Shown: positions 1 through 49,579 of the stretch, in pieces | Layout: the number at the start of each line of letters is the position of its first letter | How positions within the stretch are numbered: position 1 is the stretch's first letter | Program-made: the position numbers and the translations under genes | Sequence record: MF996376 | From: Escherichia phage SRT8 | Length of the DNA: 49,579 bases | Strand: one strand, 5' to 3' | The notes under the pieces: generated by a model | Database searches by the model: none | What the model saw: only the letters and a program-made list of their open reading frames with translations | Told to the model about the DNA's origin: nothing

Positions 1-377
1 CACGACGCGGGAAAGATATCAAGCCCCGCCAGCGATGCGGATTCTACATCCTGAAGGACGAAGTACGCGCCGGACTACGCGCCCGACTTGACGCGTTAAT
101 CGAATATTACGGTTCGCCGTCCGCAACAGCTAAGGCGCTGAAAGTGACCAATCAGAACGTGAACGAATGGAAAGTTCGCGGCATGATTTCGTGGCAAGGC
201 GCTGAAGCGGCGCATCGCGCATACCGCCGACAAGGTTGTAAAGGATATCGCGCAAGCTGGCTTCGCTTCGATATCAAGTTCGACAGTAACGGCAAGTGCT
301 TAGAAAAGCGTTGCAAGAATCGCAAGTTTATGCGCGTTGTTCGAAAAGATGAAACGACGCAAAGCACAAATAGCTAA
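1..377 (+). CDS. 5'-truncated ORF for a small basic protein with an XRE/Cro-like helix-turn-helix segment (AKALKVTNQNVNEW)
   Basis: Frame open from window edge to stop at 375-377; HTH-like motif; hairpin plus T-run follows at 384-420. Confidence 0.4.
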   Translation, partial: RRGKDIKPRQRCGFYILKDEVRAGLRARLDALIEYYGSPSATAKALKVTNQNVNEWKVRGMISWQGAEAAHRAYRRQGCKGYRASWLRFDIKFDSNGKCLEKRCKNRKFMRVVRKDETTQSTNS

Positions 378-380
378 AAC
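362..380 (+). promoter_or_regulatory. Copy of the repeated palindromic element (aagcacaaatagctaaaa), overlapping the stop codon of the upstream ORF
   Basis: Matches the genome-wide consensus; followed by hairpin 384-420 and the RBS of the 437 gene. Confidence 0.5.
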
Positions 381-383
381 AAT

Positions 384-420
384 GAACGCGTAGCGGGTTA
401 GAATCTCGTTACGCGTTTTT
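384..420 (+). terminator. Hairpin (ACGCGTA...TACGCGT) followed by a T-run; intrinsic terminator-like
   Basis: Inverted repeat with T6 tract read directly. Confidence 0.5.
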
Positions 421-436
421 TATTGGAGCAAAGAAG

Positions 437-1381
437 ATGCACGAAGATAATATGATGTACCAGAAAGAAGACGTTTTGCCATACATGAAAGGAATGTGGC
501 GGGAGGCGTTACAATCGATCTGCAACCTACCGAATGACGTGTTCAACAAAAAACACCAATCTTGCCCGAATTGCGGAGGTAAAGACCGCTTCAGATGGAC
601 GGACAAATTAAAGGAAGCTGGCGACGGCGGCGCGATCTGTAACTCTTGCGGCAACGATACCGGGATCGGCTGGATGATGAAGCTTACCGGGTGCGAATAC
701 AGCGAAGTGATTAACATCTTAGGCCGCTTTTTGGGTAAGGTTCCGCAAGAATACGTTATTAAGGCCAACAAAAAAGCCCGTCGAACTCCGGTTCACAATG
801 TCGGCGTAGCAATGGCGGAGCATGAACAATGTGTCGCAGTAATGGAGCGAACAGAAAAGCGCGACAGGACACCTCTTTCGATGTTTGAAGGGATTTATCT
901 TCCGGGAGATGAATCTTACGATGTGGGCGTAAAAACGCTGGAGAATGGCTGGGAATCGCTTATTCATGCGTTGCCGTGTCGCATGGTGCATGAAGACGGA
1001 TTAGACGATGAATTTTGCAATATCCTGTTTATCGACGAAGAAGGGCGCGAATCGTTTTACGCGAAGAAATATACAGCCGCCTCCGTTGTCGTGAGTGGTT
1101 CAACCGACAAGGCGATTTACCTTTGCCTAAACTGGATCGACTCGCAACATGTACACCTTGCAACAGGTCAAGAAGTCTGGACGTGCTTTACTCCTGAAAA
1201 TCTGGAAATGGTAGCCTATCGCTACAAAGGAGAACGGGAAATGCGCGTCGCATGTACGCCGAGAGATCGTGATACGCTTTACATGGCGGACGACAGGGAA
1301 TTGAAAGTTATCATTCCGAACGAAGGCGGCTTCCGATCTGGAATGCAACGAAAAATATTTAATGCAAGTGATTTACTCTAA
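437..1381 (+). CDS. Putative DNA primase-like protein with an N-terminal zinc ribbon
   Basis: CPNCGG...CNSCG four-cysteine ribbon typical of primase zinc-binding domains; GGAG RBS 10 nt upstream; terminator downstream. Confidence 0.5.
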   Translation: MHEDNMMYQKEDVLPYMKGMWREALQSICNLPNDVFNKKHQSCPNCGGKDRFRWTDKLKEAGDGGAICNSCGNDTGIGWMMKLTGCEYSEVINILGRFLGKVPQEYVIKANKKARRTPVHNVGVAMAEHEQCVAVMERTEKRDRTPLSMFEGIYLPGDESYDVGVKTLENGWESLIHALPCRMVHEDGLDDEFCNILFIDEEGRESFYAKKYTAASVVVSGSTDKAIYLCLNWIDSQHVHLATGQEVWTCFTPENLEMVAYRYKGEREMRVACTPRDRDTLYMADDRELKVIIPNEGGFRSGMQRKIFNASDLL

Positions 1382-1401
1382 CCCGCTTCGGCGGGTTTTT
1401 T
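1381..1401 (+). terminator. Rho-independent terminator (ACCCGC-TTCG-GCGGGT plus T6)
   Basis: Perfect stem with T-run directly after the 437-1381 stop. Confidence 0.7.
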
Positions 1402-1410
1402 ATTTCCCTA

Positions 1411-1439
1411 TTGCCGCACACATAACACAATGCTAAAAT
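1411..1439 (+). promoter_or_regulatory. Sigma70-like promoter candidate (TTGCCG, 17-bp spacer, TGcTAAAAT extended -10) upstream of the tail fiber gene
   Basis: Hexamer spacing counted from the sequence; the palindromic element 1451-1465 lies in the predicted leader. Confidence 0.45.
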
Positions 1440-1481
1440 CATGGTTTACCAAATAGTGCTATTTACTTGGAGGATTTACAA

Positions 1482-3299
1482 ATGGCTTTATACAGACAAG
1501 GCGAAGCGTCAATGACGGCAGAAGGACAAGTAACGGGCGTCGGTACTCAATGGCGCGAACCGTTATCCCTGATCCGCAAAGGCGCAACTATAGTTTTCCT
1601 TACTACCCCATTGAAGCTGGCGGTAATCAACACGATCGATAGCGATACGGAAATGACCGCCATTACGACGGACGGCGAAGCGGTGGCGCAATCCAAATAT
1701 GTGATCCTGTTGAATGACTCGTTAACCGTTGACGGCATGGCGCAAGACGTAGCCGAAACGCTTCGTTACTACCAGAGCAAAGAAACGGAAATAGAGGAAG
1801 CAATTGAATTCTTCAAAAACTTTGACCTTAAAACATTACAGGATCTTGTTGCTCGCGCGGAAGCCGCCGCTCAATCGACAAGTGCGGATCGTGCTGCCAC
1901 TGAGCAATTGAAGAATGAAACCAATCAGTTCAGGGCTGGGGCGTTAAATGCTCGTAATGAAGCGGAGGACGCTCGCGACGCCGCTGATATTGCAAGATCT
2001 GGCGCTGAGACTGCAAAGTCTGGCGCTGATACAGCAAAGGCTGGCGCTGAAACTGCGCGTGATGAAGCTCGCCAATGGGCGCAACAGGTACAGCCTGAAA
2101 ATCTGCTGCATAAAGATCAAAACCTTAATGATCTTGCAAACAAAGACCTTGCAAGGAATAATTTGGGCATTGGTGAAACTGACATTCCTGTTTTTAGAGG
2201 AATAAGCCTAACAGAAAAAAACTCTGCAAACTCTGGAATTCTTTATTTAATAAACAAAAGTCCAGAAGATGTACAGCTTTCATACTCAAGAATTTACAAC
2301 GAAATTCAAGGTGGATTAGCAAAATCAACAATACAAGTTACTAGGGAAGGTGGCGACACAAACTATTATCAGTTTGATGAAAGCGGTAACGCGCTGAATT
2401 ACAACTCAATAACAATCGGTAGGGGTATTGGTAATGCTCTTGGCAGTAATTCTCTTGTTATTGGCGATACTGACACAGGTTTGAAATGGGGCAGTGATGG
2501 TGTTTTGCAAGTTTATTGCAATGGTATGAATGTTGCAGCTTATGAAGCGCAAAATATGCACCTTAACGGACTTTTAAATATATGGCCTGTTGATAATAAC
2601 GCTAGCGGCATTAGAGTTTCAGGATCTAGATTTGGGGGCAGCAATGCGTTAATCGGTGGTCAAGTAGCCCCTGGAAGTTTTGAAGTATGGCGAGAACGCG
2701 CTTGTGGTATGCTTGTTGAATTACCTGTTGATGATGCGGCAGTAAACGTCTTTAAGGTTGTTCGATGGGGTGGAGATTGGGCTGCTGGTCTTGATGTTGC
2801 CAGATATAGCGCTGGAGGTTGCGAAGCTCATTTTAATGTAAGGGGCGCTGTTTATGGGTTTAACGATTCTGGTTATGCGTCTGCTGTGCAATGGGTTAAC
2901 ACTTCCGATATTCGCCTGAAAGCAAACCTAAAAGAGATTGAAAGCGCTAAAGAAAAAGTGAAATCAATAAAAGGTTACACTTATTTTAAGCGCAACAATC
3001 TTGATGAAGATGAATATTCTTTCTATTCGGAGGAGGCTGGTGTAATAGCTCAAGACGTGCAAACTGTTTTACCGGAAGCGGTTTACAAGATTTCAGATTC
3101 AGAATATTTAGGTGTTAGCTATGGCGGTGTTACTGCTCTTTTGGTTAACGCGATCAATGAAATGATTGATGATTCAGATAAGCAGAATAAAACTATTCAG
3201 GCTCAACAGGAGGAAATTAAAGAGTTGAAAAACGAGATCGCAGAAATGAAAGCCGCAATTGCGGAAATGCAAGCGCTTATTGTCCAAACTGCTAAGTAA
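1482..3299 (+). CDS. Tail fiber protein with C-terminal intramolecular chaperone (peptidase S74-like) domain
   Basis: C-terminal SDIRLKANLKEIE...EEIKELKNEI region typical of auto-cleaving chaperone domains; Ala/Asp-rich repeats DARDAADIARSGAETAKSGADTAKAGAETARDEA; ATG at 1482 has a GGAGGA RBS (track start 1467 is TTG). Confidence 0.8.
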   Translation: MALYRQGEASMTAEGQVTGVGTQWREPLSLIRKGATIVFLTTPLKLAVINTIDSDTEMTAITTDGEAVAQSKYVILLNDSLTVDGMAQDVAETLRYYQSKETEIEEAIEFFKNFDLKTLQDLVARAEAAAQSTSADRAATEQLKNETNQFRAGALNARNEAEDARDAADIARSGAETAKSGADTAKAGAETARDEARQWAQQVQPENLLHKDQNLNDLANKDLARNNLGIGETDIPVFRGISLTEKNSANSGILYLINKSPEDVQLSYSRIYNEIQGGLAKSTIQVTREGGDTNYYQFDESGNALNYNSITIGRGIGNALGSNSLVIGDTDTGLKWGSDGVLQVYCNGMNVAAYEAQNMHLNGLLNIWPVDNNASGIRVSGSRFGGSNALIGGQVAPGSFEVWRERACGMLVELPVDDAAVNVFKVVRWGGDWAAGLDVARYSAGGCEAHFNVRGAVYGFNDSGYASAVQWVNTSDIRLKANLKEIESAKEKVKSIKGYTYFKRNNLDEDEYSFYSEEAGVIAQDVQTVLPEAVYKISDSEYLGVSYGGVTALLVNAINEMIDDSDKQNKTIQAQQEEIKELKNEIAEMKAAIAEMQALIVQTAK

Positions 3300-3300
3300 T

Positions 3301-3334
3301 AAAAAAGGAGCCGAAAGGCTCCTTTATTTTTTCT
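3301..3334. terminator. Bidirectional intrinsic terminator between convergent genes (AAAAAA-GGAGCC-GAAA-GGCTCC-TTTATTTTTT)
   Basis: Perfect hairpin flanked by A-run and T-run. Confidence 0.75.
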
Positions 3335-3335
3335 G

Positions 3336-3746
3336 TTAGAACGGGATATCGTCGTCGAATCCCTGTTGAGGTTGGGGCTGTCGCTGCTGTGTCGATTGCC
3401 CGCCGCCTTGCTGTTGTGGTGCTTGACTTTCTCCGCGCTGGCTAAATATCAGTCGCGGGAAGTCTGCCGCCTGAAGCGTGTTGTAAATCGTTCCGTTGTG
3501 CTCGCGTGAAGAAATCTTCAGCGTTTCGCACGATACCGAAATGACCTTCCCGATCTGGAATGCTTCAGCGTACCATTGCGCTAAACCGGGCTTACCGCCG
3601 TCACTAAAGAAGAAAGTGTAGTTCGTATATTCGCGGTTGCCGTCGCGCGGCTTGTAACTTTCTGCCAGTTCGACGATGTAAACAGTAGAGCCATTGCGAT
3701 CTAATGTTTTCGGTTCCTTGCGGATTTCACCTGTAATTACGTGCAT
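3336..3746 (-). CDS. ssb: Single-stranded DNA-binding protein
   Basis: OB-fold-like N-terminus, Gln/Gly/Pro-rich linker and acidic C-terminal tail DDDIPF characteristic of SSB. Confidence 0.85.
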   Translation of the reverse strand: MHVITGEIRKEPKTLDRNGSTVYIVELAESYKPRDGNREYTNYTFFFSDGGKPGLAQWYAEAFQIGKVISVSCETLKISSREHNGTIYNTLQAADFPRLIFSQRGESQAPQQQGGGQSTQQRQPQPQQGFDDDIPF

Positions 3747-3792
3747 TCTTTAATCTCCTGTAAAAATGTGCGACCTTCGCCGCCCGTTGATA

Positions 3793-4446
3793 TTATTCGA
3801 AATCGTTGATTGATTGAGATTGTACCGCTTGACGCTGTTCCGGTTCAACTGGTTTTTTCTGTTCCGGCTTTTCAGCTGGGCGGAATCCGCGCGCTTTACC
3901 AACTTCAAATTTCGCTTTCAATTTGTTGTAGTGATCTTGGACGATTGCTTTGTTTGCCGCGTCACACTGTCTAAACGCTGTCGCCCAAACATCTTTTAAC
4001 TGTTCGAAATCTTCGCATTCGTCAAGATCCTTTTTCCAATCCGCCGCCGACTTGACAGCTAATTGCGCGTCGTCGTCCGCTTGGCTAATGCCCAATGCCG
4101 CTGCCAGTCCGTAACGTCGTGCGTATGTCATTGCAGATCCTACGCCTTGCGGGTCACGCTTCGCGATTGGCATTGACATAAAGAACCGGGCGAATTGACC
4201 GCTTTCCGCATGAATAAGCATCGTTTCAAGATGGAAGGTTGTGTCGGTGCTTGTGTCAAGCATGGATTGCATAATCATGATCCCGTTATCCGTCAATGCT
4301 GGGGTAACGGCCTCCATCATAGAATCAAGCGTCGCATATTTGTTTTTCAGGTGTGTGTTTTGCTTGTCTTTCTTGGCCTTTACGAACTTGCCACGCGCCT
4401 TAAACAGAGCCGGAAGGATTTGATCGGATTGTTGGGAAAGAATCAT
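3793..4446 (-). CDS. ERF-family single-strand annealing (recombination) protein
   Basis: Resemblance to Erf annealases (SAMTYARRYGL region); sits between SSB and an exonuclease as in phage recombination modules. Confidence 0.55.
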   Translation of the reverse strand: MILSQQSDQILPALFKARGKFVKAKKDKQNTHLKNKYATLDSMMEAVTPALTDNGIMIMQSMLDTSTDTTFHLETMLIHAESGQFARFFMSMPIAKRDPQGVGSAMTYARRYGLAAALGISQADDDAQLAVKSAADWKKDLDECEDFEQLKDVWATAFRQCDAANKAIVQDHYNKLKAKFEVGKARGFRPAEKPEQKKPVEPEQRQAVQSQSINDFE

Positions 4447-4507
4447 TCTGTTATCTCCTGATTTGTTTTGTTTACGGGATGAATTATATCACCCCGCATT
4501 TTATATG

Positions 4508-4528
4508 TTTAGCTATTTGTGCTGTTTA
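4508..4528 (-). promoter_or_regulatory. Copy of the repeated palindromic element (variant AACAGCACAAATAGCTAAA), with hairpin and TGaTATAAT box before the erf-like gene
   Basis: Motif, GC hairpin, -10-like box and conserved leader read in order on the minus strand. Confidence 0.5.
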
Positions 4529-5599
4529 TTATAATGCGTGTTTGTACTGATACCTCACCCACTGAGGCGTTTCTAAATCGACTTCAGCCGCGCCGTTAGC
4601 ATATGAAGGCCATACGTCTGATTCTACGCACTCTTTGTATGTGTGAACTACGCTAACGTATTGTGTACGCCCGATTCGAAGCTGTTCCGGCGTCATACGA
4701 TAGCCCATCGGCAAGAATGGTTCCTTCTTCTCTTGAGCAAGGAGGCGGACAACAATCGGGATATTCGGATCTACTCCTTCGAATGCCCCAGCCTGAATTG
4801 CTCGCTTCAGTAAGTCATGCTGTAACGCCATTTTCAAATAGTAGCCGTGGTTAAATGCCAATCGCGGAAACTCCAACGGGTTAGCGCTTGTCGTAGTTTT
4901 GAAGTCGGTAATCACTAGCGCTTCAGGATGAATAACCGTTTCGTAAACCGGATCGCCTTCGTCGGAATAACCAGTCAGCACACGCGCTTCGACGTTCTCG
5001 CGTAAATCTAAGTGATCGAGTCGAACCTTAACCTTCACGCCGGAAATCGTTCCGAAGATTGAAACTTCGTGCATTGCTGTTTCACTGTTGATGCAAGCGT
5101 CATGTTCCGGGATTGATTCAAGAACTTTTCGCATTGTAACGCAAGCGTCGTATGCTTCGGCGTCTACTAACTGCTTGCCTTCTGCCCGCGCTTCGGCTTC
5201 CGCCACCATTTCGATCAGGTATTGAACGTTAAGCATTTCGCCACAATAAACCATCATTTTCAAAAGGTCGGGATACTGCTTCCCTGAAGTACCTTTCAGG
5301 CCGAATGATTTTAACTTAGCGGATAACCCGGCTTGCGACGTGATCAGATCCTTAAACTCGGACGGAGCCGGGCAACGTTTGTAAGTCGCTTCAAACAATT
5401 TTTTGCTTTCGAAGTTCGTGTGCGATTGTGTCCCGAACTCCAGCGCCTTAGTTGTCTGATTCTTCTTAAATCTCCAGTTAGCCGGGCAGGTATTGAAGAT
5501 ATCGGCAAGGCTTGAGCCGCTTACGTACTCCGCCGCCCAACCTTTCGGATCGTGGTATTCGTCGTTGTTAAGCTGTTTGTTGGTGAATACTTTAAACAT
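4529..5599 (-). CDS. PD-(D/E)XK family recombination exonuclease (YqaJ/lambda Exo-like)
   Basis: ITDFKTT motif of the PD-(D/E)XK nuclease core; gene order exonuclease-annealase-SSB; good RBS. Confidence 0.55.
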   Translation of the reverse strand: MFKVFTNKQLNNDEYHDPKGWAAEYVSGSSLADIFNTCPANWRFKKNQTTKALEFGTQSHTNFESKKLFEATYKRCPAPSEFKDLITSQAGLSAKLKSFGLKGTSGKQYPDLLKMMVYCGEMLNVQYLIEMVAEAEARAEGKQLVDAEAYDACVTMRKVLESIPEHDACINSETAMHEVSIFGTISGVKVKVRLDHLDLRENVEARVLTGYSDEGDPVYETVIHPEALVITDFKTTTSANPLEFPRLAFNHGYYLKMALQHDLLKRAIQAGAFEGVDPNIPIVVRLLAQEKKEPFLPMGYRMTPEQLRIGRTQYVSVVHTYKECVESDVWPSYANGAAEVDLETPQWVRYQYKHAL

Positions 5600-6147
5600 T
5601 CGTTTATCTCCTTCGTTGATGATGTGGTCATTATAGCCAGTAGGAACATTTAGTCAACAGTTACGCTGTAATTGTGCGTAATCATTCCTTAGAAAAAATA
5701 CGATTACACAAAATCTCTATGTAATTCAATACTATAAAGCGTGTAAAGTTGCATGTATAAGATGTAAGCTTGTAATCACTCTATAGAGAAATATCAACAT
5801 TCCCCATCGATAACGCATCATTCCATAGAGAATCACTATCAATTTGAACGCATCACAAAAAACACGATTACATCGCTTACATTGATTACATGATAATTAC
5901 ACATATAAAAAACCAATTTAAGATTATTATTATTATCTATATATTATAAGGAGTTAGCGCATATCCGGGCGCTCTATAGCTGCTCAAATTTTGCGCGGAT
6001 TCTGTAATCATTAAAATCGTAGACAAAAATTACACAGATTACACGTAATAGGATTACGGCGTGATTTTTCCGGATCGCACTTTTTGCCAACAATCACGAT
6101 CGCAAACGTGTATAATGCCGATAAGCAAACGAATGGAGGGTTATAGG
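5600..6147. other. AT-rich non-coding hub with short repeats (gattaca-like iterons, TTA x5 tract, tgtataagatgtaagc block)
   Basis: About 550 bp without a credible ORF; shares conserved blocks with the hub at 35990-36700. Confidence 0.6.
6075..6116 (+). promoter_or_regulatory. Palindromic element variant (atcgcactttttgccaa) followed 18 nt later by TATAAT; putative promoter cassette for the lipoprotein gene
   Basis: Same arrangement as the early-gene cassettes. Confidence 0.45.
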
Positions 6148-6375
6148 ATGAAGAAGAAATTTATTGTCGCGGCGATTGCGTTAGCTCTGATTGGTTGTGC
6201 TGATATGCCGAAAAGAACGTGTACCGCTATATACGAATCTAGATCTAACAAATACGAAGTGTATGTGTTCGGAACGAGGCTCAATGGAGGGGAGTTAATG
6301 TTACGCGCCGGATACCCGTTCTCATTTCATTATGTAAACGAAAGGCAATTCACCACTCACGACTGCAAACGATGA
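6148..6375 (+). CDS. Small outer-membrane lipoprotein, Cor-like superinfection-exclusion candidate
   Basis: Signal peptide with lipobox LIGC (MKKKFIVAAIALALIGCAD); 75 aa; own promoter; adjacent to tail genes. Confidence 0.55.
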   Translation: MKKKFIVAAIALALIGCADMPKRTCTAIYESRSNKYEVYVFGTRLNGGELMLRAGYPFSFHYVNERQFTTHDCKR

Positions 6376-6382
6376 AAAATAT

Positions 6383-6408
6383 AAAGCCCGGTTAATTCCG
6401 GGCTTTTT
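6383..6408. terminator. Bidirectional intrinsic terminator (AAAGCCCGG-TTAATT-CCGGGCTTTTT)
   Basis: Perfect hairpin with T-run on plus strand and A-run on the other side. Confidence 0.75.
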
Positions 6409-6409
6409 C

Positions 6410-7081
6410 TTATAGTCCATCAACGTTTATAGCTGTTATTGTCACCCCTGTATTAAGATATCCTACAACGCTACCGCTTGCCGCCTGACTTGATACGGCA
6501 TTAATCCTTGTCCCGCCTCCGCTGTTATATGCTCCAGTAGACGCGGATATGTTAATTATCTGCGGCTGTCCCTGAACAAATATTTGTATAAGCGTCGCAC
6601 CCATAATCATTGGAGACACGGCATAATTCCCCGGAAGAGTCTGATCGATATTTATCCCCCCGCCATTACCTACAGTACCAACAGTAACAAGATCGGTTAA
6701 TACCCTGCTTTCATTAGTCAGTATGCAAGTCCCTGACGCGTCCCATATAGCCATTCCATAGCGCGGGGTTGGTTGCGGGAATCTTGCGAACACATACGCC
6801 GTAACTGTGAAGTGCGGGTTATTCCTTCCCTGAATACTACCGCCGAATAATATTTGACCGCCCGATCTTGTTGCGCTAAGGGTTGCCCTGTTATCAGATC
6901 TCAAGAAAACCATGGCGGGATATGATGGATTAATATCTATTGTTCCGCTAGCGCCCTTATAATCAGCGCCAACATCAACGGATGATACTGAAGCCTTAGT
7001 GTAAAGAACGAACGGAGTTGATACCGGAGTTATAAACGGATGCCCCGAATTACTGTCAATGTAAGCGCCATATCTAGCCAT
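6410..7081 (-). CDS. Hypothetical Gly/Ser/Thr/Asn-rich protein, last gene of the tail operon (possible distal tail or receptor-binding accessory)
   Basis: ORF with RBS, positioned after the J-like gene; composition typical of beta-rich fibre proteins. Confidence 0.45.
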   Translation of the reverse strand: MARYGAYIDSNSGHPFITPVSTPFVLYTKASVSSVDVGADYKGASGTIDINPSYPAMVFLRSDNRATLSATRSGGQILFGGSIQGRNNPHFTVTAYVFARFPQPTPRYGMAIWDASGTCILTNESRVLTDLVTVGTVGNGGGINIDQTLPGNYAVSPMIMGATLIQIFVQGQPQIINISASTGAYNSGGGTRINAVSSQAASGSVVGYLNTGVTITAINVDGL

Positions 7082-7083
7082 AA

Positions 7084-7389
7084 TTAAGCATTCTCCAAGA
7101 ATACAACCAATTCACAATTAGATGCCGGGTAGTTACCGATCCCGATATCAGACGCCGGATAGATTGAAATGTTATTACCGTTTGCAACTATTCGTCGGCC
7201 TATCTTTTGGCCTCCAGTATCAAGCGTTACCGCAAACCCTACTTTCATCCCCTGCGGAACATCGAAATTCCATGAGCCGGAATTCTGACCGCTACTAAGA
7301 TTTATGATTCCAATAACCGAAACTGGCTTAATGCCGTAGTTATTATAGTTTCCGTTACCGTCCCACGTTCCAATGCCGTAAGAAGCCAT
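7084..7389 (-). CDS. Hypothetical small tail-associated protein
   Basis: ORF with AAGGAGG RBS immediately downstream of the J-like gene. Confidence 0.45.
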   Translation of the reverse strand: MASYGIGTWDGNGNYNNYGIKPVSVIGIINLSSGQNSGSWNFDVPQGMKVGFAVTLDTGGQKIGRRIVANGNNISIYPASDIGIGNYPASNCELVVFLENA

Positions 7390-7439
7390 AATTCGAACCT
7401 CCTTAAAAGATATAGGGCGACGCTCGCCGCCCTAAGATT

Positions 7440-10400
7440 TTACCATACGCCAGTAATTCTACCAATCTGGACGCGAAGAACGCCATTCTGATCTCTAACG
7501 CTGATCGTCTGGTTATCCTGCTTCATCGAACCCTCGCCCGGAGTTGAACCGAAGTTAAGGAACGTGCCGTCCTTCCCTAAGTGCCACCCCGACTGATTCC
7601 ATACATAGTTGTTTGATTGAATGTATCCACCAATCATGGCATTAGTGATGAATCCGTCCTTAATCACCGCGCTACTTAGTATTACCTGCCCGCCCTCAAC
7701 GATAAACGGGTATCTAATTTGATTATTAGCACCGTTATAGATCGCGAATCTGTCGGCCTCAAACAGAAGTTGCGATTTAACACCACCCACACCAGAAGCT
7801 ACAAGCGACATTGCGATTCCGGCGCTGTACTGCTGCCCGTTGTACGTCAATCCAAGCTTAACTCCATACATCGCGCCGACTGAATCAACGTTAGCCCACG
7901 AATCAAGTTTCTGATTCAATGCCGCTTCGTTGTTTCCGATCCTTGCGCTTAACGCCGTGTCCGCCGTGGTTCTCGCTTCCGTTTCGTTGGCGATTGCCTG
8001 TTGAACCTGCGTTAACTGCGCCTGAATATCGTCGCCTACAGCCGCGCGTAAATCTTCAATTTCCTGCGATAGCGCTTCCGTTTCCGTGGCGATAACCTGT
8101 CGAAGTTCGGTATTCTGCGCGTTAATCCTTCCGTCGAAATCCGCTTCCATCTGCGAAACTTGCGTTACGCGGGCTTCCGTTTCATTCGCGATAAGCTGTA
8201 ACGACTCTTTAATCTGCGCCGTGAATTTTCCGTTCTTCACTCGCTGAATTCGGACGTCTTTGTCGTTCGCTAACGCGTTTTCGATTGCCGATTCCGCCGT
8301 GTTCTGGATTCTTGCGATCGCGTCGGTTGCGTTCTCCTTCAGCCACTGATAGCCCGGCGAATTCTCAATATCAACCTTAATTTCTCCGATAATGCTTTCC
8401 ACATCAGTAGACGCCATCCCCGGTATTAAGTTAGTCCACGAAGACACGTTGCCGATTTTGTCGATGGCGCGAATTCTATAGAAAATCATCTTCCCGGCCT
8501 CAAGCGGAGTATGGAAATACTCATGTTGCGGATACGGGACTAACGTTAGCAACGATGCATTTTCTACGCTGTTGTTTGGCGATTGCTGCACCTCTATGTA
8601 AGCCGTGTCGCCGGAGTCTTCAGGCATACCCCATTTTAACCGGATGCCGAAAACAACGTCGTCGGATGCCGTAAAGTTAATTGGCGCTCCCGGCTCGCCT
8701 ACCTTGCCAGTTAACCCAACAGTTACAACCTCAGACCACACGGAAGCATTTTCCGAAGAAGAGATAGCGCGAACCCGGACGGAGTATTCACCCGCGTAAA
8801 TACCTTCGACGAATGTTTCGTTAGTTTGTGTGCGAGGAACGTTAATCCAGTTTCCGTTATTCTTGCGCCATTGCACCTCGTAAAATGCCGCGTAATCGAC
8901 CTTATCCCAGCTAATGACCATCGTTTCTACGCTCAAGCCCTGCACTACTCGCGAAAACGATTCGACCGCTACGTTTTTCGGTGATGGCAACTTATCAGGA
9001 TCTACGACACTTGTCGGCCTGTCGTCCACATTCACGCCGTAGTCGATCGCGTCGTATTTGTTCGGGTCATACTCAACAGCCGTGATGCTGAATACGAACT
9101 CTTCGTCGCCGTCGCCCTTCTTGATATCGGTCACAACGTATTGTTGCAATGCAACGTCGGTTCGGTCGATAGCAAAGATAGTGTTTGGCGCGACGTCAAA
9201 GCCGAACCCTACGTTTATTTCTATCGTCTTGCCGTCTGGTGACACTGAAGAAATAGTGCGCTTAACGGGCTTTCCATCCGGCTTATTTACGACAATAAAA
9301 TCACCAGCGCGGGCGTCAACACGAAACGCCGTAAAAATCTGCAACCCTGATACTTCCATGACTCGCCCGGAAAGGTTTAACGTAAGATTGCTTGACCAGA
9401 AATTATCTGCAATCGCCACGACGTCGCCGATTTGCGGGATCATACCTTCCAGCCCGGTAGCAAAGTTAACCGTCGTGCTGCGAAGGTTAGTTCGCAGAAT
9501 CCAGCGTCCGCGCCTGTTAGCCTCGCTGCGTCGCGTACATCCGATCGCTGTAATGCTTGTCGGGTTATTGCCGAAGCGTCGCGCCGCGTCAGTATCGAAT
9601 ACAGGTTCAACGTCCTGTTGATATAAGTTTTCATGATCATCAAACTGCACGTTGCAAGTCGTGTACATGCTCTTTTCGCTCGCGAACGAGTAAGAGAAGT
9701 TACCGCCGACTACGTTTTCGTTGGTGAAAATGTAAGACGGGTCGCGCGGCTTATCGATCACGACAGATAAACTTTCGCCATTCCAAAACGACATACCACG
9801 GAAGATTGAACAGATATCGCGAACCAGTTTAAACGCTTCAATCTGCGACTGAATAACCACATCGCAAAGGTAACGCGGTTCGGTTCCGCCTTTTCCGTCT
9901 GGAACCATCTGATCGCAATATTGCCCGGCTTCGTATAACGCCCACTTATCGACATTAATCCCTAACTCACGCTGATCTAACCCGTAACGTTGGTTCGTGA
10001 TGATATCGTAAAGAACCCATGCCGGGTTATTACTCCACGCCTTTTTGAACGTGCCGTCCCAGCTTCCGTTATAGTCGCGGGTAATCGGGTTATAGTTCGA
10101 CGGGACGTTAATCACCTTCCACTTTTTACGAAGCGAAATATTCGGGATCTGCGTCGGAAACATCTTCGAATCGAATTCCACGAATAACAGACCAGTCAGC
10201 GGATAACGGAATTTAGCGTCGATTACTTCCGCATAGCTTTTCAACTGGATTTCGTCGATCAGGTTAGAATCGTCGGAATCAGGAGTAACGCGCGACACTC
10301 TCACGATTACTTGACTGTTGAACGCCGGAAGATTGATTCGGCGGCTACGGTCATAACCCGACATTGTTTTACCGTCGATCACGTCGGTGAAGTATTCGGT

Positions 10401-10865
10401 AAACGCCGCCCCATCGACAGCCAATTCTACTTTGTATTCGACGCGAACGCCGTTCTTGTCGCCGTTGTTTTCCACCTTCACGCCACGCGGCATATACATT
10501 TTGATACGGATAGCTGAAAGCGACTTGTTCGTAACGTTAATGCTGTATGGCGTATCTCGTTCGATAACGCGATTCATCGTTACTTCGCTTGCGCTGTCGG
10601 TGAATCCCTGTATGTAATCTTGCGTTTGCGTACCGGGGCGAAACTCCGCCGTGATGCCTTCATAGTTGTATGTTCCGTCGTCGTTCATTACCGGAACGTC
10701 GTTAAGCAACAGCATTTTCATATCAAAGTCTGGATCGACTTCGCCGTCTGACACTGCCAGCAAAACGCGAATCTTGTTGATTGAAATCAAATTATCTTCC
10801 ATCTCAACAGGATTGTGAGGCTTGCCGCCACCGCCTTTCGATCCGGTTATCACTTTTTTAATCAT
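7440..10865 (-). CDS. Tail tip / central tail fibre, host specificity protein (lambda gpJ-like) with coiled-coil C-terminal region
   Basis: 1141-aa ORF at the end of the lambda-like tail operon after I/K/L/M; heptad-like repeats TEARVTQV and TEALSQEI in the C-terminal region. Confidence 0.85.
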   Translation of the reverse strand: MIKKVITGSKGGGGKPHNPVEMEDNLISINKIRVLLAVSDGEVDPDFDMKMLLLNDVPVMNDDGTYNYEGITAEFRPGTQTQDYIQGFTDSASEVTMNRVIERDTPYSINVTNKSLSAIRIKMYMPRGVKVENNGDKNGVRVEYKVELAVDGAAFTEYFTDVIDGKTMSGYDRSRRINLPAFNSQVIVRVSRVTPDSDDSNLIDEIQLKSYAEVIDAKFRYPLTGLLFVEFDSKMFPTQIPNISLRKKWKVINVPSNYNPITRDYNGSWDGTFKKAWSNNPAWVLYDIITNQRYGLDQRELGINVDKWALYEAGQYCDQMVPDGKGGTEPRYLCDVVIQSQIEAFKLVRDICSIFRGMSFWNGESLSVVIDKPRDPSYIFTNENVVGGNFSYSFASEKSMYTTCNVQFDDHENLYQQDVEPVFDTDAARRFGNNPTSITAIGCTRRSEANRRGRWILRTNLRSTTVNFATGLEGMIPQIGDVVAIADNFWSSNLTLNLSGRVMEVSGLQIFTAFRVDARAGDFIVVNKPDGKPVKRTISSVSPDGKTIEINVGFGFDVAPNTIFAIDRTDVALQQYVVTDIKKGDGDEEFVFSITAVEYDPNKYDAIDYGVNVDDRPTSVVDPDKLPSPKNVAVESFSRVVQGLSVETMVISWDKVDYAAFYEVQWRKNNGNWINVPRTQTNETFVEGIYAGEYSVRVRAISSSENASVWSEVVTVGLTGKVGEPGAPINFTASDDVVFGIRLKWGMPEDSGDTAYIEVQQSPNNSVENASLLTLVPYPQHEYFHTPLEAGKMIFYRIRAIDKIGNVSSWTNLIPGMASTDVESIIGEIKVDIENSPGYQWLKENATDAIARIQNTAESAIENALANDKDVRIQRVKNGKFTAQIKESLQLIANETEARVTQVSQMEADFDGRINAQNTELRQVIATETEALSQEIEDLRAAVGDDIQAQLTQVQQAIANETEARTTADTALSARIGNNEAALNQKLDSWANVDSVGAMYGVKLGLTYNGQQYSAGIAMSLVASGVGGVKSQLLFEADRFAIYNGANNQIRYPFIVEGGQVILSSAVIKDGFITNAMIGGYIQSNNYVWNQSGWHLGKDGTFLNFGSTPGEGSMKQDNQTISVRDQNGVLRVQIGRITGVW

Positions 10866-10868
10866 GAT

Positions 10869-10890
10869 GTTTAACCTTTTGTGCTATTTA
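10869..10890 (-). promoter_or_regulatory. Palindromic element (AAATAGCACAAAAGGTTAAA) directly upstream of the J start, preceded by a TATAAT box at 10901-10906
   Basis: Late-gene arrangement: terminator, -10 box, element, ATG. Confidence 0.45.
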
Positions 10891-10912
10891 TCGGTGTTTC
10901 CATTATACAGGC

Positions 10913-10936
10913 GAAAAAAAACCCGCGCAAGGCGGG
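10913..10936 (-). terminator. Intrinsic terminator after gene I (hairpin CCCGC-GCAAG-GCGGG plus T8 on the minus strand)
   Basis: Hairpin and T-run; almost the same hairpin recurs at 13052-13075. Confidence 0.6.
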
Positions 10937-10942
10937 CTAATT

Positions 10943-11545
10943 TTATGCCATATCTTCAGCGTAGGAACCTGCGGAGAAGGTCGCCCCGCCGACAGTTCGT
11001 TCGCCATACGGAAGCGGGATCGGATACCCCGCCGCCGTTGTGTTCACCGCCCCGCCGAAAGCATAGGACGGCTTGTTCTTGCTGGATTGCACTTCGAAAT
11101 TTTGCCCCCCAGCTTGCGGGCTAATCATCTGCATTACGCCACCCAAAACCATAGCGCCGCCCATCATAAATGCGGAGGAAGCAAGCGCCCCCATCGCCGC
11201 CAGCGACGCGCCAGCCGTAAAGAATGCCGCAACCATAATCGCCGCACCTAACACGATTTGAAACAGACCGCCCGACTTTGAACCAGTAGGGATCGGGAGG
11301 ATTCGAACTTCGTTAGCGCAAGCGAACTCTTTTTCGTTGTTGTGACTAATGTTCTTCCCGTCAACGAATACGGCGTACTTCATTCTGGAACCGACTTCGC
11401 TTTGCATGTAGTCTTTAAAGCCCTCCACCTGCGACGACAGCGCCCGAATTGCTTCCGGGTATGAATCAACAGCCAGATAGTGAAAGACGCCGAAACGACG
11501 CCCCAGCGAACCAGAAAGCTTTATTTTCTTCAATGATGTATTCAT
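10943..11545 (-). CDS. Tail assembly protein (lambda gpI-like)
   Basis: Position after K; ATG at 11545 overlaps the K stop as ATGA; hydrophobic C-terminal half. Confidence 0.7.
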   Translation of the reverse strand: MNTSLKKIKLSGSLGRRFGVFHYLAVDSYPEAIRALSSQVEGFKDYMQSEVGSRMKYAVFVDGKNISHNNEKEFACANEVRILPIPTGSKSGGLFQIVLGAAIMVAAFFTAGASLAAMGALASSAFMMGGAMVLGGVMQMISPQAGGQNFEVQSSKNKPSYAFGGAVNTTAAGYPIPLPYGERTVGGATFSAGSYAEDMA

Positions 11546-12258
11546 AGTTTCAGATCCTTGTGTCTGCAAATCATAACAGTGTGCTCCTGATACCAACCGG
11601 AATATAAATCTTCACGCGACAACTTGCCGAACGCGTGATGCAAGATCTTGTTATCGCCTACGTAAATCCCGGCGTGGTTCCATACTGGCGATTGTAGTTG
11701 CATGATAATCATATCGCCCGGCCTCGGTTCCTGATTGGTCGGGACGAACCCTTCGGCCTGATAAAGATCCTGATACAGATTTTCCCCGAACTCAGGTTTC
11801 CACCATTCATAAGGTTTTCTGTAATCGCCTAATTCGATTCCGTGTTCTTTGTGGTAAGCCATAACTAAGCCCCAGCAATCAAACGAGCCTAGCGCCCACG
11901 GCCTACCAATCAGCGGAAGCGTTGACGGTTGAACGAATCGCATATCACCTTCAGGCAAGCTAACGATAGTCCACATGACGCCCATTTCGTTACAGACACA
12001 TGTATCGTGCGGCGAAGGTAGTGTAGTTGCCCCGTCGCCAGTATGACTATGAACCACACTAACCAGTTCGCCACATTCCAGCGCGTCGGCGTACTGTTGC
12101 GCGTTCATTTCGAAATGGTTTTCCGGGTCGTCGTGCATGTTGTCGATCCTGTGGTAACGCTGAACCCGGCTTTTTTGGGTGACAACCCCGCAACACTCAG
12201 CGGGGTAAGCGTCCTGCGCGTGGCGCATGATTTCGATCTTAACTTTTGCATTAATCAT
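11542..12258 (-). CDS. Tail assembly protein (lambda gpK-like) with JAB/MPN and NlpC/P60 domains
   Basis: HSHTGDGATTLPSPHD JAMM-like motif followed by a Cys/His peptidase-like region; ATG at 12258 (track start 12291 is TTG). Confidence 0.75.
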   Translation of the reverse strand: MINAKVKIEIMRHAQDAYPAECCGVVTQKSRVQRYHRIDNMHDDPENHFEMNAQQYADALECGELVSVVHSHTGDGATTLPSPHDTCVCNEMGVMWTIVSLPEGDMRFVQPSTLPLIGRPWALGSFDCWGLVMAYHKEHGIELGDYRKPYEWWKPEFGENLYQDLYQAEGFVPTNQEPRPGDMIIMQLQSPVWNHAGIYVGDNKILHHAFGKLSREDLYSGWYQEHTVMICRHKDLKL

Positions 12259-13008
12259 TGCATTTTCCTCTGTAGTGAAGCGACGGCACAACCACCGAAA
12301 TCTAATTCCTGATCCGCGCCGAAGCGAAGTTTACATGCCGTTAATGTGCCGGGGCAAAAATCTTTCGACGGGTCGTCTACCGGATTATTGTCTCTGTCGA
12401 AGTAATTCGTTCCGGCATACGCGCAACCCTTGCCGCTTTTATACCATCCACGTTGCGCCCAATAACAAACGCTTTGCGACGTGCGCGGCGGGATCATAAT
12501 CCCATCCATATCATAAGGTGATGTGAGATCGAATCGTGCTAACGTTGAATCGACGTAATCCGGGCGCTCAATGTAGTAAACCAGCTTTCGGAACGCGCCG
12601 TCTTCGATCGTGCCGTACGTTCATTAAATCTTTCGGCGCAACCCATATCGTAACCTTAGCTTGCATCATGCCATTGTAGGAACGGATTAGCGCGGCAACC
12701 TGCGAATCAATGTTAGAGATCGTAAGCTTAGGTTTTCCGGCCTTTCCGTTACTGGTGAACGAGATCCCGGAAATGCCAAAAGGTCGCGCCCCGTATTGTT
12801 CGCCCTGAAAGGTGATTTCTTTCGGCGGCAATACACCAGTTTCACGCGCTTGCATAAGTTCTTCAGGCGTGTACGCGATATTCTCAGCATGGAATCGGTA
12901 GACCTGCGCACCGAACTTCTCGCCGTCAATCTCTACCAGCGTGATAATCTCGCCGGGGTAAAGGGATTGCAGGCAGTTTTCCCATTTTTCTTTACCAGTT
13001 TCAGCCAT
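12255..13008 (-). CDS. Minor tail / tail tip protein (lambda gpL-like), reading frame interrupted by a 1-nt frameshift near 12620
   Basis: N-terminal part in ORF 12568-13008; Cys-rich C-terminal part in a second frame open from 12620 to 12255; intact frame restored by removing one A at about 12620-12621. Confidence 0.7.
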
Positions 13009-13051
13009 TTTATTTACTCCATTTGTGAATGTGCAACCATTCTACAGCCAT

Positions 13052-13075
13052 AAAAAAGCCCGCGCAAGGCGGGCT
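13052..13075 (-). terminator. Intrinsic terminator after gene M (GCCCGC-GCAAG-GCGGGC plus T6 on the minus strand)
   Basis: Hairpin and T-run; followed by a TAGAAT -10-like box before gene L. Confidence 0.6.
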
Positions 13076-13089
13076 ATTGTTAGATAGTG

Positions 13090-13443
13090 CTATTCCATAG
13101 ATGTAAACTGTTCGGAAAACGTAGCGCGGATTTCGTTCAATCCCGGCGCGATCGGGGTAAGCGCAACCGAACCAGACTTCACAATGAACAAGCCTAATTG
13201 TTCATCTGGCGGAAGCCATAAAAACGGCTTCAGTCGATGCCCGGTACAAAATGCCTTAACCGCCTTCCAATCATTGCCAGCGTATACGATCGTAAACTCC
13301 CGGCGCTCAGTGTTAAATCCAGACGATGCAACTTGCTTGTAGCCGTTACCGAAAACGACTTCCCTGTCGTTGTTCTCGGTAGTCATTGCGCCGCCGCTAT
13401 TCTGAATTTGTGTACACCATGTAAATTCGTCTAGCGTCGCCAT
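13090..13443 (-). CDS. Minor tail protein (lambda gpM-like)
   Basis: 117 aa, between tape measure and L as in lambda. Confidence 0.7.
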   Translation of the reverse strand: MATLDEFTWCTQIQNSGGAMTTENNDREVVFGNGYKQVASSGFNTERREFTIVYAGNDWKAVKAFCTGHRLKPFLWLPPDEQLGLFIVKSGSVALTPIAPGLNEIRATFSEQFTSME

Positions 13444-13446
13444 TGA

Positions 13447-16152
13447 TTAGCCTCCTGTTTTTTCCATAATGTAGGTGTAAGCTTTGCCACCTTGTGAAAA
13501 CGATTCGTTAATCATTTCGTTGCAGATCATACGAATGCCCTGCTCAAGCCCTTTTGGATCGTTGCCGTTATTCACATCGACTCGCATCCCGCTAACGTCG
13601 ATATAGTTCCCAGCGCCAGCGCCACCGCTTGAAAGCGTTAACCCTGCTCCGCGCGAAGCATTGCCAACTGAACCGCCGTTCGCATAACCGCGCATTAGTC
13701 GGTTTAGGTTGCCAACCCCGATCCGGCTTGTCGCCTCCTTCGTGAACACGAATTCACCGCCGTGAACTACGCCTTTCGGTTCGTACTTGCCGCCGTTCCC
13801 GGTATAACCGCCATTAGCAAACCCGCCCGCAAAACTCCACGTAGAGCCGCCCATCATACCAGAAATCGAATTGAAGATTACCATCTTAGTAATCATCTGG
13901 ATAATCTGGCTAATGATGCTCTTAGCGAAATCTGCGAAGTTCGCTTCACCGGTCATGAGGAATTCCGCCATCATATCAGACATTCCCGACAGCGCGTTCG
14001 AAGCAATGTTCCCTACATTATCATACATGTTAGTTGCTTCTTCGCCGTAGGTGGCAAATGCTGATTGCGCCCCAGCCAGCCAATCGCCGCGTTTTTCGTC
14101 TTCGGCTGCGTAGTATTTTTCTTGCGCTTCCTGCATACGCTTGAACGTGTCGTCCTCAAGACTTCCGCCCTTCGCTAACCAATCCGCTTGCATCTTCTGG
14201 CGTTCCGCTTCACGTTGTGCCGCAAGTGCGCCCATGCTTCGCGTATCGTTTAGCGTCTTCGTTGCCTGTTCCATTTGCAACACGAATTTAACGGAATCTT
14301 GATTCAACTGGTTTAGCCGTTCCTGCTGCGCAATCTGATCGCCTAGTTCGGCTTTCTGTTGTGCGCGGGCTAGTACCTGTTTCTGTTCCAGTAATAACGC
14401 TTGCTCCGCATTTGTTAACTTGCGTGTGGATTGCGCTTCCTCCAATACCTGAATCTGTCCTTCGACAGCCCATAGTGCTTTACGCTGTTGCGAAATGCGA
14501 TCGTTAATGCTGGCGTGTTTTTGCAGTGTCACTAACTGCGCCTGAAGCACGTAAAGCTCTTTGTCGAGTTGCTCGGTAGGTGCTCGCGTGATACCGCCAG
14601 AACCTTTCTTGCCGCCCTTCGTGCCTTTCTTCTTCTCCGCCTCCTTCGCCTGTTTCACTTCGTCTTCGCGAATCTTGATTAACTTTTGAGCGTTGGCGAT
14701 TGCTTCTTTATTGCCGGAAGCCGCGATCGCGTTGGCGTTCTTTCTCGCGTCGGCTAATGCCTTCTCAGCCCCGGCGACACGATCCGCCGCTAAATATTCT
14801 TTGTTAATCAAATCGACGGTTTTCGCTACATGCTTGTTACCTTCAATTCGCGCCGTGTTAACTTGCTGATTAAGCGTTTTAGCCTGTTCCAGCACTTTTA
14901 CAATCGGGTCAACTGCGCCGCCCAGCGCGACAGACTGTTTCCCTTCGTTCGCCCCGGTGTAATAGTTTTTCACCTCTTCCGCCGCATCGCTCCACGCGTC
15001 TTTGATTTCCAGAACCTTTAATCGGTGCTGTTCAATGTCAACGTTTAGCGCCGTGAAATCGCCCGATTTCTTGTACTGTTCGACACGCTGTCGCGCTTCG
15101 TCATAGCTGATCCCGACGTCTAACATTTTCTGTAACGACTCTTCCGCGCCGTCTTTCGTCGAAATGAAAGCTTTGATTACTTCGTCTGCTGATTGGTCGG
15201 CGGCTTTCGCGATCCCCATAATGTTCAAGGACAACCGATCAGCGTAATCGCCAGTAATCCCAAGTTGTGTATTGACTGCGGATTGAGTTTCCTTGATCTC
15301 GTTGCGGGTACTGACAACCTTATAAATCAGTGCTCCCAGCGCCCCAACCGTAACGCCCAATCCGACGTTAAGCGGATTCAGGAAAGACAACAGAACTTTG
15401 AACGTATTACCCAGCCCGCCGAAGCTGTCTTTAATCTGTCCGCCCTGCTGGATTGCTACCAACCAAACAGGCATACCGGAAGCAAGCGACGTTACAACGT
15501 CCGTAATCTGCGCCGGAAGCATTCGCATTGCTTGCGCATATTGCCCGGCAGAAACGCCAGCCAGTTTTAAACCCTTCGCCTGATTATTCAACTGCGCGAT
15601 AAATGGCGCGGCCTGTTCGCTTACGCCTAATTGCGCGGCCTTCAGTTCTAAAACTTCTTGCGCCGTCTTGCCAGCGAATAAGGCTTGCTGTTCTAAGCTC
15701 TTGATGAAGTTTTGCCCGGCCTTCGTTGCCACCTCCTTCTGGCGTGATGCTTCCGCCGCCGCTCGACCTTCAGCCGTTAACGCTTGCTGATTCTTGCGCA
15801 ATGCAACCTCTTGCGATTCCAGAACTTCGCCAAGCCGGAAGAATTCGTCGTCCGGTACGACGCCTTTTTTCCAAAGTGCGTCTAACTGCTTCGCCGTTTC
15901 GCGTAAGCGGTTCATGCTCTTGACTGTGGGATCGATAGCCGCTACAACGTTGGAGTATTCCTTCGCCTGTTTCGACAGTTCACGCGCGTGATCCTTTGCC
16001 TTCTGTTTCGCAACTTCCGTTTGATTTAGAAATTCATGGGTCGAGTCCGCCGCGCCGTCGTTCGCCTTCGCAAATTCACGAAGAGACTTTACAGCCCGAT
16101 CGACTTGCGATACGTCAACACCTAGCGACAATCCCGCGTATTGTTCCGCCAT
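13447..16152 (-). CDS. Tail tape measure protein
   Basis: 901 aa, long Ala/Gln/Glu/Lys-rich coiled-coil stretches, Gly-rich C-terminus; directly after the G/GT chaperone genes. Confidence 0.85.
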   Translation of the reverse strand: MAEQYAGLSLGVDVSQVDRAVKSLREFAKANDGAADSTHEFLNQTEVAKQKAKDHARELSKQAKEYSNVVAAIDPTVKSMNRLRETAKQLDALWKKGVVPDDEFFRLGEVLESQEVALRKNQQALTAEGRAAAEASRQKEVATKAGQNFIKSLEQQALFAGKTAQEVLELKAAQLGVSEQAAPFIAQLNNQAKGLKLAGVSAGQYAQAMRMLPAQITDVVTSLASGMPVWLVAIQQGGQIKDSFGGLGNTFKVLLSFLNPLNVGLGVTVGALGALIYKVVSTRNEIKETQSAVNTQLGITGDYADRLSLNIMGIAKAADQSADEVIKAFISTKDGAEESLQKMLDVGISYDEARQRVEQYKKSGDFTALNVDIEQHRLKVLEIKDAWSDAAEEVKNYYTGANEGKQSVALGGAVDPIVKVLEQAKTLNQQVNTARIEGNKHVAKTVDLINKEYLAADRVAGAEKALADARKNANAIAASGNKEAIANAQKLIKIREDEVKQAKEAEKKKGTKGGKKGSGGITRAPTEQLDKELYVLQAQLVTLQKHASINDRISQQRKALWAVEGQIQVLEEAQSTRKLTNAEQALLLEQKQVLARAQQKAELGDQIAQQERLNQLNQDSVKFVLQMEQATKTLNDTRSMGALAAQREAERQKMQADWLAKGGSLEDDTFKRMQEAQEKYYAAEDEKRGDWLAGAQSAFATYGEEATNMYDNVGNIASNALSGMSDMMAEFLMTGEANFADFAKSIISQIIQMITKMVIFNSISGMMGGSTWSFAGGFANGGYTGNGGKYEPKGVVHGGEFVFTKEATSRIGVGNLNRLMRGYANGGSVGNASRGAGLTLSSGGAGAGNYIDVSGMRVDVNNGNDPKGLEQGIRMICNEMINESFSQGGKAYTYIMEKTGG

Positions 16153-16171
16153 ATGTTATTACCTCCAGATA

Positions 16172-16198
16172 AAAGAAAAGCGCCCGAAGGCGCTTATT
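16172..16198 (-). terminator. Hairpin (AAGCGCC-TTCG-GGCGCTT) with T-rich tail after the T-frame ORF
   Basis: Inverted repeat read directly. Confidence 0.45.
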
Positions 16199-16520
16199 TG
16201 CTGTTATGGTGCATCATTTCTAATGCTTTCTGTTCCATAACACGAATATCGTTTAACACCTGCTCTTCATCGTCTATTTTATAGATTTTGAACAACATAG
16301 GCAAAACATTATAATCAAGACCGTAAGCCCCAGCGCCCGCGCTTCTCCACTGCGTACCCATCGCACAAAACACGTCATACGATTGGATCATATCTTCAGG
16401 GAAATAAAGTATTTCCGGTTCCTCGCCTTCGTAGTCAGAACGGGACAGGCCGACAGATCTTAACTCTTCATCTGTGGGCGGTTTCTGGTACATCAGATAA
16501 ACCGCCCGCTTTAGTTTTTT
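16194..16520 (-). CDS. T-frame extension of the tail assembly chaperone, expressed as a G-T fusion by -1 ribosomal frameshift
   Basis: Frame is continuous with G in the -1 frame from the slippery site to the stop at 16194. Confidence 0.7.
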   Translation of the reverse strand, partial: KKLKRAVYLMYQKPPTDEELRSVGLSRSDYEGEEPEILYFPEDMIQSYDVFCAMGTQWRSAGAGAYGLDYNVLPMLFKIYKIDDEEQVLNDIRVMEQKALEMMHHNSK

Positions 16521-16825
16521 ACGCGTTGCCCTGCCAGCGCTCGAAGGTAGGTTGACGTAAGAGCCAGCGCCGCGCCCGGATAGTAGCGGACAAGCATTTC
16601 GGCGTTTTCTTGATTAAACTCTTCTTCCAGATCCCAGCCGGAAGCCAATTCCATAATGAAATCGTGGTCTTTGATATCTTGTCGATCGTAAAGCTCCTGC
16701 ACTTCGTTAGACGGGCGATGCTTCACTTTGAAAGTGATTTTCGCTTCGTCGCCGTTCGGCATGATGAATTTTACGGGTAGTGCGAAGTCAGGCAGTGCTC
16801 CCAAAGTAATTTTGAATTTAGCCAT
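16511..16825 (-). CDS. Tail assembly chaperone (lambda gpG-like)
   Basis: 104 aa between major tail and tape measure genes; ends in slippery site. Confidence 0.75.
   Translation of the reverse strand: MAKFKITLGALPDFALPVKFIMPNGDEAKITFKVKHRPSNEVQELYDRQDIKDHDFIMELASGWDLEEEFNQENAEMLVRYYPGAALALTSTYLRALAGQRVKN
16514..16520 (-). other. -1 programmed frameshift slippery heptamer A-AAA-AAC at the end of the G chaperone gene, with stem-loop at 16476-16507
   Basis: Heptamer in the zero frame spans codons AAA AAC before the TAA stop; 9-bp stem GGGCGGTTT/AAACCGCCC starts a few nt downstream. Confidence 0.75.
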
Positions 16826-16847
16826 TGTTGATTCTCCTGATAGGTAA

Positions 16848-16870
16848 TAGCACGAATTGCTAAAACAGCG
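16848..16870 (-). promoter_or_regulatory. Palindromic element (aatagcacgaattgctaaaaca) just upstream of the G chaperone RBS
   Basis: Consensus match; follows the hairpin at 16906-16930. Confidence 0.45.
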
Positions 16871-16905
16871 TCGAGCCGATTTGATACGATGATTCTACAG
16901 AAAAG

Positions 16906-16930
16906 AAAAAGGGGAAGCAAGCTTCCCCGG
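16906..16930 (-). terminator. Intrinsic terminator after the major tail protein gene (GGGGAAGC-TTGC-TTCCCC plus T-run)
   Basis: Hairpin and T-run on the minus strand. Confidence 0.6.
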
Positions 16931-16937
16931 AGTGATG

Positions 16938-17594
16938 TTATTCGGATGCAAGGTAAGTAAATTTACCTTTCAGGGAAACGGACAAGGAAACAGTTTCCAT
17001 CTCGTTTACCTGCGTTTGTGGGATATCGTTAAACGACAGAACCCCAGCCCAAAGGCGCATTTCTTTAGCCTTCGGAACGAACATTCGAAGCGGCGTTACT
17101 TCGCCGGATTCGTCCAGACCGCGAAGGATCGGGTAAATCGCGTTATCAAATTCGTGCGCGAAGCTGTAAGTAAGCGACACGGCAGATTTGAAGGTCGGTA
17201 ACTGCTGTTCCTGATCGTCAGAAAGGCACTGGTAAGTGTAATACTGCTGCTCGCCGCCGTCCTGCCCGATATCCTGTACGCAAGGGATCTCAGTCCATGC
17301 GGTAACAGGTCGGAACGAAGCCGGGTTAGTACCTGTTGGGAATACGTTCGCGTTGGTAGTGTCGATACCCTCAAGCGTTACGCTTACATCTTCGGATACA
17401 GCCTTAACACGAAGGACGCGATCCAGAAGACGCCCCCACGCGGCGGAAGTAACTAACACATATTGACCGACAGTTACGCCGGAAGTTGACGCAACAGAGA
17501 AGACCGGATCGGCAGCGTTTGAAACGTTGGTTGCCTCGATCTCAGCGCCCAGCGTGGAACCGATAAAAATTTGTGAACCATTAGGAAGGTGCAT
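16938..17594 (-). CDS. Major tail protein
   Basis: 218 aa, strong AAGGAG RBS, followed by a terminator, immediately upstream of the G/GT chaperone pair. Confidence 0.7.
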   Translation of the reverse strand: MHLPNGSQIFIGSTLGAEIEATNVSNAADPVFSVASTSGVTVGQYVLVTSAAWGRLLDRVLRVKAVSEDVSVTLEGIDTTNANVFPTGTNPASFRPVTAWTEIPCVQDIGQDGGEQQYYTYQCLSDDQEQQLPTFKSAVSLTYSFAHEFDNAIYPILRGLDESGEVTPLRMFVPKAKEMRLWAGVLSFNDIPQTQVNEMETVSLSVSLKGKFTYLASE

Positions 17595-17606
17595 AATTGT
17601 AACTCC

Positions 17607-18017
17607 TTATTTTTTGTCTTTACGAACATAGAATCGGACGGGATAAGACCAGCCGCCGACAGATTTTTGTACCGGGTGAACCTTTCCACCGTCTACGATA
17701 TAACAATCGTTAATCAGCATTTTACCATCTTCGAAAAATTCCGCAATATCACGCGCTAACATTCTAACTTTATCCATTCCCAAACCCGGCGCGAAGTGGA
17801 TAGAGATCTGAACCATTCCAACCGCGTATTTGCATTTGCGGGACAACCCGACGAATACCGTGTCCGCTTCTTTGTAGTCGAACTTCAGCCACGTAGAACC
17901 ATCAGCGGGAGGATCGAACGGCACACTTTCGTAAGCAACAGGAAAAACATATTCCGGGGCGCTATTAATGAAGTTGCTTAATTCATTACGCGCCGCAACT
18001 GCTAGATCATAGTGCAT
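17607..18017 (-). CDS. Putative tail terminator / tail completion protein
   Basis: Position between neck genes and the major tail gene; start moved to the internal ATG at 18017 to avoid a 120-nt overlap. Confidence 0.4.
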   Translation of the reverse strand: MHYDLAVAARNELSNFINSAPEYVFPVAYESVPFDPPADGSTWLKFDYKEADTVFVGLSRKCKYAVGMVQISIHFAPGLGMDKVRMLARDIAEFFEDGKMLINDCYIVDGGKVHPVQKSVGGWSYPVRFYVRKDKK

Positions 18018-18450
18018 TTTTAGCCCTCGATTGTCTGATCGCGTCCGCCATGAAAGAGCGAAGGCGAATTGCCACCACGCCAACGACGCCAGCCGGGGCT
18101 TGTTTCGAATGCCCGTACTCAAGCGCATTAGCGTAAATCAGCATGTTAGAAAAATAGATTGACGTTATAGCCGCGCCACGTCGAAGAGTGAACACGCTGG
18201 CTACACGCTTCCCGTATGCGATCGTTTGTCCGCCTGATTTATCATATTGGTTTAGAGCGTACATAGGCGGAGCGTTAAAAGTTATCTGCCAGTTAGCTCT
18301 AAATCGCCCTGTATCGACCGGAGAACCCATTACTAACGCCTTGTGAACCTCTTCAATGAAGATTCGTAACGTGTCCTCCAAGCCGTTCCCAGCCGCTTTA
18401 ATCCACGCGTCGATTGACGCGTGAAATTGCCGAATCTGATAATTAGCCAT
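18007..18450 (-). CDS. HK97 gp10-like tail-component (neck) protein
   Basis: VDTGRFRANW motif resembling the gp10-family signature; position. Confidence 0.5.
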   Translation of the reverse strand: MANYQIRQFHASIDAWIKAAGNGLEDTLRIFIEEVHKALVMGSPVDTGRFRANWQITFNAPPMYALNQYDKSGGQTIAYGKRVASVFTLRRGAAITSIYFSNMLIYANALEYGHSKQAPAGVVGVVAIRLRSFMADAIRQSRAKNAL

Positions 18451-18820
18451 ACAGAGCCACCCTTCGCAAAATCGGGCGGTATGCGACGACAGTCCCGGAC
18501 GGTTTAATCGGACGCGGGTCTACAACTTCATACTTCACGCCGTCAACTACGATCCAGTTGCCTTTATGGATGTACTCTTCAAAGGTGAAGATTCCGCGCT
18601 TATCGTCTGCCCGGATGGTGTCGCCGTTAACGTCACGCGCCTGAATATCCCGGATAACTCCCTGAATGGTTAACACCTCTTCAGGCTGGACAACCTCGAC
18701 GCCGTTTACCATCGTTACGCCGCCACCACGAATTAGCGTACATTCGCCACCGCCCAGCATAGGATCAGCAAAAAAGCCGATCCCGTCTTTCGCCAGTTTT
18801 TGCAATGCTGCATAGTTCAT
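18443..18820 (-). CDS. Putative head-tail adaptor / head closure protein
   Basis: Synteny; ATG at 18820 overlaps the upstream stop as ATGA. Confidence 0.4.
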   Translation of the reverse strand: MNYAALQKLAKDGIGFFADPMLGGGECTLIRGGGVTMVNGVEVVQPEEVLTIQGVIRDIQARDVNGDTIRADDKRGIFTFEEYIHKGNWIVVDGVKYEVVDPRPIKPSGTVVAYRPILRRVALYG

Positions 18821-19230
18821 CGTCCGCACCCCCTACGAAGCCCTGTCATTAAACCCATACCGCCGCCACTCTTGCGAAGTAAAGCTCGGTACATTTTGCC
18901 CCACGGCGTTTGTTCAAGAACATCATTCGAAGTCGTCTTCGATACGTCGCCGAATGTTTGTGAAAATTCACCACTCAGGGAAAATGACGTTACACGGCGC
19001 GTCATTGATTCTACGCTTTCGGTTCCCTGTTTCATTGCCCCATCCAATACCATCAAATGAAGCGCATACAATGCAACGGCTTTATGATAGCGCGACTTGA
19101 ATTTCGATTTGCAAACGTAGTCGCTTGCAAGGTCAATCCATACTTTGATTTGTGCCGGGTTAATGTTTTGCATTGGCGGAGCCAGCGCGACAAGGATCAC
19201 ATAGACTTCTTGCAATTCTTCTTCTGACAT
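18817..19230 (-). CDS. Putative head-tail connector (head completion) protein
   Basis: Synteny; GGAGG RBS. Confidence 0.4.
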   Translation of the reverse strand: MSEEELQEVYVILVALAPPMQNINPAQIKVWIDLASDYVCKSKFKSRYHKAVALYALHLMVLDGAMKQGTESVESMTRRVTSFSLSGEFSQTFGDVSKTTSNDVLEQTPWGKMYRALLRKSGGGMGLMTGLRRGCGR

Positions 19231-19249
19231 TTCATTACCTCCAGATATG

Positions 19250-19271
19250 AAAAAGGGCGCATATAGCGCCC
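19250..19271 (-). terminator. Hairpin (GGGCGC-TATAT-GCGCCC) plus T-run on the minus strand
   Basis: Read directly. Confidence 0.55.
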
Positions 19272-19280
19272 GGACTCGGT

Positions 19281-19586
19281 TTAGAATTCGCCGCCGTCTT
19301 CAAGTTCTTTTTGTGACTTGCCAGCGGTAGGATCTGGCTTACGTCGCGCTTCCATTCGTTCGCGGATTTCGTCGGTCGCGTCGCGGTCGTCTTTTATTTC
19401 TAACGCGCCTTGTCCGAAAAGGTATTCAATGCCGGAAGTCTTCAGAAGTTCGGCGGATACTTCCATTTCATCGCCCGGCATAAGCTTTTCGCCGTCAATG
19501 AAAATCAGCGCTACACCAGCATTAATGATTGCCACTTTGCCGGATTCGGTTACTTCGGATTTTGCTTTTTTGGTTTCTTTAGCCAT
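19281..19586 (-). CDS. Hypothetical acidic protein encoded directly after the major capsid gene
   Basis: ORF with RBS between two terminator hairpins. Confidence 0.4.
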   Translation of the reverse strand: MAKETKKAKSEVTESGKVAIINAGVALIFIDGEKLMPGDEMEVSAELLKTSGIEYLFGQGALEIKDDRDATDEIRERMEARRKPDPTAGKSQKELEDGGEF

Positions 19587-19605
19587 GTTGGTTTACTCCT
19601 GATAA

Positions 19606-19636
19606 TAAAAAAGGGACTCAAATTAATGAGTCCCTA
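19606..19636 (-). terminator. Intrinsic terminator after the major capsid gene (AGGGACTCA-TTAATT-TGAGTCCCT plus T-run)
   Basis: Strong hairpin and T5 on the minus strand. Confidence 0.65.
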
Positions 19637-19647
19637 TATTAAGGCAA

Positions 19648-20625
19648 TTACTCGGTGACTGCAAGCCCGGTAATCAGGACAATCGTCAACGGACGGTAGA
19701 TTGTCAGGCCAGTACATTTAGAAGTGCAAGGCACTTTGAAATGCAGGTCTTTCGGCTGTGCTGGCAGCATGTTAAACGCTTCCGGGATCTCGATAGACAT
19801 ATTCATCGGATCGTATTCGTAAACCAATGCGCCTTTTGTGCCGGAGCCGTCGATATCTTCCAACTCTGCGATCGCTTCGATGGTGATATTACCGTTTTGC
19901 TTCTGGAAATATTCAAGATAGCTTTCAGTAGTATCAGTCATGCGAACGGTCAGAACTTTACGCATAGACGGCGGAATCAGAATGTGGGTCGCGCGGTGTG
20001 CGCCCATAGTCAGCGTTTCGATGGTTTCGATTGCTGCGGTCAATTCTTCTTCTGCGTTTTCCGGCAGTTTAGTAGTAACGCCGCCAGTGGTAGAAGTCCA
20101 GCCCTTAGACGTAATCTTCGTAATGTTCGGATGATTGAACACGCTTACGATTTTGTGCGGAGCGGAGCCTTTGAAGACCAGACGGTTTACAAGCTGATCA
20201 TGCGCAAGCTGTGCCGCGTTCGCTTTGCGATTCGACAGAGATTTGCCAGTCGCTTGACCTGCTTTGATTTCGTCAATAGAAATCAGATACGCATTACCCA
20301 GGCGGAACACTTTACCGAATTCGCTTGATGCCATTGCATCTACCAGCGGCAAATCATCGGTATAATCGGCGATAATTTGCGCGATACCGACTTTATCAAA
20401 AGTCTGATATTCGAAGGTTTTATCAACTGGGGAAAGGTCAGACGTAACCGGGAAAACGCGAAGTGCGGAGCCAGCCGGGTAATCTTTTTCGTAAGACTGC
20501 GACTTCAGCTTATTAAGTTCCTGCGCCGTCCAAATGCCTAGCGTGTCGGCGTCCGCTTTAGTGCCGCGCATTTGCAGGTGATTAGCAACGACGGAAGCTT
20601 CGAATTCATCATATTTTTTAGCCAT
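19648..20625 (-). CDS. Major capsid protein
   Basis: 325 aa, very strong RBS AAGAGGAAA, flanked by terminators, position after scaffold/decoration genes. Confidence 0.65.
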   Translation of the reverse strand: MAKKYDEFEASVVANHLQMRGTKADADTLGIWTAQELNKLKSQSYEKDYPAGSALRVFPVTSDLSPVDKTFEYQTFDKVGIAQIIADYTDDLPLVDAMASSEFGKVFRLGNAYLISIDEIKAGQATGKSLSNRKANAAQLAHDQLVNRLVFKGSAPHKIVSVFNHPNITKITSKGWTSTTGGVTTKLPENAEEELTAAIETIETLTMGAHRATHILIPPSMRKVLTVRMTDTTESYLEYFQKQNGNITIEAIAELEDIDGSGTKGALVYEYDPMNMSIEIPEAFNMLPAQPKDLHFKVPCTSKCTGLTIYRPLTIVLITGLAVTE

Positions 20626-20676
20626 GTTTTCATTTCCTCTTATTGGTGAAAAGCCGTTAATTGATAACGGCTTTAT

Positions 20677-20696
20677 GATAGCACTTTTTGTTAAAG
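20677..20696 (-). promoter_or_regulatory. Palindromic element (atagcactttttgttaaag) with hairpin 20651-20675 upstream of the capsid gene
   Basis: Consensus match in inverted orientation relative to the gene. Confidence 0.45.
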
Positions 20697-20714
20697 CGTC
20701 AAACTGTTTTTATG

Positions 20715-21497
20715 TTATGGTTCGGGCGGCGCTTCCGTGACGGTAATCGGGCGCGTGATCGTGTACTTGCCGGAGTCGTTCGCCGTCCATACGATGTTAG
20801 TAGTGCCAGCCGCTACGCCAGTGATTAAACCCGTATCCTGATCTACCGTCGCGACGCCTTCGTCTTCCGAAGAGAATTTACCAGTTCGATCCGGCGCGGC
20901 TGGAGTGATAGCGATTAACCTTGCCTGAACGGTTGCCCCCACTTCGATCGAATTCGGGTTAATGTTCATTCCGCCACTTTGCACAACCAAAAACGCGTTA
21001 ATACCCTGAACTAATTGCACCTCAAAGATTGCAACGTTAGGCTTGATAATCACTTTACCGCCAGTGAATCGCCAGTTAACCAGCGCCCCGCCAGAAGTGC
21101 CGACAGTGCCGTTTGACTGAATTCGAACGCGCTGTCCGAAAGTTGGCGTAATATCCGTGTTGTTACCGTAAACCCACACGCGACCATGCGTTACGACGTT
21201 AATCACATCGCCTACGTTATACATCGCGTAACCGTCCGCCGATTCATGCGGCGCATAGTGATGCGTCATTGCGATCCCGTATGGCACATTTTGAGTAGAA
21301 ATCAGGCTTTGACGAACGATTTTATGCCCGCCCGGATCTACTGACTCAACCCACACGGCGCAACCTGAAAAGACGTGTTCGCCGCCGATGCCTTCACCCT
21401 GCCCGCCCACAACACAAGCGCCGTCGATGTTATAGTCCGACGTGTCGGAAAGACAGCCGGGAAAAGCTTTTAGAATGACGTTTCCATAATCTGACAT
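20715..21497 (-). CDS. Capsid decoration-like protein with C-terminal bacterial Ig-like (Big_2-type) domain
   Basis: C-terminal ATVQARLIAITPAAP...VTEAPPEP region resembles Ig-like domains; N-terminal half is paralogous to ORF 21560-22036. Confidence 0.5.
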   Translation of the reverse strand: MSDYGNVILKAFPGCLSDTSDYNIDGACVVGGQGEGIGGEHVFSGCAVWVESVDPGGHKIVRQSLISTQNVPYGIAMTHHYAPHESADGYAMYNVGDVINVVTHGRVWVYGNNTDITPTFGQRVRIQSNGTVGTSGGALVNWRFTGGKVIIKPNVAIFEVQLVQGINAFLVVQSGGMNINPNSIEVGATVQARLIAITPAAPDRTGKFSSEDEGVATVDQDTGLITGVAAGTTNIVWTANDSGKYTITRPITVTEAPPEP

Positions 21498-21514
21498 ATT
21501 TTATTACCTCCAAT

Positions 21515-21546
21515 AAAAAAGGGACTATCCAAAAGGATAGCCCCCA
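21515..21546 (-). terminator. Hairpin (GGGGCTATCC-TTTT-GGATAGTCCC) plus T6 on the minus strand
   Basis: Read directly. Confidence 0.6.
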
Positions 21547-21559
21547 TATTAACGGTTAA

Positions 21560-22036
21560 TTACAGTTGCATCAACTGAATTTCTACCAGCTTCAGATCTT
21601 GATAAGTGGTGAAGCCGCCCGCGTAAGTCCACGTAGTTTCAATCGCGCCGTCTGCTTTCTGCTGTCCGTCAACGTCGAATTTAACAGGAGTGCCGAACGC
21701 CGGGGCGGTGGAGTCTTTAGAGATAACCCAAACGCGACCGGAAGTCATAACGTTTAGACCGCCGCCAGCTTCGTAATACATCTGGCCGTTTTTGCCTTTA
21801 GTCTGGAAGTGTGAACGAATCGCGATACCGTAAGGAACGCCCGCCGCCGACATTGGCTTCATAACTTTGTGACCATCAACCGCTTGAACGCTGTCAATCT
21901 GTACCGCGACGCCAACGAGGATATCAACGTCACCATTCAGGACACACGCGCCGTCAATGTTATATCGGGAGGTGTCCGCAACCATACCCGGAAGCGCGAT
22001 CGCCATATCTTTCTGATAGCTTGCTGCAATTGCCAT
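21560..22036 (-). CDS. Capsid-associated protein, paralog of the N-terminal domain of ORF 20715-21497
   Basis: Shared motifs YNIDGACV, VPYGIA, GRVWV between the two proteins. Confidence 0.5.
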   Translation of the reverse strand: MAIAASYQKDMAIALPGMVADTSRYNIDGACVLNGDVDILVGVAVQIDSVQAVDGHKVMKPMSAAGVPYGIAIRSHFQTKGKNGQMYYEAGGGLNVMTSGRVWVISKDSTAPAFGTPVKFDVDGQQKADGAIETTWTYAGGFTTYQDLKLVEIQLMQL

Positions 22037-22049
22037 AATTTAAATCTCC

Positions 22050-23156
22050 TTACTTGTTAAGTTTATTCAGGCGGGAATTCGGAGTCACTTCGGCTTCGTC
22101 TTCTTTCTTGCCCGGTTCGCTTGCTGCGTCGCCTTTGATGCTTTGACGCTGTGACGCCATATTATCACAATCTTTCGCGAAGTCGAAGGCGTTGTCGATG
22201 TATGCGTCAGATTTCGCGGAAACATCCTTCCCGGTAACAGCTTTCAGGAAGGCAACTTTGATCGCTTTAGCGTCCATACCGTCACACTTCACACCAGCTT
22301 CGGAAGCGGTAGCAATCAGCGCGGTAAGTTCGGCGGCGTCGGCTTTGTGCTTTTCGACTGCTTCAGTAATCAGCGCCGGAATGCCGTCTACTTTAGTTTT
22401 CAGTAAATCGCGTTCCGCTTCCAGACCGTCGGCCTTGCCCTGAATAGTTGCCACTTCACCGTTAAGCTTTTCGATGTGCGCCGCTACACTTTCCGGCACT
22501 TCCACTTCTACGGAGTCGATTTTAATTTTCTTCATTACGTGATCCTCTTTGTTTGAATTAACGTCGTAATCATACGGGAATTCTTGTTCGCTATCAAGGT
22601 TTAATTTAGCGATTCCCGCACGGCCTTTGAATACCATAGCAACATGATTCACGCGGATTTTTGTCTGTACGGCGTCGAACTTAACCCAGCCTTTCGGGAT
22701 TACTTCGTCTTCTTTCATATCCTCTTCGAAGATATATTCGCCCGTTTCGTTGGAACCCCAACCCGGTTTTTCGATATCTTCGGACGTGTACCCGACAGAC
22801 AGTTCCGCCGCCATTTTGCGCTTGGCCTTCTCGATCGCGCGTTGGCTGTAAATCGACATAGGCACTTCGACGCCGACGCCGTTCGGGATACCGTCGCCAG
22901 CGCATGAACCTACGACAACCTTTTCCGCGTTCTCAGGCGTTACGGTTACGTGACCGACCGTTACAGGCTTGCCCGCATACGTCGCCAGCGATTCAGGATC
23001 GAACACTTCTGACGCCGGGCGGAATTCTACGCGATCGCCGAATGGCGTTTTATAAGTCTGTGCGCCGATACGGGCGACAACCGGGCGATCGACTAAAAAG
23101 CCGTGTTCGTCAAAGTGAGCTTTGATCTTGACGCTATCGAATCTTTGCTTTGCCAT
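22050..23156 (-). CDS. Putative capsid scaffolding / prohead core protein
   Basis: 368 aa with a coiled-coil, Ala/Lys/Glu-rich C-terminal half; lies between the minor head protein and decoration genes. Confidence 0.45.
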   Translation of the reverse strand: MAKQRFDSVKIKAHFDEHGFLVDRPVVARIGAQTYKTPFGDRVEFRPASEVFDPESLATYAGKPVTVGHVTVTPENAEKVVVGSCAGDGIPNGVGVEVPMSIYSQRAIEKAKRKMAAELSVGYTSEDIEKPGWGSNETGEYIFEEDMKEDEVIPKGWVKFDAVQTKIRVNHVAMVFKGRAGIAKLNLDSEQEFPYDYDVNSNKEDHVMKKIKIDSVEVEVPESVAAHIEKLNGEVATIQGKADGLEAERDLLKTKVDGIPALITEAVEKHKADAAELTALIATASEAGVKCDGMDAKAIKVAFLKAVTGKDVSAKSDAYIDNAFDFAKDCDNMASQRQSIKGDAASEPGKKEDEAEVTPNSRLNKLNK

Positions 23157-23159
23157 TAA

Positions 23160-23924
23160 TTAATCTCCTATCTGATTGAAATCTGGAACAACCCAGCAAC
23201 GGCAACCGTATTCTTCGCCGGGGAATATGTGATTACTGTTTACCGGGATGCGCTTACCCTCCCATTTTACGTGTTTTTCACGTTCGCGTAAATCCATCAT
23301 TCCGCGCCAGAAGTAGTGGGTAACTTGTGCGTCCTTCAGGCGTTGACGCATCATTCGGCTGTTCCATGTAGTCACGATCCCGGATGCCCGATTACGCGCC
23401 CACGAAGAGTAAACCTTATAACGCTGATTGGTTTCTTCATAAACCCTTTCGGCTTCGTAGCCGTTCGCCGCCGCGTCGCGTAGCTTCCCGGTAAAGTCGG
23501 TAATAATGTTCGCCGCGAATTTGCGTAATGATGTTTTCGTCTGCGCTTCCCATAGATCGTACTGCGGCGCGTACCAGCTTTCTCCCATATTAGCACCAAT
23601 CAGGACAAGCAACATGACGGCCTGATTTTTTGAACCTCCAGCACTCTTTGCGATCTTAATCCACTGTTTCGCGTTGAACTTATAGATCGTGAACGCCAGC
23701 GCCGGAAGTGCCGCGAACATTGATTGCAACAGGTCTTCGGCGTAGTCAAGCAAGCTTCGCTCTACCTGCTCGATCTGGCCTTCGTCCGCATCCCATTTCA
23801 TAGGATTTAAACTCTCCTGCATACGGGCGACAATCGCGCCCGTAAATTGCTCCATAGAGCGACTTAATTGTCGCTCGCTGGATTCAGGAAAGCGCCATGT
23901 TTTAGCGATTCCGTTAATCTTCAT
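23160..23924 (-). CDS. Minor head protein (head morphogenesis, SPP1 gp7-like)
   Basis: Immediately downstream of the portal gene, overlapping its end. Confidence 0.5.
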   Translation of the reverse strand: MKINGIAKTWRFPESSERQLSRSMEQFTGAIVARMQESLNPMKWDADEGQIEQVERSLLDYAEDLLQSMFAALPALAFTIYKFNAKQWIKIAKSAGGSKNQAVMLLVLIGANMGESWYAPQYDLWEAQTKTSLRKFAANIITDFTGKLRDAAANGYEAERVYEETNQRYKVYSSWARNRASGIVTTWNSRMMRQRLKDAQVTHYFWRGMMDLREREKHVKWEGKRIPVNSNHIFPGEEYGCRCWVVPDFNQIGD

Positions 23925-25230
23925 TGTCTCCGCCTTCTTCGTTTTCGTGAATTACTTCACCGACTCCCGGTTCCTTTTCGGCCTTCTGTTGCTCTTCGGT
24001 GCGCTTCTTCAGTTCCGTGTGATTCAGGTCTTTAAGCTTAAACATCGGCGCGATAGATTGCAACGTGTCGCGGGCTTCTTCTAAATCAATCATCTGATCT
24101 TCCAGTGCGCCCCGGATAGACTCAACGTGATTTTTCGTAGTCTCGGACGCTTCCTTCTCTGAAGGCATGGAAAGCGGTTCGAACTCGACAGACCATTCCT
24201 GTTCGTGAATTACGAACGGCAAAAGGAATTCTAAGATCGGGCGGTAATGCTCTTCGCGCTGTCGGTCAATCAGCTTGTAAAACGTTTCTAGCGCCGTGTT
24301 CTGGCTTGCGCTAACGCCGCCGACGTTCTTGTTTTTCAAGATGATTTCATGAATGCCGGACAGTGACACAACACGATCGAACTTATTTTGCAGGAATTCA
24401 GAAACGCCGTTAACGTCAGAATTCAATACTTCGTATTCTTCGTCGTTCGCGTCAATACCGATCGCCTTACCTACGCCGGAATTATCATCCACCTGCGCCA
24501 GCCGCAAACGCGCCGCGTAAGCTGCTTCGTCGTCGTCGCACATTTCCGCAAGCCCTTTCACCTTCCATACTGCTTGTTGTTTACGGCGTAGAAGTTGCGT
24601 TGCCAGTTCTTCGCAATATTCGTAATCGTAAATCGCTTCAATCAGTGACTTGTTAAGGAATGGTGCGCCCCATCCGTTGTTACGCTTGCGCTGTTGTGGC
24701 GGAAGTCGTTCACCGTCTAGGATCTTGATTCGCGTATAGTGAACCTGATACTGCGTAAGACCATCGCCCGGACTAATTTCATAAAGGACAGGTTCGCCGT
24801 AACGGACGTTCCGCGCGTTGGTTTCTTTCTTCGCGATAGCAATTTGATCGCGATCGTAAACCCTGATTCCTTCCAGTACGCCGCCTTCTTTCGCTGGCGA
24901 AGTAAGCTTGCGCCCGTCGTTGATAATAGCCACGATCCCGGAACCGCCATAAAGACGACGCCACGCTAACGCATCAACGATTAGACCTTCGATTTCCAGA
25001 TCGTCCCACACTGACCGGAACGCCGCTTCATCCTTAACGCCGGAAACTTTAAAGCCGGGCGATACCATTTCTTCTGGAACAACGTCGATAATACGTCGCG
25101 CTAATCCGTTGTTTTCGTACATCCACCCCAGCCCGTAAGACTGCGCCCCGGTAACGTAAAACGGCTTCGGCGCGTTGTCGCCTCCGTTGTTGAAAATCTC
25201 GTTATACCCATCGTGCTTTACAATTTTCAT
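23914..25230 (-). CDS. Portal protein
   Basis: 438 aa directly after the large terminase gene; acidic C-terminus. Confidence 0.75.
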   Translation of the reverse strand: MKIVKHDGYNEIFNNGGDNAPKPFYVTGAQSYGLGWMYENNGLARRIIDVVPEEMVSPGFKVSGVKDEAAFRSVWDDLEIEGLIVDALAWRRLYGGSGIVAIINDGRKLTSPAKEGGVLEGIRVYDRDQIAIAKKETNARNVRYGEPVLYEISPGDGLTQYQVHYTRIKILDGERLPPQQRKRNNGWGAPFLNKSLIEAIYDYEYCEELATQLLRRKQQAVWKVKGLAEMCDDDEAAYAARLRLAQVDDNSGVGKAIGIDANDEEYEVLNSDVNGVSEFLQNKFDRVVSLSGIHEIILKNKNVGGVSASQNTALETFYKLIDRQREEHYRPILEFLLPFVIHEQEWSVEFEPLSMPSEKEASETTKNHVESIRGALEDQMIDLEEARDTLQSIAPMFKLKDLNHTELKKRTEEQQKAEKEPGVGEVIHENEEGGDNED

Positions 25231-25247
25231 TCTGTCTTTCCTCCAAT

Positions 25248-25274
25248 AAAAAAAGGCTGGAAAATTCCAGCCTT
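25248..25274 (-). terminator. Hairpin (AAGGCTGGAA-TTTT-CCAGCCTT) plus T7 between terminase and portal genes
   Basis: Read directly. Confidence 0.55.
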
Positions 25275-25287
25275 AATTATACCCGCT

Positions 25288-26859
25288 TTATTTACGCTTT
25301 ACCATTCCGGCTAAACGCTTCATTCGCTCGACAGGATCGTCGATTGTCAGAAGTTCGATGTTCGCCGCATCCATGAAGTTATCGACAATATCGTCGTGCG
25401 GGTGCGTATCGTCGTATGTGAACGCGCTATGCTCGGCGATGATTTCGGACAGCATAGGGTGTTCTTCCGGTAGCACCACACGCCCGGCTTTGATTACTGG
25501 CTGCGCATCCATCGCGCGAGTAACTTTATCTTTGTTACGCTGCAACGGCGTGATAGCAACAGGAGTTTTCTTCTCTAAGTTCTGGATCAAGCCCGTACCG
25601 CTGGCCTTATCTTCGACGTAAATCTTTCTCAGTACCCCCATTGATTTATTATGCCTCCACGCCGCGTTAACGAACGCTTTAAACTGCGTTTCCATTTCCG
25701 GCGCTTTCCATTTGCCGCGAACGCCGTCGATAAAGTACACCTTATCGTTTTTCTTACCCCATAAACAGAAGACAGTGTAGTCGTTTAGCTCGCCTGTTTT
25801 CTGCGCGGTATCGGCGGTAATGAAGCGGTAATCGAACTTGCCCGGTTCTGGTTCGTCGGCTTCTAAGCTGTTGCCGTAGTACGTCCACCACTCGGAATTA
25901 AACACCGCGCCGCCCAGCGCGATCGGACGCTGTTGATACTGCGAATCAAAGGTGTATTGGTCGGCCTCACGTAGCGCCATTAAGTCGTGAACGGTTTCCT
26001 TTTCAGGCCAAAAGCTATAATGCTTAACGCCGTCGATTAGCACGTATTCAGACGAAAGCACATCCTTTTCGAAGTGCGGTTGTAACCATTCAGGAAGTGA
26101 TTTCCCGTATTCCTCAGTTACTAGCGCCGGAATTGAAATCTGATCGAATTCTATCCCCATCCCGCCGTTCATCATGAACCATGTAGAATCCTGTGCGTGT
26201 AAGCGCTGCTGTATGGCGATAATCGGCGTTTCGTTGTGCATTCGTCGGCTTCGGATTGTGTTCTTTAAAAGCGTATGTGTGCGCTCTCGTTTTACCTTAG
26301 AAAACATATCGTCCGGCTTGTCGATATCGTCAAGCATTACCATACCGGAAAAGCCAGGAACCATATAACCGCCACGCGAACCAGTAATGCGACCGCCCGC
26401 CGCCGCTGAAATAAGCTCAAACCAGACCTTTCCCGCATTGTTTAGCACCTGCATTTCTTCATCTTTCGACGTGCCGAACGCGCAAGGCCATAGCTCTTGG
26501 AATTCCGGCGAAGAAATGATTTCGCGGACTCGCTTACTGTTACGCTTTACAAGGCTGTCGGCGAATGACACATTCAAGTTTCTGACCTTCTTCAGCTTCA
26601 GCATTGCATAAACTGGCAAGTGGATCGAAAAGACTTCCGTTTTCCCCGAACCCGGAGTCACGTTAAAGATCGTGTTACCGCGTCGCCCGGCGATAATCTC
26701 TTCGACTTCGTGGCACAAGTAAAGGTGATGCCAGTTAGGTAAAAATTGCTGTGCCTGTATCAACTGGAACCAGATCCGAATCATCTTTTCGAAGCTGGCT
26801 TCCGACATTTTCTTGATCGCAAGCTTTTGTGTTGCGTCCAGTTCTTCCCAAATTAACAT
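25288..26859 (-). CDS. Terminase large subunit
   Basis: 523 aa; N-terminal ATPase with GSGKTE P-loop-like motif and C-terminal nuclease-like half; position before portal. Confidence 0.8.
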   Translation of the reverse strand: MLIWEELDATQKLAIKKMSEASFEKMIRIWFQLIQAQQFLPNWHHLYLCHEVEEIIAGRRGNTIFNVTPGSGKTEVFSIHLPVYAMLKLKKVRNLNVSFADSLVKRNSKRVREIISSPEFQELWPCAFGTSKDEEMQVLNNAGKVWFELISAAAGGRITGSRGGYMVPGFSGMVMLDDIDKPDDMFSKVKRERTHTLLKNTIRSRRMHNETPIIAIQQRLHAQDSTWFMMNGGMGIEFDQISIPALVTEEYGKSLPEWLQPHFEKDVLSSEYVLIDGVKHYSFWPEKETVHDLMALREADQYTFDSQYQQRPIALGGAVFNSEWWTYYGNSLEADEPEPGKFDYRFITADTAQKTGELNDYTVFCLWGKKNDKVYFIDGVRGKWKAPEMETQFKAFVNAAWRHNKSMGVLRKIYVEDKASGTGLIQNLEKKTPVAITPLQRNKDKVTRAMDAQPVIKAGRVVLPEEHPMLSEIIAEHSAFTYDDTHPHDDIVDNFMDAANIELLTIDDPVERMKRLAGMVKRK

Positions 26860-26900
26860 TATCGTGATCCTATAGGGCGGACTAGCCGCCCGGTTAACTG

Positions 26901-27416
26901 TTAGAGCATATCAAGAACGCTGTTTACCGCGTCCTTCATCGCGTCTTCTGTGGTGGCAACAGCCGCCGCGCTCGACGTGTTGTCGATGTTAATCGACGCT
27001 GGCTTGTCGATGCCTAAGTCCTTGCCGATAAACGAAGCGTTAATGATGCCGTTTGCCGCAAGCTGGAATTTCTGTTCGTTGATAACGGAATCGACGAATT
27101 CCATAACTTCGGCATAGTCCGGTTCGGATCTGTACCGCGCGATCGTTCCGTCGCTCAGGTTGCAGAAAAGCTTAAACCCGGTAACGGTAAATACTCGCGG
27201 CTTATGCACTAACGACTCTTCTACATCGCCCTGAAAACTGGCAGTCTCAGCCGCTTTGATTGCGTTGTCTTCCGCCCATTCGAAATACTTAACCGCCAGA
27301 TCGAACAACTGTTTCGGCGTAGTCTGTCGTGTCTTGCCTAACACTGTTCCGAACTCTTTCCGGTATAGCTCTTTGAAGTTACCACCCTGAACGACGGGCG
27401 CTTTTTCCTGTTTCAT
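26901..27416 (-). CDS. Putative terminase small subunit
   Basis: Position directly upstream of TerL; start reassigned to ATG at 27416 with GAGGA RBS. Confidence 0.5.
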   Translation of the reverse strand: MKQEKAPVVQGGNFKELYRKEFGTVLGKTRQTTPKQLFDLAVKYFEWAEDNAIKAAETASFQGDVEESLVHKPRVFTVTGFKLFCNLSDGTIARYRSEPDYAEVMEFVDSVINEQKFQLAANGIINASFIGKDLGIDKPASINIDNTSSAAAVATTEDAMKDAVNSVLDML

Positions 27417-27432
27417 AGATTCGTCCTCACTG

Positions 27433-27450
27433 TTTAACATTTCGTGCTAT
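27433..27450 (-). promoter_or_regulatory. Palindromic element (ATAGCACGAAATGTTAAA) upstream of the TerS RBS, preceded by a TAATAT box and terminator
   Basis: Late-gene arrangement as for J and L. Confidence 0.45.
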
Positions 27451-27469
27451 TTTAGCATATTACAGGCAC

Positions 27470-27493
27470 AAAAAAACCCGCCGAAGCGGGTTA
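27470..27493 (-). terminator. Intrinsic terminator closing the leftward early operon (AACCCGC-TTCG-GCGGGTT plus T7)
   Basis: Hairpin nearly identical to the terminator at 1381-1401. Confidence 0.65.
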
Positions 27494-27510
27494 GTTTTCA
27501 ACCTGATTTT

Positions 27511-27741
27511 CTATTTGATGACTTTAAAGTTAATCGGCTTGTGGTGGCTGTAAGCTTTTGCGTATACCGCCGACAGGTCGCCGAAACAGTCCCATTCGTC
27601 ACGCTTGCGATCGTATGTCAACCATACGCCCGTTTTATGTTCCGCGTCGTGGTGAAGCGCGAAGGCTACAACAACGAACGCACAAAATGCACCAAAACCG
27701 AAAATCGCGATTGCCGCCAGAATGTAAAGAACGATAGCCAT
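27511..27741 (-). CDS. Small membrane protein
   Basis: Hydrophobic N-terminal segment ILAAIAIFGFGAFCAFVVVAFAL; AAGGAG RBS. Confidence 0.45.
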   Translation of the reverse strand: MAIVLYILAAIAIFGFGAFCAFVVVAFALHHDAEHKTGVWLTYDRKRDEWDCFGDLSAVYAKAYSHHKPINFKVIK

Positions 27742-27743
27742 TG

Positions 27744-27929
27744 TTAAATCTCCTTAACTAATAAAATGTTGAATTTGTGAGTTGCTGGATTCGCGCCTGA
27801 TTGGCCTTTCGCAATTGCGACAGCCTCTTCAGTGGAACCCGCTTCGATTTCTGCTTCGTAATGTTGACGACAGGTTTTGCACTGTCGCCCCATCTGCTTA
27901 ATTAGTAGCTTTACTGTGAATCGCTTCAT
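27744..27929 (-). CDS. Hypothetical small protein with a CxxC pair
   Basis: ORF only; start uncertain. Confidence 0.3.
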   Translation of the reverse strand: MKRFTVKLLIKQMGRQCKTCRQHYEAEIEAGSTEEAVAIAKGQSGANPATHKFNILLVKEI

Positions 27930-28059
27930 CTTCTTGCGCCTTCAGCATAACGCCACCGATTCGACCGATAACCGCTTCGCCCGGTTTTAATGATTTTTTG
28001 TAGCGGGTTACTTCGCCGTTACGGGTGACTTTGATTTCGATTTTGATATCTTGTTTCAT
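27898..28059 (-). CDS. Hypothetical small protein (53 aa), below the ORF-track length cutoff
   Basis: ATG with AAAGGAACC RBS-like sequence; read manually. Confidence 0.3.
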   Translation of the reverse strand: MKQDIKIEIKVTRNGEVTRYKKSLKPGEAVIGRIGGVMLKAQEDEAIHSKATN

Positions 28060-28222
28060 TTAGGTAGGTTCCTTTTAGAATTGATGCCGTGTACGGGTCT
28101 ACGGCGTTGGTTCCACAATCCAACCGAACTTACTACGAAAGTGCATCTATCGCGATGCGCGTTGCGCTCTATGCGCCTCTTTTGTCTACGGAAATAATGT
28201 TATCACCACTCAGGGACGAAGG

Positions 28223-28426
28223 TCAATCGTTAATTTCAAAATGTCCTTTCGTCATATCCTGCGGGAAGTCGATTTCGTGCAAGTTTCCATCGTCGCCGTA
28301 CACATAGACCAGGCGTTTAGCTTTGCTTACCTTCTCCACGTCGTACAAACAGCCATGCGAAAAGGCGTCGCCATTGCGTGACGTGATACAACGTACTTGA
28401 TCGTTTTTCTTCGGGAAGTGTGACAT
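28223..28426 (-). CDS. Hypothetical protein
   Basis: ORF in the early operon. Confidence 0.4.
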   Translation of the reverse strand: MSHFPKKNDQVRCITSRNGDAFSHGCLYDVEKVSKAKRLVYVYGDDGNLHEIDFPQDMTKGHFEIND

Positions 28427-28437
28427 TGTTAGATCTC

Positions 28438-28671
28438 CTATTCGTAGTCAAATTTGTTTCCAAAACGCCCGTTAAAATACCCGGCTAACCATATGAATTG
28501 TTGTCGCGTTACAAGGGTGTGAACTCCGTCCTTCTTGTGGTGCTCGTCGATTATGCGCTTTGCGACGTGATCGTATTTCGCGCCGCCTTCGATAGCCGCT
28601 TTCAACTCGGAAGACATTTCCCGGCAACGACGCTTAACAATATTCAAGTGCGCTTCAGTTAGTCCGAACAT
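28438..28671 (-). CDS. Hypothetical protein
   Basis: Start set to the ATG preceded by the conserved leader ACGGAGTAAGTAGA. Confidence 0.4.
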   Translation of the reverse strand: MFGLTEAHLNIVKRRCREMSSELKAAIEGGAKYDHVAKRIIDEHHKKDGVHTLVTRQQFIWLAGYFNGRFGNKFDYE

Positions 28672-28726
28672 TCTACTTACTCCGTTTGTTTTGATGGGGT
28701 TACTATATCGCAACCACGCGTTAATG

Positions 28727-28747
28727 GTTTAGCAATTCGTGCTAAAA
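28727..28747 (-). promoter_or_regulatory. Palindromic element cassette (TTTAGCA-ATTCG-TGCTAAA, a perfect 7-bp palindrome)
   Basis: Contains the stop codon of the upstream gene; followed by TATAGTAACCCCATCAAAACAAACGGAG leader. Confidence 0.55.
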
Positions 28748-29116
28748 GCGACCGGAACGACCGTTAACCGATACAACCTTTCCGCGCTTGCCGACGATCT
28801 CGTTATAAAGTGCGCCGCCAGCATTAACCGAATACTTCAGCGCCTCGGCTGGCGTGATATCGCGGAACATTTCAGCTTGACCGAATGACTTTTCCGCCGT
28901 TTCATTCTTGCGTCGCCACGCTTCGATCAGGTTCGGTAAAACACGTTCCGAACGCCACACGGCTAAAGCGGCCTGTTCGCTTGAATGCGGTAGCAATTGA
29001 CGCTCTACGATCTTGAACACTTCGCGGGCGATAGGAGTATCAAGTACGCCAGTTACCGAAAAACAGAAGTCGCAGAATTCGCGGGCTTGCTTCTCTGAAA
29101 GGTTAATCTGAATCAT
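28742..29116 (-). CDS. Hypothetical protein
   Basis: ORF in the early operon. Confidence 0.45.
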   Translation of the reverse strand: MIQINLSEKQAREFCDFCFSVTGVLDTPIAREVFKIVERQLLPHSSEQAALAVWRSERVLPNLIEAWRRKNETAEKSFGQAEMFRDITPAEALKYSVNAGGALYNEIVGKRGKVVSVNGRSGRF

Positions 29117-29304
29117 TCCGGTTTCTCCTTGGTAAAGAATCGACGCACATCTTTGCGATCATAATATGCGCCTTCGCTGTAATCTGATTCGCGTACTTCG
29201 ATAAACTGATCGCAACCGTCATACATGAAATCGCCGTCGTCGGTGAAAATCAATTCGTATTCGTTGCCGTGTTTGTCAAAGTAAACTTTTCCGGTGCAAA
29301 TCAT
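29113..29304 (-). CDS. Hypothetical small protein
   Basis: Start set to the ATG behind the conserved cassette leader. Confidence 0.4.
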   Translation of the reverse strand: MICTGKVYFDKHGNEYELIFTDDGDFMYDGCDQFIEVRESDYSEGAYYDRKDVRRFFTKEKPE

Positions 29305-29361
29305 TTTCGTTTCCTCGCTTTGTTTCAATAAGGACATTCTAACAAATGCCCTTGCGGAAAG

Positions 29362-29384
29362 TTTAGCAATTAGTGCTATTCGAC
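29362..29384 (-). promoter_or_regulatory. Palindromic element cassette, variant B (-10-like box inside a short inverted repeat)
   Basis: Motif followed by ctttccgcaagggcatttgttagaatgtccttattgaaa. Confidence 0.5.
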
Positions 29385-29582
29385 AATCTCCCAATCTTGC
29401 CCGGCAAGATGCACGCTATGTTTTAGCCGCGTGTAACATGGTGCGCCCAATTCGCCTTTGAAGCTGTAACAACCTTTAAACGAACCTTCTTCGCATAACT
29501 CCGCGTCGTAAATCTTAGTTGCCTTAATCCACGGCGAACCGTTATAAGTGGTGCGTATTCGGATCTTTTTCTTCTCTGTCAT
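29376..29582 (-). CDS. Hypothetical Cys-containing small protein
   Basis: ORF; GGGGAG RBS. Confidence 0.4.
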   Translation of the reverse strand: MTEKKKIRIRTTYNGSPWIKATKIYDAELCEEGSFKGCYSFKGELGAPCYTRLKHSVHLAGQDWEIVE

Positions 29583-29776
29583 AGTAATTTACTCCCCTTG
29601 CGGAATTCGTTTCGAAGCATATCGGCGGCGTCTAATCGACCATTTCGCCAGCCCAGCAAGTGACCGCCTAAGAACGCAAGAAACATCTCGGCGGCAACAA
29701 CGAAGCCGGAAGGCTGAAGCGCGATCGATAATGCGATGCAAGCCCAGCCGAAGATAAATAAAACCTTCATTTTCAT
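29579..29776 (-). CDS. Small membrane protein
   Basis: Two hydrophobic segments; cassette leader upstream. Confidence 0.45.
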   Translation of the reverse strand: MKMKVLFIFGWACIALSIALQPSGFVVAAEMFLAFLGGHLLGWRNGRLDAADMLRNEFRKGSKLL

Positions 29777-29834
29777 AGCGTAATTCCCTGATTGGTTGTT
29801 GATGGGGTAACTATAACAGCTTACCCCGATCCGG

Positions 29835-29853
29835 TTTTAGCAATTCGCGCTAT
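29835..29853 (-). promoter_or_regulatory. Palindromic element cassette (AAATAGCGCGAATTGCTAAAA, then hairpin, TGtTATAGT and leader)
   Basis: Read directly. Confidence 0.5.
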
Positions 29854-30428
29854 TTCAAATAGCGGCCTGTGATGACGCTTGCGGTGTAATCCGGGTCGCC
29901 GTCGCGCAACGTGAAGTCTTCTTCGGTGTACCCGTTAACGCCATGCCAGCCGACAGGTAAATGAAGATAGCTTCTGGAATCACCTTCGAACGTGAATCCG
30001 TCCCGGTGAAGTCGGCAAACATGAACCTGAATACCAGCTTCGATTAGTGCGATTGTCTCTTCAGTGAATCCGCCGTCAGTAATAACGGCTGGCGTGTCGC
30101 TTGCCTTAATCGCCTCCACCATGCGCCGCCCGAAATAATCATTTCCGAACTCAGGTTTAATGATTGTTTCGCTAATCCAGATCATGAACTCGCGCGGGCT
30201 TTTACCATTCAGGATAGAATCTGGCTTCTCTTTATGAAGTCGATCGTTATACAAGAATAAGAAATAATCGTAATTCGCGTCGCCCAAAATGGCGCGGGAA
30301 ATTTCAAACATCGGCGCTTTGAAGCTCAGCATGCGGACGCCTTTCCACTGGTTCATATCAGCGATAACACAACCGATCGTATCTTTGCCAATTCCCGGAC
30401 AGCCGTTAAGAATAATAACCTTGTTCAT
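29850..30428 (-). CDS. P-loop nucleotide kinase (deoxynucleoside-monophosphate kinase-like)
   Basis: N-terminal Walker A GCPGIGKDT and a late RDGD motif reminiscent of phage dNMP kinases; assignment from recalled family patterns. Confidence 0.5.
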   Translation of the reverse strand: MNKVIILNGCPGIGKDTIGCVIADMNQWKGVRMLSFKAPMFEISRAILGDANYDYFLFLYNDRLHKEKPDSILNGKSPREFMIWISETIIKPEFGNDYFGRRMVEAIKASDTPAVITDGGFTEETIALIEAGIQVHVCRLHRDGFTFEGDSRSYLHLPVGWHGVNGYTEEDFTLRDGDPDYTASVITGRYLK

Positions 30429-30535
30429 TATTTAACCCCTTTAATTACTTTCGCCACATCTACGATAACGCTATACATAATGTAAGCAAGAAAAAACGTT
30501 AATACCGGGTGCGCTTGCGAATGCGTAAAATTCTG

Positions 30536-31069
30536 TCATAACTTATCTACTCCGTGTGATTTCAGGTGTGAATGTACGTTGTCGCCGTAGTCGGTTACGG
30601 CATAGGTTGTTATTCCAATATTCCTAAAGTGTGGAATAACTGAAGGGCTATCATCCCACGCCGCTAAAATGCGATGCAACCCGATTTCGCGCAAAATCTC
30701 TTCTTTGATTACCGTATCCTTCCGGTTGTCGTCGTGGCGGCGCATGATCAGGAAATCATATTTCGCGTTGTGGTTCGCCAGCCATTCGCGCGACTCCTTT
30801 TCGACTTCATCGCTTCGCCCGGTTAGGATGATTACACAATGCCCGGCTGCATACATCGCATTCATTACCGCGATCGTGTTGGTAATCGGCGTGTCGAAGA
30901 TTGCCGCCCGGTTAAACTCGCTCCAACTTTCAGTTAAGTGAAGATCGGTTTTCGGTAGCAGGTGCAAGCGGTGCGTTCCGTCTGACAAAGTACCGTCGTA
31001 ATCAAAAATACAAATCATCCCGGACGGCGCGTTAGTGCGAAATTCTCTTCCGTATGCGTTAATCTTCAT
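30536..31069 (-). CDS. HAD-superfamily phosphatase
   Basis: DYDGT motif (FDYDGTLSD) near the N-terminus and a downstream acidic motif; start chosen at the ATG overlapping the upstream stop. Confidence 0.55.
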   Translation of the reverse strand: MKINAYGREFRTNAPSGMICIFDYDGTLSDGTHRLHLLPKTDLHLTESWSEFNRAAIFDTPITNTIAVMNAMYAAGHCVIILTGRSDEVEKESREWLANHNAKYDFLIMRRHDDNRKDTVIKEEILREIGLHRILAAWDDSPSVIPHFRNIGITTYAVTDYGDNVHSHLKSHGVDKL

Positions 31070-31191
31070 TATCGTAACCCTTCCCATTTTTCAGCCTGAT
31101 TTTTGCCGCGTTTCTGCGTCTTCTTAACTCGCTTGTAACCTTCGTCGAACTTCTTCGGCTTGCCGACAATCTTTTCGAAGTTTTGGCGCAT
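31069..31191 (-). CDS. Hypothetical small basic protein (about 40 aa)
   Basis: ATG behind the cassette leader CAAACAACAAAGGAG. Confidence 0.3.
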   Translation of the reverse strand: MRQNFEKIVGKPKKFDEGYKRVKKTQKRGKNQAEKWEGLR

Positions 31192-31243
31192 CGGTATTAC
31201 TCCTTTGTTGTTTGCTTTCAATGAGGACACTATAGCAATGCCC

Positions 31244-31266
31244 TCGCGGAAAGTCTTTAGCAAGTC
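31244..31266 (-). promoter_or_regulatory. Palindromic element cassette, variant B (TGcTATAGT in a hairpin loop)
   Basis: Read directly. Confidence 0.5.
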
Positions 31267-31273
31267 GTGCTAT

Positions 31274-31720
31274 TTACCAGTAGCTAATTTCTTCAATAAC
31301 GTAGCTGTCGAAGCTGGCTTGCGAAAAGTCGCTTTCGTAGTCGATGCGGAACGTTTCGATTAATTCGCTGATCGGGTAGCCAGATCTGAAGAAGTAGCCG
31401 TCTGCCATAGCCCGCGACCATTTCTTCGCGTCACGCTTGCACATACCGTAAGTGTTCACGGCCTCTTTGAAGAATGCGCGGTTCATCTTGCGGCGAATTG
31501 CGGTAACGTCCAGATAAGTAGCTGTACCGCCGTACACTTGATAATGATACCTGGACAGGCGCTTCATAATCAGATCCAGATCGCCCGGCTTGCAAATAAT
31601 CGCATCGGTGTGAAGGTAGGTTCGATACGGCTTGATTTCGGTTTCGTGACCGTAAAGACCGGTTTCCGCCATTTTGAGGCCGTCCGCTTCACCCTGAATG
31701 CACACGATCAGTTTGTTCAT
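31274..31720 (-). CDS. Hypothetical protein
   Basis: 148-aa ORF in the early operon. Confidence 0.45.
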   Translation of the reverse strand: MNKLIVCIQGEADGLKMAETGLYGHETEIKPYRTYLHTDAIICKPGDLDLIMKRLSRYHYQVYGGTATYLDVTAIRRKMNRAFFKEAVNTYGMCKRDAKKWSRAMADGYFFRSGYPISELIETFRIDYESDFSQASFDSYVIEEISYW

Positions 31721-31777
31721 TGTTGAATCTCCGTTTGTTGGTGTAGGGGGGAATCATAGCGCATTCCCCGTGATAGG

Positions 31778-31800
31778 TTTTAGCTTTTAGTGCTATTCAC
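31778..31800 (-). promoter_or_regulatory. Palindromic element cassette (motif overlaps the 3' end of the upstream ORF)
   Basis: AATAGCACTAAAAGCTAAAA followed by hairpin GGGGAAT...ATTCCCC and leader. Confidence 0.5.
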
Positions 31801-31998
31801 TTCGATAGTCACGCAAAAATTATCAAAACGATGCCCGCTTAAACGCGCTGTAATCACTTCTGGACGACGCAAAATCGCGTCAAGCAATCGCAAGGGTGAA
31901 TACTTAAAACCGTGATAGTGGGCGCTACGCTTCGAATTTGGGTTCATACCTGCTACCGCGTCCGCCGCTAAATCGTCGTAGTTCACATCACCAGCCAT
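31780..31998 (-). CDS. Hypothetical protein
   Basis: ORF in the early operon. Confidence 0.4.
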   Translation of the reverse strand: MAGDVNYDDLAADAVAGMNPNSKRSAHYHGFKYSPLRLLDAILRRPEVITARLSGHRFDNFCVTIEVNSTKS

Positions 31999-32105
31999 AA
32001 AGCCCCCTTCAAAACGTTAAGTACAATCAGCAATCCCAAAATCCCGGAAAGGAACCATAAAGGCGTATAGTCGGGCGGTTCATTCCAGTGTCCGGCGTCA
32101 ATCAT
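31986..32105 (-). CDS. Possible small membrane peptide (39 aa), below the ORF-track cutoff
   Basis: ATG with GAGG RBS; hydrophobic stretch LWFLSGILGLLIVLNVL. Confidence 0.3.
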
Positions 32106-32157
32106 CGTAAAACCTCAAGTTATGGGGAATCAATCAGCGACAGATTCCCCGTTAAAA

Positions 32158-32472
32158 TTACGCCACGCAAGCTACAGTGGCGACCAACAGGATCACGGCG
32201 GTGAAGATTGCCGGGACAATGTTTTCTTTGCGACGATACCACGGCTTTTTCGCTTCGTCGATTTCGCTTTGCGGTTTCAGCACTTGGAAGACAGCGCCCC
32301 GATCGGCGGCGAATGTTACGCGGTAGAACGTGCCGCCGTGAATCGGCATGCATGGACGCGCCCGGCCTTTGTCGTCGGCTGCGATGAAGTCTTTTTCGCC
32401 GACGCGCACAACGTCGTAAAATCCGCCGATGGTAAATTTATTGGTGTTGTTCGAAACGCATTTAGTTTTCAT
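32158..32472 (-). CDS. Hypothetical protein with C-terminal transmembrane anchor
   Basis: Start at the ATG behind the cassette leader; C-terminal IVPAIFTAVILLVATVACVA. Confidence 0.4.
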   Translation of the reverse strand: MKTKCVSNNTNKFTIGGFYDVVRVGEKDFIAADDKGRARPCMPIHGGTFYRVTFAADRGAVFQVLKPQSEIDEAKKPWYRRKENIVPAIFTAVILLVATVACVA

Positions 32473-32528
32473 TGATGTATCTCCTTTCGTTTGGTGTAGG
32501 GCTATTATGACATAGCCCCGATTCAGTG

Positions 32529-32550
32529 TTTTAGCAAAAAGTGCTATACG
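32529..32550 (-). promoter_or_regulatory. Palindromic element cassette
   Basis: ATAGCACTTTTTGCTAAAA then hairpin and AAAGGAG leader. Confidence 0.5.
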
Positions 32551-32846
32551 TAAACTTTGTTGCACAACGTGCCGGGCAGGATGTTAAACGACAGCATAAC
32601 GAAGTTGTTTCCGTTGTGCGTATCAGCGTTCGCCCGGTTAATGTACTTCGTTACGTCCGTCACATCGGTAATCAGTACACTAACTTCGCGCCCGGTGTAG
32701 TCGCCGTAATGCCACTCGCGCAAGCGCAACACGTCGCCCTCCTGAAAGTCGCGATCGTTCAATCTGAATTCGGCCTTCTTGCCGCCCATCTGGACGCCGA
32801 AAAAGTGAACAGGTTCGATCTTTAAATCGTGTTGCTTGCGTTTCAT
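32544..32846 (-). CDS. Hypothetical protein, possibly ASCH/PUA-like
   Basis: Weak pattern resemblance only (EFRLNDRDFQEGDVLRLREW). Confidence 0.4.
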   Translation of the reverse strand: MKRKQHDLKIEPVHFFGVQMGGKKAEFRLNDRDFQEGDVLRLREWHYGDYTGREVSVLITDVTDVTKYINRANADTHNGNNFVMLSFNILPGTLCNKVYV

Positions 32847-33055
32847 CGCCTACCAACCTCCCGGTAATCCATAGTCAAATCCAATTCCTTACAGCCGCAA
32901 GTGTGCATTTCTGTAGTGTTGACGTCGTGGTATTTGTTCATGCTGTACATTTCCTTCGCGATAATCTCGATCCTGTCGCTTGGGTGAATGTGCGATAACA
33001 GCCCTTCTAGCGTTACCGCCTTGCTGTCGATCTCAAATTGGCGTAGTCGTTTCAT
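32843..33055 (-). CDS. Hypothetical protein
   Basis: ORF, translationally coupled to neighbours. Confidence 0.4.
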   Translation of the reverse strand: MKRLRQFEIDSKAVTLEGLLSHIHPSDRIEIIAKEMYSMNKYHDVNTTEMHTCGCKELDLTMDYREVGRR

Positions 33056-33303
33056 TTAGCCACCCATTTACAACCGCTGTATTTTGCTTGACCGCCATCA
33101 TAGCCGCTATCCATTACGTGAAACTCGATCATGTCATTGGATAACATTTCCGTGATCGCGGAGTGATGCCAGCCAGTTTGATCAACATCCGGGAAATACC
33201 AGAACCTTTCCCCGGATGAATTCACATCCATTACTATGCTTTTGCACTTGCTCTTTTTCAGGCACGATTTAAATCGCTCCTGATCGCGTGTTAATTTTTT
33301 CAT
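33052..33303 (-). CDS. Hypothetical protein
   Basis: ORF, translationally coupled. Confidence 0.4.
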   Translation of the reverse strand: MKKLTRDQERFKSCLKKSKCKSIVMDVNSSGERFWYFPDVDQTGWHHSAITEMLSNDMIEFHVMDSGYDGGQAKYSGCKWVAK

Positions 33304-33593
33304 TTGAACAGTTTCCCCGATTTAAGCTTATTCCAGAACGAGAACGGATTAGCCTTCCGATACTCACCCTCTAAGAACGGATAGTCCGACATTTCGCGAC
33401 CTTCGAAAAGCAGATCGGCAAGGTGGCGATGTTTAGGCTTCGCGAATCGGGCTAACTCTTTCGCGCTTACCAGAACGAGCGAACCGATCGTTTTGTTGAC
33501 TTTTAGTTCAGTTTCGGTCGTCATGCCTTCGGTGATAATGTACTGATTGAGATTGCTCTTGCTGAAATATTGTTCGGTTAAGGTGATTTTCAT
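33300..33593 (-). CDS. Hypothetical protein
   Basis: Start at the ATG behind the cassette leader. Confidence 0.4.
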   Translation of the reverse strand: MKITLTEQYFSKSNLNQYIITEGMTTETELKVNKTIGSLVLVSAKELARFAKPKHRHLADLLFEGREMSDYPFLEGEYRKANPFSFWNKLKSGKLFK

Positions 33594-33659
33594 CGGGTTA
33601 TCTCCTGATTGGTTGCCCTGCTTCAATAAGCCCACTATAACAAATGGGCTTGCGGAAGG

Positions 33660-33677
33660 TTTAGCTATTCGTGCTAT
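33660..33677 (-). promoter_or_regulatory. Palindromic element cassette, variant B
   Basis: Element contains the TAG stop of the upstream gene; followed by GCCCA-tttgttatag-TGGGC. Confidence 0.5.
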
Positions 33678-34189
33678 TCAGCCCACTTGATCGTAGTGCC
33701 GCGCTTCATGCTAACTTCCCCGGCGAACACTTTGTTTTTGAAGCTGTGGTGCAACAGGAAAGTAATCGTTTCGCCGTCAACTTCGATTCGGACGGGATTA
33801 ACGAGAATATCAACCCATCCGCCCGACTCCATGCGGACGCCTGTCAGCTTCGCGCCTAGCGGCATTTGTTCGATTTTGCAGATCCCGCCAGATGTAGCGG
33901 CGGCGCTGGCATTATCGGCTGCGTTATGGATAATCATTCCGGCTGCGTACATTTGACCATTCAGCGAACGCGCATCCGAACGCATCGAATCTTTGTTGTA
34001 GTAGAAATAATCCTTCGCCGGGTTATTGTGCGGATTGCGTAGGTTATGCTGTTCGACGAAGTGCATAACGCTACCGTTATATTTTCCCTCACCTTCCTTC
34101 ACGCCACAATAGCGGCTAGTGAATGTGAAGCGGCCTACGCCGTTGCTGATAAATGTAATTGGATAGATGATATCTTGTTCTTTTAACAT
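33674..34189 (-). CDS. Hypothetical protein
   Basis: 171-aa ORF. Confidence 0.45.
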   Translation of the reverse strand: MLKEQDIIYPITFISNGVGRFTFTSRYCGVKEGEGKYNGSVMHFVEQHNLRNPHNNPAKDYFYYNKDSMRSDARSLNGQMYAAGMIIHNAADNASAAATSGGICKIEQMPLGAKLTGVRMESGGWVDILVNPVRIEVDGETITFLLHHSFKNKVFAGEVSMKRGTTIKWAE

Positions 34190-34241
34190 TGTTGTAACTC
34201 CTTTGTGTGGGCTTCACCACCATAGCGAAGCCCGAATCAAT

Positions 34242-34409
34242 TTACATGAACCAGCCCAACAGGGAACCCAGCGGCGCGATAAACACGCCGATTGCGCGAA
34301 TGATAAGGTTGTTGGTTGTGATATCGCCGAACATTGCGACGATGTTCATAATCCAGCCAGCAACAGCCGCGATCCATAAAGCAATAACCATAAGTGAGAA
34401 TAATTTCAT
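34242..34409 (-). CDS. Small membrane protein
   Basis: Start at the ATG behind the cassette leader; two hydrophobic segments. Confidence 0.4.
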   Translation of the reverse strand: MKLFSLMVIALWIAAVAGWIMNIVAMFGDITTNNLIIRAIGVFIAPLGSLLGWFM

Positions 34410-34465
34410 TTGTGTAACTCCTGTTTCGTTGTTGATGGGCTTACTATATCGCAAGCCCGGATGTG

Positions 34466-34488
34466 CGTTTTAACAAAAAGTGCTATCG
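34466..34488 (-). promoter_or_regulatory. Palindromic element cassette
   Basis: ATAGCACTTTTTGTTAAAA, hairpin, TATAGT, leader. Confidence 0.5.
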
Positions 34489-34965
34489 GATGATTTCTGC
34501 TTCAGCGCCGAAATACTCGTGTCCCTCAATGCAGAAAGTAGGATCGAACCCGCGAACATACATCCCGATTGCCAGTGCGTCGGCCTCGCAGATTGAAACA
34601 GTGTTCAACTGGTCTTCGTCGCGATATCCGTTAACGATAACCGGGAATGTGCGATTGTTGTTAGGCTTGAACGGGTAGTCGCCACTTTCAAGAATGCGCA
34701 CCTTCACTTTGCCGAACTTCGCGATCTCTACTTCGTGGTGCATGAAGAATAAGACGCCTTTTTTCGGGTTGTAGTCAATGCCGCCGCCGTTTTCTTCGGT
34801 AGGCTGTTGCCCGATTGCGCTGTCGTACACGCCTAGCGCTTCCAGATCAGAAACTTTGACGTGATAGCCGCCGTTACGCTCCGTTTCCACCGCATCGACC
34901 ACAATCGGGAAATGGTTAGTCGTGAAGCCCTTGTATCCGCCATTGCAAAAGATTTCGATTTTCAT
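34483..34965 (-). CDS. Hypothetical protein
   Basis: 160-aa ORF. Confidence 0.45.
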   Translation of the reverse strand: MKIEIFCNGGYKGFTTNHFPIVVDAVETERNGGYHVKVSDLEALGVYDSAIGQQPTEENGGGIDYNPKKGVLFFMHHEVEIAKFGKVKVRILESGDYPFKPNNNRTFPVIVNGYRDEDQLNTVSICEADALAIGMYVRGFDPTFCIEGHEYFGAEAEIIR

Positions 34966-35018
34966 GTGTGTATCTCCGTTCGTTGTTGATGTGGTTATAG
35001 TACCCGATCCGCTTGACC

Positions 35019-35039
35019 GGGTTTTAGCAATTCGTGCTA
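35019..35039 (-). promoter_or_regulatory. Palindromic element cassette
   Basis: AAATAGCACGAATTGCTAAAA with the TAG stop of the upstream gene inside it. Confidence 0.55.
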
Positions 35040-35318
35040 TTTAATCCATTCGCCTTTAATAATAAAGTCAGTGAACGCGTCAACCTTAGCGCCGCCACCA
35101 CAATTAAGCGGGTAGCTCCCTGTCGCGTCGTAAAAGTCCGCCAGGCGTTCGGCTATCCAGTTCATGAAACGCGCGTTACGTGACGCTACAGTGCCTTCGT
35201 ATGCTTGCTTAAATCCAAGTGCGGTTACGAATGCGATAAAGCGTTTTTGATAACCGGGCATCGCTTGCACGTTGGCGGCGAAGGCGTGTTGAAATTCAGT
35301 GCGGGTAAAGTTGTTCAT
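35037..35318 (-). CDS. Hypothetical protein
   Basis: Start at the ATG behind the cassette leader. Confidence 0.4.
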   Translation of the reverse strand: MNNFTRTEFQHAFAANVQAMPGYQKRFIAFVTALGFKQAYEGTVASRNARFMNWIAERLADFYDATGSYPLNCGGGAKVDAFTDFIIKGEWIK

Positions 35319-35376
35319 CCTGATAGGTTCCGTTGTCGTTGTCGATGTGTGCATTATGCCCGACTCCGTGCCGGGC

Positions 35377-35396
35377 TTTTTAGCAATTCGTGCTAT
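35377..35396 (-). promoter_or_regulatory. Palindromic element cassette
   Basis: ATAGCACGAATTGCTAAAA plus hairpin GCCCGGCAC/GGAGTCGGGC. Confidence 0.55.
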
Positions 35397-35986
35397 TCTG
35401 CGACTTCTTCGTTTTTACCTCTCAGGGCTTCGACGTGATTTCGAAATTCTTCTAGCAATTGCCTTGCCGTCGATAACTCTTCGTCGTCGTACTTCGTGAA
35501 GTCGGGAACCCACAACGCCAGCGCATTAAATCGAACCGTGTCGATATGCTCACCAGATTGAACAGAATCAGCCTGGACAACCGGAACCGCTTTCGCCTTA
35601 CGTGTGCGGGCGGGCTTCTCGATCGGTTCGTCAGACAGCGTGACCGACACTAAGATTTCGTCGTCTTCATCCCGGCTAAGTGAGATCGCACAATCAAAGC
35701 CAGCTTTCGCAACGTGGCGCTTGATAGTCGGCGCGATGTACGGCGATTTCATCTTCAGGCGCAACAGGCCGTTGTACTGATCCCGGAAGACTCGCGCGTC
35801 GTCGTCCAATTCGTCTTCAGTGCGGGTGACGCCGTGTTCCTCATACTGCAACCGGGCGGCTTCAATCAGCATTTGCAATTCGGTGAAGCTGAATTCCCGT
35901 TCGCCAGCCTGAATCTTCAGCGTGACGATGTGGCGAAGCATTGCGGCGATGTTCGGTTCATTTGCGGAAGGTAGTTTAGTTGACAT
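35393..35986 (-). CDS. First gene of the leftward early operon; acidic hypothetical protein
   Basis: 197 aa, Asp/Glu-rich; strong RBS directly next to the AT-rich hub. Confidence 0.5.
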   Translation of the reverse strand: MSTKLPSANEPNIAAMLRHIVTLKIQAGEREFSFTELQMLIEAARLQYEEHGVTRTEDELDDDARVFRDQYNGLLRLKMKSPYIAPTIKRHVAKAGFDCAISLSRDEDDEILVSVTLSDEPIEKPARTRKAKAVPVVQADSVQSGEHIDTVRFNALALWVPDFTKYDDEELSTARQLLEEFRNHVEALRGKNEEVAE

Positions 35987-36429
35987 GGTTGTTTCTCCTG
36001 ATTGGTTTATGCAGACTTAGACAAAGATTGCACGTTGTATAAGCGCGTAATAATATCTTATTTTTTTGCTTTAGACAACACAATCCAGTAGCGACGCGCG
36101 TCACAAGGCTGTAAACATGCTTGTATAAGATGTATAAGATGTAAGCCCCCATAGAGATATTTAAGCATATGCGCATAAAACACTGTATATATACACAGAA
36201 AATCGCAATATATCAAATTTCACCCTTACATATAATACAAGTTTGACACGCTCTATATACAACAGCGTTTCTACTATATAAAAGCTAATTTAAAACTTAT
36301 TATTATTATATATATCATATAGTTAGCGCTAAACAGGCAGCTCCATGGGGTTGCTCACTTTTGCACCAATTTGTCTAAGTGACAAATCTAGCAAATTTTA
36401 GACAAGGATTACAAGCGTAATTTAGACAC

Positions 36430-36449
36430 GTAGCACGAATTGCTAAAAG
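36430..36449 (+). promoter_or_regulatory. Orphan palindromic element cassette (motif plus hairpin with TATAAC) not followed by a gene
   Basis: gTAGCACGAATTGCTAAAAg then GGGGA...TCCCC hairpin; no ATG with RBS downstream. Confidence 0.45.
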
Positions 36450-36623
36450 TTGGAGGGGAAGACCGTTTCACTCTATAACCTCTCCCCATTTTAATGCTTC
36501 ACAAGCAACAATCATCGCGATTGCGAACAATCACGCAATAATCATAACTTGTCATTTGCAATCATGAGTAATCACTCATTATTCCAGTTATTCCAATCTG
36601 AAGGAATAATCGTATCGGATCAG

Positions 36624-36642
36624 GAATAGCACTTTTTGCAAC
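36624..36642 (+). promoter_or_regulatory. Palindromic element cassette for the first rightward early gene
   Basis: AATAGCACTTTTTGCAACA, then TGgTATAGT, then leader ATCGAAACGAAGGAGA. Confidence 0.55.
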
Positions 36643-36698
36643 ACATCTGGCGGGTAGAGTTGGTATAGTTACTTCATCGAAACGAAGGAGATACAGAA

Positions 36699-36989
36699 AT
36701 GACCACTATCAGCAAAACGACAATCAACTTTGCACGCAAGCGCGGTTTAGACGTTACGATCGAGAACGTTGGCGAAGGTGACTTTATGGCGGTGTGGGAT
36801 CTGAATAATGATTGCGAATGGATGTTCACATATCAGGTCAATGATAACGGTTCATTCACTTATAACGGTAATGTGTGGTTGCCGGAAGATTTGAAAGAAG
36901 AGTTGCCCGGCACACTGAAAGATGAAAAGCACGTTCGCGAAATGCTGGCTTACATCGGCGCTAACCGTCACTTGTGGAAAGACTTATGA
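36699..36989 (+). CDS. Hypothetical protein (first rightward early gene)
   Basis: ORF with AAGGAG RBS. Confidence 0.5.
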   Translation: MTTISKTTINFARKRGLDVTIENVGEGDFMAVWDLNNDCEWMFTYQVNDNGSFTYNGNVWLPEDLKEELPGTLKDEKHVREMLAYIGANRHLWKDL

Positions 36990-37129
36990 TTCGCAGACTA
37001 AGGAATGCAATCGGCATTCACCTTAACGCGATCGAAGCGATGGGGTACGAAGTAGACGTCCGGGAGTTTAATCACCACTACAACCGGATCGAGGCGATAG
37101 AAAAACTTTTAGAACAGATGGAGAAATGA
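36986..37129 (+). CDS. Hypothetical small protein (47 aa), below the ORF-track cutoff
   Basis: ATGA overlap with both flanking genes. Confidence 0.35.
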   Translation: MIRRLRNAIGIHLNAIEAMGYEVDVREFNHHYNRIEAIEKLLEQMEK

Positions 37130-37314
37130 CAGTGAAGATCTTAAAGCGATTCACCAATAAAGGGCAGTGCAAGACACTTGCCGATACCGTAGAACGCAAG
37201 GTCGATTTCTATACTGACAACCTGTTTCGCTTTTGGGGCGATCCGTTTAGCAATCGCGATTTCCTTATTTGGGAAAAGCTGAAGCAATGGCGTAAAACGT
37301 TTTGCGGGTACTAA
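37126..37314 (+). CDS. Hypothetical protein
   Basis: ORF; translational coupling. Confidence 0.45.
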   Translation: MTVKILKRFTNKGQCKTLADTVERKVDFYTDNLFRFWGDPFSNRDFLIWEKLKQWRKTFCGY

Positions 37315-37335
37315 ATAGCACTTTTTGTTAAAACA
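37313..37335 (+). promoter_or_regulatory. Palindromic element cassette
   Basis: AAATAGCACTTTTTGTTAAAA then hairpin GGGGT...ACCCC. Confidence 0.5.
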
Positions 37336-37393
37336 CAATAGGGGTGGTGTGGCATCATTACCCCATCGCAAACGAGACAAGAGGATCACAAGC

Positions 37394-37666
37394 ATGGGAC
37401 AGAATAAGACCGTTACCGAATCAGTGGAATACATCGCCGTTATGACTCTTCGCCCGGACACTATCGCGGTGCAATGCCTTAGCAACAAACAACCCGTTTA
37501 CGTGCCGCGCGACGAAGACGTCGTAGAGTTCTTGACCGATCCGAACTTCCTGTCGTTAATGGAGAAAGTGACCGATCATTACCGCTACGACGACAGAAGT
37601 TTAACGATGGTTCGTCTTGTGGTGAAAGAACGCAAAATCCGCACAACCACGGAGATAATCGAATGA
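37394..37666 (+). CDS. Hypothetical protein
   Basis: ATG behind the cassette leader. Confidence 0.45.
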   Translation: MGQNKTVTESVEYIAVMTLRPDTIAVQCLSNKQPVYVPRDEDVVEFLTDPNFLSLMEKVTDHYRYDDRSLTMVRLVVKERKIRTTTEIIE

Positions 37667-37851
37667 AGAAACAATACCGCGTCGTTGCAAAGAGTCGCGC
37701 AACCGGGAAGGAGTCAGTTTGCTATGCAGGTGATAGCGCCAGCCTTGCGACCGACACTTACGACGACCTGTTGAAGCGCAAAATGTTTATGGAAGATTTC
37801 AAGATCCGGCTTGAAATTATGGAACCCGTAATCGTCATGGAATCCGACTAA
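37663..37851 (+). CDS. Hypothetical protein
   Basis: ORF; coupled. Confidence 0.45.
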   Translation: MKKQYRVVAKSRATGKESVCYAGDSASLATDTYDDLLKRKMFMEDFKIRLEIMEPVIVMESD

Positions 37852-38076
37852 ATGAGAAAGCAAGTAACTTGCCGTTGTCGCGCGTATGACTTCCCGCATA
37901 GATTCGGCGGCGGACGTTGTAACGGGATCGCTATTGTCGAACAGCATTTTCCCGGTTCACTTTGCGGCAGTTGCTTGCTGTTTAACGATGGGTGCGAAGT
38001 CCTCAAAGGACAGGAAAGCCCGTGCGAATGTATGTACGTTCAAGACTTCATCGAATATCAGGAGATTAAATTATGA
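37852..38076 (+). CDS. Hypothetical Cys-rich (possible zinc-binding) protein
   Basis: Ten Cys in 74 aa. Confidence 0.45.
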   Translation: MRKQVTCRCRAYDFPHRFGGGRCNGIAIVEQHFPGSLCGSCLLFNDGCEVLKGQESPCECMYVQDFIEYQEIKL

Positions 38077-38399
38077 TCGGCAAATTGTACGAAATCAACG
38101 TCAAGCGCCTGATTGGTTGGGGCGGAAGCATTTCCGACGCTGTATTGAAAGCTGGCGAAGATTTACAGCCGCACGTATTGGAGCGAGCGAGGGCGGCGGC
38201 ATTACGAAAAGTTGGTGCTGATTTCGAAGATCGTGTGAAATACGTCTACACCGACAGCGCACGAATCCTTATCGACGAACCGACAGGCGAAGAGATTATC
38301 CGCTTCAGTCCTTTGCAGCATAACAGCTACGAAGATATGAAGAAGACCGGGAGAGTGATTTTATCAGTTCAATACGCGACGTGGGACAATAAGCAATGA
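38073..38399 (+). CDS. Hypothetical protein
   Basis: ORF; coupled. Confidence 0.45.
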   Translation: MIGKLYEINVKRLIGWGGSISDAVLKAGEDLQPHVLERARAAALRKVGADFEDRVKYVYTDSARILIDEPTGEEIIRFSPLQHNSYEDMKKTGRVILSVQYATWDNKQ

Positions 38400-38551
38400 T
38401 TCGATATTACAACCACGAAACGAAATCATGGTATGTAATCGTAGGTCAACATGTACGCCGCTTAATGAAAGATGGTAGTTGGATTATCTCAGATCGCTAT
38501 AGTGTCGCCGACGTTGCGCATTATCCATTTACCTGGCATCGCGTCAAATAG
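38396..38551 (+). CDS. Hypothetical small protein (51 aa)
   Basis: ATGA overlap; its TAG stop lies in the next palindromic element. Confidence 0.35.
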   Translation: MIRYYNHETKSWYVIVGQHVRRLMKDGSWIISDRYSVADVAHYPFTWHRVK

Positions 38552-38566
38552 CACAAATTGCTAAAA
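38546..38566 (+). promoter_or_regulatory. Palindromic element cassette
   Basis: AAATAGCACAAATTGCTAAAA, hairpin GGGGTA...TACCCC, TGtTATAGT, leader. Confidence 0.55.
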
Positions 38567-38620
38567 CAACGACGGGGTATCTTGTTATAGTTACCCCATC
38601 GAAACGAAGGAGAAATAACA

Positions 38621-38845
38621 ATGAGTATCAAGATTGAAAATATTCTTAAGCACTACGCAGCAAAAGGGAAAGTAATTGTAAAACTGGATCGCGCGGCTGG
38701 ATATCATCAAATCACCATTAACAAAAGCCGTAGCGGTAATAACGTAGTCGGCACTATTCCGGGCGCTCGTTTAGTAAACGCAACAATGGCGGACGTTCGC
38801 GCCATGCTTGAAACTAACTCAATCTACATTAATTCGTGGGGTTAA
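38621..38845 (+). CDS. Hypothetical protein
   Basis: ORF with AAGGAGA RBS. Confidence 0.45.
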   Translation: MSIKIENILKHYAAKGKVIVKLDRAAGYHQITINKSRSGNNVVGTIPGARLVNATMADVRAMLETNSIYINSWG

Positions 38846-38848
38846 TCG

Positions 38849-39058
38849 ATGGAACAAGATAACTTTTGGACTCGTTATTTTACCGCGCTTTACGCTGGAT
38901 TGAATCGCGAATTTTGCTTGAAGGTGGCATATAAAGAAATGTCGCTAGATGAAGCGTTAGGCGATATGAACATGGACGACGAAAGCGAATTCGATCCGAA
39001 TTTCGTCATGACGGCGGAAGACAATTCCATCCCCGGCAAAGATTATATTCCGTGGTAA
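38849..39058 (+). CDS. Hypothetical acidic protein
   Basis: ORF. Confidence 0.4.
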   Translation: MEQDNFWTRYFTALYAGLNREFCLKVAYKEMSLDEALGDMNMDDESEFDPNFVMTAEDNSIPGKDYIPW

Positions 39059-39080
39059 ATAGCACGATTTGTTAATATTG
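39059..39080 (+). promoter_or_regulatory. Palindromic element cassette, variant B
   Basis: AATAGCACGATTTGTTAATA, then TGaTAAAGT within an inverted repeat. Confidence 0.45.
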
Positions 39081-39140
39081 CCGCAAGGTCATTTGATAAA
39101 GTGGCCTTATTCAAGATAACCAATCAGAAGGAATTACCCG

Positions 39141-39554
39141 ATGAAAACTATTAAACTGAAATGTACCCATTCCATTACAAAAACCTTCCAGACCAACAAC
39201 CTGATCACGGCAAAGGTTGACGACGAAGGAAATATTTATACCGGAAAAGGCAAGGCTAAAATATGGTTATCAGTCGGCGTTTCTGGTGAAATATTTTGCG
39301 ACGTAGCCGGGATTATCGCCGCGACTTTCATTGAACTGAAAACTAAAACGCTGAAGTGTACCGGGCTTGACCACAAAAACCCGGTTAAGAAATCGTTCAC
39401 TGTCGGCAAGCGATATCAAGTGGAAAGCGGACGCGCGTTAGGTGGCGTCGCGGGATACATATTCGATAAGGACGGCTGTCGATGGACACTCTTTCGTGAA
39501 GACGTCGGCTTCAGCATTGCGGACGGAACCACTTTCGAAGCGAAGTACCTGTAA
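39141..39554 (+). CDS. Hypothetical protein
   Basis: 137-aa ORF. Confidence 0.45.
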   Translation: MKTIKLKCTHSITKTFQTNNLITAKVDDEGNIYTGKGKAKIWLSVGVSGEIFCDVAGIIAATFIELKTKTLKCTGLDHKNPVKKSFTVGKRYQVESGRALGGVAGYIFDKDGCRWTLFREDVGFSIADGTTFEAKYL

Positions 39555-39556
39555 CA

Positions 39557-39578
39557 AATAGCACTTATTGCTAAAAGC
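39557..39578 (+). promoter_or_regulatory. Palindromic element cassette
   Basis: AAATAGCACTTATTGCTAAAAG, hairpin GGGGTA-taatc-TACCCC, leader AAGGAGA. Confidence 0.55.
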
Positions 39579-39629
39579 GTGTAGTATGGGCGGGGTATAA
39601 TCTACCCCGTTCAATAAGGAGATCTAGAA

Positions 39630-41195
39630 ATGCTTTTCGGTAAACCTAAACTTTCAGTTAGTCAAATCATTGAAATCGCAAATACGAACGGGATTAACCC
39701 GGTCGCGTTAGCCATTCGTGAGAACGGCTATCCTGATTCTCGATCGTTCTGGAGTCAGCCGGAACAGATTAACAGCGGAAACGATCAATTCCCGCTTATC
39801 TCTATTGCTGGCGACAACATCGTTTACGAATACGCGAAAGCAAAGGCTGAATCCGTCCAATTCCCTGTTTCGTCTGCCTACGCGCATTTTATCGGCTGTA
39901 TGTCCGCCGCCATGCTGGGGCGCTTTTGGGTGGAGTATCACGGCGAAGAACAACCTACCGCGCTTTACATGGTAATTAGCCAGCCGCCGTCTACTGGTAA
40001 ATCTGCGATTAACTCCGCCGCGATTAACCCAATGCGATCCGAAATTGACCGCATTAACGAAGCACGAAAGGCCGAACGTTCGCGCCTGATGGGGCAACTT
40101 CGCAACGTCGAACGCGAGATCAAGAACGACGTAAAAGGCAATTCAGCCGTAGCGCTTTACGAAGAAAAAGAGAAGTTAGAAGAGAAGATCAAGAAAATGG
40201 CTAACGTCGTGTTTGCTGTATCCGATCCAACTCCTGAAGGCTTGGCGAAGGTTGCAGCCGCGCAAGGTAACTTCTCCGTAATCTCGGACGAAGCAACGGC
40301 GATAAATACGCTTCTTGGCTTGACGTATGGCGGAACCGACAAGAAGGCGAACAGTGAACTAATCCTTAAAGCGTGGGATATGAACCACATGGAAGTAGCG
40401 CGTTCCAATCAGGATAACAACCTGTCGATTCGTCCCGTTGGCGCGATCTGCGTTATTGCTCAGGATGAAACTATACGCGGGATTATGGACGCCGGGCAAC
40501 GTGGGATCGGGGTATCGGAACGTTTCTTGCTAGTTCGTGAAGAGCCGTTGTTAGGTACGCGCACACTTTGCGACGAAAACGGCGACGCGGTATATAAGCC
40601 AGTAGAGCAATCGTTAGTTAGCAAATATTATCGCTTGATTCACAATATCATGAAGGAAGAGAAAGTCGTATTCACGCTAAACCGGAACGCGAACCGGGCG
40701 CTTAACTTGGCGCGTCAGGAAATGGAATCCAGCTTCGCGGCGGGCGGGCGTTATTCGCACTCTATGTTACGCGGTCATTTAGGCAAGTTCGATAAACACG
40801 TTATCCGTATCGCTTCAGTGCTTCACGCGATCCGTAACTGGACAGGTGAAAACCCGAACCGGGCAAACCGTGAGATCGATTTAGACACAATGCAGGAAGC
40901 GATCATGATATTCAACGAACTGTCGAAAACGTATCTGTCGTCGGCGAACGCGGCGGGCTTTGCAGGTGACGAAGCCGAATCCCGCAAGCTGTCGGAAGTG
41001 ATTACGGAAATGGCGCGTCGTTCAAAAGGTCGTGTACAGATCCACAGCCTGATTTCGAAGTGTCGCAACATTACCCCGTTCAACGGACAACAGAAGGTCG
41101 GCGAACGTATCGAAACGCTGTTGATTGAGTTAGAGCGAATGAACCATGTTTGCGTAGTTGACGACGTTGTTTATGTGAATCCATGTTTCCTATAA
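39630..41195 (+). CDS. P-loop ATPase, putative primase/helicase-type replication protein
   Basis: Walker A-like SQPPSTGKS; 521 aa; largest early gene. Confidence 0.5.
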   Translation: MLFGKPKLSVSQIIEIANTNGINPVALAIRENGYPDSRSFWSQPEQINSGNDQFPLISIAGDNIVYEYAKAKAESVQFPVSSAYAHFIGCMSAAMLGRFWVEYHGEEQPTALYMVISQPPSTGKSAINSAAINPMRSEIDRINEARKAERSRLMGQLRNVEREIKNDVKGNSAVALYEEKEKLEEKIKKMANVVFAVSDPTPEGLAKVAAAQGNFSVISDEATAINTLLGLTYGGTDKKANSELILKAWDMNHMEVARSNQDNNLSIRPVGAICVIAQDETIRGIMDAGQRGIGVSERFLLVREEPLLGTRTLCDENGDAVYKPVEQSLVSKYYRLIHNIMKEEKVVFTLNRNANRALNLARQEMESSFAAGGRYSHSMLRGHLGKFDKHVIRIASVLHAIRNWTGENPNRANREIDLDTMQEAIMIFNELSKTYLSSANAAGFAGDEAESRKLSEVITEMARRSKGRVQIHSLISKCRNITPFNGQQKVGERIETLLIELERMNHVCVVDDVVYVNPCFL

Positions 41196-41201
41196 GGTGA
41201 A

Positions 41202-41606
41202 ATGATGATGCTGTTACTTGAACTGTTTAAATTCTGCGAAGGTTACGATCGGTACACGCGACAGCACATCGCGAAATTCATATTCCAGCATAAGGAATCC
41301 GAAAGAATGGCGGCGGCGGCTGGGTTGCCGCATCGCGAATTCGTTAGCCTAATGTCGAAAGAGTTTTGCGCCCGGTGCATGACTGAAGGTTATTTAGATT
41401 GCATCAAAGGAGAGTATTTTTGCAAAGGGCGTTTAAAGCGCCCGCTAATGATGAAGCTCGTTTGCGTGGAAGGTTACGCGAACAGATACAATTATGAAAT
41501 GATGCACATTGAGGAATTGAGTGATGAAGATTTGTTCGGGAAAGGTCGAAATGTTGATAGATCGGAGCGTCGAATTTTGCGCAACGCACCAGCTTTCAGA
41601 AGATGA
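41202..41606 (+). CDS. Hypothetical Cys-rich protein
   Basis: ORF with AAGGTG RBS. Confidence 0.4.
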   Translation: MMMLLLELFKFCEGYDRYTRQHIAKFIFQHKESERMAAAAGLPHREFVSLMSKEFCARCMTEGYLDCIKGEYFCKGRLKRPLMMKLVCVEGYANRYNYEMMHIEELSDEDLFGKGRNVDRSERRILRNAPAFRR

Positions 41607-41724
41607 ATTCAACACGGCGCTAATGTCTCTTCTGTTGTCTTCGATGCGGGCGTCCGGTGAAACGTGTCACAATCTGGCGGACGGCGACGGCGTTTGCATA
41701 TTGAGCGTGACGCGATACCAATAG
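41551..41724 (+). CDS. Hypothetical small protein overlapping the previous gene
   Basis: ATG with AAAGG RBS; overlap of about 55 nt. Confidence 0.3.
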   Translation: MLIDRSVEFCATHQLSEDEFNTALMSLLLSSMRASGETCHNLADGDGVCILSVTRYQ

Positions 41725-41740
41725 CACTTTTTGTTAAAAC
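41720..41740 (+). promoter_or_regulatory. Palindromic element cassette
   Basis: ATAGCACTTTTTGTTAAAA then hairpin TACCC...GGGTA. Confidence 0.5.
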
Positions 41741-41794
41741 TACCCGGTTAATTCAGGGTATTATCATTTCATAGAAACAAAAGTAGAAAGAAAA

Positions 41795-42043
41795 ATGGCT
41801 ACTTACCGCGTTAACTTCAAATCAAATGCCCGCACCGACGAACGCAAAGTCGAAACTGTTACAATCCCGGATTGCGTACCGTTTGCAGCACGTAACCGCG
41901 CGATTTGCGCAACGTTAAACGTAATGGGATACGACTTCGCAGCCGATCCGATTATCGTTACTAAGGCGGTAACAATCCACGCCGTAGAATGCGGAATCCC
42001 TGATGAAGTGAAGGTCGCGGAAAGTATCGACATTCTCGCATAA
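41795..42043 (+). CDS. Hypothetical protein (last rightward early gene)
   Basis: ORF; followed by a bidirectional terminator. Confidence 0.45.
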   Translation: MATYRVNFKSNARTDERKVETVTIPDCVPFAARNRAICATLNVMGYDFAADPIIVTKAVTIHAVECGIPDEVKVAESIDILA

Positions 42044-42071
42044 AAAAGGAGGCTTTAAGCCTCCTTATTTT
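42042..42071. terminator. Bidirectional intrinsic terminator (AAAAAA-GGAGGCTT-TAAG-CCTCC-TTATTTT)
   Basis: Hairpin flanked by A- and T-runs between convergent genes. Confidence 0.7.
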
Positions 42072-42459
42072 GTTTCCTGTAACTGATTGACCACAACAGC
42101 CCCGCACAAATCAACCACGCCGCAATCATGCCGCCACCGAACCAGAATACAGCGCCTTCGCTACCGTTGTTTACTTCGATGCGTTCCGCCTGAATGGTTC
42201 CGGCCTTAATGCTTTCCGTCTTCTTAGTGGAGGAATCCACCTTGCCGACGTTGGAATCTTTGACCGACGTTTCGTTCTTCTGATCCTGTTTAGCTGTCAG
42301 GCCGACAGTCTGTTTTACGTTCTCCGCGCCGACTTGCGCCGTCACATCTGGCTTATTACCAATCAGGGAATCCAGCGGATTCATTGAACAGCCCGACAGC
42401 ACGATCGCGGGTAATGTAATGCACAATGCGCAAAATGTTGCTAATGCAAAATCTTTCAT
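42055..42459 (-). CDS. Unimolecular spanin (outer-membrane lipoprotein with C-terminal transmembrane domain)
   Basis: Lipobox LSGC after signal peptide, C-terminal [18 protein letters not shown] helix; last gene of lysis cassette. Confidence 0.65.
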
Positions 42460-42953
42460 TTCGTTAACTCCTTCATGCAGAATTTATATTCAATGTCGCG
42501 ACGGTTTTTAAGGCCGCGTGACTTTTCCATTTTTCCGGTTTTCGGATTGTAGAAGTAAACCCAATCATAAAGACGCGAACAAGCCTTCGTGAATCGCCCG
42601 GCGTTGACGTCTTTTAGTAAGGTTGATTTACGGAATGCCCCGCCTCCAACGTTGAACGTGAAGCTATACAGAGCCGCCCGCATGGTATCAGGAATCGGCA
42701 CTTTTACAGCGCTATCAACGTGCCGCTTCGCTACTTCGATGTGTTTGTAAAGTAGCGCGTCGCACTCTTTCTTCGTGTACGTCTTGCCTAAAATAACATC
42801 CTTCCCGGTAATGCCAGAACAGACCGTCCAGATCCCGGCGATATCCTTGTACGGCTTGTACCGGATGCCTTCGATTTCCTCAAGCAAGCCCGGCACAAGA
42901 ACAAGGGCGGCGGAAATTACTGTCGCCGCTACAGTGTTCTTGATTGCGCTCAT
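42456..42953 (-). CDS. Endolysin (T4-lysozyme-like muramidase), probably signal-anchor-release type
   Basis: Catalytic region [22 protein letters not shown] (Glu, 8 aa, Asp, 5 aa, Thr pattern) after a weakly hydrophobic N-terminal segment. Confidence 0.75.
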
Positions 42954-42955
42954 AG

Positions 42956-43171
42956 TTATTTATTCCGAATGTTGATTGCCGTTTTCAGATCTCCGGCGTC
43001 GATAGCCGCGCGGATAGCCTTGCTGTCGCGGTACTTCCAGTAAGCGCCCCAAACGCCGAAGCCTAAGAAACAAACGAAGGTTAGCCCGGCGATAACAAGC
43101 TGTCCTGTTGCCGCGCTAGTGATTGCAGCGCCGCCAGTGCCGGACGTTGCAGCGTGAATAAAGTCTTTCAT
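42956..43171 (-). CDS. Holin (small membrane protein, possible pinholin)
   Basis: 71 aa with hydrophobic helices, directly upstream of the endolysin; start taken at ATG 43171 (track start is GTG). Confidence 0.55.
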
Positions 43172-43293
43172 GAAATACCCCACAATAAAGTTTTAAGTTA
43201 GTGGGGATATAATAACGGAAGGTGGGCAGGAAAGGAACAGCACAAAAAGGAGGCATAAAGCCCCCTTTAGGATAGTGATTTGATTTGTATCAG

Positions 43294-43470
43294 TTATTTG
43301 ACAACAACGAATTCAAGATAATGTCCGCTTAACGGCGCTTGAATTGCCGATCCTTTGCCGTCGTAGATCTCATAAATCCCGCCGCCGTGGTGATAGCCGA
43401 TCGAATAGATTTCGTTAACGTGGAACGGTAAAGATTTAGAGTCGTTGCGAATACACTTAACGCGAGTCAT
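43294..43470 (-). CDS. Hypothetical small protein (58 aa), below the ORF-track cutoff
   Basis: ATG-initiated ORF between the peptide gene and holin. Confidence 0.3.
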   Translation of the reverse strand: MTRVKCIRNDSKSLPFHVNEIYSIGYHHGGGIYEIYDGKGSAIQAPLSGHYLEFVVVK

Positions 43471-43480
43471 GTTGTTTTCC

Positions 43481-43588
43481 TTAAAATCCGTTGAAGTTGC
43501 CAGCTAAAGACAGAACCCACAAGAAGAACCCGGTAACAGCTACGCCAGCAACGAAAGGTACTACGGTTTTGATGATGAAGTCTTTCAT
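43481..43588 (-). CDS. Small hydrophobic peptide (35 aa), possible membrane-active or lysis-timing peptide
   Basis: MKDFIIKTVVPFVAGVAVTGFFLWVLSLAGNFNGF behind a full cassette. Confidence 0.35.
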   Translation of the reverse strand: MKDFIIKTVVPFVAGVAVTGFFLWVLSLAGNFNGF

Positions 43589-43644
43589 TTGTCTATCTCC
43601 TTTGTTTTGATGGGGTAACTATAACTCGTTACCCCGCGTTTGTC

Positions 43645-43666
43645 TTTAGCTATTCGTGCTATTTAT
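43645..43666 (-). promoter_or_regulatory. Palindromic element cassette
   Basis: AAATAGCACGAATAGCTAAAG, hairpin GGGGTAAC/GTTACCCC, TATAGT, leader. Confidence 0.55.
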
Positions 43667-44796
43667 TCGGTCATTTCCGGGCGGTAGATGAAGCGCCCAA
43701 CTTCGCCGAATTTTTTGTCGTACACGATAACCGCCGCTTGTCGGTATGCTCTCCAGCCGCCCCGCGCCGCGTAAGCGTCTTTAGCGCCTAGCTGTCCGTG
43801 TACTTCGTCAATCCCTAGCGTGTGCTCGGTGATTGTTTGATGATGCCAATGTCCGCTATGCGTGTATACGTATTTGCTGTCGCCGAACTCTTCGCGGAAG
43901 TCCGCCGCCATAGCCGCTAAACGCGTGTCGGCTTTCTTCATCGTGTGACCGTGAGTGTAACCCAAAAGCGTTTTACCCCACTTCGTTTTATGTAGAATCA
44001 TCGGGCTAACATCGACATAGACGCGCGGTTCGTCGTCGTAATATGCCGCCATTGCAGCGCGTAGCCAAATCATTCCGGCTTGATCGTGATTGCCTTCAAT
44101 GATTTGCACTTCGACTTCTTCGTGTTTCTCAAGCATTCTTGAGATCGCGCGGCGCGTTGCCCGGATTGCCACGTAAACCAGTTTTGCATAGCGTGAATCT
44201 TGATCCAGAACGTGACCGCTTGCCGGGGTAACTGCGTCCAGACCGTCACTATGCAGGAAGTCACCACCGATTAACAGTACGGCTTTTTTGGCTTCAGGCG
44301 CTACGGTTACGGCGTAGTCGAAATACTTGTTCAACACTTCTTCGGCGATATCAGTAGAATAGTTTTCGCCGGATTCGTGTTTATGGGCTAACGCGCCGAT
44401 ATGAAGATCGAATACCGGGTAAAGCGCAAGCAAGCTTTCTTCAGTGTTCGGCGTTGCGTCGCTTGGCGTCGCTCGCGGAAGGTCTTCACAAAATGCGATT
44501 TGTGCCGCCTTCATTAGTTCGTAAATCTTTTCCTTGTCCTGATCGGTCTTAACCCAACGAACGACTTCGGAACCGTCCGCGCGAATCATTGTCGAAGTAC
44601 CTTTGACCGCGAAGCCTGTCGGGACGTTAGCCGATACGTGCGCGTTTCCGTGGAAGTGACCTTCTTTCGCTAACTTAGCGTGACGCGCTTCGACGGTTCG
44701 AATGTGCATACCGTATTTTTCTGCGATCTCGCGAAGGGTTAGGCCGTTGCTACGCTCTTCGATAAGCTGTTCGGTTGTGATTTTTGCAGTTGACAT
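43663..44796 (-). CDS. Calcineurin-like metallophosphoesterase with N-terminal helix-turn-helix domain
   Basis: Phosphoesterase motifs GDFLH, GNHD, GHTH, GHWH; N-terminal LTLREIAEKYGMHIRTV resembles an HTH. Confidence 0.6.
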   Translation of the reverse strand: MSTAKITTEQLIEERSNGLTLREIAEKYGMHIRTVEARHAKLAKEGHFHGNAHVSANVPTGFAVKGTSTMIRADGSEVVRWVKTDQDKEKIYELMKAAQIAFCEDLPRATPSDATPNTEESLLALYPVFDLHIGALAHKHESGENYSTDIAEEVLNKYFDYAVTVAPEAKKAVLLIGGDFLHSDGLDAVTPASGHVLDQDSRYAKLVYVAIRATRRAISRMLEKHEEVEVQIIEGNHDQAGMIWLRAAMAAYYDDEPRVYVDVSPMILHKTKWGKTLLGYTHGHTMKKADTRLAAMAADFREEFGDSKYVYTHSGHWHHQTITEHTLGIDEVHGQLGAKDAYAARGGWRAYRQAAVIVYDKKFGEVGRFIYRPEMTE

Positions 44797-44881
44797 ATTT
44801 TTACATCCTTACATTACAATTAGATAAATGATAGTGAAAGCTATTACGGGGGTGAATACTACACCAAAAAAGCCGAACATG

Positions 44882-45127
44882 CTACTTCTTCCTAAGCCAG
44901 TTTACAAGGTCTGAAGGCTTCATACCTTCGCCGCCATTGTCGAAAATCATCATGTTTTTAGCCGGGCTATACCACATCTTTATATAACCGCCGCCGCGAC
45001 TGCATAGAACCGTTTCGAAGTCGGAAGGCAACCAATCAGCGAAAGGGATTATTTTAAACACTTCGCCTTCGAACTCTGTTTCCGGGTAACTGTCAAAGTT
45101 ACCGTTTAAGCCGGGTAGCCTTTCCAT
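44882..45127 (-). CDS. Hypothetical protein
   Basis: ORF. Confidence 0.4.
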   Translation of the reverse strand: MERLPGLNGNFDSYPETEFEGEVFKIIPFADWLPSDFETVLCSRGGGYIKMWYSPAKNMMIFDNGGEGMKPSDLVNWLRKK

Positions 45128-45371
45128 TCTTCTGACTCTCCTTAAATTCCTTCATTATGCGCTTACCTTCTTCCCGGTAATATTCTAGACCGGGAACAGC
45201 CGGGACGCGGTGACATTTGCGTGGAAGCTCTTCAATGTAGGTTATCTTCCCGTTACCAATTATGCTAACGTCTTTTATATCTAAATACTTAGCAATTAGT
45301 GCGATCCCGTCCGCAAGCCCTGTTTCTTTTGCGTGTTCCCACACTGCCCGCTTGCCTGATTCTTTAATCAT
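45099..45371 (-). CDS. Hypothetical protein
   Basis: ORF, overlaps neighbours. Confidence 0.4.
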   Translation of the reverse strand: MIKESGKRAVWEHAKETGLADGIALIAKYLDIKDVSIIGNGKITYIEELPRKCHRVPAVPGLEYYREEGKRIMKEFKESQKNGKATRLKR

Positions 45372-45559
45372 GAATCACCTTCTTAACGTCTTCGATAAAG
45401 CTTTCGATCTCTTCGACGCTTGCGCGGTAATATGCCATTTTAAGAAACTTCATAGCGATATCCCAATCGAAGTTACCCGCGTGATATGTGGTTAACTCTA
45501 CGCCTTCACGCGCTGAAGATTGAGCCATTTCGAAAAAGTGTTTATTGATGCGAGTCATT
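45364..45559 (-). CDS. Hypothetical small protein
   Basis: Start at the ATG behind the cassette leader. Confidence 0.35.
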
Positions 45560-45614
45560 TGCTTATCTCCGTTTCGTTTTGATGAAATAATAATACCCGA
45601 CTTTCGCCGGGTAC

Positions 45615-45634
45615 GTTTAGCAATTAGTGCGATC
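45615..45634 (-). promoter_or_regulatory. Palindromic element cassette (variant GATCGCACTAATTGCTAAAC)
   Basis: Contains the stop of the upstream gene; hairpin and TATTAT box follow. Confidence 0.5.
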
Positions 45635-45851
45635 TGACGCCTAAGAATTCGCGCAAGTCGTTTTGTATGATTGAATCCCACAATTCGAACGGCTGATTCT
45701 TTATCTCTTCGAATGACATATCAAGGCAATCCGTAAAACTCCACAAGTCGCCGTCTACCATTTCTTCGACCATCGCGCTTTCAATCGCCGCGCACACCAT
45801 TGCACGATACAGGAGGAATAATTTATTCTCGCCGATAAGTAAAAGTTTCAT
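45624..45851 (-). CDS. Hypothetical protein
   Basis: ORF. Confidence 0.4.
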   Translation of the reverse strand: MKLLLIGENKLFLLYRAMVCAAIESAMVEEMVDGDLWSFTDCLDMSFEEIKNQPFELWDSIIQNDLREFLGVRSH

Positions 45852-46564
45852 TAAATATTCCTCGCTTTTGCACGTTTATTTTTCACTGAAGGGCAAATGT
45901 CCGCAATGCTCACATAATGCGTTTGTTGTGTCTCGCCTTCTTTAAGTTGGCGAATGACGAACAGAACAGAGCCTTTGTTATTTCCGTCTACTGGCTTCCC
46001 GGTAGCGCCCGAAATGAAGGCCAACCGTCCAGATCTGGCGAATTCCGTTCCGTCGATATCTTCCCACAAATCACCCTCGATCCAGATGATTTCCGCCGCG
46101 TTACGTCGCGCTTCTGTAAACCATGCCGTAGAGTTATCGGCAGGTAACAGCATATCAATCTGGTTTCCGTGTTCCATTTGCTCGATCGCTTTCTTAACGA
46201 ACACGTCCGGGCGACTATATGGCGGATTTAGCCAAACGTGTTTATTTTTACCCCACCAGCGTTTTAAGCAGTTTGTTTCCTGCGAATAAAACTTGTCGCA
46301 CACTTTATTTTCTTCGCTGGCGGCGGCGTCAAGATCATATTTACCGAAGCGGCCTTCCATATATGCCACGACTTCGCGCGGAGTAGACCATAAGTCGCGA
46401 ACCGCGTCCGGCGTATTGGTTCCCTTATATCGGCGACCGGATACGATATCTTCAGGGCGCGGCCTTACATATTGATAATGACCGCCAGTTACTAACCCGG
46501 CGCGGGCAAACTCGCAACCTGTGCCGAATGTGTCGATTGTCACTTTATCGTTTTCGTCTTTCAT
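45851..46564 (-). CDS. DNA N6-adenine methyltransferase (Dam-like)
   Basis: NPPY catalytic motif (WLNPPYSRP) in a 237-aa protein. Confidence 0.75.
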   Translation of the reverse strand: MKDENDKVTIDTFGTGCEFARAGLVTGGHYQYVRPRPEDIVSGRRYKGTNTPDAVRDLWSTPREVVAYMEGRFGKYDLDAAASEENKVCDKFYSQETNCLKRWWGKNKHVWLNPPYSRPDVFVKKAIEQMEHGNQIDMLLPADNSTAWFTEARRNAAEIIWIEGDLWEDIDGTEFARSGRLAFISGATGKPVDGNNKGSVLFVIRQLKEGETQQTHYVSIADICPSVKNKRAKARNI

Positions 46565-46567
46565 CGC

Positions 46568-46879
46568 TTATGCTCCGTAAATTTCGCACTGAAGGTTAGT
46601 AATTTCGTGGCTATTGGAAAGCATCTTCCCGGTGAATCTGTCGCGAATCAATGCCGTGTTTTTGAAGAACTGATAGCGCGACTTGTAATTCAGGACAGAA
46701 CGAAAATCTTGTCCGTGAACTTTACCGCCAATCGTTAACGCTTCGGTTACGGCGTTATATTCGATCTGCTCGGTGTATTCGTGACCGTCGAACGTGTAGT
46801 CGCAATCATAATTAATATTGAAATCCTTCGCGCTAACTGAAGCGGCGAATAACATTGCGAGAAGTGCTAATTTTTTCAT
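46568..46879 (-). CDS. Secreted / periplasmic small protein
   Basis: N-terminal signal peptide MKKLALLAMLFAASVSA; cassette leader upstream. Confidence 0.45.
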   Translation of the reverse strand: MKKLALLAMLFAASVSAKDFNINYDCDYTFDGHEYTEQIEYNAVTEALTIGGKVHGQDFRSVLNYKSRYQFFKNTALIRDRFTGKMLSNSHEITNLQCEIYGA

Positions 46880-46933
46880 TTCTTTGTCTCCGTTGTTTCG
46901 ATGAAGCTATTATGCCGAATTCCCTTTCGGCTG

Positions 46934-46955
46934 TTTTAGCTATTCGTGCTCTTTT
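46934..46955 (-). promoter_or_regulatory. Palindromic element cassette (motif forms the 3' end of the VRR-NUC coding sequence)
   Basis: AAAGAGCACGAATAGCTAAAA followed by hairpin and leader. Confidence 0.5.
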
Positions 46956-47365
46956 AGCATTTCTTCGACAGCTAATTTAAATTGCTCTACGCCATAGGCG
47001 ACGGCGGCGAATCCTCCACGTTCGCGAACCTTACGCAAGAAAGATTTCTGTTCGTCGCTGACTAGTGACGCCTTTCCTTTGCCCGACTTATTGACGCGCT
47101 TCAATTCGATAGCGCCGAACGGGTAGCGGTGATTAAAACCAATCAGGAACACGAAGTCGCTAACGCCTTTCAATAATCCCGATTGCTGATCTATCATCGC
47201 CGTAACCTTGCTTTTCTCGTTCTCGTTCACGCTATGCCAGAACAGTAATTCAGGATGCCGAACCTTAACGAACGATGTACTTTCAATCTGGTGATTAACC
47301 TCCTTCCGTGTGTCGCTTGGATCGCGTTCGTAGAATTCTAAGTAGTCGCCTTTGTCGGTTATCAT
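46940..47365 (-). CDS. VRR-NUC domain nuclease (PD-(D/E)XK fold)
   Basis: GVSDFVFL...GAIELKR pattern typical of VRR-NUC; ATGA coupling with the helicase gene. Confidence 0.55.
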   Translation of the reverse strand: MITDKGDYLEFYERDPSDTRKEVNHQIESTSFVKVRHPELLFWHSVNENEKSKVTAMIDQQSGLLKGVSDFVFLIGFNHRYPFGAIELKRVNKSGKGKASLVSDEQKSFLRKVRERGGFAAVAYGVEQFKLAVEEMLKEHE

Positions 47366-49413
47366 TGCGGTATTTCCTCCATGCCGAAATCTTTACGGCT
47401 GATTAAGTCTTCTTTCTTCGCGTTCTTGCGGTGCGTCACGCGAACCGGGGCGGCGATGTGGTGCGCGTACTGCATGATCTTGATTGCGTTCTTCATGCCG
47501 ATGAAGTATTTGCGCATCTTCGGATCTGATACGTGCGGCAACACACCTTTAGTTTTCCACAACGTACCGCACACTTTCGCTTCGGATTCCGGGAAGAATC
47601 GTTCGTATGCGTTGAACTCACCTTCGCCGTTATCTAACACGTAATGGAATATTATTCCCTTTCTGTTTTTGGTCAACTGTACTTCGAACTTTTTAACGTC
47701 GTACCAATCGTTTTTCGTGTACGCCTTCCCGGATAGCTTCAGGTTAGGATCGACTAACGACACATCGCAACAACGACAGACACGCGCCACGACGTCATTT
47801 TTCGCCCCGCAACCTTTTACAAGGATCTTACCCGTTTTTTCGTCCTTCTGGTCTTCGCACGTTTGATACGTCCAGAAGTGTTCACATCGCTTTCCGTCGA
47901 TTACGTTAACACAACGGCGGGCGTAAAAGCTGTTTTCGTGTCCGCATAGTTCGCATTTCTTCGGATCTTTACCTGTTTCAAATCGACGTTGGTATTGCGC
48001 TTGCTCAAGTATCGGATCGAAATAAAGTTGCCCTAATTCGTCCATTGTCCCGGCGAAGTCCCAAACAAGATGATCTGTCTTCACCATTCCCGCTTCAATC
48101 TGCCATTTCTTCAGAAGTCGCATTCCGCGCCCTAAAAGCTGAATCAGCAAGGTAAGCGAACCAATCTTGCGGAGGATTACAGAGAAATCCCAATTCGGCA
48201 CGTTCACGCCAGTAGTTAACGCCATAACCTGAAACGTGTACTTAATCTTCCCGGCGCGAACGTCGTCTAAGATTGCCTGTCGTTGCTTCGCGTTGGTCTT
48301 GTCGGTAATGATCGCGTAAGTGCTTCCGGGCGGTAGTGCGGCGGCGGCTTCTTTGCAATGCCTTTGCCCGGCGCAAGTGATTAGAACCGCGTTCCGCTTC
48401 TCCGCCTCCTTTGCGACCATGTGCATAATCTGTTCGGTTAAAGACTTGTTCGCCAGCGCTTCGGCTTCCATCTTTTTCAAGTCTTTGTCGCTGAAGTCCG
48501 CTACGCCGTCTTCGCTGGATGCCGTGAAGCTGTCGTAGTTGTAGTGAACGCCTGAAGTAGATCCGAATACTGTCGGCACAACGGAACCGAATTCGATCAG
48601 GTAGTTGGTATCAATGTTCGTTACCTGCTCACGCCAGAATCCGACCATCTTCGGATTTTCGACAAGAATCGGCACAACTCCGCGATATTCCGATCCGGTC
48701 ATTCCGAACACTCGCAATTCGTGACCGTGAACCTCACGACAACGACGCATCATTTCAACAATGATTACGGTGTACTGTGAACGCTTTGTCCCGGTGACAG
48801 GTAAACCGTCTTTACCGATCAGCGGAATATCGCCATTCATTACGATTTGACCTTTATCCGCCGTCATTTGTTCGTAAGATTCGTCGCCCTCAATCGCTTT
48901 CGCTACGTCTTCCCAATCGACTTGGTGACATTCATCGATCCCGATTACGTGCGGCACGAAGTCGGATAGTTCGTTAAACAGGCCGTTACCGACAGTACCT
49001 TCGGAACCGACTACGATCGGGAAGTAGCAAGACTTGATACCCAGCGACGCGGAAAAGATAGAGTTAGGAACTCCGAAATTGTCGATCTCTTCACTATCCT
49101 GATCGACAATCTCACCCTGTCGGGCAAGAACCATCATTTTCAAGCCCATAGCTTGACACTGTTTCGCAACCATCGCGAAGATGATTGTTTTACCTGCCGA
49201 TACCGACGCCTTCACATAGAACGGGTGTTCGTAGTCCTTACCTAAGCGCTTCGCGATCTCGAAGTACGCCGCGACCTGATATTCGTAAGGCTTAATGTCG
49301 CCGACAGTGAAGCGCTCTTGTGTGCGCATGATATACTCTTCGCCCAGCATTTCGATCTGCTTTTTGATGTTTTGCGTTTTGAAATACTGTCGCGTTTCGT
49401 TGCTAATTTTCAC
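47362..49413 (-). CDS. Superfamily 2 DNA helicase (DEAH/DECH box) with C-terminal zinc ribbon
   Basis: GKT Walker A region, DECH motif (GIDECHQVD), Cys-rich C-terminal segment; GTG start with AAGGA RBS. Confidence 0.75.
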   Translation of the reverse strand: MKISNETRQYFKTQNIKKQIEMLGEEYIMRTQERFTVGDIKPYEYQVAAYFEIAKRLGKDYEHPFYVKASVSAGKTIIFAMVAKQCQAMGLKMMVLARQGEIVDQDSEEIDNFGVPNSIFSASLGIKSCYFPIVVGSEGTVGNGLFNELSDFVPHVIGIDECHQVDWEDVAKAIEGDESYEQMTADKGQIVMNGDIPLIGKDGLPVTGTKRSQYTVIIVEMMRRCREVHGHELRVFGMTGSEYRGVVPILVENPKMVGFWREQVTNIDTNYLIEFGSVVPTVFGSTSGVHYNYDSFTASSEDGVADFSDKDLKKMEAEALANKSLTEQIMHMVAKEAEKRNAVLITCAGQRHCKEAAAALPPGSTYAIITDKTNAKQRQAILDDVRAGKIKYTFQVMALTTGVNVPNWDFSVILRKIGSLTLLIQLLGRGMRLLKKWQIEAGMVKTDHLVWDFAGTMDELGQLYFDPILEQAQYQRRFETGKDPKKCELCGHENSFYARRCVNVIDGKRCEHFWTYQTCEDQKDEKTGKILVKGCGAKNDVVARVCRCCDVSLVDPNLKLSGKAYTKNDWYDVKKFEVQLTKNRKGIIFHYVLDNGEGEFNAYERFFPESEAKVCGTLWKTKGVLPHVSDPKMRKYFIGMKNAIKIMQYAHHIAAPVRVTHRKNAKKEDLISRKDFGMEEIPQ

Positions 49414-49426
49414 GAATTTTAATCCT

Positions 49427-49455
49427 TTGCGTAGATGCTTCGTTGATTGTATAAT
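49427..49455 (+). promoter_or_regulatory. Sigma70-like promoter (TTGCGT, 17-bp spacer, TATAAT) for the rightward gene at 49508
   Basis: Hexamers and spacing counted directly; palindromic element 49475-49493 sits in the leader. Confidence 0.55.
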
Positions 49456-49507
49456 ACACGCATTGACGAAACAGTTTTAACAAAAAATGCTATTGAGGAA
49501 TTTACTA

Positions 49508-49579
49508 TGACGATGAAACGTATTGCAGAATCAACTGGTGAAATCGACCGTCGCCACATCAACGGGAATAATGGTACAC
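49508..49579 (+). CDS. 3'-truncated ORF starting MTMKRIAESTGEI, runs off the window edge
   Basis: ATG with GAGGAA RBS after promoter; only 24 codons visible. Confidence 0.3.

Follow-up and report, generated by a model that had tools for sequence, protein, structure and literature searches.

A repeated junction unit in the early genes of Escherichia phage SRT8, read as a dispersed promoter and an occasional recombination site

Many early gene junctions of Escherichia phage SRT8 (MF996376), a complete Sertoctavirus (Drexlerviridae) genome of the T1-like phages, carry a repeated element in which the stop codons of upstream genes are embedded. The explanation that best covers all of our findings, to which we give a probability of roughly 0.6, is that each copy belongs to a compact four-part gene-expression junction, with recombination at these units as a secondary matter. 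On our reading of the sequence, the units would be dispersed early or middle promoters with an upstream protein-binding site. The window is the whole stretch of 49,579 nucleotides, and counts described as regional refer to positions 28727-46955.

Layout of the repeated unit

Searching with TAGCACNNNNTGCTA and allowing at most two mismatches gave 60 matches, a count that takes in both strands of a palindromic core, compared to 8.1 +/- 4.0 in shuffled sequences, and none of 100 shuffles reached 60. Read on the gene strand, the element is aaATAGCACnnnTTGCTAAAA, with about 27 copies genome-wide and 20 in the region, where 19 of the 20 have a start codon 71-83 nt downstream. The whole unit is about 75 bases long and consists of a 21-base motif with the upstream stop, a -10 box with a hairpin, and a ribosome-binding leader. 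At the core of the 21-bp element is the inverted repeat TAGCA-N5-TGCTA, with its centre at about -42; a sigma-70 extended -10 (TGnTATAAT) sits exactly 22 bp past TTGCTA; and a conserved leader with a Shine-Dalgarno sequence (CATCgAAAC..AGGAG) lies 3' of the hairpin, ahead of the start codon. In class I units the hairpin encloses the -10, whereas in class II units it ends at the -10. The catalogued features are as follows, with numbered events referring to the genome comparisons below; the last three units lie beyond 28727-46955.

28672..28745, minus strand: class I unit; 21-mer at 28745-28725, ATG at 28671; TATAGT 22 bp after TTGCTA, in the hairpin loop; motif TAG ends gene 28742-29116
29305..29379, minus strand: variant B unit with TTCCGCAAGGGCATTTGTTAGAATGTCCTTATTGAA; motif TAG ends gene 29376-29582
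29777..29853, minus strand: class I unit (GGGGTAA..TGTTATAGT..TTACCCC); motif TAG ends the 192-aa gene 29850-30428
31192..31273, minus strand: variant B unit; gene 31274-31720 stops with TAA 4 nt before the core
31721..31796, minus strand: class I unit; stop of gene 31780-31998 is the TAA of GCTAAAA (offset +13)
32473..32547, minus strand: class I unit; motif TAG ends gene 32544-32846; edge of event E2
33594..33677, minus strand: variant B unit; TAG ends gene 33674-34189; site of event E4
34190..34241, minus strand: partial unit with hairpin, TATGGT box and leader but no 21-mer; second partner in event E5
34410..34486, minus strand: class I unit; TAG ends gene 34483-34965; leader AGGAGTTACA; partner in event E5
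34966..35040, minus strand: class II unit; hairpin CCCGGTC..GATCGGG finishes at the -10 box TACTAT; TAG ends gene 35037-35318
35319..35396, minus strand: class II unit; TAG ends gene 35393-35986; site of event E6
36430..36450, plus strand: orphan 21-mer, central non-coding region; lacks a -10 at the 22-bp spacing, and genes are absent within 190 nt
36626..36698, plus strand: unit with TGGTATAGT, ahead of the first gene of the plus-strand arm (36699-36989)
37315..37393, plus strand: class I unit; gene 37126-37314 stops with TAA 4 nt before the core
38548..38620, plus strand: class I unit (GGGGTA..TGTTATAGT..TACCCC); TAG 38549-38551 ends gene 38396-38551
39059..39140, plus strand: variant B unit upstream of conserved gene 39141-39554
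39558..39629, plus strand: class I unit with a perfect TATAAT in the loop, upstream of the DUF3987 gene 39630-41195
41721..41794, plus strand: class II unit, hairpin then TATTATCATTT, upstream of gene 41795-42043
43589..43662, minus strand: class I unit; the 377-aa gene 43663-44796 stops with TAA 4 nt before the core
45559..45633, minus strand: class II unit with motif variant TCGCACTAATTGCTA; central-triplet TAA ends gene 45624-45851
46880..46952, minus strand: class II unit; motif variant AGAGCACGAATAGCTAAAA forms the last codons of the VRR-NUC gene 46940-47365
49414..49493, minus strand: unit that precedes the helicase gene 47362-49413 and points away from the divergent regulator gene
361..436, plus strand: unit upstream of the primase; hairpin with a T5 tail and TAGAAT in the loop; the regulator gene stops at the motif TAA
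4447..4525, minus strand: class I unit with TATAAT, upstream of a 217-aa gene

Units lie at junctions and are co-oriented with the downstream gene, whose ATG follows 70-86 nt downstream. The 21-mer is only partly palindromic, its symmetry being broken by C6 and T10, and its orientation is constant, which a symmetric dimer binder would not require. An earlier note on this DNA described each small gene as bounded by a unit; this was overstated, since in the region a unit lies directly upstream of about 19 of about 48 genes (about 40% of gene junctions), giving cassettes of one to five genes. Core genes, such as those for the helicase and the DUF3987 protein, are preceded by units as readily as unique genes. 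The variant B cassettes described in that note are present at 29379-29305, 31273-31192, 33677-33594 and 39059-39140 with the shared block TTCCGCAAG..CATTTGTTATAGT..CTTATTGAA, and variant B units are found upstream of at least 18 unrelated protein families.

Every annotated gene followed by a regional copy has its stop either within the motif or no more than 7 nt ahead of the core. The TAG of ATAGCAC is the upstream ORF stop at 28744, 29378, 29852, 32546, 33676, 34485, 35039, 35395 and 38549, three of which (35395, 33676 and 38549) are the AATAG-CAC stops that had been reported at 35396, 33677 and 38551; the TAG at 41722 also ends an upstream ORF, one that is unannotated in relatives. A TAA stop lies 4 nt upstream of the core (TAAATAGCAC) at 31272, 37316, 39060 and 43661 and 7 nt upstream at 39559, while the TAA of GCTAAAA is the stop at 31795. 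The proposed spacer TAA at 45624 is the central-triplet TAA (45632) that ends gene 45624-45851, and the proposal that the final codons of a VRR-NUC gene form the motif (46955) agrees with both the Pfam match of gene 46940-47365 (E 6.7e-9) and its 3' end, ...AAA GAG CAC GAA TAG, within the motif. The consensus offers stops in two frames, not in all three: the TAG and the TAA at +13. Upstream genes stop disproportionately often in the TAG frame (48% vs 11% for the +13 TAA). Only one degenerate copy (45304) lies wholly in a gene, so the element is not equally common inside coding regions. In so compact a genome, upstream genes extend into the element and take its TAG or TAA as their stop.

The hairpin has a mean MFE of -10.8 on the sense strand, -8.7 on the antisense strand and -5.0 when shuffled, with z-scores of -2.84 (sense) and -1.49 (antisense; p = 8e-25), and G-U pairs make up 13% of its pairs. 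Stem sequences vary between copies and between orthologues while the pairing is kept. These folding comparisons indicate that the hairpin is under selection. Most class I hairpins lack a U-tract and are followed by CAUCAAAAC, which makes a terminator role doubtful for these. Since the hairpin is upstream of the predicted transcription start, it would be present only in transcripts arriving from upstream. Its role there would be to limit read-through by attenuation or to make the 3' end of the upstream message more stable.

The 21-mer itself has already been published: phage TLS carries 21-nt direct repeats, aaATAGCACnnnTTGnTAAAA, that lie between genes in the direction of transcription, about 76 nt ahead of start codons (Phage 2024, PMC11447400). 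The authors also report the repeat in T1, Rtp and Rogue1, and list its function as open, with a stoperator, an enhancer site or an UP-like element suggested. The TLS repeat is the same sequence element as the 21-mer here. Compared to that description, which in the accessible parts of the paper concerns the 21-mer only, what is new is the fixed architecture: an extended -10 at a constant 22 bp, a hairpin with sense-strand bias, a leader that is conserved, overlap with stop codons and an association with indel breakpoints.

Promoter geometry and a candidate regulator

We found the 21-mer in T1 and in about 900 distinct instances in Drexlerviridae contigs (IMG/VR), and the family set comprised 920 distinct instances. 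The best -10-like hexamer was at a spacer of 22 in 745/920 (81%) and at 21 or 23 in 88/920. TAnnnT occurred at spacer 22 in 65% (598), with TGn in 241 of these 598, and in no more than 7% at any other offset. The family logo, ATAGCACtaaTTGCTAAAAC-N15-tGgTATAaT..cCcCAtcgaAAc, is most informative at three hexamer positions (T, A and the last T) and at the G in TG. The distance between the -10 and the 21-mer is constant whether the hairpin encloses or precedes the -10. Canonical -35/-10 promoters were not enriched (20 found vs 28 expected), and the TLS authors likewise count only three (PMC11447400).

Since there is no usable -35, we read the unit as a -35-less promoter whose upstream element would be a protein-binding site. 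Its first part would be the 21-bp element, the centre of its core lying some 42 bp ahead of the predicted start, which is class II activator geometry (compare lambda cI at PRM). The second would be a sigma-70 -10 hexamer, often extended, for host RNA polymerase, with transcription predicted to start about 7 nt after it at the A of CCCCATCG. The variable-sequence hairpin, either around the -10 or ending at it, would be the third part, and the conserved leader with the start codon the fourth. We infer promoter activity, start site and binder identity from the sequence; our literature search returned no transcription start, termination or binding data on any T1-like phage.

The most likely candidate binder of the 21-mer is a conserved regulator with a putative Cro fold, encoded next to the helicase unit:

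1..377, plus strand: 3' part of the candidate binder gene, whose 5' part is at about 49508-49579 (circular permutation)

This 149-aa protein has a Cro-type helix-turn-helix (HTH) domain (PHROG 2856) and is 55-82% identical across genera. Its core (about residues 45-130) was modelled as an all-alpha Cro fold with pLDDT >90, and the best PDB matches of the model were Xfaso-1 Cro and operator-bound N15 Cro (target TM about 0.70).

Class II activator promoters (lambda cI at OR2/PRM, CRP or FNR at -41.5) likewise have a dyad site about 42 bp upstream that overlaps a weak or absent -35 at rigid spacing, and the candidate binder here is modelled with a Cro/cI-type HTH domain; unlike those sites, the 21-mer is asymmetric outside its 5-bp half-sites, and its start is predicted. 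In T4 middle promoters, a MotA box that contains TGCT replaces the -35 and is combined with a sigma-70 -10, its centre lying at -30, 11-13 bp from the -10. The units share a phage-specific upstream TGCT box in place of the -35, but theirs ends 22 bp from the -10, and a scan of a few early proteins showed no MotA/AsiA homologue.

Gene gain, loss and replacement

We compared the early arms of SRT8, IME-JL8 and BrunoManser and found nine gene-scale differences, of which two were clean unit-to-unit events, four had one edge at a unit and three had none; these three fell at unit-less junctions, with 8- and 7-bp overlaps in two. In E6, a 304-bp cassette holding an extra gene is present only in IME-JL8, at unit 35319..35396, between two GAATAGCACGAATTGCTAAA copies that are identical over 20 nt. 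In E5, a gene is deleted in BrunoManser with the junction inside the repeated leader AGGAGTTACA, the crossover partners being the leaders of 34410..34486 and 34190..34241. E2 and E9 are gene replacements relative to BrunoManser, with an edge at unit 32473..32547 and at the leader edge of unit 46880..46952, respectively. In E4, BrunoManser and IME-JL8 have a 26-aa ORF inserted between the leader and ATG of unit 33594..33677, and in E7, gene 37126-37314 is missing in IME-JL8, with the edge adjoining the motif of unit 37315..37393.

Across 57 loci in three other Drexlerviridae clades, 8/38 distinct indels were unit-to-unit (p = 0.007) and 22/118 replaced segments had both ends in units (p = 7e-5), each against a junction-pair null of 7.5% built on simple ORF-tiling gene calls and with events in related genomes being only approximately independent. 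After de-replication, the share of breakpoints at junctions with a unit was about double the expectation (odds ratio 2.2, p = 7e-5). This enrichment bears out in part the earlier idea that breakpoints coincide with cassette boundaries, but about 80% of indels and replacements were not unit-to-unit, and 95/243 breakpoints were intragenic. Genes shared with T1 keep their order, which points to in-place turnover of slots and not to free shuffling. Genes are thus sometimes, not usually, gained, lost or swapped at units.

It is possible, though doubtful, that the units play no mechanistic part in this turnover and are operon-start promoters only, with breakpoints gathering there since insertions are tolerated where genes do not overlap and selection retains intact ORFs. 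Breakpoints within units do concentrate at ORF edges (offsets -5..+5 and 55-85), unit-to-unit events are a minority, three of the nine events in the genus are at unit-less junctions, and units are not specific to unique genes. However, flanking homology is 21-80 bp in unit-to-unit indels vs 0-19 bp in the others, the IME-JL8 cassette lies between identical motif copies, and the BrunoManser junction is within a shared leader. As direct repeats of 13-85 bp scattered over a phage genome that encodes its own exonuclease VIII/recombinase/SSB set, the units would be occasional substrates for homologous recombination. Such recombination, with selection for intact ORFs, would yield gain, loss and replacement of inter-unit ORFs as a secondary consequence of the repeats, neither their main function nor the main route of turnover.

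As regards architecture, the likeness to the promoter-early-stem-loop (PeSL) cassettes of T4-type phages (Arbiol 2010, PMC2839356; Comeau 2014, PMC4122927) that the earlier note had drawn holds. The order of parts is the same (upstream stop, promoter, stem-loop, Shine-Dalgarno, ATG; PeSL figure 2), both are dispersed among small early genes, both have a GGGG..CCCC-type stem-loop (between the boxes or overlapping the -10 in PeSL, overlapping or abutting it here), and some indels and replacements between close relatives have junctions in units. The two share no sequence homology. PeSL combines a complete sigma-70 -35/-10 consensus with AT-rich sequence upstream; the units lack a -35 and carry a conserved GC-containing 21-bp element at -50 to -30. 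For PeSL, experiments have demonstrated promoter activity, terminator activity and the formation of minicircles, while the units are known from sequence. Finally, both core genes and ORFans have units ahead of them, and only some 20% of events can be attributed to units.

Repressor, RNA-level and cassette readings

Some 21-mers without a -10 lie directly before late genes, namely those for the small terminase (27449), a tail-tip protein (10886) and a tape-measure chaperone (16862), and at 1447. The late-gene copies are left unexplained by a pure promoter model. They would fit an unlikely alternative in which the 21-mer is a stoperator-like repressor site or roadblock, by which a phage protein shuts off early transcription or blocks late read-through, the adjacent -10 then being a repressed, not an activated, promoter. 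The many asymmetric intergenic copies in one orientation to transcription recall the stoperators of mycobacteriophage L5, a likeness remarked by the TLS authors, and Cro proteins, whose fold the candidate binder has in its model, are repressors. However, a roadblock needs no fixed distance to a -10, which L5 stoperators lack and 81% of the 920 instances keep at 22 bp; promoters without a -35 look dependent on something upstream; and a site centred at -42 leaves the -10 and the start site uncovered. Moreover, L5 is temperate and its stoperators silence the prophage by blocking elongation, whereas T1-like phages are virulent.

Less likely still is an RNA-level unit, such as a nut-like antitermination site, an RNase processing site or a translational operator, with the 21-mer as a small hairpin or linear box, the variable-stem hairpin presenting a conserved loop, and the TGnTATAAT look-alike as a loop motif and no promoter. 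The sense-strand bias with G-U pairs, the boxB-like combination of variable stems and conserved loop, and the position of 21-mers just upstream of late-gene ribosome-binding sites and after the major tail gene terminator are consistent with this. Yet class II hairpins exclude the TATAAT box while its DNA distance to the 21-mer is unchanged, the conserved positions (TG; T, A, final T) are the sigma-70 extended -10 signature, and the 21-mer's own stem would be 5 bp only.

An active, integron- or mobile element-like system with a dedicated recombinase recognising the 21-mer or hairpin is very improbable: it would suit the spread of variant B units over unrelated gene families and the over-used TAG frame, but crossovers vary between the 21-mer (E6), the leader (E5) and elsewhere along 19-80 bp of shared sequence, no integrase or transposase was found among the scanned proteins, and the order of shared genes is the same in T1 and this genus.

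As a minor observation, the hairpin of unit 45559..45633, together with TATTATTATTT, is terminator-like.

The 21-nt repeat and the stops of upstream genes

The window is a complete T1-like genome of 49,579 bp, identical to IMG/VR contig UViG_2974594196_000001. Since an IMG/VR search with a 197-aa early protein matched only this contig, we took two GenBank phages as close relatives: Citrobacter phage IME-JL8 (96% identity across 98% of 28000-47500) and Escherichia phage BrunoManser (95% identity across 93%). These are the two closest relatives, and both belong to Drexlerviridae, Tunavirinae, genus Sertoctavirus. The early and replication genes form three arms, the first two of which diverge from a non-coding, AT-rich centre of 710 bp.

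Early/replication gene arms and TTAGACA copies of the centre
35986 down to ~27441, minus strand: arm 1
36699-42043, plus strand: arm 2
49413 down to 42055, minus strand: arm 3
36017, 36071, 36372 (minus strand), 36398, 36422: TTAGACA copies in the centre

The centre (35987-36698) may be an immediate-early control region or an origin. It holds five of the window's seven TTAGACA copies (TTGTCTAA when read on the opposite strand) within 412 bp, together with several further direct and inverted repeats, and one copy supplies the -35 of a canonical promoter-like site, TTGTCT-17-TATTAT, at 36078-36050. The plus-strand arm gives way to the lysis genes at a bidirectional terminator (AAGGAGGCTTTAAGCCTCCTT, 42046-42066) that is flanked by T-runs on either side.

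The conserved 21-mer at the head of each ~75-bp intergenic unit reads aaATAGCACnnnTTGCTAAAA on the gene strand. We found 60 matches to its core, TAGCACNNNNTGCTA, on both strands at up to two mismatches, compared to 8.1 +/- 4.0 in shuffles. About 27 good copies of the 21-mer occur in the whole window, and 20 of these lie within 28727-46955, where 19 have a start codon 71-83 nt downstream; across the family, the modal distance from motif to ATG is 75-76 nt. The available text of the phage TLS re-annotation (2024, PMC11447400) describes the same 21-nt repeat in 18 intergenic copies ~76 nt before start codons, and also in T1, Rtp, and Rogue1. Its authors suggest stoperator, enhancer, and UP-like roles and name the repeat's function as one of four open questions on T1-like phages. 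Copies in the window match the TLS consensus (aaATAGCACnnnTTGnTAAAA), are intergenic and oriented with transcription, and stand ~76 nt before a start codon. The element is a member of the TLS/T1 21-nt direct repeat family.

An earlier note, written from the sequence, held that the stops of upstream genes lie inside the repeat, and we confirm that every annotated upstream gene in 28727-46955 ends within the motif or shortly before it. Nine of these genes stop at the TAG of ATAGCAC, as does an unannotated ORF at 41722, the tenth case. A TAA lies 4 nt before the motif in four cases and 7 nt before it in one. The TAA of GCTAAAA and the central-triplet TAA (45632) serve once each, as does a TAG at offset +9, where the last codons of the VRR-NUC gene make up the motif. 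Among 796 distinct Drexlerviridae units with a long upstream ORF, the stop falls inside the element in 84%, and the motif's own TAG is used in 48%. The additional block said to mark variant B, a unit subtype, is likewise present at all four places claimed for it. T1 carries the same units, variant B included, and the variant-B stem has changed in a compensatory manner between the two phages (GGCCA/TGGCC in T1, GCCCA/TGGGC in the window). The note was too broad in having a unit bound each small gene: a unit stands directly upstream of only ~19 of ~48 genes, so the cassettes comprise one to five genes. The motif consensus provides stops in two frames, not in all three.

Two junctions, 32106-32157 and 34190-34241, have a hairpin and leader and no 21-mer, the latter also with a -10-like box; these may represent units in decay or a type of their own. 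A degenerate copy, GGATCGCACTAATTGCTAAGT, at 45290-45304 is enclosed entirely by gene 45099-45371. It matches the motif of the neighboring unit (45632) over the core TCGCACTAATTGCTAA and may reflect local duplication or conversion.

Promoter-like anatomy and the hairpin

The best-supported reading of the units is that they would act as dispersed, -35-less early/middle promoters, each with an upstream, putatively protein-binding dyad, a hairpin, and a leader. Aligned on the motif alone, distinct instances drawn from the Drexlerviridae contigs of IMG/VR (549 to 920) gave the consensus ATAGCACtaaTTGCTAAAAC-N15-tGgTATAaT..cCcCAtcgaAAc. In 745 of 920 instances (81%), the best -10-like hexamer and TTGCTA were separated by exactly 22 bp, and in a further 88 by 21 or 23 bp. 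TAnnnT occupied the 22-bp offset in 65% of instances, compared to at most 7% at every other offset, and was preceded by TGn in 241 of 598 family instances and in 11 of the 19 units of 28727-46955. Information content is highest at the G of TG and at hexamer positions 1 (T), 2 (A), and 6 (T), a pattern that corresponds to the signature of a sigma-70 extended -10; TGn and TAnnnT are both found, placed and oriented before the gene. Setting the hexamer at -12 to -7 places the center of the TAGCA-N5-TGCTA inverted repeat at about -42 and TTGCTA at -40 to -35, leaving only AAAACn at the standard -35 position. The predicted transcription start is the A of CCCCATCG.

Canonical promoters are sparse in the region. 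A -35/-10 scan gave 20 sites compared to 28.1 expected in shuffles and flagged only one unit (43646), which agrees with the three sigma-70-like promoters that the TLS authors count in the available text of their re-annotation. No -35 lies 16-18 bp from the -10 of the units, and what lies upstream is the conserved 21-mer instead of an A/T tract.

Several known elements were considered for the motif and rejected. TTGCTA is not a -35: it stands 22 bp from the -10, and no hexamer is conserved 17 bp downstream of it. The UP element used for comparison is an A/T tract at -59 to -38, which the 21-mer is not, and the UP consensus is unmatched. The sigma-54 consensus, TGGCAC-N5-TTGCW, has GG and GC doublets at a fixed spacing, but the motif reads TAGCAC-N3-TTGC, without the GG doublet and with a spacer 2 bp short. 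Sigma-32 (CCCCAT), Fis, IHF, and the DnaA box were dismissed by eye against their consensus sequences, with spacing or key bases misfitting.

Between motif and leader, 627 units fold with a mean minimum free energy (MFE) of -10.8 kcal/mol in the sense strand, compared to -8.7 antisense and -5.0 in shuffles, and 13% of the hairpin pairs are G-U. Relative to shuffles of the same strand, sense scores z = -2.84 and antisense z = -1.49 (p = 8e-25). The stems vary from copy to copy while retaining pairing, and since their register moves by at least 2 nt, we relied on MFE against shuffles and antisense instead of a fixed-column covariation count. There are two classes. In class I (15 units, including variant B), the -10 sits in the loop and the 3' arm is the GC-rich stretch directly before the predicted start. 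In class II, the hairpin ends at the -10, and the T-rich box forms a terminator-like tail.

Class II units
35039, 35395, 41722, 45632, 46951, and the IME-JL8-specific unit

The distance from the -10 to the 21-mer is the same in both classes, which argues that the box is read in DNA and that the hairpin is a separate, movable feature. Since the hairpin lies upstream of the predicted start, it would be present only in RNA arriving from further upstream, where it would attenuate or end such transcripts or stabilize their 3' ends. In class I, CATCAAAAC follows the hairpin in place of a direct U-tract, making classical intrinsic termination unlikely for this class. T-rich tails occur only in class II units and in the unit at 361-436, and a terminator scan flags 45614-45593. 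At 361-436, the unit that separates primase from a regulator gene folds into a 14-bp hairpin (-20.8 kcal/mol) with TAGAAT in the loop and a T5 tail behind it; in appearance, it combines a complete intrinsic terminator with a promoter in one element.

A candidate binder, and 21-mers before late genes

We infer class II-like activation from three features of the unit that fit the layout of class II activator promoters, such as lambda cI at PRM: the -10 stands at a rigid 22 bp, the -35 is missing, and a dyad is centered at about -42. A candidate for the binder is a 149-aa protein whose gene spans the window ends (~49508-49579 plus 1-377). It falls in PHROG 2856, "transcriptional regulator" (E 2e-71), has weak, sub-threshold Pfam matches to P22_Cro and YdaS, and is 55-82% identical between T1-like genera. 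A single-sequence AlphaFold model reached a pLDDT of 54. When the model was repeated with a 28-sequence alignment, the core (pLDDT above 90) superposed on all-alpha Cro proteins, including operator-bound N15 Cro (target TM ~0.70, rmsd 2.4 A over 63 residues, with a Foldseek E-value of only 0.013). A conserved dimeric HTH protein and a conserved dyad make a reasonable candidate pairing of regulator and 21-mer.

The 21-mer could equally serve in repression. In orientation and location it resembles stoperators, roadblock sites at which a repressor blocks elongation and which have no fixed link to promoter elements, but 81% of instances hold the fixed 22-bp link to a -10. About 95 bp at 49440-49510 are common to the helicase unit and the divergent regulator gene. 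Since TGTATAATACA in this stretch is palindromic, a -10 is offered on both strands, and since a 21-mer lies between this box and the regulator start codon, autoregulation would be allowed.

Some 21-mers stand directly before late genes and have no -10 at 22 bp on the late gene's strand. These copies are unexplained under a pure promoter model.

21-mers before late genes
27449, minus strand: 33 nt before the small terminase ATG
10886, minus strand: 21 nt before the 1141-aa tail-tip gene
16848 (plus)/16862 (minus): perfect palindrome, 41 nt before the tape-measure chaperone gene, just past the terminator of the major tail gene
1447-1461: inverted, just before the Shine-Dalgarno of the lateral tail fibre gene

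On the plus strand (16847-16930), the palindromic copy points into the late operon in antisense and is followed at 22 bp by a TGA-TACGAT box and, within ~50 nt, by a bidirectional terminator (AAAAAGGGGAAGCAAGCTTCCCC). This copy could give a very short antisense RNA.

Gene turnover at the units

The earlier note proposed that the units are modular gene cassettes and suggested asking whether gene gain and loss among relatives break at their boundaries. Chained alignments of the window with IME-JL8 and BrunoManser revealed nine gene-scale differences in the early arms (E1 to E9).

Gene-scale early-arm differences among the window, IME-JL8, and BrunoManser
E1: 117 bp, 30429-30545, missing in BrunoManser; no unit
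E2: another gene in BrunoManser in place of 32544-32846; one edge coincides exactly with a 21-mer
E3: gene 33052-33303 missing in IME-JL8; no unit
E4: in both relatives, an inserted 26-aa ORF separates the variant-B leader from the ATG at 33594
E5: gene 34242-34409 and the following hairpin and leader missing in BrunoManser; junction within the repeated leader AGGAGTTACA
E6: extra 304 bp in IME-JL8, exactly between two identical GAATAGCACGAATTGCTAAA copies
E7: gene 37126-37314 missing in IME-JL8; edge abuts a motif
E8: 220-bp gene only in BrunoManser, at 38395-38401; no unit
E9: gene 46568-46879 replaced in BrunoManser; one edge adjoins a leader

Two of the nine events have both ends in units, four involve one unit, and three involve none; 8 of the 18 edges lie at units, where ~40% of junctions carry one. 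The extra segment of E6 brings its own hairpin, -10, and leader and a 76-aa ORF terminated by the TAG of the next motif.

For the wider family, we examined ~20 kb around a conserved 377-aa gene in 66 IMG/VR contigs, sorting the loci into three clades (12, 36, and 9) and comparing 732 locus pairs. De-replication left ~38 distinct indels, of which 8 were unit-to-unit, with 21-80 bp of junction homology, and ~17 had a single edge in a unit. Both edges lay in units for 22 of 118 distinct replaced segments; in-unit replacement breakpoints cluster at -5 to +5 (the upstream stop) and at 55-85 (leader and start). In such cases, the ORF is swapped and the units remain. These fractions, 21% of indels and 19% of replacements, exceed the 7.5% of a null of junction pairs 60-1500 bp apart (p = 0.007 and 7e-5, with the null's gene calls coming from simple ORF tiling and events in related genomes not fully independent). 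Of 243 de-replicated breakpoints, 95 were intragenic, 61 fell at junctions with a unit, and 87 at junctions without one; only 24.5% of distinct junctions carry a unit, giving a breakpoint odds ratio of 2.2 (p = 7e-5). Moreover, 53 distinct variant-B unit sequences precede at least 18 unrelated protein families. The proposal is partly supported, by clear individual cases and a 2-3-fold enrichment at units, but ~80% of events are not unit-to-unit. Together, these comparisons suggest that unit copies double as occasional recombination joints. Since the crossover points are not fixed, general homologous recombination is favored over a site-specific system, and such recombination could come from the genes annotated as exonuclease VIII, recombinase, and SSB.

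Core genes (helicase, the DUF3987 protein, 39141, and 38621) have a unit in front of them as often as unique genes do, and unique genes are also flanked by junctions without units. We therefore rejected the units as accessory-gene markers, the association being absent. In the comparison with T1, free shuffling of gene order was rejected: the genes in common follow the same order, and the variable slots fall between them.

The earlier note likened the units to the promoter-early stem-loops (PeSLs) of T4-type phages (PMC2839356, PMC4122927). The analogy stands for the layout and for part of the evolutionary behavior: both have a stable stem-loop in or overlapping the promoter (class I encloses the -10, class II abuts it) between a 5' upstream stop and a 3' Shine-Dalgarno and ATG. 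On the other hand, the units are not PeSLs. PeSLs have sigma-70 consensus -35 and -10 boxes with AT-rich sequence upstream, and the units do not because the conserved 21-bp element stands in for the -35. PeSLs are associated with ORFans in hyperplastic regions, a preference that the units lack, and the two share no sequence homology. Measured promoter and terminator activity and minicircles arising by exchange between copies also define PeSLs.

A more ambitious reading, to which we give roughly one chance in four, is tentative: the ~75-bp module would be a Drexlerviridae-wide, portable cassette boundary, combining the upstream stop, a -35-less promoter activated by the phage's Cro-fold protein (site at -42), an insulating hairpin, and a ribosome-binding leader; by way of these modules, the phage's Red-like recombination system would plug unrelated ORFs in and out. 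If true, it would be the virulent-siphovirus counterpart of PeSLs, with a dedicated activator site replacing the consensus host promoter.

Our literature search found no T1-like transcription-start or RNA-seq data, its sole Drexlerviridae match being T5-like RNA-seq, and no report tying the 21-nt repeat to a promoter or to recombination. The 21-mer is published, but the composite architecture and PeSL-like behavior in T1-like phages are apparently absent from the literature searched. For the question raised by the TLS authors, the analysis offers a testable model in which a -35-less extended -10 promoter has a putatively protein-binding dyad at about -42; a candidate for the binder is named and the start predicted. 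Promoter/stem-loop units serving as occasional recombination joints would not be peculiar to T4-type myoviruses, and a sequence-unrelated counterpart of PeSLs in a family of small virulent siphoviruses bears on the turnover of host-takeover genes. For the engineering of T1-like phages, the BASEL phage BrunoManser among them, the units would also offer natural insertion points that bring their own expression signals.

Outside the early arms, the largest segment non-homologous to both BrunoManser and IME-JL8 lies in the lateral tail fibre gene (1829-3289 / 2135-2880) and is probably a host-range swap unconnected with the units. The E6 gene has homologues in T1, F20, FritzSarasin, and 175-kb Klebsiella and Enterobacter phages and none in the window or BrunoManser. 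The 76-aa product (IME-JL8 37010-37240) is 48% identical to its homologues in two of the 175-kb phages, R4_1 and phiEap-3, which points to gene flow between unrelated phage families.

Follow-up and report, generated by a model that had tools for sequence, protein, structure and literature searches.

The window analyzed here, the whole 49,579-nucleotide stretch of Escherichia phage SRT8 (sequence record MF996376), belongs to Sertoctavirus (T1-like, Drexlerviridae) and is 97-99% identical to phages IME-JL8 and BrunoManser. A reading made from the sequence alone had placed adjacent genes for a P-loop kinase and a HAD phosphatase at 29850-31069, and the ORFs, their motifs and their PHROG and Pfam matches agree with it. 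Both ORFs are on the minus strand, which sets the transcript order as phosphatase followed by kinase. That they are real genes, not chance ORFs, follows from their PHROG matches (E of 5e-45 for the kinase and 7e-67 for the HAD protein), the Pfam HAD_PNKP match of the latter (3.9e-19), and hundreds of homologues. The features discussed below are the following.

29792-29855, minus strand: downstream copy of the early-gene cassette (repeat family D1, reference copy), overlapping the kinase stop
29850-30428, minus strand: kinase (DNK) ORF of 192 aa, assigned as dNMP kinase; N-terminus MNKVIILNGCPGIGKDT
30378-30404, minus strand: P-loop GCPGIGKDT of the kinase; K15 is the catalytic lysine, GKD variant
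30428-30539, minus strand: putative frameshifted remnant of a small hydrophobic ORF; MTEFYAFASA in frame 2, HPVLTFFLAYIMYSVIVDVAKVIKGVK and then a stop in frame 0
30429-30535: spacer of 107 bp between the HAD stop and the kinase start
30536-31069, minus strand: HAD phosphatase ORF, 177 aa from the ATG at 31069; Pnkp-type, stand-alone
30989-31003, minus strand: HAD motif I, DYDGT (D23-Y-D25-G-T), nucleophile and general acid
31069-31191, minus strand: highly basic small ORF of 40 aa (MRQNFEKIVGKPKKFDEGYKRVKKTQKRGKNQAEKWEGLR), taken from the ORF list; a 123-bp CDS in IME-JL8
about 31229-31276, minus strand: upstream copy of the cassette, with palindrome TAGCACGACTTGCTA and then a TATAGT -10-like element (repeat families D2, D3 and D14)
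43663-44796, minus strand: metallophosphoesterase of 377 aa with an N-terminal HTH, "DNA repair exonuclease" (phrog_704, 5.7e-155)

The ATG of the HAD gene shares TAATG with the stop of the upstream 40-aa ORF, which had no match in a Pfam search, and has GAAGGG ahead of it as a Shine-Dalgarno sequence; if translation began at another ATG, at 31087, the protein would have 183 aa. About 10 copies of the cassette, composed of the palindrome TAGCAC-N4-TGCTA and a covarying hairpin with a TATAGT loop, occur among the early genes. Two of these early-promoter-like copies flank the kinase and HAD genes, which form one unit. We presume that the upstream copy is the promoter/operator of this unit; a simple sigma-70 scan did not call it, and its promoter function is deduced from the sequence. 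The downstream copy lies directly after the kinase and opens the following unit. The 107-bp spacer itself was correctly described as lacking the usual cassette, with no copy inside 30429-30535, and a scan of the coding strand in and around it for sigma-70 promoters and terminators found nothing.

Based on a comparison with other T1-like phages, the spacer appears to be the frameshifted remnant of a small hydrophobic ORF, the ancestral form of which would have overlapped the HAD gene at its stop (ATGA) and the kinase gene at its start (TAATG). An intact homologue, MNLYEFIAAHPVLTVIILLIINHTIINVAKLFLGRY, is found at loci L009, L011, L013 and others. The spacer of IME-JL8 carries a different 1-nt indel, and the segment is absent from BrunoManser and IME347. 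The frameshifts may be sequencing errors at a T-run and a CA repeat. A 22-aa ORF beginning at the ATGA overlap was rejected because its frame is not conserved in IME-JL8.

The kinase matches phrog_139 ("dNMP kinase") at profile positions 82-253 (E 5.1e-45), in the same region as T4 gp1 (83-261, E 1.8e-65). Its best match in a fold search was the T4 dNMP kinase gp1 (1DEK), and BLAST against Rao1 gp58 (R1DNK) gave 45% identity across the catalytic core (E 4e-50), with C-terminal 35 residues that are unlike. From these PHROG, fold-search and Rao1 BLAST results, which are the only basis of the family call, we assign the protein with good confidence to the dNMP-kinase family of T4 gp1, T5 Dnk and Rao1 R1DNK (PHROG 139). 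Its P-loop reads G9-CPGIG-K15-D16-T17; across 28 homologues, G14 and K15 never vary and D16 hardly ever does. K15, the GKD variant and an upstream HAD_PNKP neighbour are common to the SRT8 kinase and R1DNK, and the P-loop of T4 gp1 is also of the GKD type. The narrow T4 gp1 model of Pfam (DNMK, PF21448), on which T4 gp1 itself scores 357.9 bits, did not match the SRT8 kinase even at E <= 1, which places it as a distant gp1 relative outside that family. Nothing rose above threshold for the kinase in Pfam or NCBIfam, and searches of the PDB with the single sequence or a 28-sequence profile returned nothing but adenylate kinases and AAA ATPases, matched at the P-loop. An hhalign comparison of the kinase alignment with the single T4 gp1 sequence was weak (74 columns, 79% probability) and, taken by itself, no more than suggestive.

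A polynucleotide-kinase-like role of this gene in RNA repair, raised as conceivable by the sequence-only reading, is not supported for the kinase. The protein matches neither AAA_33, which T4 Pnkp itself matches at 5e-23, nor phrog_505/2071, and hhalign to T4 Pnkp covered 24 columns, all in the P-loop. The lack of any AAA_33/Pnkp-kinase signature and the confinement of Pnkp similarity to these 24 residues speak against a polynucleotide kinase. By contrast, the profile searches proposed at that stage as a check led to phrog_139 for the kinase and to Pfam HAD_PNKP for the phosphatase, so that the interpretation as a nucleotide kinase, an HAD phosphatase and a contribution to nucleotide pool remodelling is supported. 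R1DNK phosphorylates dAMP, dGMP, dCMP and dTMP, its function is abolished by K15A, and it raises dADP in cells (bioRxiv 10.1101/2024.12.20.629578). By analogy with this 45%-identical homologue, the SRT8 protein is predicted to convert dNMPs to dNDPs in an ATP-dependent manner. A gene that close relatives label "hypothetical protein" or "P-loop NTPase" can thus be named a dNMP kinase.

The HAD protein matches Pfam HAD_PNKP (PF25109) with 69.6 bits against a cut-off of 27.6. HAD motifs I-IV are present as D23xD25GT, T83-G-R85, K122 and D139-D140. D23 and D25 align with D165 and D167 of T4 Pnkp, and R34, R85, D118, D139 and D140 align with R176, R213, D254, D277 and D278. All seven of these T4 Pnkp residues, which we take to be essential, are thus retained. 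The closest folds are Capnocytophaga Pnkp1 (4XRP) and T4 Pnkp (PseT, 1LTQ/5UJ0). The 177-aa protein is accordingly classed, from its sequence and fold, as a phosphatase specifically of the Pnkp type, a refinement of the earlier and correct call of an HAD phosphatase.

There are several differences from known Pnkp proteins. The T4 Pnkp phosphatase is fused to an AAA_33-type 5'-kinase positioned N-terminal of it, whereas the HAD protein stands alone, and the kinase downstream of it in the window is of another family and has no ligase partner. Unlike the phosphatase domains of T4 Pnkp and Pnkp1, the HAD protein has an N-terminal beta-hairpin, and its C-terminal tail (..HSHLKSHGV..), conserved yet disordered, differs from both. 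By comparison with T4 Pnkp, members of the HAD family also contain 16 extra residues after motif I; this conserved expansion forms two helices at the position of the cap and, based on alignment and secondary structure only, would fit small substrates better than polynucleotides.

Genes of this stand-alone family are abundant in phages, with 13,724 cluster representatives at E <= 0.001 under the name "polynucleotide kinase". The HAD gene is among the commonest uncharacterised enzymes in phage genomes, and it is widely mis-annotated, as only the phosphatase domain is present. The pair has also been noticed before. TLS Gp09/Gp14 were listed as "PNK" and "dNMP kinase" genes in a Drexlerviridae genome paper (PMC11447400), and an analysis of KanT1 read its PNK and dNMP-kinase pair as "enhancing nucleotide supply" (PMC13164509). 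The TLS and KanT1 pairs have both gene families and the phage family in common with the window; the label "polynucleotide kinase" in these reports reflects annotation transfer to a protein with no kinase domain, and the roles were assigned without functional tests. A paper on retron Eco2 in which Drexlerviridae and PNK are both named proved to have no bearing on the pair, because PNK serves there only as a reagent for labelling.

Of 80 related loci, 76 have the HAD gene on the strand of the kinase and upstream of it, and in about 29 of these the two genes abut or overlap. In about 40 of the 76 two-gene loci, many of them T1-like, 0.7-2.1 kb of other genes intervene, indicating that tight coupling is not universal. 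Natural HAD-to-DNK fusion proteins of 403 and 461 aa have the same order, HAD and then kinase. The pair is also encoded by phages of groups that are not related to one another (Drexlerviridae, Rao1-like siphoviruses and Melnykvirinae podoviruses). Within Drexlerviridae, common descent may account for some of the synteny. In Rao1, the orthologous genes gp57 and gp58 encode proteins 64% (HAD) and 45% (kinase) identical to those of SRT8. An exonuclease-like metallophosphoesterase adjoins the pair in Rao1 and at locus L092, and Melnykvirinae carry an endonuclease, a metallophosphoesterase, HAD and DNK consecutively. The SRT8 metallophosphoesterase, which is far from the two genes in the window but adjacent to both in other phages, is 64% identical to the product of Rao1 gp56, the gene immediately before gp57/gp58, and 45% identical to that of the gene after the HAD-DNK fusion in L092.

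Stand-alone HAD_PNKP genes of other phages occur in nucleotide-metabolism or host-DNA-degradation contexts. An RB49-like phage has one directly after nrdA-nrdB, in addition to rnlA and a second HAD_PNKP match that is presumably its true Pnkp, and in Vequintavirus the genes after DNK are those of an NT5C-type HAD nucleotidase, thyA and nrd. At least two families of HAD phosphatase other than that of T5 Dmp, namely HAD_PNKP and NT5C, are thus found paired with DNK genes. The kinase also occurs without HAD, in Vibrio KF2 and Kuravirus contexts, and HAD without the kinase in many contexts, including mycobacteriophages. Taken together, these genomic contexts point to nucleotide salvage.

We therefore favor, with a probability of roughly 60%, the view that the two early genes of this T1-like phage are co-transcribed and act as a pair in nucleotide salvage. 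T1 and TLS break down host DNA and recycle its nucleotides (PMC11447400). The kinase, with broad specificity, would phosphorylate dNMPs to dNDPs by means of ATP and its P-loop lysine K15, and host Ndk would then make dNTPs from these for phage DNA synthesis. In the HAD phosphatase, D23 would carry an aspartyl-phosphate intermediate and D25 would serve as the general acid. The enzyme would strip phosphates, most likely 3'-phosphates, from nucleic-acid breakdown products; 3'-dNMP, nucleoside 3',5'-bisphosphates and 3'-phosphorylated ends are candidate substrates. Its products could re-enter the 5'-dNMP pool for the kinase, or the enzyme could otherwise balance the pool. We infer this coupling of the two reactions; what the present analysis itself shows is the family assignments, the conservation of the catalytic residues, the folds and the linkage of the genes. 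Two points count against salvage: we found no assayed member of the stand-alone HAD clade in the literature, and the characterised proteins closest to it have the 3' ends of polynucleotides as their substrates. In addition, Rao1 from which R1DNK was deleted showed only a moderate drop in dATP and no evident loss of fitness, so that the benefit of salvage may be small or conditional.

The two genes could instead be functionally unrelated, their proximity being no more than conserved T1-like gene order. The 0.7-2.1 kb of other genes between them at about half of the two-gene loci, the kinase-only contexts and the many HAD-only contexts are consistent with this. The recurrence of the pair in three phage groups, its frequent translational coupling and its occurrence, on a phage contig of 60.8 kb, as one fused polypeptide argue otherwise, and we consider this explanation unlikely. 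A link to counter-defence is still less probable. Zeng et al. reported that phage DNKs trigger the Kongming defence (KomABC), that the DxD phosphatase T5 Dmp blocks this response through depletion of dAMP, and that homologues of Dmp often accompany DNKs. The kinases of KarlJaspers and VAC2, two other Drexlerviridae, also triggered Kongming. Because the kinase family triggers this dITP/NADase defence, SRT8 is predicted to be Kongming-sensitive, and the HAD protein might be a functional analogue of Dmp that dephosphorylates dAMP/dIMP and so averts the dITP alarm made by the kinase. The pairing of DNK genes with HAD_PNKP and NT5C phosphatases is in line with such a role. However, Rao1 has the orthologous pair and yet is strongly restricted by Kongming, with rescue only by T5 Dmp in trans; its HAD orthologue, unlike T5 Dmp, thus seems to give Rao1 no protection. 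Bas26, despite its functional Dmp, is Kongming-sensitive, and phage sensitivity therefore does not fully exclude an anti-Kongming role. T5, which also encodes a DNK, has in Dmp a DxD-type, Mg-dependent 5'-deoxyribonucleotidase that acts on the dNMP pool. Dmp has no Pfam match and has only motif I in common with the HAD protein (BLASTP, 17 residues around motif I, E 0.049); homology between the two was rejected because no similarity was detectable beyond this motif.

Equally improbable, in our view, is a two-protein, non-orthologous analogue of T4 Pnkp that counters host nucleases leaving 3'-P/5'-OH ends. The HAD protein would clear the 3'-phosphate or 2',3'-cyclic phosphate, the kinase would phosphorylate the 5'-OH of the broken tRNA or DNA, and a host ligase would seal it. 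The HAD protein does have the phosphatase domains of the RNA-repair enzymes Pnkp1 and T4 Pnkp as its nearest sequence and fold relatives, with every catalytic residue kept, and may itself act in end-healing. The kinase N-terminus (MNKVIILNGCPGIGKDT) resembles that of T4 Pnkp (MKKIILTIGCPGSGKST), and the adjacent or fused kinase and phosphatase recall the Pnkp architecture. The often adjacent metallophosphoesterase is of a class that serves end healing in bacterial Pnkp. Nevertheless, the kinase is of the dNMP-kinase and not the AAA_33/Pnkp family, its homologue R1DNK is a demonstrated dNMP kinase, and the RB49-like phage, which also has rnlA and another HAD_PNKP match, still keeps its separate HAD gene beside nrdAB. 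T4-type Pnkp is one polypeptide with the kinase N-terminal, whereas in the window the phosphatase gene comes first and the kinase is encoded by a separate gene after it; the rare fusions likewise run from HAD to kinase. Of the two T4-type domains, the 3'-phosphatase with its catalytic set is present and the AAA_33 5'-kinase is not. As the sequence-only reading had noted, no ligase accompanies the pair, and neither the window nor close relatives yielded a DNA or RNA ligase: T4 DNA ligase (Dnl), Rnl1 and Rnl2 as tblastn queries gave only noise in the window (nothing better than E 0.4), PHROG scans of its ten larger unassigned ORFs showed no ligase, and the 97%-identical genome of BrunoManser has none annotated. 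The 377-aa ORF at 43663-44796 was rejected as the missing ligase, as it encodes the metallophosphoesterase.

A further option, which we hold to be doubtful, is that HAD_PNKP and the gp1-type kinase constitute a dedicated, uncharacterised enzyme unit, often with a metallophosphoesterase nuclease and sometimes translationally coupled or fused. Such a unit could be a salvage route from 3'-dNMP or pdNp to 5'-dNDP, or possibly a convergent, domain-swapped Pnkp in which a dNMP-kinase fold replaces the AAA_33 kinase.

In conclusion, we report here a common phage gene pair that is most likely an ordinary nucleotide-metabolism module and not a new RNA-repair or defence system. A dedicated unit of either kind, if true, would give the stand-alone "polynucleotide kinase" annotations of phages a real biochemical role. 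The repeated linkage and rare fusion of HAD_PNKP with the kinase, often beside a metallophosphoesterase, provide a testable lead on the recycling of host DNA by T1-like and other phages.

The adjacent kinase and HAD phosphatase genes noted in a sequence-only reading of this DNA are real, and in our reading of the ORFs they lie on the same (minus) strand with a 107-bp gap between them. The sequence of the window is that of IMG/VR contig UViG_2974594196_000001 (49,579 bp). Around the two genes it shares 98.6% identity with Citrobacter phage IME-JL8 and 97.2% with Escherichia phage BrunoManser (Bas12), which both belong to the T1-like phages (Sertoctavirus, Tunavirinae, Drexlerviridae). In the records of these phages, the kinase gene is labeled "hypothetical protein" or "putative P-loop NTPase", and the HAD gene "putative polynucleotide kinase/phosphatase" or "polynucleotide kinase". 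The genes considered here are the following.

29850-30428, minus strand: kinase gene, 192 aa
30428-30539, minus strand: ORF remnant in the spacer; intact homologues at about 3890-4000 in the related viral loci L009, L011, L013 and L015
30536-31069, minus strand: HAD gene, 177 aa, ATG preceded by GAAGGG
31069-31191, minus strand: small basic ORF directly upstream of the HAD gene, 40 aa with 13 K/R residues
43663-44796, minus strand: phrog_704 "DNA repair exonuclease", 377 aa, with an HTH-like N-terminal segment and the metallophosphoesterase motifs GGDFLHSDG, EGNHD and GHWHH

Pfam, NCBIfam and PDB sequence searches matched only the P-loop of the kinase. Among the PHROGs profiles, it matched phrog_139, "deoxynucleoside monophosphate kinase" (E 5e-45), in the same region as T4 gp1 (E 1.8e-65). 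The decisive link is its 45% identity (E 4e-50) to Rao1 gp58 (R1DNK), a characterized enzyme, and together these matches identify the protein with good confidence as a dNMP kinase, in line with the nucleotide kinase originally proposed. A polynucleotide-kinase-like role had also been considered and does not hold for the kinase: T4 Pnkp matches phrog_505 and Pfam AAA_33, neither of which the window kinase matches, and the likeness of GCPGIGKDT to T4 Pnkp is limited to the P-loop. Residues G14, K15, K37, R63, K66, R79, S86, E87, D118, R142 and D150-S151-R152 are invariant in an alignment of 28 kinase sequences. R1DNK phosphorylates dAMP, dGMP, dCMP and dTMP, and dIMP weakly; its function depends on K15, and dADP rises in vivo (Zeng et al., bioRxiv 10.1101/2024.12.20.629578). 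R1DNK acts as the trigger for the Kongming (KomABC) defence, and the kinases of the Drexlerviridae KarlJaspers and vB_KpnS-VAC2 set it off too (same source). In the Escherichia Kuravirus myPSH1131 (locus L086, 2689-3582), a DNK-like domain makes up the C-terminal end of a protein of 297 aa, in which the N-terminal approximately 100 residues have no Pfam match; this gene adjoins a 5'-3' exonuclease.

Judged from its sequence, the HAD protein is a Pnkp-type phosphatase, and profile searches bear out the earlier HAD assignment (Pfam HAD_PNKP, 69.6 bits against a cut-off of 27.6; phrog_415, E 7e-67). Its PDB sequence matches come from Capnocytophaga Pnkp1 and T4 Pnkp, in both cases the phosphatase domain. 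Amino acids D165, D167, R176, R213, D254, D277 and D278 of T4 Pnkp, reportedly essential in the mutagenesis of Wang and Shuman, align with D23, D25, R34, R85, D118, D139 and D140, and K258 and S211 with K122 and T83. By comparison to T4 Pnkp, the window protein has an N-terminal beta-hairpin, a conserved yet disordered tail and, after motif I, an expansion of 16 residues forming two helices, which is nearly invariant across its family. This expansion occupies the position of the substrate-selecting cap in HAD enzymes and, based on alignment and secondary structure, would thus suit a small substrate. The family comprises 13,724 cluster representatives at E <= 0.001, the best 150 of which are mostly stand-alone proteins of 140-170 aa, and it occurs in 2,165 phage records. 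Some T1-like HAD_PNKP proteins (loci L010, L012 and L057, about 3815-3900, and the homologue P0132) carry a C-terminal extension of approximately 25 residues with the pattern C-x-H...C-x-x-C, for example VCNHEPSEPLPPFGDKICIKCKELLK, possibly a zinc knuckle; the window protein lacks it.

Of the 80 viral contigs that the kinase retrieved, 76 have the HAD gene upstream on the same strand, at a distance of 0-9 nt in about 29 of them and with other genes (0.7-2.1 kb) intervening in about 40. The order is the same in Rao1, where gp57 (64% identical to the window HAD protein) precedes gp58, and in Aeromonas and Klebsiella podoviruses of the Melnykvirinae. Two of the best 150 HAD representatives (403 and 461 aa) are HAD-to-kinase fusions that match the kinase profile (E 9e-62 and 4e-55), and a 60.8-kb metagenomic phage contig carries one of the two. 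A metallophosphoesterase is a frequent neighbor of the pair: a phrog_704 homologue lies directly before gp57 in Rao1 (64% identity to the window protein) and directly after the HAD-kinase fusion in locus L092 (45%), and Melnykvirinae have a different, calcineurin-like phosphoesterase ahead of the pair. In T1-like phages, the phrog_704 protein is a candidate enzyme for degrading host DNA or releasing nucleotides. Independently, a recent paper on a T1-like genome names "polynucleotide kinase" and "dNMP kinase" as the commonest genes after "DNA repair exonuclease" in Drexlerviridae and proposes that they serve nucleotide supply (PMC13164509).

Earlier, remodelling of the nucleotide pool and healing of nucleic-acid ends had both been envisaged for the pair. 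Gene contexts favour nucleotide metabolism: the row in Melnykvirinae is endonuclease, phosphoesterase, HAD, kinase; Vequintavirus has an NT5C-type HAD deoxyribonucleotidase after the kinase, and then thyA and nrd; and the RB49-like Sf20 genome contains a stand-alone HAD_PNKP that overlaps the nrdB end, besides rnlA and another HAD_PNKP match, presumably the Sf20 Pnkp. T1 and TLS break down the host chromosome and recycle its nucleotides (PMC11447400). No ligase was detected in searches of the window or is annotated among the 84 genes of BrunoManser, in agreement with the sequence-only reading. Based on these contexts, the reuse of host DNA and the lack of a detected ligase, we favour a nucleotide-salvage pair, a reading that is well supported in its kinase part. 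The T4 enzyme has 3'-deoxynucleotidase activity, and by analogy the HAD substrate would most plausibly be 3'-phosphorylated nucleotides or ends.

Could the two proteins instead share the work of one Pnkp? The kinase family, the demonstrated dNMP kinase activity of R1DNK and the absence of a ligase from the searched window weaken this idea, although the phosphatase alone could heal 3' ends. That the HAD protein acts like Dmp, the T5 deoxyribonucleotidase that counters Kongming, is attractive because DNK and Dmp co-occur (Zeng et al., bioRxiv 10.1101/2024.12.20.629578). The idea loses weight because Kongming still restricts Rao1, which has an orthologous HAD protein, and T5 Dmp in trans rescues the phage; moreover, the window protein and Dmp have only motif I in common.

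The "usual cassette" of the early genes is likewise real, with approximately 10 intergenic copies among these genes, each consisting of the palindrome TAGCAC(N4)TGCTA and, after it, a hairpin with TATAGT in its loop and covarying stems.

29792-29855, minus strand: cassette copy overlapping the kinase stop
about 31229-31276, minus strand: cassette copy upstream of the 40-aa ORF
within 27433-35399, minus strand: cassette copies, e.g. 29321-29381, 33619-33679, 34425-34488 and 34979-35042
within 36431-38624, plus strand: cassette copies

The stems differ by copy yet remain complementary (GGGGTAA/TTACCCC, GGGCTT/AAGCCC, AAGCCCA/TGGGCTT), and 3' of the hairpin lies CATCAACAAC, then a ribosome-binding site. 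In the copy at 31229-31276, TTGCTA and TATAGT are approximately 23 nt apart, too far for a standard sigma-70 promoter. As a simple sigma-70 scan made no call on the cassette, we only infer a promoter role; it may be operator, promoter and hairpin (RNA or DNA) in one. Copies flank the 40-aa ORF, HAD gene and kinase gene, and none lies between the latter two, as had been noted, so the trio looks like one unit. The stop of the 40-aa ORF, which has no family match, shares TAATG with the HAD ATG, a translationally coupled arrangement.

No regulatory feature was detected in the 107-bp spacer. At its position, the T1-like loci L009, L011, L013 and L015 carry an intact hydrophobic ORF of 36 aa, MNLYEFIAAHPVLTVIILLIINHTIINVAKLFLGRY, which overlaps the HAD stop; it is also intact in L010, L012 and L057, where the HAD gene before it is longer. 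In the window this ORF is broken across two frames: one encodes its N-terminal stretch, MTEFYAFASA, and the other its C-terminal stretch, HPVLTFFLAYIMYSVIVDVAKVIKGVK, with the stop. Relative to IME-JL8 the window lacks a CA dinucleotide, and IME-JL8 has a separate 1-nt loss within a T-run; in BrunoManser and IME347 the segment is entirely gone, so that the HAD gene overlaps or adjoins the kinase gene. Taken together, we read the spacer as a decaying, frameshifted small gene, although indels at a T-run and a CA repeat could possibly be sequencing errors. The product, of 36-37 aa, was probably a single-pass membrane peptide; the intact ORF is translationally coupled with its HAD and kinase neighbors.

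In conclusion, the initial observation was correct and its interpretation half right. The gene pair was already known and noticed, and the window adds another example.

Follow-up and report, generated by a model that had tools for sequence, protein, structure and literature searches.

The 712-bp intergenic stretch at positions 35987-36698 of Escherichia phage SRT8 (the window being the whole sequence analysed, record MF996376, 49,579 nucleotides) is a conserved, multi-part cis-acting hub typical of T1-like phages. We favour, with moderate confidence, a combined reading in which this hub holds early promoters together with the packaging site (pac) and packaging proceeds leftward. Hubs of this kind have been described at low resolution in T1 and TLS. 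What is new here is its motif-level anatomy, namely a ladder of short repeats, a set of operator-like repeats, the architecture of a repeated cassette and a paralogous hub elsewhere in the genome.

The initial annotation had described the region as ORF-free and divergent, and this description holds, with 712 bp between a leftward and a rightward gene:

35393-35986, minus strand: left flanking gene, 197 aa, DUF7174
36699-36989, plus strand: right flanking gene, 96 aa, a PHROG without known function

The GC content of the intergenic stretch is 0.36, compared to about 0.48 genome-wide. The ORFs inside it are solely AT-rich, minus-strand frames of 33-66 aa, which are unlikely to be genes because phage BrunoManser carries single-base indels there. 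By nucleotide identity to its relatives, SRT8 is a T1-like phage (Drexlerviridae, Tunavirinae, Sertoctavirus). The 3 kb around the region share 96% identity with Citrobacter phage IME-JL8 and 92% with Escherichia phage BrunoManser (Bas12; 88-92% overall), both of which belong to Sertoctavirus. This kinship leads us to expect T1-type biology, meaning the use of host RNA polymerase and headful (pac) packaging. The gene blocks on either side are transcribed outward from the region and are presumed to be early.

The part of the region next to the leftward operon and the motif cluster further right contain the following features:

35987-36049, minus strand: 5' leader of the leftward operon, including TTAGACA copy 1 at 36017
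35999-35995, minus strand: Shine-Dalgarno AGGAG within the family-typical ACCAATCAGGAG leader
36078-36050, minus strand: leftward sigma70-like promoter candidate TTGTCT-17-TATTAT, score 10.8
36368-36430, no strand assigned: TTAGACA/ATTAC motif cluster TTTGTCTAAGTGACAAATC...TTAGACAAGGATTACAAGCGTAATTTAGACA, 99% identity with BrunoManser

The hexamers of the leftward promoter candidate are identical in IME-JL8 and BrunoManser, i.e. in all three Sertoctaviruses, and TLS has its predicted promoter P01 at the syntenic place. Its -35 hexamer is the reverse complement of the TTAGACA copy 2 (36071), and leaders of the ACCAATCAGGAG type are also found behind other cassettes. The TTAGACA motif is strongly concentrated in the region, as five of its seven genome copies fall within 412 bp (36017-36428; about 0.03 expected). 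Repeats resembling ttagacaa had been reported at 36017, 36071, 36398 and 36422, and all four are present on the plus strand; a fifth, inverted copy at 36372 had been overlooked. The TTAGACA/ATTAC cluster probably represents sites of a DNA-binding protein. A related GTAAT/GTCAC cluster is carried by IME347 and T1, and a paralogous block lies in the second hub described below (hub B). TTAGACA was also considered as the -35 of rightward promoters and rejected, there being no usable -10 at 16-18 nt.

Rightward transcription would start from cassettes marked by an ATAGCAC box. The corresponding motif ATAGCACnnnTTGnTAAAA occurs 32 times genome-wide against 1.7 expected, and always in the orientation of the local genes. 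When the copies are aligned, a spacer of 19 nt separates the box from a -10-like hexamer (often TATAGT), which is followed by a C/A-rich leader ATCAACAAC..., a Shine-Dalgarno sequence and an ATG. The -10-like hexamer lies 18-20 nt past the box in 24 of 30 copies, and about half of these hexamers have TG upstream. In approximately 20 copies a G-rich/C-rich hairpin surrounds or abuts the -10, with arms such as GGGGTA/TACCCC, GGGCTT/AAGCCC and AGCCCA/TGGGCT, for example at 34468 (minus), 38548 (plus) and 43644 (minus). Since the arms differ in sequence and yet stay complementary, selection appears to act on this hairpin. The TTGnTA of the box is not a standard sigma70 -35, because 22 nt separate it from the -10. 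Two such cassettes lie in the region:

36430-36487, plus strand: orphan cassette P2, box GTAGCACGAATTGCTAAAA with 1 mismatch
36452-36458 and 36479-36485: P2 hairpin GGAGGGG / CCTCTCC
36626-36698, plus strand: cassette P1, box ATAGCACTTTTTGCAACAC with 3 mismatches
36661-36669, plus strand: P1 extended -10 TGgTATAGT, 19 nt past the box
36684-36690, plus strand: Shine-Dalgarno GAAGGAG of P1, whose leader has the stem CTTCATCGAAACGAAG

Cassette P1 shows both the start-codon distance of the family (about 70-80 nt; here 73 nt from the box start to the start codon at 36699) and its -10 spacing. P2 shows neither, as its TATAAC lies 25 nt past the box, where 19 nt is the rule, and it has no gene behind it. 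The P2 hairpin is decayed in IME-JL8 and BrunoManser. P2 is found in T1, IME347 and EF3-1 and is absent from TLS, SU57 and PhiKpNIH-2. The suggestion that the region combines several promoters is borne out at the level of predicted sites: besides the two rightward cassettes, it contains 3 of the 22 best sigma70-like sites of the genome (score of at least 10).

The ATAGCAC box, with about 30 copies in SRT8, is the same element as the 21-nt intergenic direct repeat aaATAGCACnnnTTGnTAAAA of TLS, which has also been noted in T1, Rtp and Rogue1 at about 76 nt upstream of start codons, and for which the authors left open whether it acts as a stoperator, an enhancer or an UP element (PMC11447400). 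In comparison with the TLS and T1 repeats, P2 of SRT8 lacks a gene and the P1 box is degenerate. Because a -10-like hexamer is fixed 19 nt downstream, we read the 21-nt repeat as part of a putative promoter cassette with an unusual 22-nt gap. The cassette also extends beyond the family. Specifically, 66 bp of P1 match about 100 T4-like Klebsiella and Enterobacter phages, and positions 1501-1566 of Klebsiella phage KP15, which align with SRT8 36625-36690, contain a complete cassette annotated in KP15 as a 'putative middle promoter'. The version found in T4-like phages comprises the ATAGCAC box, 19 nt, TATAGT in a GGGGTA/TACCCC hairpin, and a ATCGAAAC leader. To judge from these sequence matches, an exchange of cassettes between unrelated phage families is suggested. 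A comparable arrangement is known from the mobile PeSL cassettes of T4-like phages, in which a TTGACA-N17-TATAAT promoter has a stem-loop alongside (PMC2839356, PMC4122927). Both are repeated units of a promoter and a G-rich/C-rich stem-loop placed tightly between small genes; however, the hairpin of the SRT8 family encloses or abuts the -10, and its upstream box is 22 nt away.

The interval between P2 and P1 measures 196 bp, of which about 140 bp are gene-less, and carries the features on which the packaging reading is based:

36456-36579, no strand assigned: putative pac region, to which genome ends of relatives map and which contains the ladder
36509-36523: inverted repeat CAATC/GATTG, containing the palindrome ATCGCGAT
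36521-36538: inverted repeat TTGCG-N8-CGCAA
36564-36579: inverted repeat ATGAGT-aatc-ACTCAT
36578-36585 with 36603-36610: inverted repeat ATTATTCC with GGAATAAT
36580 and 36589 / 36603 and 36623 (within 36580-36628): two copies each of TATTCCA / GGAATA, invariant in 12 sequences

This interval is conserved at the DNA level in other genera (77-79% in IME347, and also in EF3-1 and Webervirus), whereas the flanking genes have no DNA-level match there. Its segment 36486-36625 is considered non-coding, because the relatives have indels and no common ORF. A 21-aa ORF at 36564-36629 (MSNHSLFQLFQSEGIIVSDQE) was rejected as a gene: it has no Shine-Dalgarno sequence, it is lost in EF3-1, T1 and PhiKpNIH-2, and its start, frame and stop are matched in IME347 only. 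Both EF3-1 and PhiKpNIH-2 lack its ATG, and PhiKpNIH-2 has single-base indels in addition.

One element of the interval is the ladder, which extends from 36505 to 36575. Its ATCA cores at 36511, 36530, 36541, 36561 and 36571 are phase-locked at 10 bp (R = 0.97, p ~0.001), and their density is equalled at only one other place in the genome. The exact sequence GCAAYAATCA has two copies genome-wide, at 36505 and 36535, which are 30 bp apart. Across genera the ATCA cores are invariant, while the bases between them vary. The periodicity of the conservation profile over 12 sequences shows a broad peak at 9.5-11 bp and is not significant at 10-10.5 bp (p = 0.07). AATCA as such is over-represented throughout the genome (231 occurrences against 129 expected, both strands), an excess due in part to the ACCAATCAGGAG-type leaders that stand before many genes.

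To the right of the ladder, the TATTCCA/GGAATA repeats probably form an operator; the copy of GGAATA at 36623 overlaps the P1 box. At the position of these repeats, about 10-40 nt upstream of the repeat DR18 (AY308796), TLS has AGACCAATCGGTCT twice, as a pair of tandem 14-bp palindromes (TAGACCAATCGGTC). These palindromes resemble an operator that is specific to the TLS lineage and sits at a conserved place. The four closely spaced inverted repeats noted initially between 36480 and 36620 are all found in the sequence. Their conservation in relatives is only partial, as the TATTCC/GGAATA pair is kept outside the genus and none of the other three is found in IME347, T1 or EF3-1.

The assignment of pac to this segment, which the initial annotation had not linked to packaging, is based mainly on where the genomes of relatives end. 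The segment homologous to the pac of relatives is rich in repeats and spans 36456-36620. In the TLS paper, pac was mapped by a submolar 6-kb pac-HindIII fragment and a 2.7-kb pac-EcoRV fragment. We confirmed a HindIII site at 5876 and an EcoRV site at 2733 in the TLS record. That record begins (position 1) within an AATCA array of the homologous intergenic region, about 120 bp upstream of the TLS P1 box. The TLS fragments therefore indicate packaging toward gp01 and terS, which corresponds to leftward in SRT8. For SU57, the genome end was determined by PhageTerm and by an abrupt step in read depth, and it falls about 163 bp upstream of the SU57 P1 box. The T1 reference record breaks inside the ladder, at the equivalent of SRT8 36539/36540. 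Pattern scans of IMG/VR yielded 12 relatives, mostly isolate genomes, with the TATTCCA motif, and half of these (6 of 12) are linearised 39, 70, 93 or 123 nt upstream of it. The break at 123 nt, in IME347, is a raw Newbler contig end, and the records that break at 39 nt were probably copied from T1. Altogether, at least four distinct end positions fall within about 90 bp of 50-kb genomes, and this scatter is what imprecise cutting at pac would produce. The records of SRT8, IME-JL8 and BrunoManser open elsewhere, outside the hub.

The gene content and the uniqueness of the segment agree with this assignment. The small terminase (26901-27440, 179 aa) matches PF16677 GP3_package with E = 1.8e-10, and the large terminase (25288-26859) has a Terminase_6C nuclease domain. 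A self-BLAST returned no second copy of 36456-36625, and GCAAYAATCA occurs at 36505 and 36535 only. Phages P22 and Sf6, the best-studied phages of the gp3 family, have pac within the small-terminase gene. We count it against our reading that the putative pac of SRT8 is about 9 kb from its small-terminase gene. Several caveats on the pac evidence keep our confidence in the combined reading at a moderate level: the data come from relatives, some of the records are copies, the conservation periodicity has a p-value of 0.07, the distance to P1 is fixed, and the TLS match is weak. Regarding this last point, the TLS pac nucleotide was picked by a weak AGATTT match to the pac of P22, and the gel mapping is accurate to roughly +/-100 bp. 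An 8-mer of the P22 pac, ATCTGAAG, is present at 36596-36603 of SRT8 and also in SU57; it was dismissed as probably due to chance, being absent in BrunoManser, IME347 and T1.

The resemblance to the non-coding pac region of T1 and TLS concerns the overall layout. In each case a syntenic, divergent intergenic region of about 700-780 bp separates two operons of small ORFs and contains a P1 cassette, an AT-rich (TTA)n/(TA)n core and an AATCA-type array. The phages belong to different genera and their repeats differ from those of SRT8, TLS having AATCAAATCA and AGACCAATCGGTCT and T1 having GTTAATCGT tandem repeats. Furthermore, pac was located in TLS by restriction mapping and is predicted from sequence in SRT8. 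In the literature the TLS pac consists of AGATTT only, and the ladder is not part of it. A parallel for the ladder exists outside the family. The pac sites of phage P1 and SPP1 contain several short repeats (TGATCA/G hexamers in phage P1) over 100-160 bp round the cleavage zone, and the small terminase is thought to assemble on these repeats. Compared with these pac sites, the repeat sequence and the terminase family of SRT8 differ, and the GATC/Dam motif is not conserved, one GATC being present at 36618.

The left and central part of the region has a different character:

36122-36145, no strand assigned: tandem 9-mers (iteron-like), TGTATAAGA x2.4
36183-36198, no strand assigned: near-palindrome CTGTATATATACACAG
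36226-36332, no strand assigned: AT-rich core, including (TTA)4, two sigma70-like sites and the AGTTAGCGC block
36290-36318, plus strand: sigma70-like site TTAAAA-17-TATCAT, back-to-back with the minus-strand site
36333-36305, minus strand: sigma70-like site TTTAGC-17-TATAAT, back-to-back with the plus-strand site

The 100 bp at 36226-36325 are the least stable of the genome (dG -106.6 compared to a mean of -140.7, sd 7.3, i.e. 4.7 sd below). The core is nearly identical across the three Sertoctaviruses, and a (TTA)n/(TA)n tract is present in IME347, SU57, T1 and TLS as well. Such a tract had been described at 36298 as five copies of TTA; it exists, but it amounts to (TTA)4.3 and spans 36297-36309. 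The back-to-back sites in the core may give extra transcription starts. At the same relative place as the TGTATAAGA repeats, T1 has GTTAATCGT x2.9 and TLS has TGTTCACG x2. The core of the near-palindrome, ACTGTATATATA, is retained in T1 and BrunoManser, and IME347 has a ACTGTATAAATG version.

A self-comparison revealed a diverged, collinear paralogue of the AT-rich core in hub B (5600-6148), between recE (4529-5599, minus strand) and cor (6148-6375, plus strand); in the operon next to hub B, recE is followed downstream by erf and ssb. Positions 36105-36346 align with 5737-5977 at 64% identity (E = 2e-7). The two copies have in common ATGTATAAGATGTAAGC, the (TTA)4 core, AGTTAGCGC and TAGACAAnnATTACA, and hub B contains the second least stable site of the genome (5857-5956). 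The core of hub B was found in Sertoctavirus only, unlike the part with the recE promoter (5600-5683, TTGACT-16-TATAAT), which is common to other Tunavirinae. Hub B is also rich in GATTAC/GTAATC motifs and contains the second dense ATCA cluster of the genome, at 5775-5835.

Part of the evidence from the P2-P1 interval would also fit a purely transcriptional view of the region. The ladder and the TATTCCA/GGAATA repeats would then serve P1 and P2 as an operator or activator array, to which an early protein of the phage or a nucleoid protein of the host would bind, with pac located elsewhere nearby or the ends merely falling here. We regard this as a possible but lesser contender. The ladder would also suit an upstream regulatory array, because it keeps a constant spacing from the P1 box across Sertoctavirus, Badaguanvirus, Tunavirus and Webervirus. 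The overlap of the last GGAATA with the P1 box and the two 14-bp palindromes of TLS at the same place, which are typical of operators, also fit this view. However, it leaves unexplained why the ends of TLS, SU57, T1, IME347 and two contigs lie in one 90-bp stretch, and no regulator candidate was found, the flanking genes being the DUF7174 gene and the PHROG without known function. It is highly improbable, in our judgement, that the product of 36486-36625 is a functional RNA (a structured leader, or a small RNA from P2) in which the inverted repeats form hairpins. A promoter-like cassette, P2, does stand directly upstream, and the segment 36486-36640 folds better than its shuffled versions (z = -3.06; 0 of 200 as good). 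Yet the opposite strand folds equally well (z = -3.08; 2 of 200), from which it follows that the symmetry sits at the DNA level. The consensus fold of six phages consists of the invariant TATTCC/GGAATA pairing only, with 0 compensatory pairs, and three of the hairpins are missing in IME347, T1 and EF3-1. Moreover, P2 has no canonically spaced -10, and its hairpin shows decay. Neither did a search of the region against Rfam 15 at a permissive threshold yield a family match, the best hit being a snoRNA model attributable to chance (21 bits against a gathering score of 48, E = 0.83); a tRNA search of the region found none.

A replication origin, which the initial annotation had also suggested for the region, could lie in its left and central part; this would be compatible with an adjoining pac, and we view this proposal as tentative and on balance unlikely. 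The tandem TGTATAAGA repeats would be the binding sites of a phage initiator, such as the helicase/primase-type DUF3987 protein (39630-41195), and the adjoining core would melt, perhaps aided by transcription from its promoters. We keep an origin under consideration because tandem repeats adjoin DNA that melts easily and because there is a diverged second copy upstream of recE. Palindromes on either side of the core and the divergence of transcription from the region are likewise in its favour, as is the presence, at corresponding places in T1, TLS and SRT8, of tandem 8-9-mers that differ in sequence. Within the family, no rival candidate for an origin is known. Lambda ori is an origin of the iteron-plus-AT-rich type. 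The SRT8 candidate resembles such origins in having tandem direct repeats by the most easily melted DNA, with a repeat sequence that varies among related phages, but it has only 2-3 short copies, and Tandem Repeats Finder (TRF) detected none in SU57 or IME347. It also lacks DnaA boxes: none matching TTATCCACA with up to one mismatch was found in 35987-36698, and the genome-wide number, 9, equals the expected 9. GC skew was rejected as an origin marker, since it follows the gene strand and is therefore confounded by gene orientation. The restriction of the hub B core to Sertoctavirus argues against an origin as well. Strong sigma70-like sites lie in the core, and promoter function alone could for this reason account for its AT-richness and conservation. 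The TLS and SU57 papers found no origin, and in the literature on T1-like phages we found neither experimental origin mapping nor a transcriptome. An even more speculative and less probable extension is that the core and the tandem 9-mers are the replication origin of T1-like phages, beside pac, and that hub B (5.7-6.0 kb) is a second origin in Sertoctavirus. If true, this would amount to a T4-like, transcription-coupled multi-origin arrangement, with the second origin upstream of the recE-erf-ssb recombination operon.

Returning to the combination of early promoters and pac, we infer promoter activity, terminase binding and the cut positions in SRT8 from the motifs, their conservation and the genome-end positions observed in relatives. 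Host RNA polymerase would start the leftward small-gene operon at the sigma70-type promoter 36078-36050 and the rightward operon at cassette P1 (36626-36669), while additional starts may come from P2 and the back-to-back sites of the core. The probable operator is the set of TATTCCA/GGAATA repeats overlapping the P1 box. The 140 gene-less base pairs that separate the two cassettes would be pac; there, on concatemeric DNA, the small terminase of the gp3 family is predicted to recognise the GCAAYAATCA/ATCA ladder with its helical phasing. The terminase would then cut within approximately 36456-36540, and leftward filling of the first head would run across the left operon and on through the terminase and structural genes.

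T1-like phages count as classic models. They are also notorious as contaminants in laboratories, carry out generalised transduction and are candidates for therapy, and their pac and origin lack a definition at the nucleotide level. The present analysis narrows the putative pac to a ladder of about 120 bp with named motifs, assigns the 21-nt repeat to a putative promoter cassette with a fixed -10, and indicates two origin candidates. These assignments may be of use in phage engineering, in the prediction of transduction, and in orienting and annotating the many Drexlerviridae genomes.

Lastly, the ends of the contig (49414-49579 and 1-436) would, if circularly closed, form a third divergent intergenic region. 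It has outward-facing cassette boxes at 49475 on the minus strand, before a SNF2-type helicase gene, and at 361 on the plus strand.

Follow-up and report, generated by a model that had tools for sequence, protein, structure and literature searches.

A T1-type lysis operon and an upstream accessory unit encoding a membrane microprotein in Escherichia phage SRT8

The lysis cassettes of phages T1, TLS and Sushi are annotated as a pinholin, an endolysin of the signal-anchor-release (SAR) type and a unimolecular spanin (u-spanin) (PMC11447400, PMC13164509; Sushi annotation), and a core of holin, endolysin and spanin is present in 508 of the 522 Drexlerviridae counted in PMC13164509. The holin family is named a pinholin with two predicted transmembrane domains (TMDs) in PMC11447400, in agreement with the Sushi annotation; the original T1 annotation describes its holin as 'single transmembrane domain'. 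A 2026 paper on phage KanT1 (PMC13164509) further presents a standalone SH3 protein as a neighbour of the Drexlerviridae lysis module and proposes that it helps the endolysin by binding the cell wall; that paper makes no mention of the 35-aa peptide, whose gene comes before the SH3 gene in many lineages. Here we compare the corresponding locus of Escherichia phage SRT8 with these systems and weigh what this peptide may do.

A T1-type lysis operon and a two-gene unit upstream

The window analysed, record MF996376 over its full 49,579 nt, belongs to a Sertoctavirus (Drexlerviridae) and is 98.3% identical to Escherichia phage BrunoManser, in whose genome all five genes of the locus had been annotated beforehand. 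All five lie on the minus strand, where the features proved to stand at the coordinates given in a sequence-only reading, and the locus comprises two parts: a T1-type lysis operon, bounded upstream by its own terminator and a -10-like element and downstream by a bidirectional terminator, and a separate accessory unit just upstream, in which a single-pass microprotein of the inner membrane (35 aa) and a 58-aa cytoplasmic protein with a predicted SH3-like fold (DUF7244) are encoded behind a promoter-like module of the direct-repeat (DR) type. The features are as follows.

42046-42066, no strand assigned: bidirectional intrinsic terminator with a 9-bp stem and T-runs on both strands (terminator scan), shared with a convergent 82-aa ORF (41795-42043, plus strand)
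42055-42459, minus strand: gene for a unimolecular spanin of 134 aa (phrog_1804 match, 3.1e-45; 42% identity to T1 gp11, E 4e-28)
42456-42953, minus strand: gene for a SAR-type endolysin of 165 aa, GH24, T4-lysozyme fold (PF00959 match, 3.3e-37; 65% identity to T1 gp12)
42956-43171, minus strand: gene for a 71-aa holin of the T1 type, predicted to be a class II pinholin (phrog_2877 match, 4.5e-35; 66% identity to T1 gp13)
43209-43214, minus strand: -10-like hexamer TATTAT, a candidate promoter element of the holin operon
43245-43269, minus strand: intrinsic terminator TAAAGGGGGCTTTATGCCTCCTTTT, then TGTG, which separates the SH3 gene from the holin gene (dG -13.9 kcal/mol)
43294-43470, minus strand: gene for a soluble 58-aa protein of predicted SH3-like fold, DUF7244, corresponding to bas12_0042 (PF23896, 1.8e-29; phrog_4788, 4.6e-32)
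43481-43588, minus strand: gene for a single-pass membrane microprotein of 35 aa, MKDFIIKTVVPFVAGVAVTGFFLWVLSLAGNFNGF, corresponding to bas12_0041 (dN/dS, hydrophobicity, AF2, family motif)
43597-43602, minus strand: AAGGAG, the Shine-Dalgarno sequence of the peptide gene, whose ATG follows 8 nt downstream (read from the sequence)
43611-43646, minus strand: promoter-like module AAGACA (43646-43641), 17-nt spacer, TATAGT (43623-43618), a putative promoter from a consensus scan
43645-43662, minus strand: DR motif ATAGCACGAATAGCTAAA, which adjoins the gp16-like exonuclease gene at its stop codon, at the start of the peptide's transcription unit

The cassette bears out the earlier description, in which genes for a holin, an endolysin of lysozyme type and a single-component spanin are translationally coupled: the endolysin ATG comes 2 nt behind the holin TAA, and the endolysin and spanin genes share the letters ATGA, preceded at 8 nt by AAGGAG. 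The cassette equals T1 gp13, gp12 and gp11 in gene order, lengths and coupling (identities listed above), and T1 shares the terminator upstream of the holin, the upstream DUF7244 gene (gp14) and the downstream bidirectional terminator, which the T1 and Sushi annotations place at the same cassette-end position. T1 differs in that an HNH endonuclease gene (gp15) lies between the gp16-like exonuclease gene and gp14, and in that no homologue of the 35-aa peptide is found anywhere in its genome. The reading from sequence had also spoken of two membrane-peptide genes upstream of the cassette, which holds for the 35-aa peptide, with its one transmembrane helix, and fails for the 58-aa product.

Translation of the holin starts at an ATG with GGGG before it, which takes the Shine-Dalgarno role, and the GTG at 43183 that yields a longer ORF call is used by neither the PHROG profile nor the BrunoManser annotation; a dual-start antiholin from this GTG was rejected, as it would add only Gly-Tyr-Phe and no charge. 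TMD2 of the holin is strong (residues 25-43, summed apparent dG -0.3 kcal/mol) and its N-terminal segment (residues 4-22, dG +7.2) is very weakly hydrophobic and rich in Ala, Gly, Ser and Thr. The partner of the holin, encoded by the adjacent and coupled gene, is an R21-like SAR endolysin, whose best PDB match is the phage 21 R21 SAR endolysin 3HDE (E 7.3e-43), in an alignment that extends into the N-terminal hydrophobic segment and aligns the catalytic triad E28-X8-D37-X5-T43 to that of R21. Residues 3-24, which align to the R21 SAR domain, include 9 Ala, Gly, Ser or Thr among 22 (41%) and sum to an apparent dG of +3.3 kcal/mol on composition only, as compared to -0.1 to -0.3 kcal/mol for the stable TMDs of holin and spanin. 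Together with the triad, these features point to the SAR-type enzyme with a weakly hydrophobic N-terminus that had been suggested from the letters, and the proposed pairing with a pinholin is consistent with the names used in the published T1, TLS and Sushi annotations (PMC11447400, PMC13164509). The spanin, encoded last in the cassette, carries Cys24 in the lipobox LSGC, and the Ser next to this Cys is not one of the residues that retain lipoproteins in the inner membrane; its C-terminal TMD (residues 104-122, dG -0.1) is followed by the basic tail YRKQNKEA.

By analogy with phage 21 and T1, the SAR endolysin would leave via Sec and stay inactive in the membrane, the pinholin would, at a set time, depolarise the membrane and thereby free the endolysin, and the spanin would then fuse the inner and outer membranes. 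The two-component spanin Rz/Rz1 of phage 21 is represented here by a u-spanin. With respect to the S21/R21 pair, the endolysin equals R21 (PDB 3HDE, 3HDF; E 7e-43) in length (165 aa) and in its Glu-8-Asp-5-Thr triad, and the 71-aa holin combines a weak first segment with a strong second TMD; unlike S21, it is a member of the T1 family (phrog_2877) and has no charged dual-start antiholin form. The cassette itself is nothing new: it is a further predicted pinholin, SAR endolysin and u-spanin of the T1 type.

The SH3-like protein and the boundaries of the two units

The 58-aa ORF starts 10 nt after the peptide stop codon and encodes a protein that is annotated as hypothetical in BrunoManser, is 72% identical to T1 gp14 and scores 102 bits against PF23896 (gathering cut-off 27). 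Its sequence contains no hydrophobic segment or signal peptide, and its AF2 model (pLDDT 93) has five strands arranged as an SH3-like barrel. The 50 top PDB matches of this model in Foldseek are nearly all SH3 domains at TM 0.55-0.64, none of them significant (best E 0.26), and the five-strand model agrees with the clan assignment given in PMC13164509. The protein belongs to the same family as the standalone SH3 protein of KanT1 and occupies the same slot between a DNA-repair exonuclease gene and the holin gene; in contrast to the helper role proposed there (PMC13164509), it lacks an export signal, and a conserved terminator stands between its gene and that of the holin. With a pinholin, moreover, the SH3 protein would be kept from the periplasm and would stay cytoplasmic until lysis.

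An equivalent GC hairpin with a T-run precedes the holin in all 17 lineages, including Sushi, which lacks the SH3 gene, with dG values of -12.8 to -17.1 and differing stem sequences. In 16 of the 17, a -10-like hexamer, usually TATTAT, TATCAT or TATGAT, follows 26-31 nt past the terminator, and alignment reveals a conserved column block, GTTATTAT, at this element. Between the peptide's promoter and the holin, a scan of the window at up to 2 mismatches found no DR motif, and a search of Rfam gave no match in 41500-45200. In view of the conserved terminator, the published assignment of the SH3 gene to the lysis module (PMC13164509) calls for more caution.

The accessory unit opens with one of 30 DR copies in the window (at most 2 mismatches; 1.3 expected), which are oriented with transcription; T1 carries 22, and the same repeat has been described in phage TLS (PMC11447400). 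The TATAGT module lies inside the inverted repeat GGGGTAAC/GTTACCCC (43636-43611), and the arrangement of DR, hairpin, TATAGT or TATAAT, and CCCATCGAAAC leader, with its end about 55-58 nt ahead of the first ATG, is found at most DR copies of the window as well as ahead of every peptide homologue examined. From the likeness of the upstream leaders in the three genomic contexts, we considered a mobile promoter cassette specific to the peptide and rejected it, as the same module heads most DR-led genes in the window and is published for TLS (PMC11447400); since DR units in general share this leader similarity, it is no proof that the peptide travelled with its own promoter. Further DR-led units in the window also open with small hydrophobic proteins, for example at 29579-29776.

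The 35-aa peptide and its family

The peptide gene is very probably genuine and its product membrane-inserted. Relative to phage IME347, its frame shows 15 synonymous and 8 nonsynonymous differences (dN/dS 0.08), and dN/dS ranges from 0.08 to 0.4 across comparisons; together with the DUF7244 match of its neighbour (1.8e-29), this upholds the sequence-only reading in that neither upstream ORF is a chance one. GGAG or AGGA stands at the Shine-Dalgarno distance in 12 of 13 homologues examined; the available upstream sequence of Ec_L1 stopped short of the start. The topology check that had been called for yields one predicted transmembrane segment: the best 19-residue window spans residues 12-30 (summed apparent dG +0.4 kcal/mol) and AF2 models residues 1-31 as one helix. 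The C-terminus, LWVIxLA(G/S)NFxG(F/W), is near-invariant, and the last 13 residues of the family carry 1.9-4.3 bits per position, all but two of them at least 3.3. Basic residues are more numerous on the N-terminal than on the C-terminal side in 11 of 17 family members, several members have Lys at position -2 and those of Rogunavirinae have no N-terminal charge, so that an N-in/C-out topology is only weakly indicated.

Annotated as hypothetical in BrunoManser, the peptide has no match in Pfam, PHROGs, NCBIfam or PADLOC, and literature searches found neither a described function for it nor a T1-like transcriptome. An origin from the 5' end of the holin gene was also considered; the MKDF start common to peptide, holin and spanin was treated as coincidence, as nucleotide similarity ends after about 14 nt on inspection.

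An exhaustive HMM search of 1.84 billion protein representatives recovered 17 family clusters at 50% identity, 34-38 aa in length, and all 16 whose contexts were examined are T1-like; 157 phage records match the peptide at E <=1. A degenerate-motif scan of IMG/VR yielded 7 loci, the window itself among them, too few for context statistics. The peptide gene precedes DUF7244 and the holin in 13 of the 17 clusters and in 3 IMG/VR contigs, although the former count largely reflects shared synteny and is not independent evidence either way. The other 4 clusters, among them P0005, placed by sequence similarity alone, hold it at cor or dam loci: before cor in Rogunavirinae and phage Motto, and before dam in Webervirus Sushi and in PHB17. 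At all three kinds of site it is the first gene behind the DR/hairpin/-10-like module, and always the first behind the aaATAGCACnnnTTGnTAAAA repeats of T1-like phages (TLS, PMC11447400). Peptide and SH3 genes are adjacent in 14 lineages, with a stop-start gap of at most 2 nt or an overlap in 10 of the 14; spacing to the next gene is equally tight before cor and dam. Sushi has the peptide without DUF7244, T1 has DUF7244 without the peptide, and Sd1 and PHB17 have both at different loci.

The constant first position behind a DR leader, with the next gene tightly following, would also suit an upstream ORF that serves translational coupling or a leader function, and gene callers often skip the ORF, misplace its start or pick the wrong strand, as in Citrobacter phage IME-JL8, where the opposite strand is annotated, which would fit an annotation artefact. 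That the ORF is no functional protein is nevertheless scarcely credible, given the strong purifying selection on its amino acids, a C-terminal motif that stays invariant across subfamilies whose DNA is saturated at synonymous sites, and the retention of this motif in three different genomic contexts.

Candidate functions and comparison with known systems

Because the peptide gene is kept before the holin, cor or dam, and because peptide and DUF7244 each occur without the other, we tentatively regard it as autonomous and movable, dispensable, and neither part of the core cassette nor an obligate partner of the SH3 protein; because a terminator stands upstream of the holin in 17/17 lineages, we regard it as insulated from the holin. 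We tentatively favour the view that it encodes a relocatable accessory microprotein that binds a conserved host envelope protein via its C-terminal tail. The peptide would insert as a single helix, probably N-in/C-out, with a variable N-terminal half that would only anchor it and an invariant C-terminal half that would lie within the outer leaflet and on the periplasmic side, where it would bind a slowly evolving envelope protein. A conserved target is suggested by the near-invariance of the 13-residue tail, set against holins that in these lineages share only 41-66% identity with T1 gp13; this argument from motif conservation is a soft one. We judge a conserved enterobacterial protein of the inner membrane or its periplasmic face a more likely partner than the phage's own holin, and a host target would imply a function of the host-takeover or superinfection-exclusion type.

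The dominant position just upstream of the lysis cassette, in 16 independent samples, tells against the favoured view, as a lysis regulator would be expected there by guilt by association, and it lends weight to the idea of the sequence-only reading that the peptide is a trans-acting lysis-timing factor, which might pair with pinholin TMD2 or the endolysin SAR domain and so delay triggering or tune release. Such a factor could be antiholin-like or releasin-like, perhaps acting, by analogy with T4 RI/RIII, with the cytoplasmic SH3 protein, whose gene has independently been proposed as a lysis accessory (PMC13164509). The single TMD is sized for helix-helix pairing, and since phage operon terminators are often leaky and no DR promoter lies before the holin, read-through could co-express the two genes. 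If the orientation were N-out/C-in, moreover, the invariant end would be turned towards the holin's well-conserved juxtamembrane segment, WKYRDSKA, as well as towards the SH3 protein in the cytoplasm. We consider a timing role rather unlikely all the same: the SH3 gene intervenes, as does, in every lineage examined, a structurally conserved terminator, whole subfamilies keep the peptide at loci unlinked to lysis, T1 lacks the peptide although its holin, endolysin and spanin are of the same families, the 157 records compare with 522 Drexlerviridae (PMC13164509), and the near-invariant motif contrasts with variable holin TMDs. As for an antiholin role in particular, which is possible but unsupported, the sequences reveal no operon membership with the holin, no co-occurrence with its family and no relationship to known antiholins in Pfam, PHROGs, NCBIfam or PADLOC. 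That the peptide would represent a new, unusually small class of trans-acting regulator of the pinholin and SAR-endolysin pathway, setting lysis timing in T1-like phages through its invariant C-terminal epitope, either alone or as the membrane half of a pair, like T4 RI/RIII, with the DUF7244 protein as cytoplasmic half, we hold to be unlikely. The alternative label of 'another membrane-active factor', also offered from the sequence, is a fair description.

Short peptide tails are typical ligands of SH3 folds, and this habit, together with the adjacency and tight packing of the two genes, would suit a two-part module in which the conserved tail tethers the SH3-like barrel to the inner membrane. 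We find this improbable, as T1 has only the SH3 gene, Sushi only the peptide, and Sd1 and PHB17 keep them at separate loci; the equally tight spacing before cor and dam deprives the packing of specific meaning, and the predicted N-in/C-out orientation would put the tail across the membrane from the signal-less SH3 protein. An AF2 model of a fusion of the SH3 protein, a (GGGGS)5 linker and the peptide, built from a 14-row paired alignment, reached a pTM of only 0.44, left the C-terminal FNGF unstructured and lowered SH3 confidence from 93 to about 88; having no ordered contact region, it leaves the tether unsupported, a weak negative scored from neither coordinates nor PAE.

Small depolarising peptides such as Hok, TisB and Ldr resemble the 35-aa product in size and in their single hydrophobic helix, and its strong Shine-Dalgarno sequence and promoter-proximal position would likewise fit a peptide that is itself membrane-damaging, in the manner of a type I toxin or mini-holin, and that aids depolarisation for the pinholin/SAR pathway or stops host energy metabolism. 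Pore-forming peptides are, however, expected to have amphipathic or charged faces and loose sequence constraint, whereas the constraint here is a precise, uncharged 13-residue motif; furthermore, DR-type units stand at the head of replication genes as well, and being expressed from one would risk premature killing, and T1 does without the family. We therefore consider such an activity highly improbable.

What is of use beyond the cassette is the peptide family, a well-defined Drexlerviridae-restricted membrane microprotein with an almost invariant C-terminal motif, carried by a BASEL-collection phage that grows on E. coli K-12. If truly a lysis regulator, it would be the smallest trans-acting one known for a pinholin system; if truly directed at the host envelope, its motif would be a ready-made probe for the target.

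Known antiholins and regulators of SAR endolysins include lambda S107, S21-71, T4 RI and RIII, P1 LydB and the Mu gp25 releasin. The peptide resembles them in that it is a small membrane protein whose gene lies near those for a holin and a SAR endolysin, which makes a timing role conceivable, and differs from them in showing no sequence similarity, in its much smaller size (35 aa), in being neither located inside the holin gene nor uninterruptedly co-transcribed with it, and in its presence at cor and dam loci in other subfamilies, uncoupled from the holin family. In bacteria, AcrZ, MgtS, MgrB, KdpF and CydX are small membrane-protein regulators, and in phages T4 Imm and Cor-associated genes act in superinfection exclusion. 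Like the former, the peptide is a single-pass protein within about 30-50 aa, whose constraint falls mainly on a portion of the helix plus a short tail, the pattern expected of a protein that binds a larger one in the membrane, and in Rogunavirinae its gene and that of the exclusion lipoprotein Cor make up a unit of two genes; it shows no homology to these proteins, and its family is restricted to Drexlerviridae-like phages. Finally, in T4-type phages, promoter-stem-loop (PeSL) cassettes shuffle small genes, and the movement of the peptide among three DR-led sites resembles, by analogy, such PeSL-mediated shuffling.

A conserved membrane microprotein gene upstream of the lysis genes

The open reading frames that a sequence-only reading had placed at the lysis locus are confirmed in position, all on the minus strand, and are given here with their flanking elements.

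43663-44796 (-), annotated 'DNA repair exonuclease' gene
43645-43662 (-), direct-repeat (DR) motif heading the peptide transcription unit
43481-43588 (-), 35-aa peptide gene
43294-43470 (-), 58-aa SH3-like (DUF7244) gene
42956-43171 (-), holin gene
42456-42953 (-), endolysin gene
42055-42459 (-), spanin gene
42046-42066, bidirectional terminator common to the spanin gene and the 82-aa ORF
41795-42043 (+), 82-aa ORF (phrog_30053, unknown function), convergent with the spanin gene

The 35-aa ORF is a genuine gene, and it encodes a membrane microprotein. AAGGAG sits 8 nt 5' of its ATG, and comparison with the same frame of phage IME347 reveals 15 synonymous and 8 nonsynonymous differences (pS 0.62, pN 0.10, dN/dS 0.08), while in more distant pairs synonymous sites are saturated, yet pN stays at ~0.3. 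We consider it very improbable that the frame is a non-functional upstream ORF. The peptide has no match in any of the family libraries searched, and an eight-homologue profile run against 1.84 billion representative proteins (E ≤0.001) recovered only 17 clusters, with a core length of 34-38 residues; several longer annotated members merely have too-early starts. In an alignment of the family anchored at the C-termini, variation falls in the hydrophobic N-terminal half, whereas the last 13 residues before the stop codon, LWVIxLA(G/S)NFxG(F/W), are almost invariant (1.9-4.3 bits per position, at least 3.3 at all but two). AF2 predicts a single helix over residues 1-31, and, because 11 of the 17 members carry more basic residues N-terminally than C-terminally, we tentatively predict an N-in/C-out topology. 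That the product acts by depolarising the membrane is a reading to which we give little weight.

Over 3.1 kb and at full length, the region is 98.3% identical to that of Escherichia phage BrunoManser (Bas12; Drexlerviridae, Tunavirinae, Sertoctavirus), 95.1% to Citrobacter phage IME-JL8 and 77.6% to IME347. The BrunoManser record already carries all five genes (bas12_0041, 35 aa; bas12_0042, 58 aa; holin, endolysin and u-spanin); the IME-JL8 record has an opposite-strand ORF over the peptide instead, and the gene is unannotated in IME347 RefSeq. Public annotation is inconsistent more widely: the gene is also absent from Sd1, Motto and many Klebsiella phage records and elsewhere is annotated with a product lengthened at the N-terminus to 48-59 aa; the start that is conserved is an MK or MT codon with GGAG or AGGA 5' of it (compared phage loci and records L002 2783-2932, minus strand; L003 2819-2926; L012 2387-2566; P0002, P0003 and P0011).

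The T1-type lysis cassette and its SH3-like neighbour

Translational coupling of a holin, a lysozyme-type endolysin and a single-component spanin, as originally proposed, is borne out by gene spacing and overlap: the holin stop lies 2 nt from the endolysin ATG, and an ATGA overlap, with AAGGAG 8 nt upstream, joins endolysin and spanin. Counted from the ATG at 43171, the Met at which the PHROG profile alignment begins, the holin is 71 residues long, matches phrog_2877 (4.5e-35) and shares 66% identity with T1 gp13. Its strong TMD at residues 25-43 follows an Ala/Gly/Ser/Thr-rich, very weakly hydrophobic stretch (+7.2) whose composition fits a SAR-like TMD1; T1 gp13 was originally annotated as single-pass because this first segment is so weakly hydrophobic. 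A charged dual-start antiholin motif at the holin was rejected, as the GTG at 43183 adds only Gly-Tyr-Phe. The endolysin matches PF00959 (3.3e-37) and is 65% identical to T1 gp12; its top match among solved structures is R21, the SAR endolysin of phage 21 (3HDE, 7.3e-43), whose catalytic triad is matched by Glu28-X8-Asp37-X5-Thr43. The weakly hydrophobic, SAR-type N-terminus noted earlier likewise holds up, in that the R21 alignment partly covers the N-terminal hydrophobic segment and a simple Hessa-scale sum over residues 6-24 yields +3.3 kcal/mol, against -0.1 to -0.3 kcal/mol for the stable TMDs of holin and spanin; by sequence, these residues match a signal-anchor-release segment. The spanin features an LSGC lipobox and a C-terminal TMD and is 42% identical to T1 gp11. 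Published annotation names the cassette pinholin, SAR endolysin and u-spanin (PMC11447400; PMC13164509), as does the Sushi record; it is of the known T1 type, and its initial reading was correct, if already known. The peptide, holin and spanin all open with Met-Lys-Asp-Phe (starts at 43588, 43171 and 42459), but by eye the nucleotide similarity of peptide and holin ends after ~14 nt, and the common start is probably coincidence or a translation-initiation preference rather than a trace of duplication.

The 58-aa ORF had been grouped with the membrane-peptide genes, an assignment that does not hold: screening of its product revealed no hydrophobic segment, and it matches Pfam DUF7244 (PF23896, 1.8e-29) and phrog_4788, with 72% identity to T1 gp14. 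AF2 modelling from a 12-sequence alignment yields five strands at pLDDT 93, and SH3 domains make up nearly all of the best 50 Foldseek PDB matches (TM 0.55-0.64, E at least 0.26, poor values owing to the small size of the fold). An April 2026 paper terms the protein 'standalone SH3', counts its gene in 188 of the 522 Drexlerviridae, in every case close to the lysis module, and proposes an endolysin-helper role (PMC13164509). Two difficulties face this proposal: considering how pinholins work, an SH3 protein without an export signal would be expected to stay cytoplasmic, and its gene looks transcriptionally insulated from the holin.

Transcription units and direct-repeat modules

The spacer between the SH3 gene and the holin (window 43209-43293, minus strand; compared loci L008 42760-42877, L030 462-575 and L028 34346-34471) contains no DR motif in the window. 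It features a GC hairpin with a T-run at 43269-43245 (dG -13.9), with TATTAT 30 nt further on. An equivalent hairpin is found in all 17 lineages examined, T1, Sd1 and Sushi among them, with differing stem sequences (dG -12.8 to -17.1), and in 16 of the 17 a -10-like hexamer, most often TATTAT or TATCAT, is spaced 26-31 nt beyond it. The box AATCAxCAccTTAC completes this architecture in 17/17 Drexlerviridae lineages, independently of the identity of the upstream gene, which in Sushi is an NTPase rather than SH3. With its conserved hairpin and hexamer, the holin operon looks like a transcription unit of its own and the upstream gene like the tail of a different one; read-through from the upstream unit may occur. 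The spacer architecture suggests a dedicated non-DR promoter for the lysis operon.

By contrast with this spacer, a conserved module always stands in front of the peptide, which is the first gene behind it; the module comprises ATAGCAC-N5-GCTAAA, a variable GC hairpin, TATAGT/TATAAT and a leader that resembles CCCATCGAAAC and carries a Shine-Dalgarno site. The motif, already reported as a 'direct repeat' in phage TLS (PMC11447400), has 30 copies in the window, where 1.3 would be expected, and 22 in T1, with its orientation following transcription; examples lie at 43645-43662 (-), 45616-45633 (-), 38548-38565 (+) and 35023-35040 (-). In most copies the whole module ends ~55-58 nt before the first ATG, and a consensus scan upstream of the peptide identifies AAGACA-17-TATAGT at 43646-43618. 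Judging by this arrangement, the DR may belong to a class of phage promoters and act there like an UP element or as the binding site of a regulator.

The motif contains a TAGCA/TGCTA dyad, and its copies are concentrated in non-structural regions (27-49 kb). The annotated exonuclease, a T1 gp16 homologue (phrog_704), has weak helix-turn-helix matches at its N-terminus (HTH_23, E 0.009; phrog_664 and phrog_3855, ~1e-3) and also weakly matches metallophosphatase, and the Sushi annotators noted that its homologue has a domain resembling sigma-70 region 4. This gene product might be a regulator that binds DNA, and might even be what reads the DR dyad. Other small ORFs with strongly hydrophobic N-termini lie at 29579-29776, 27511-27741 and 46568-46879, all on the minus strand (65, 76 and 103 aa); two are first genes after DR modules, and the 103-aa ORF lies directly upstream of dam, the position held by the peptide in Webervirus.

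Genomic contexts and candidate roles of the peptide

The peptide occurs in three contexts. In context A (13 of the 17 clusters: Sertoctavirus, Badaguanvirus, Eclunavirus, KL3 and nine metagenomic lineages, with three additional IMG/VR contigs) the order is exonuclease, peptide, DUF7244, T1-type holin, lysozyme and spanin, and the peptide stop lies within 2 nt of the SH3 start or overlaps it in 10 of 14 lineages. In context B (Rogunavirinae Sd1, Opt-719 and Rao1, and phage Motto) it is followed by cor, encoding a superinfection-exclusion lipoprotein, and in context C (Webervirus Sushi and Changchunvirus PHB17) by dam; most of the 157 tblastn-positive phage records are Webervirus isolates.

Table. 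Occurrence of the peptide and DUF7244 genes
Phage; peptide; DUF7244
This window; present, adjoining SH3; present
T1; absent; present
Sd1; present, at cor; present, at holin
PHB17; present, at dam; present, at holin
Sushi; present, at dam; absent

Given these contexts and the independent presence and absence of the two genes, the peptide gene is a dispensable, movable accessory, and neither the lysis cassette nor the SH3 gene is its obligatory partner. The window's cor homologue (6148-6366, plus strand; 59% identity with T1 Cor) is distant from the peptide and has no adjacent copy of it, whereas in Rogunavirinae the peptide lies 1-10 nt upstream of cor. The exonuclease-DUF7244 junction is itself a variable slot, bordered by a DR motif in every case examined, that holds the peptide in the window, an HNH endonuclease in T1, a 76-aa soluble ORF in Sd1, polynucleotide kinase and NTPase in KL3, Ec_L1 and Sushi, and additional small ORFs in one metagenomic lineage (window 43481-43662; L008 41956-42582; L030 750-1215; L009 and L010 1335-2460; L020 2422-3405).

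This distribution bears on the original suggestion that the peptide is an antiholin-like timing factor or another membrane-active factor. The peptide is found beside the lysis genes more often than anywhere else, but largely through inherited synteny; it is kept at lysis-unrelated loci across whole subfamilies, T1 does without it, its motif is invariant over lineages whose holins are only 41-66% identical, and it displays none of the antiholin membership features that could be tested. We therefore regard a role in lysis timing as rather unlikely. A membrane tether for the SH3 protein is more doubtful still: when SH3 and peptide were modelled as an AF2 fusion (25-residue Gly/Ser linker, free peptide C-terminus, 14-row paired alignment), pTM was 0.44, the SH3 part scored ~88 where it had scored 93 before, and the FNGF tail had no ordered structure, a weak negative from modelling with which the independent occurrence of the two genes agrees.

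With the evidence pointing away from an antiholin, and since further DR-led units in the window likewise open with small hydrophobic proteins, we favour, tentatively, an autonomous accessory microprotein whose C-terminal epitope would bind a conserved target in the envelope. The family is present in databases only as 'hypothetical protein', and our literature search found no paper discussing it; with Bas12 able to grow on E. coli K-12, the family offers a neat candidate within easy reach of experiment, set beside a lysis cassette and SH3 neighbour that are already known and a DR motif that is already published.
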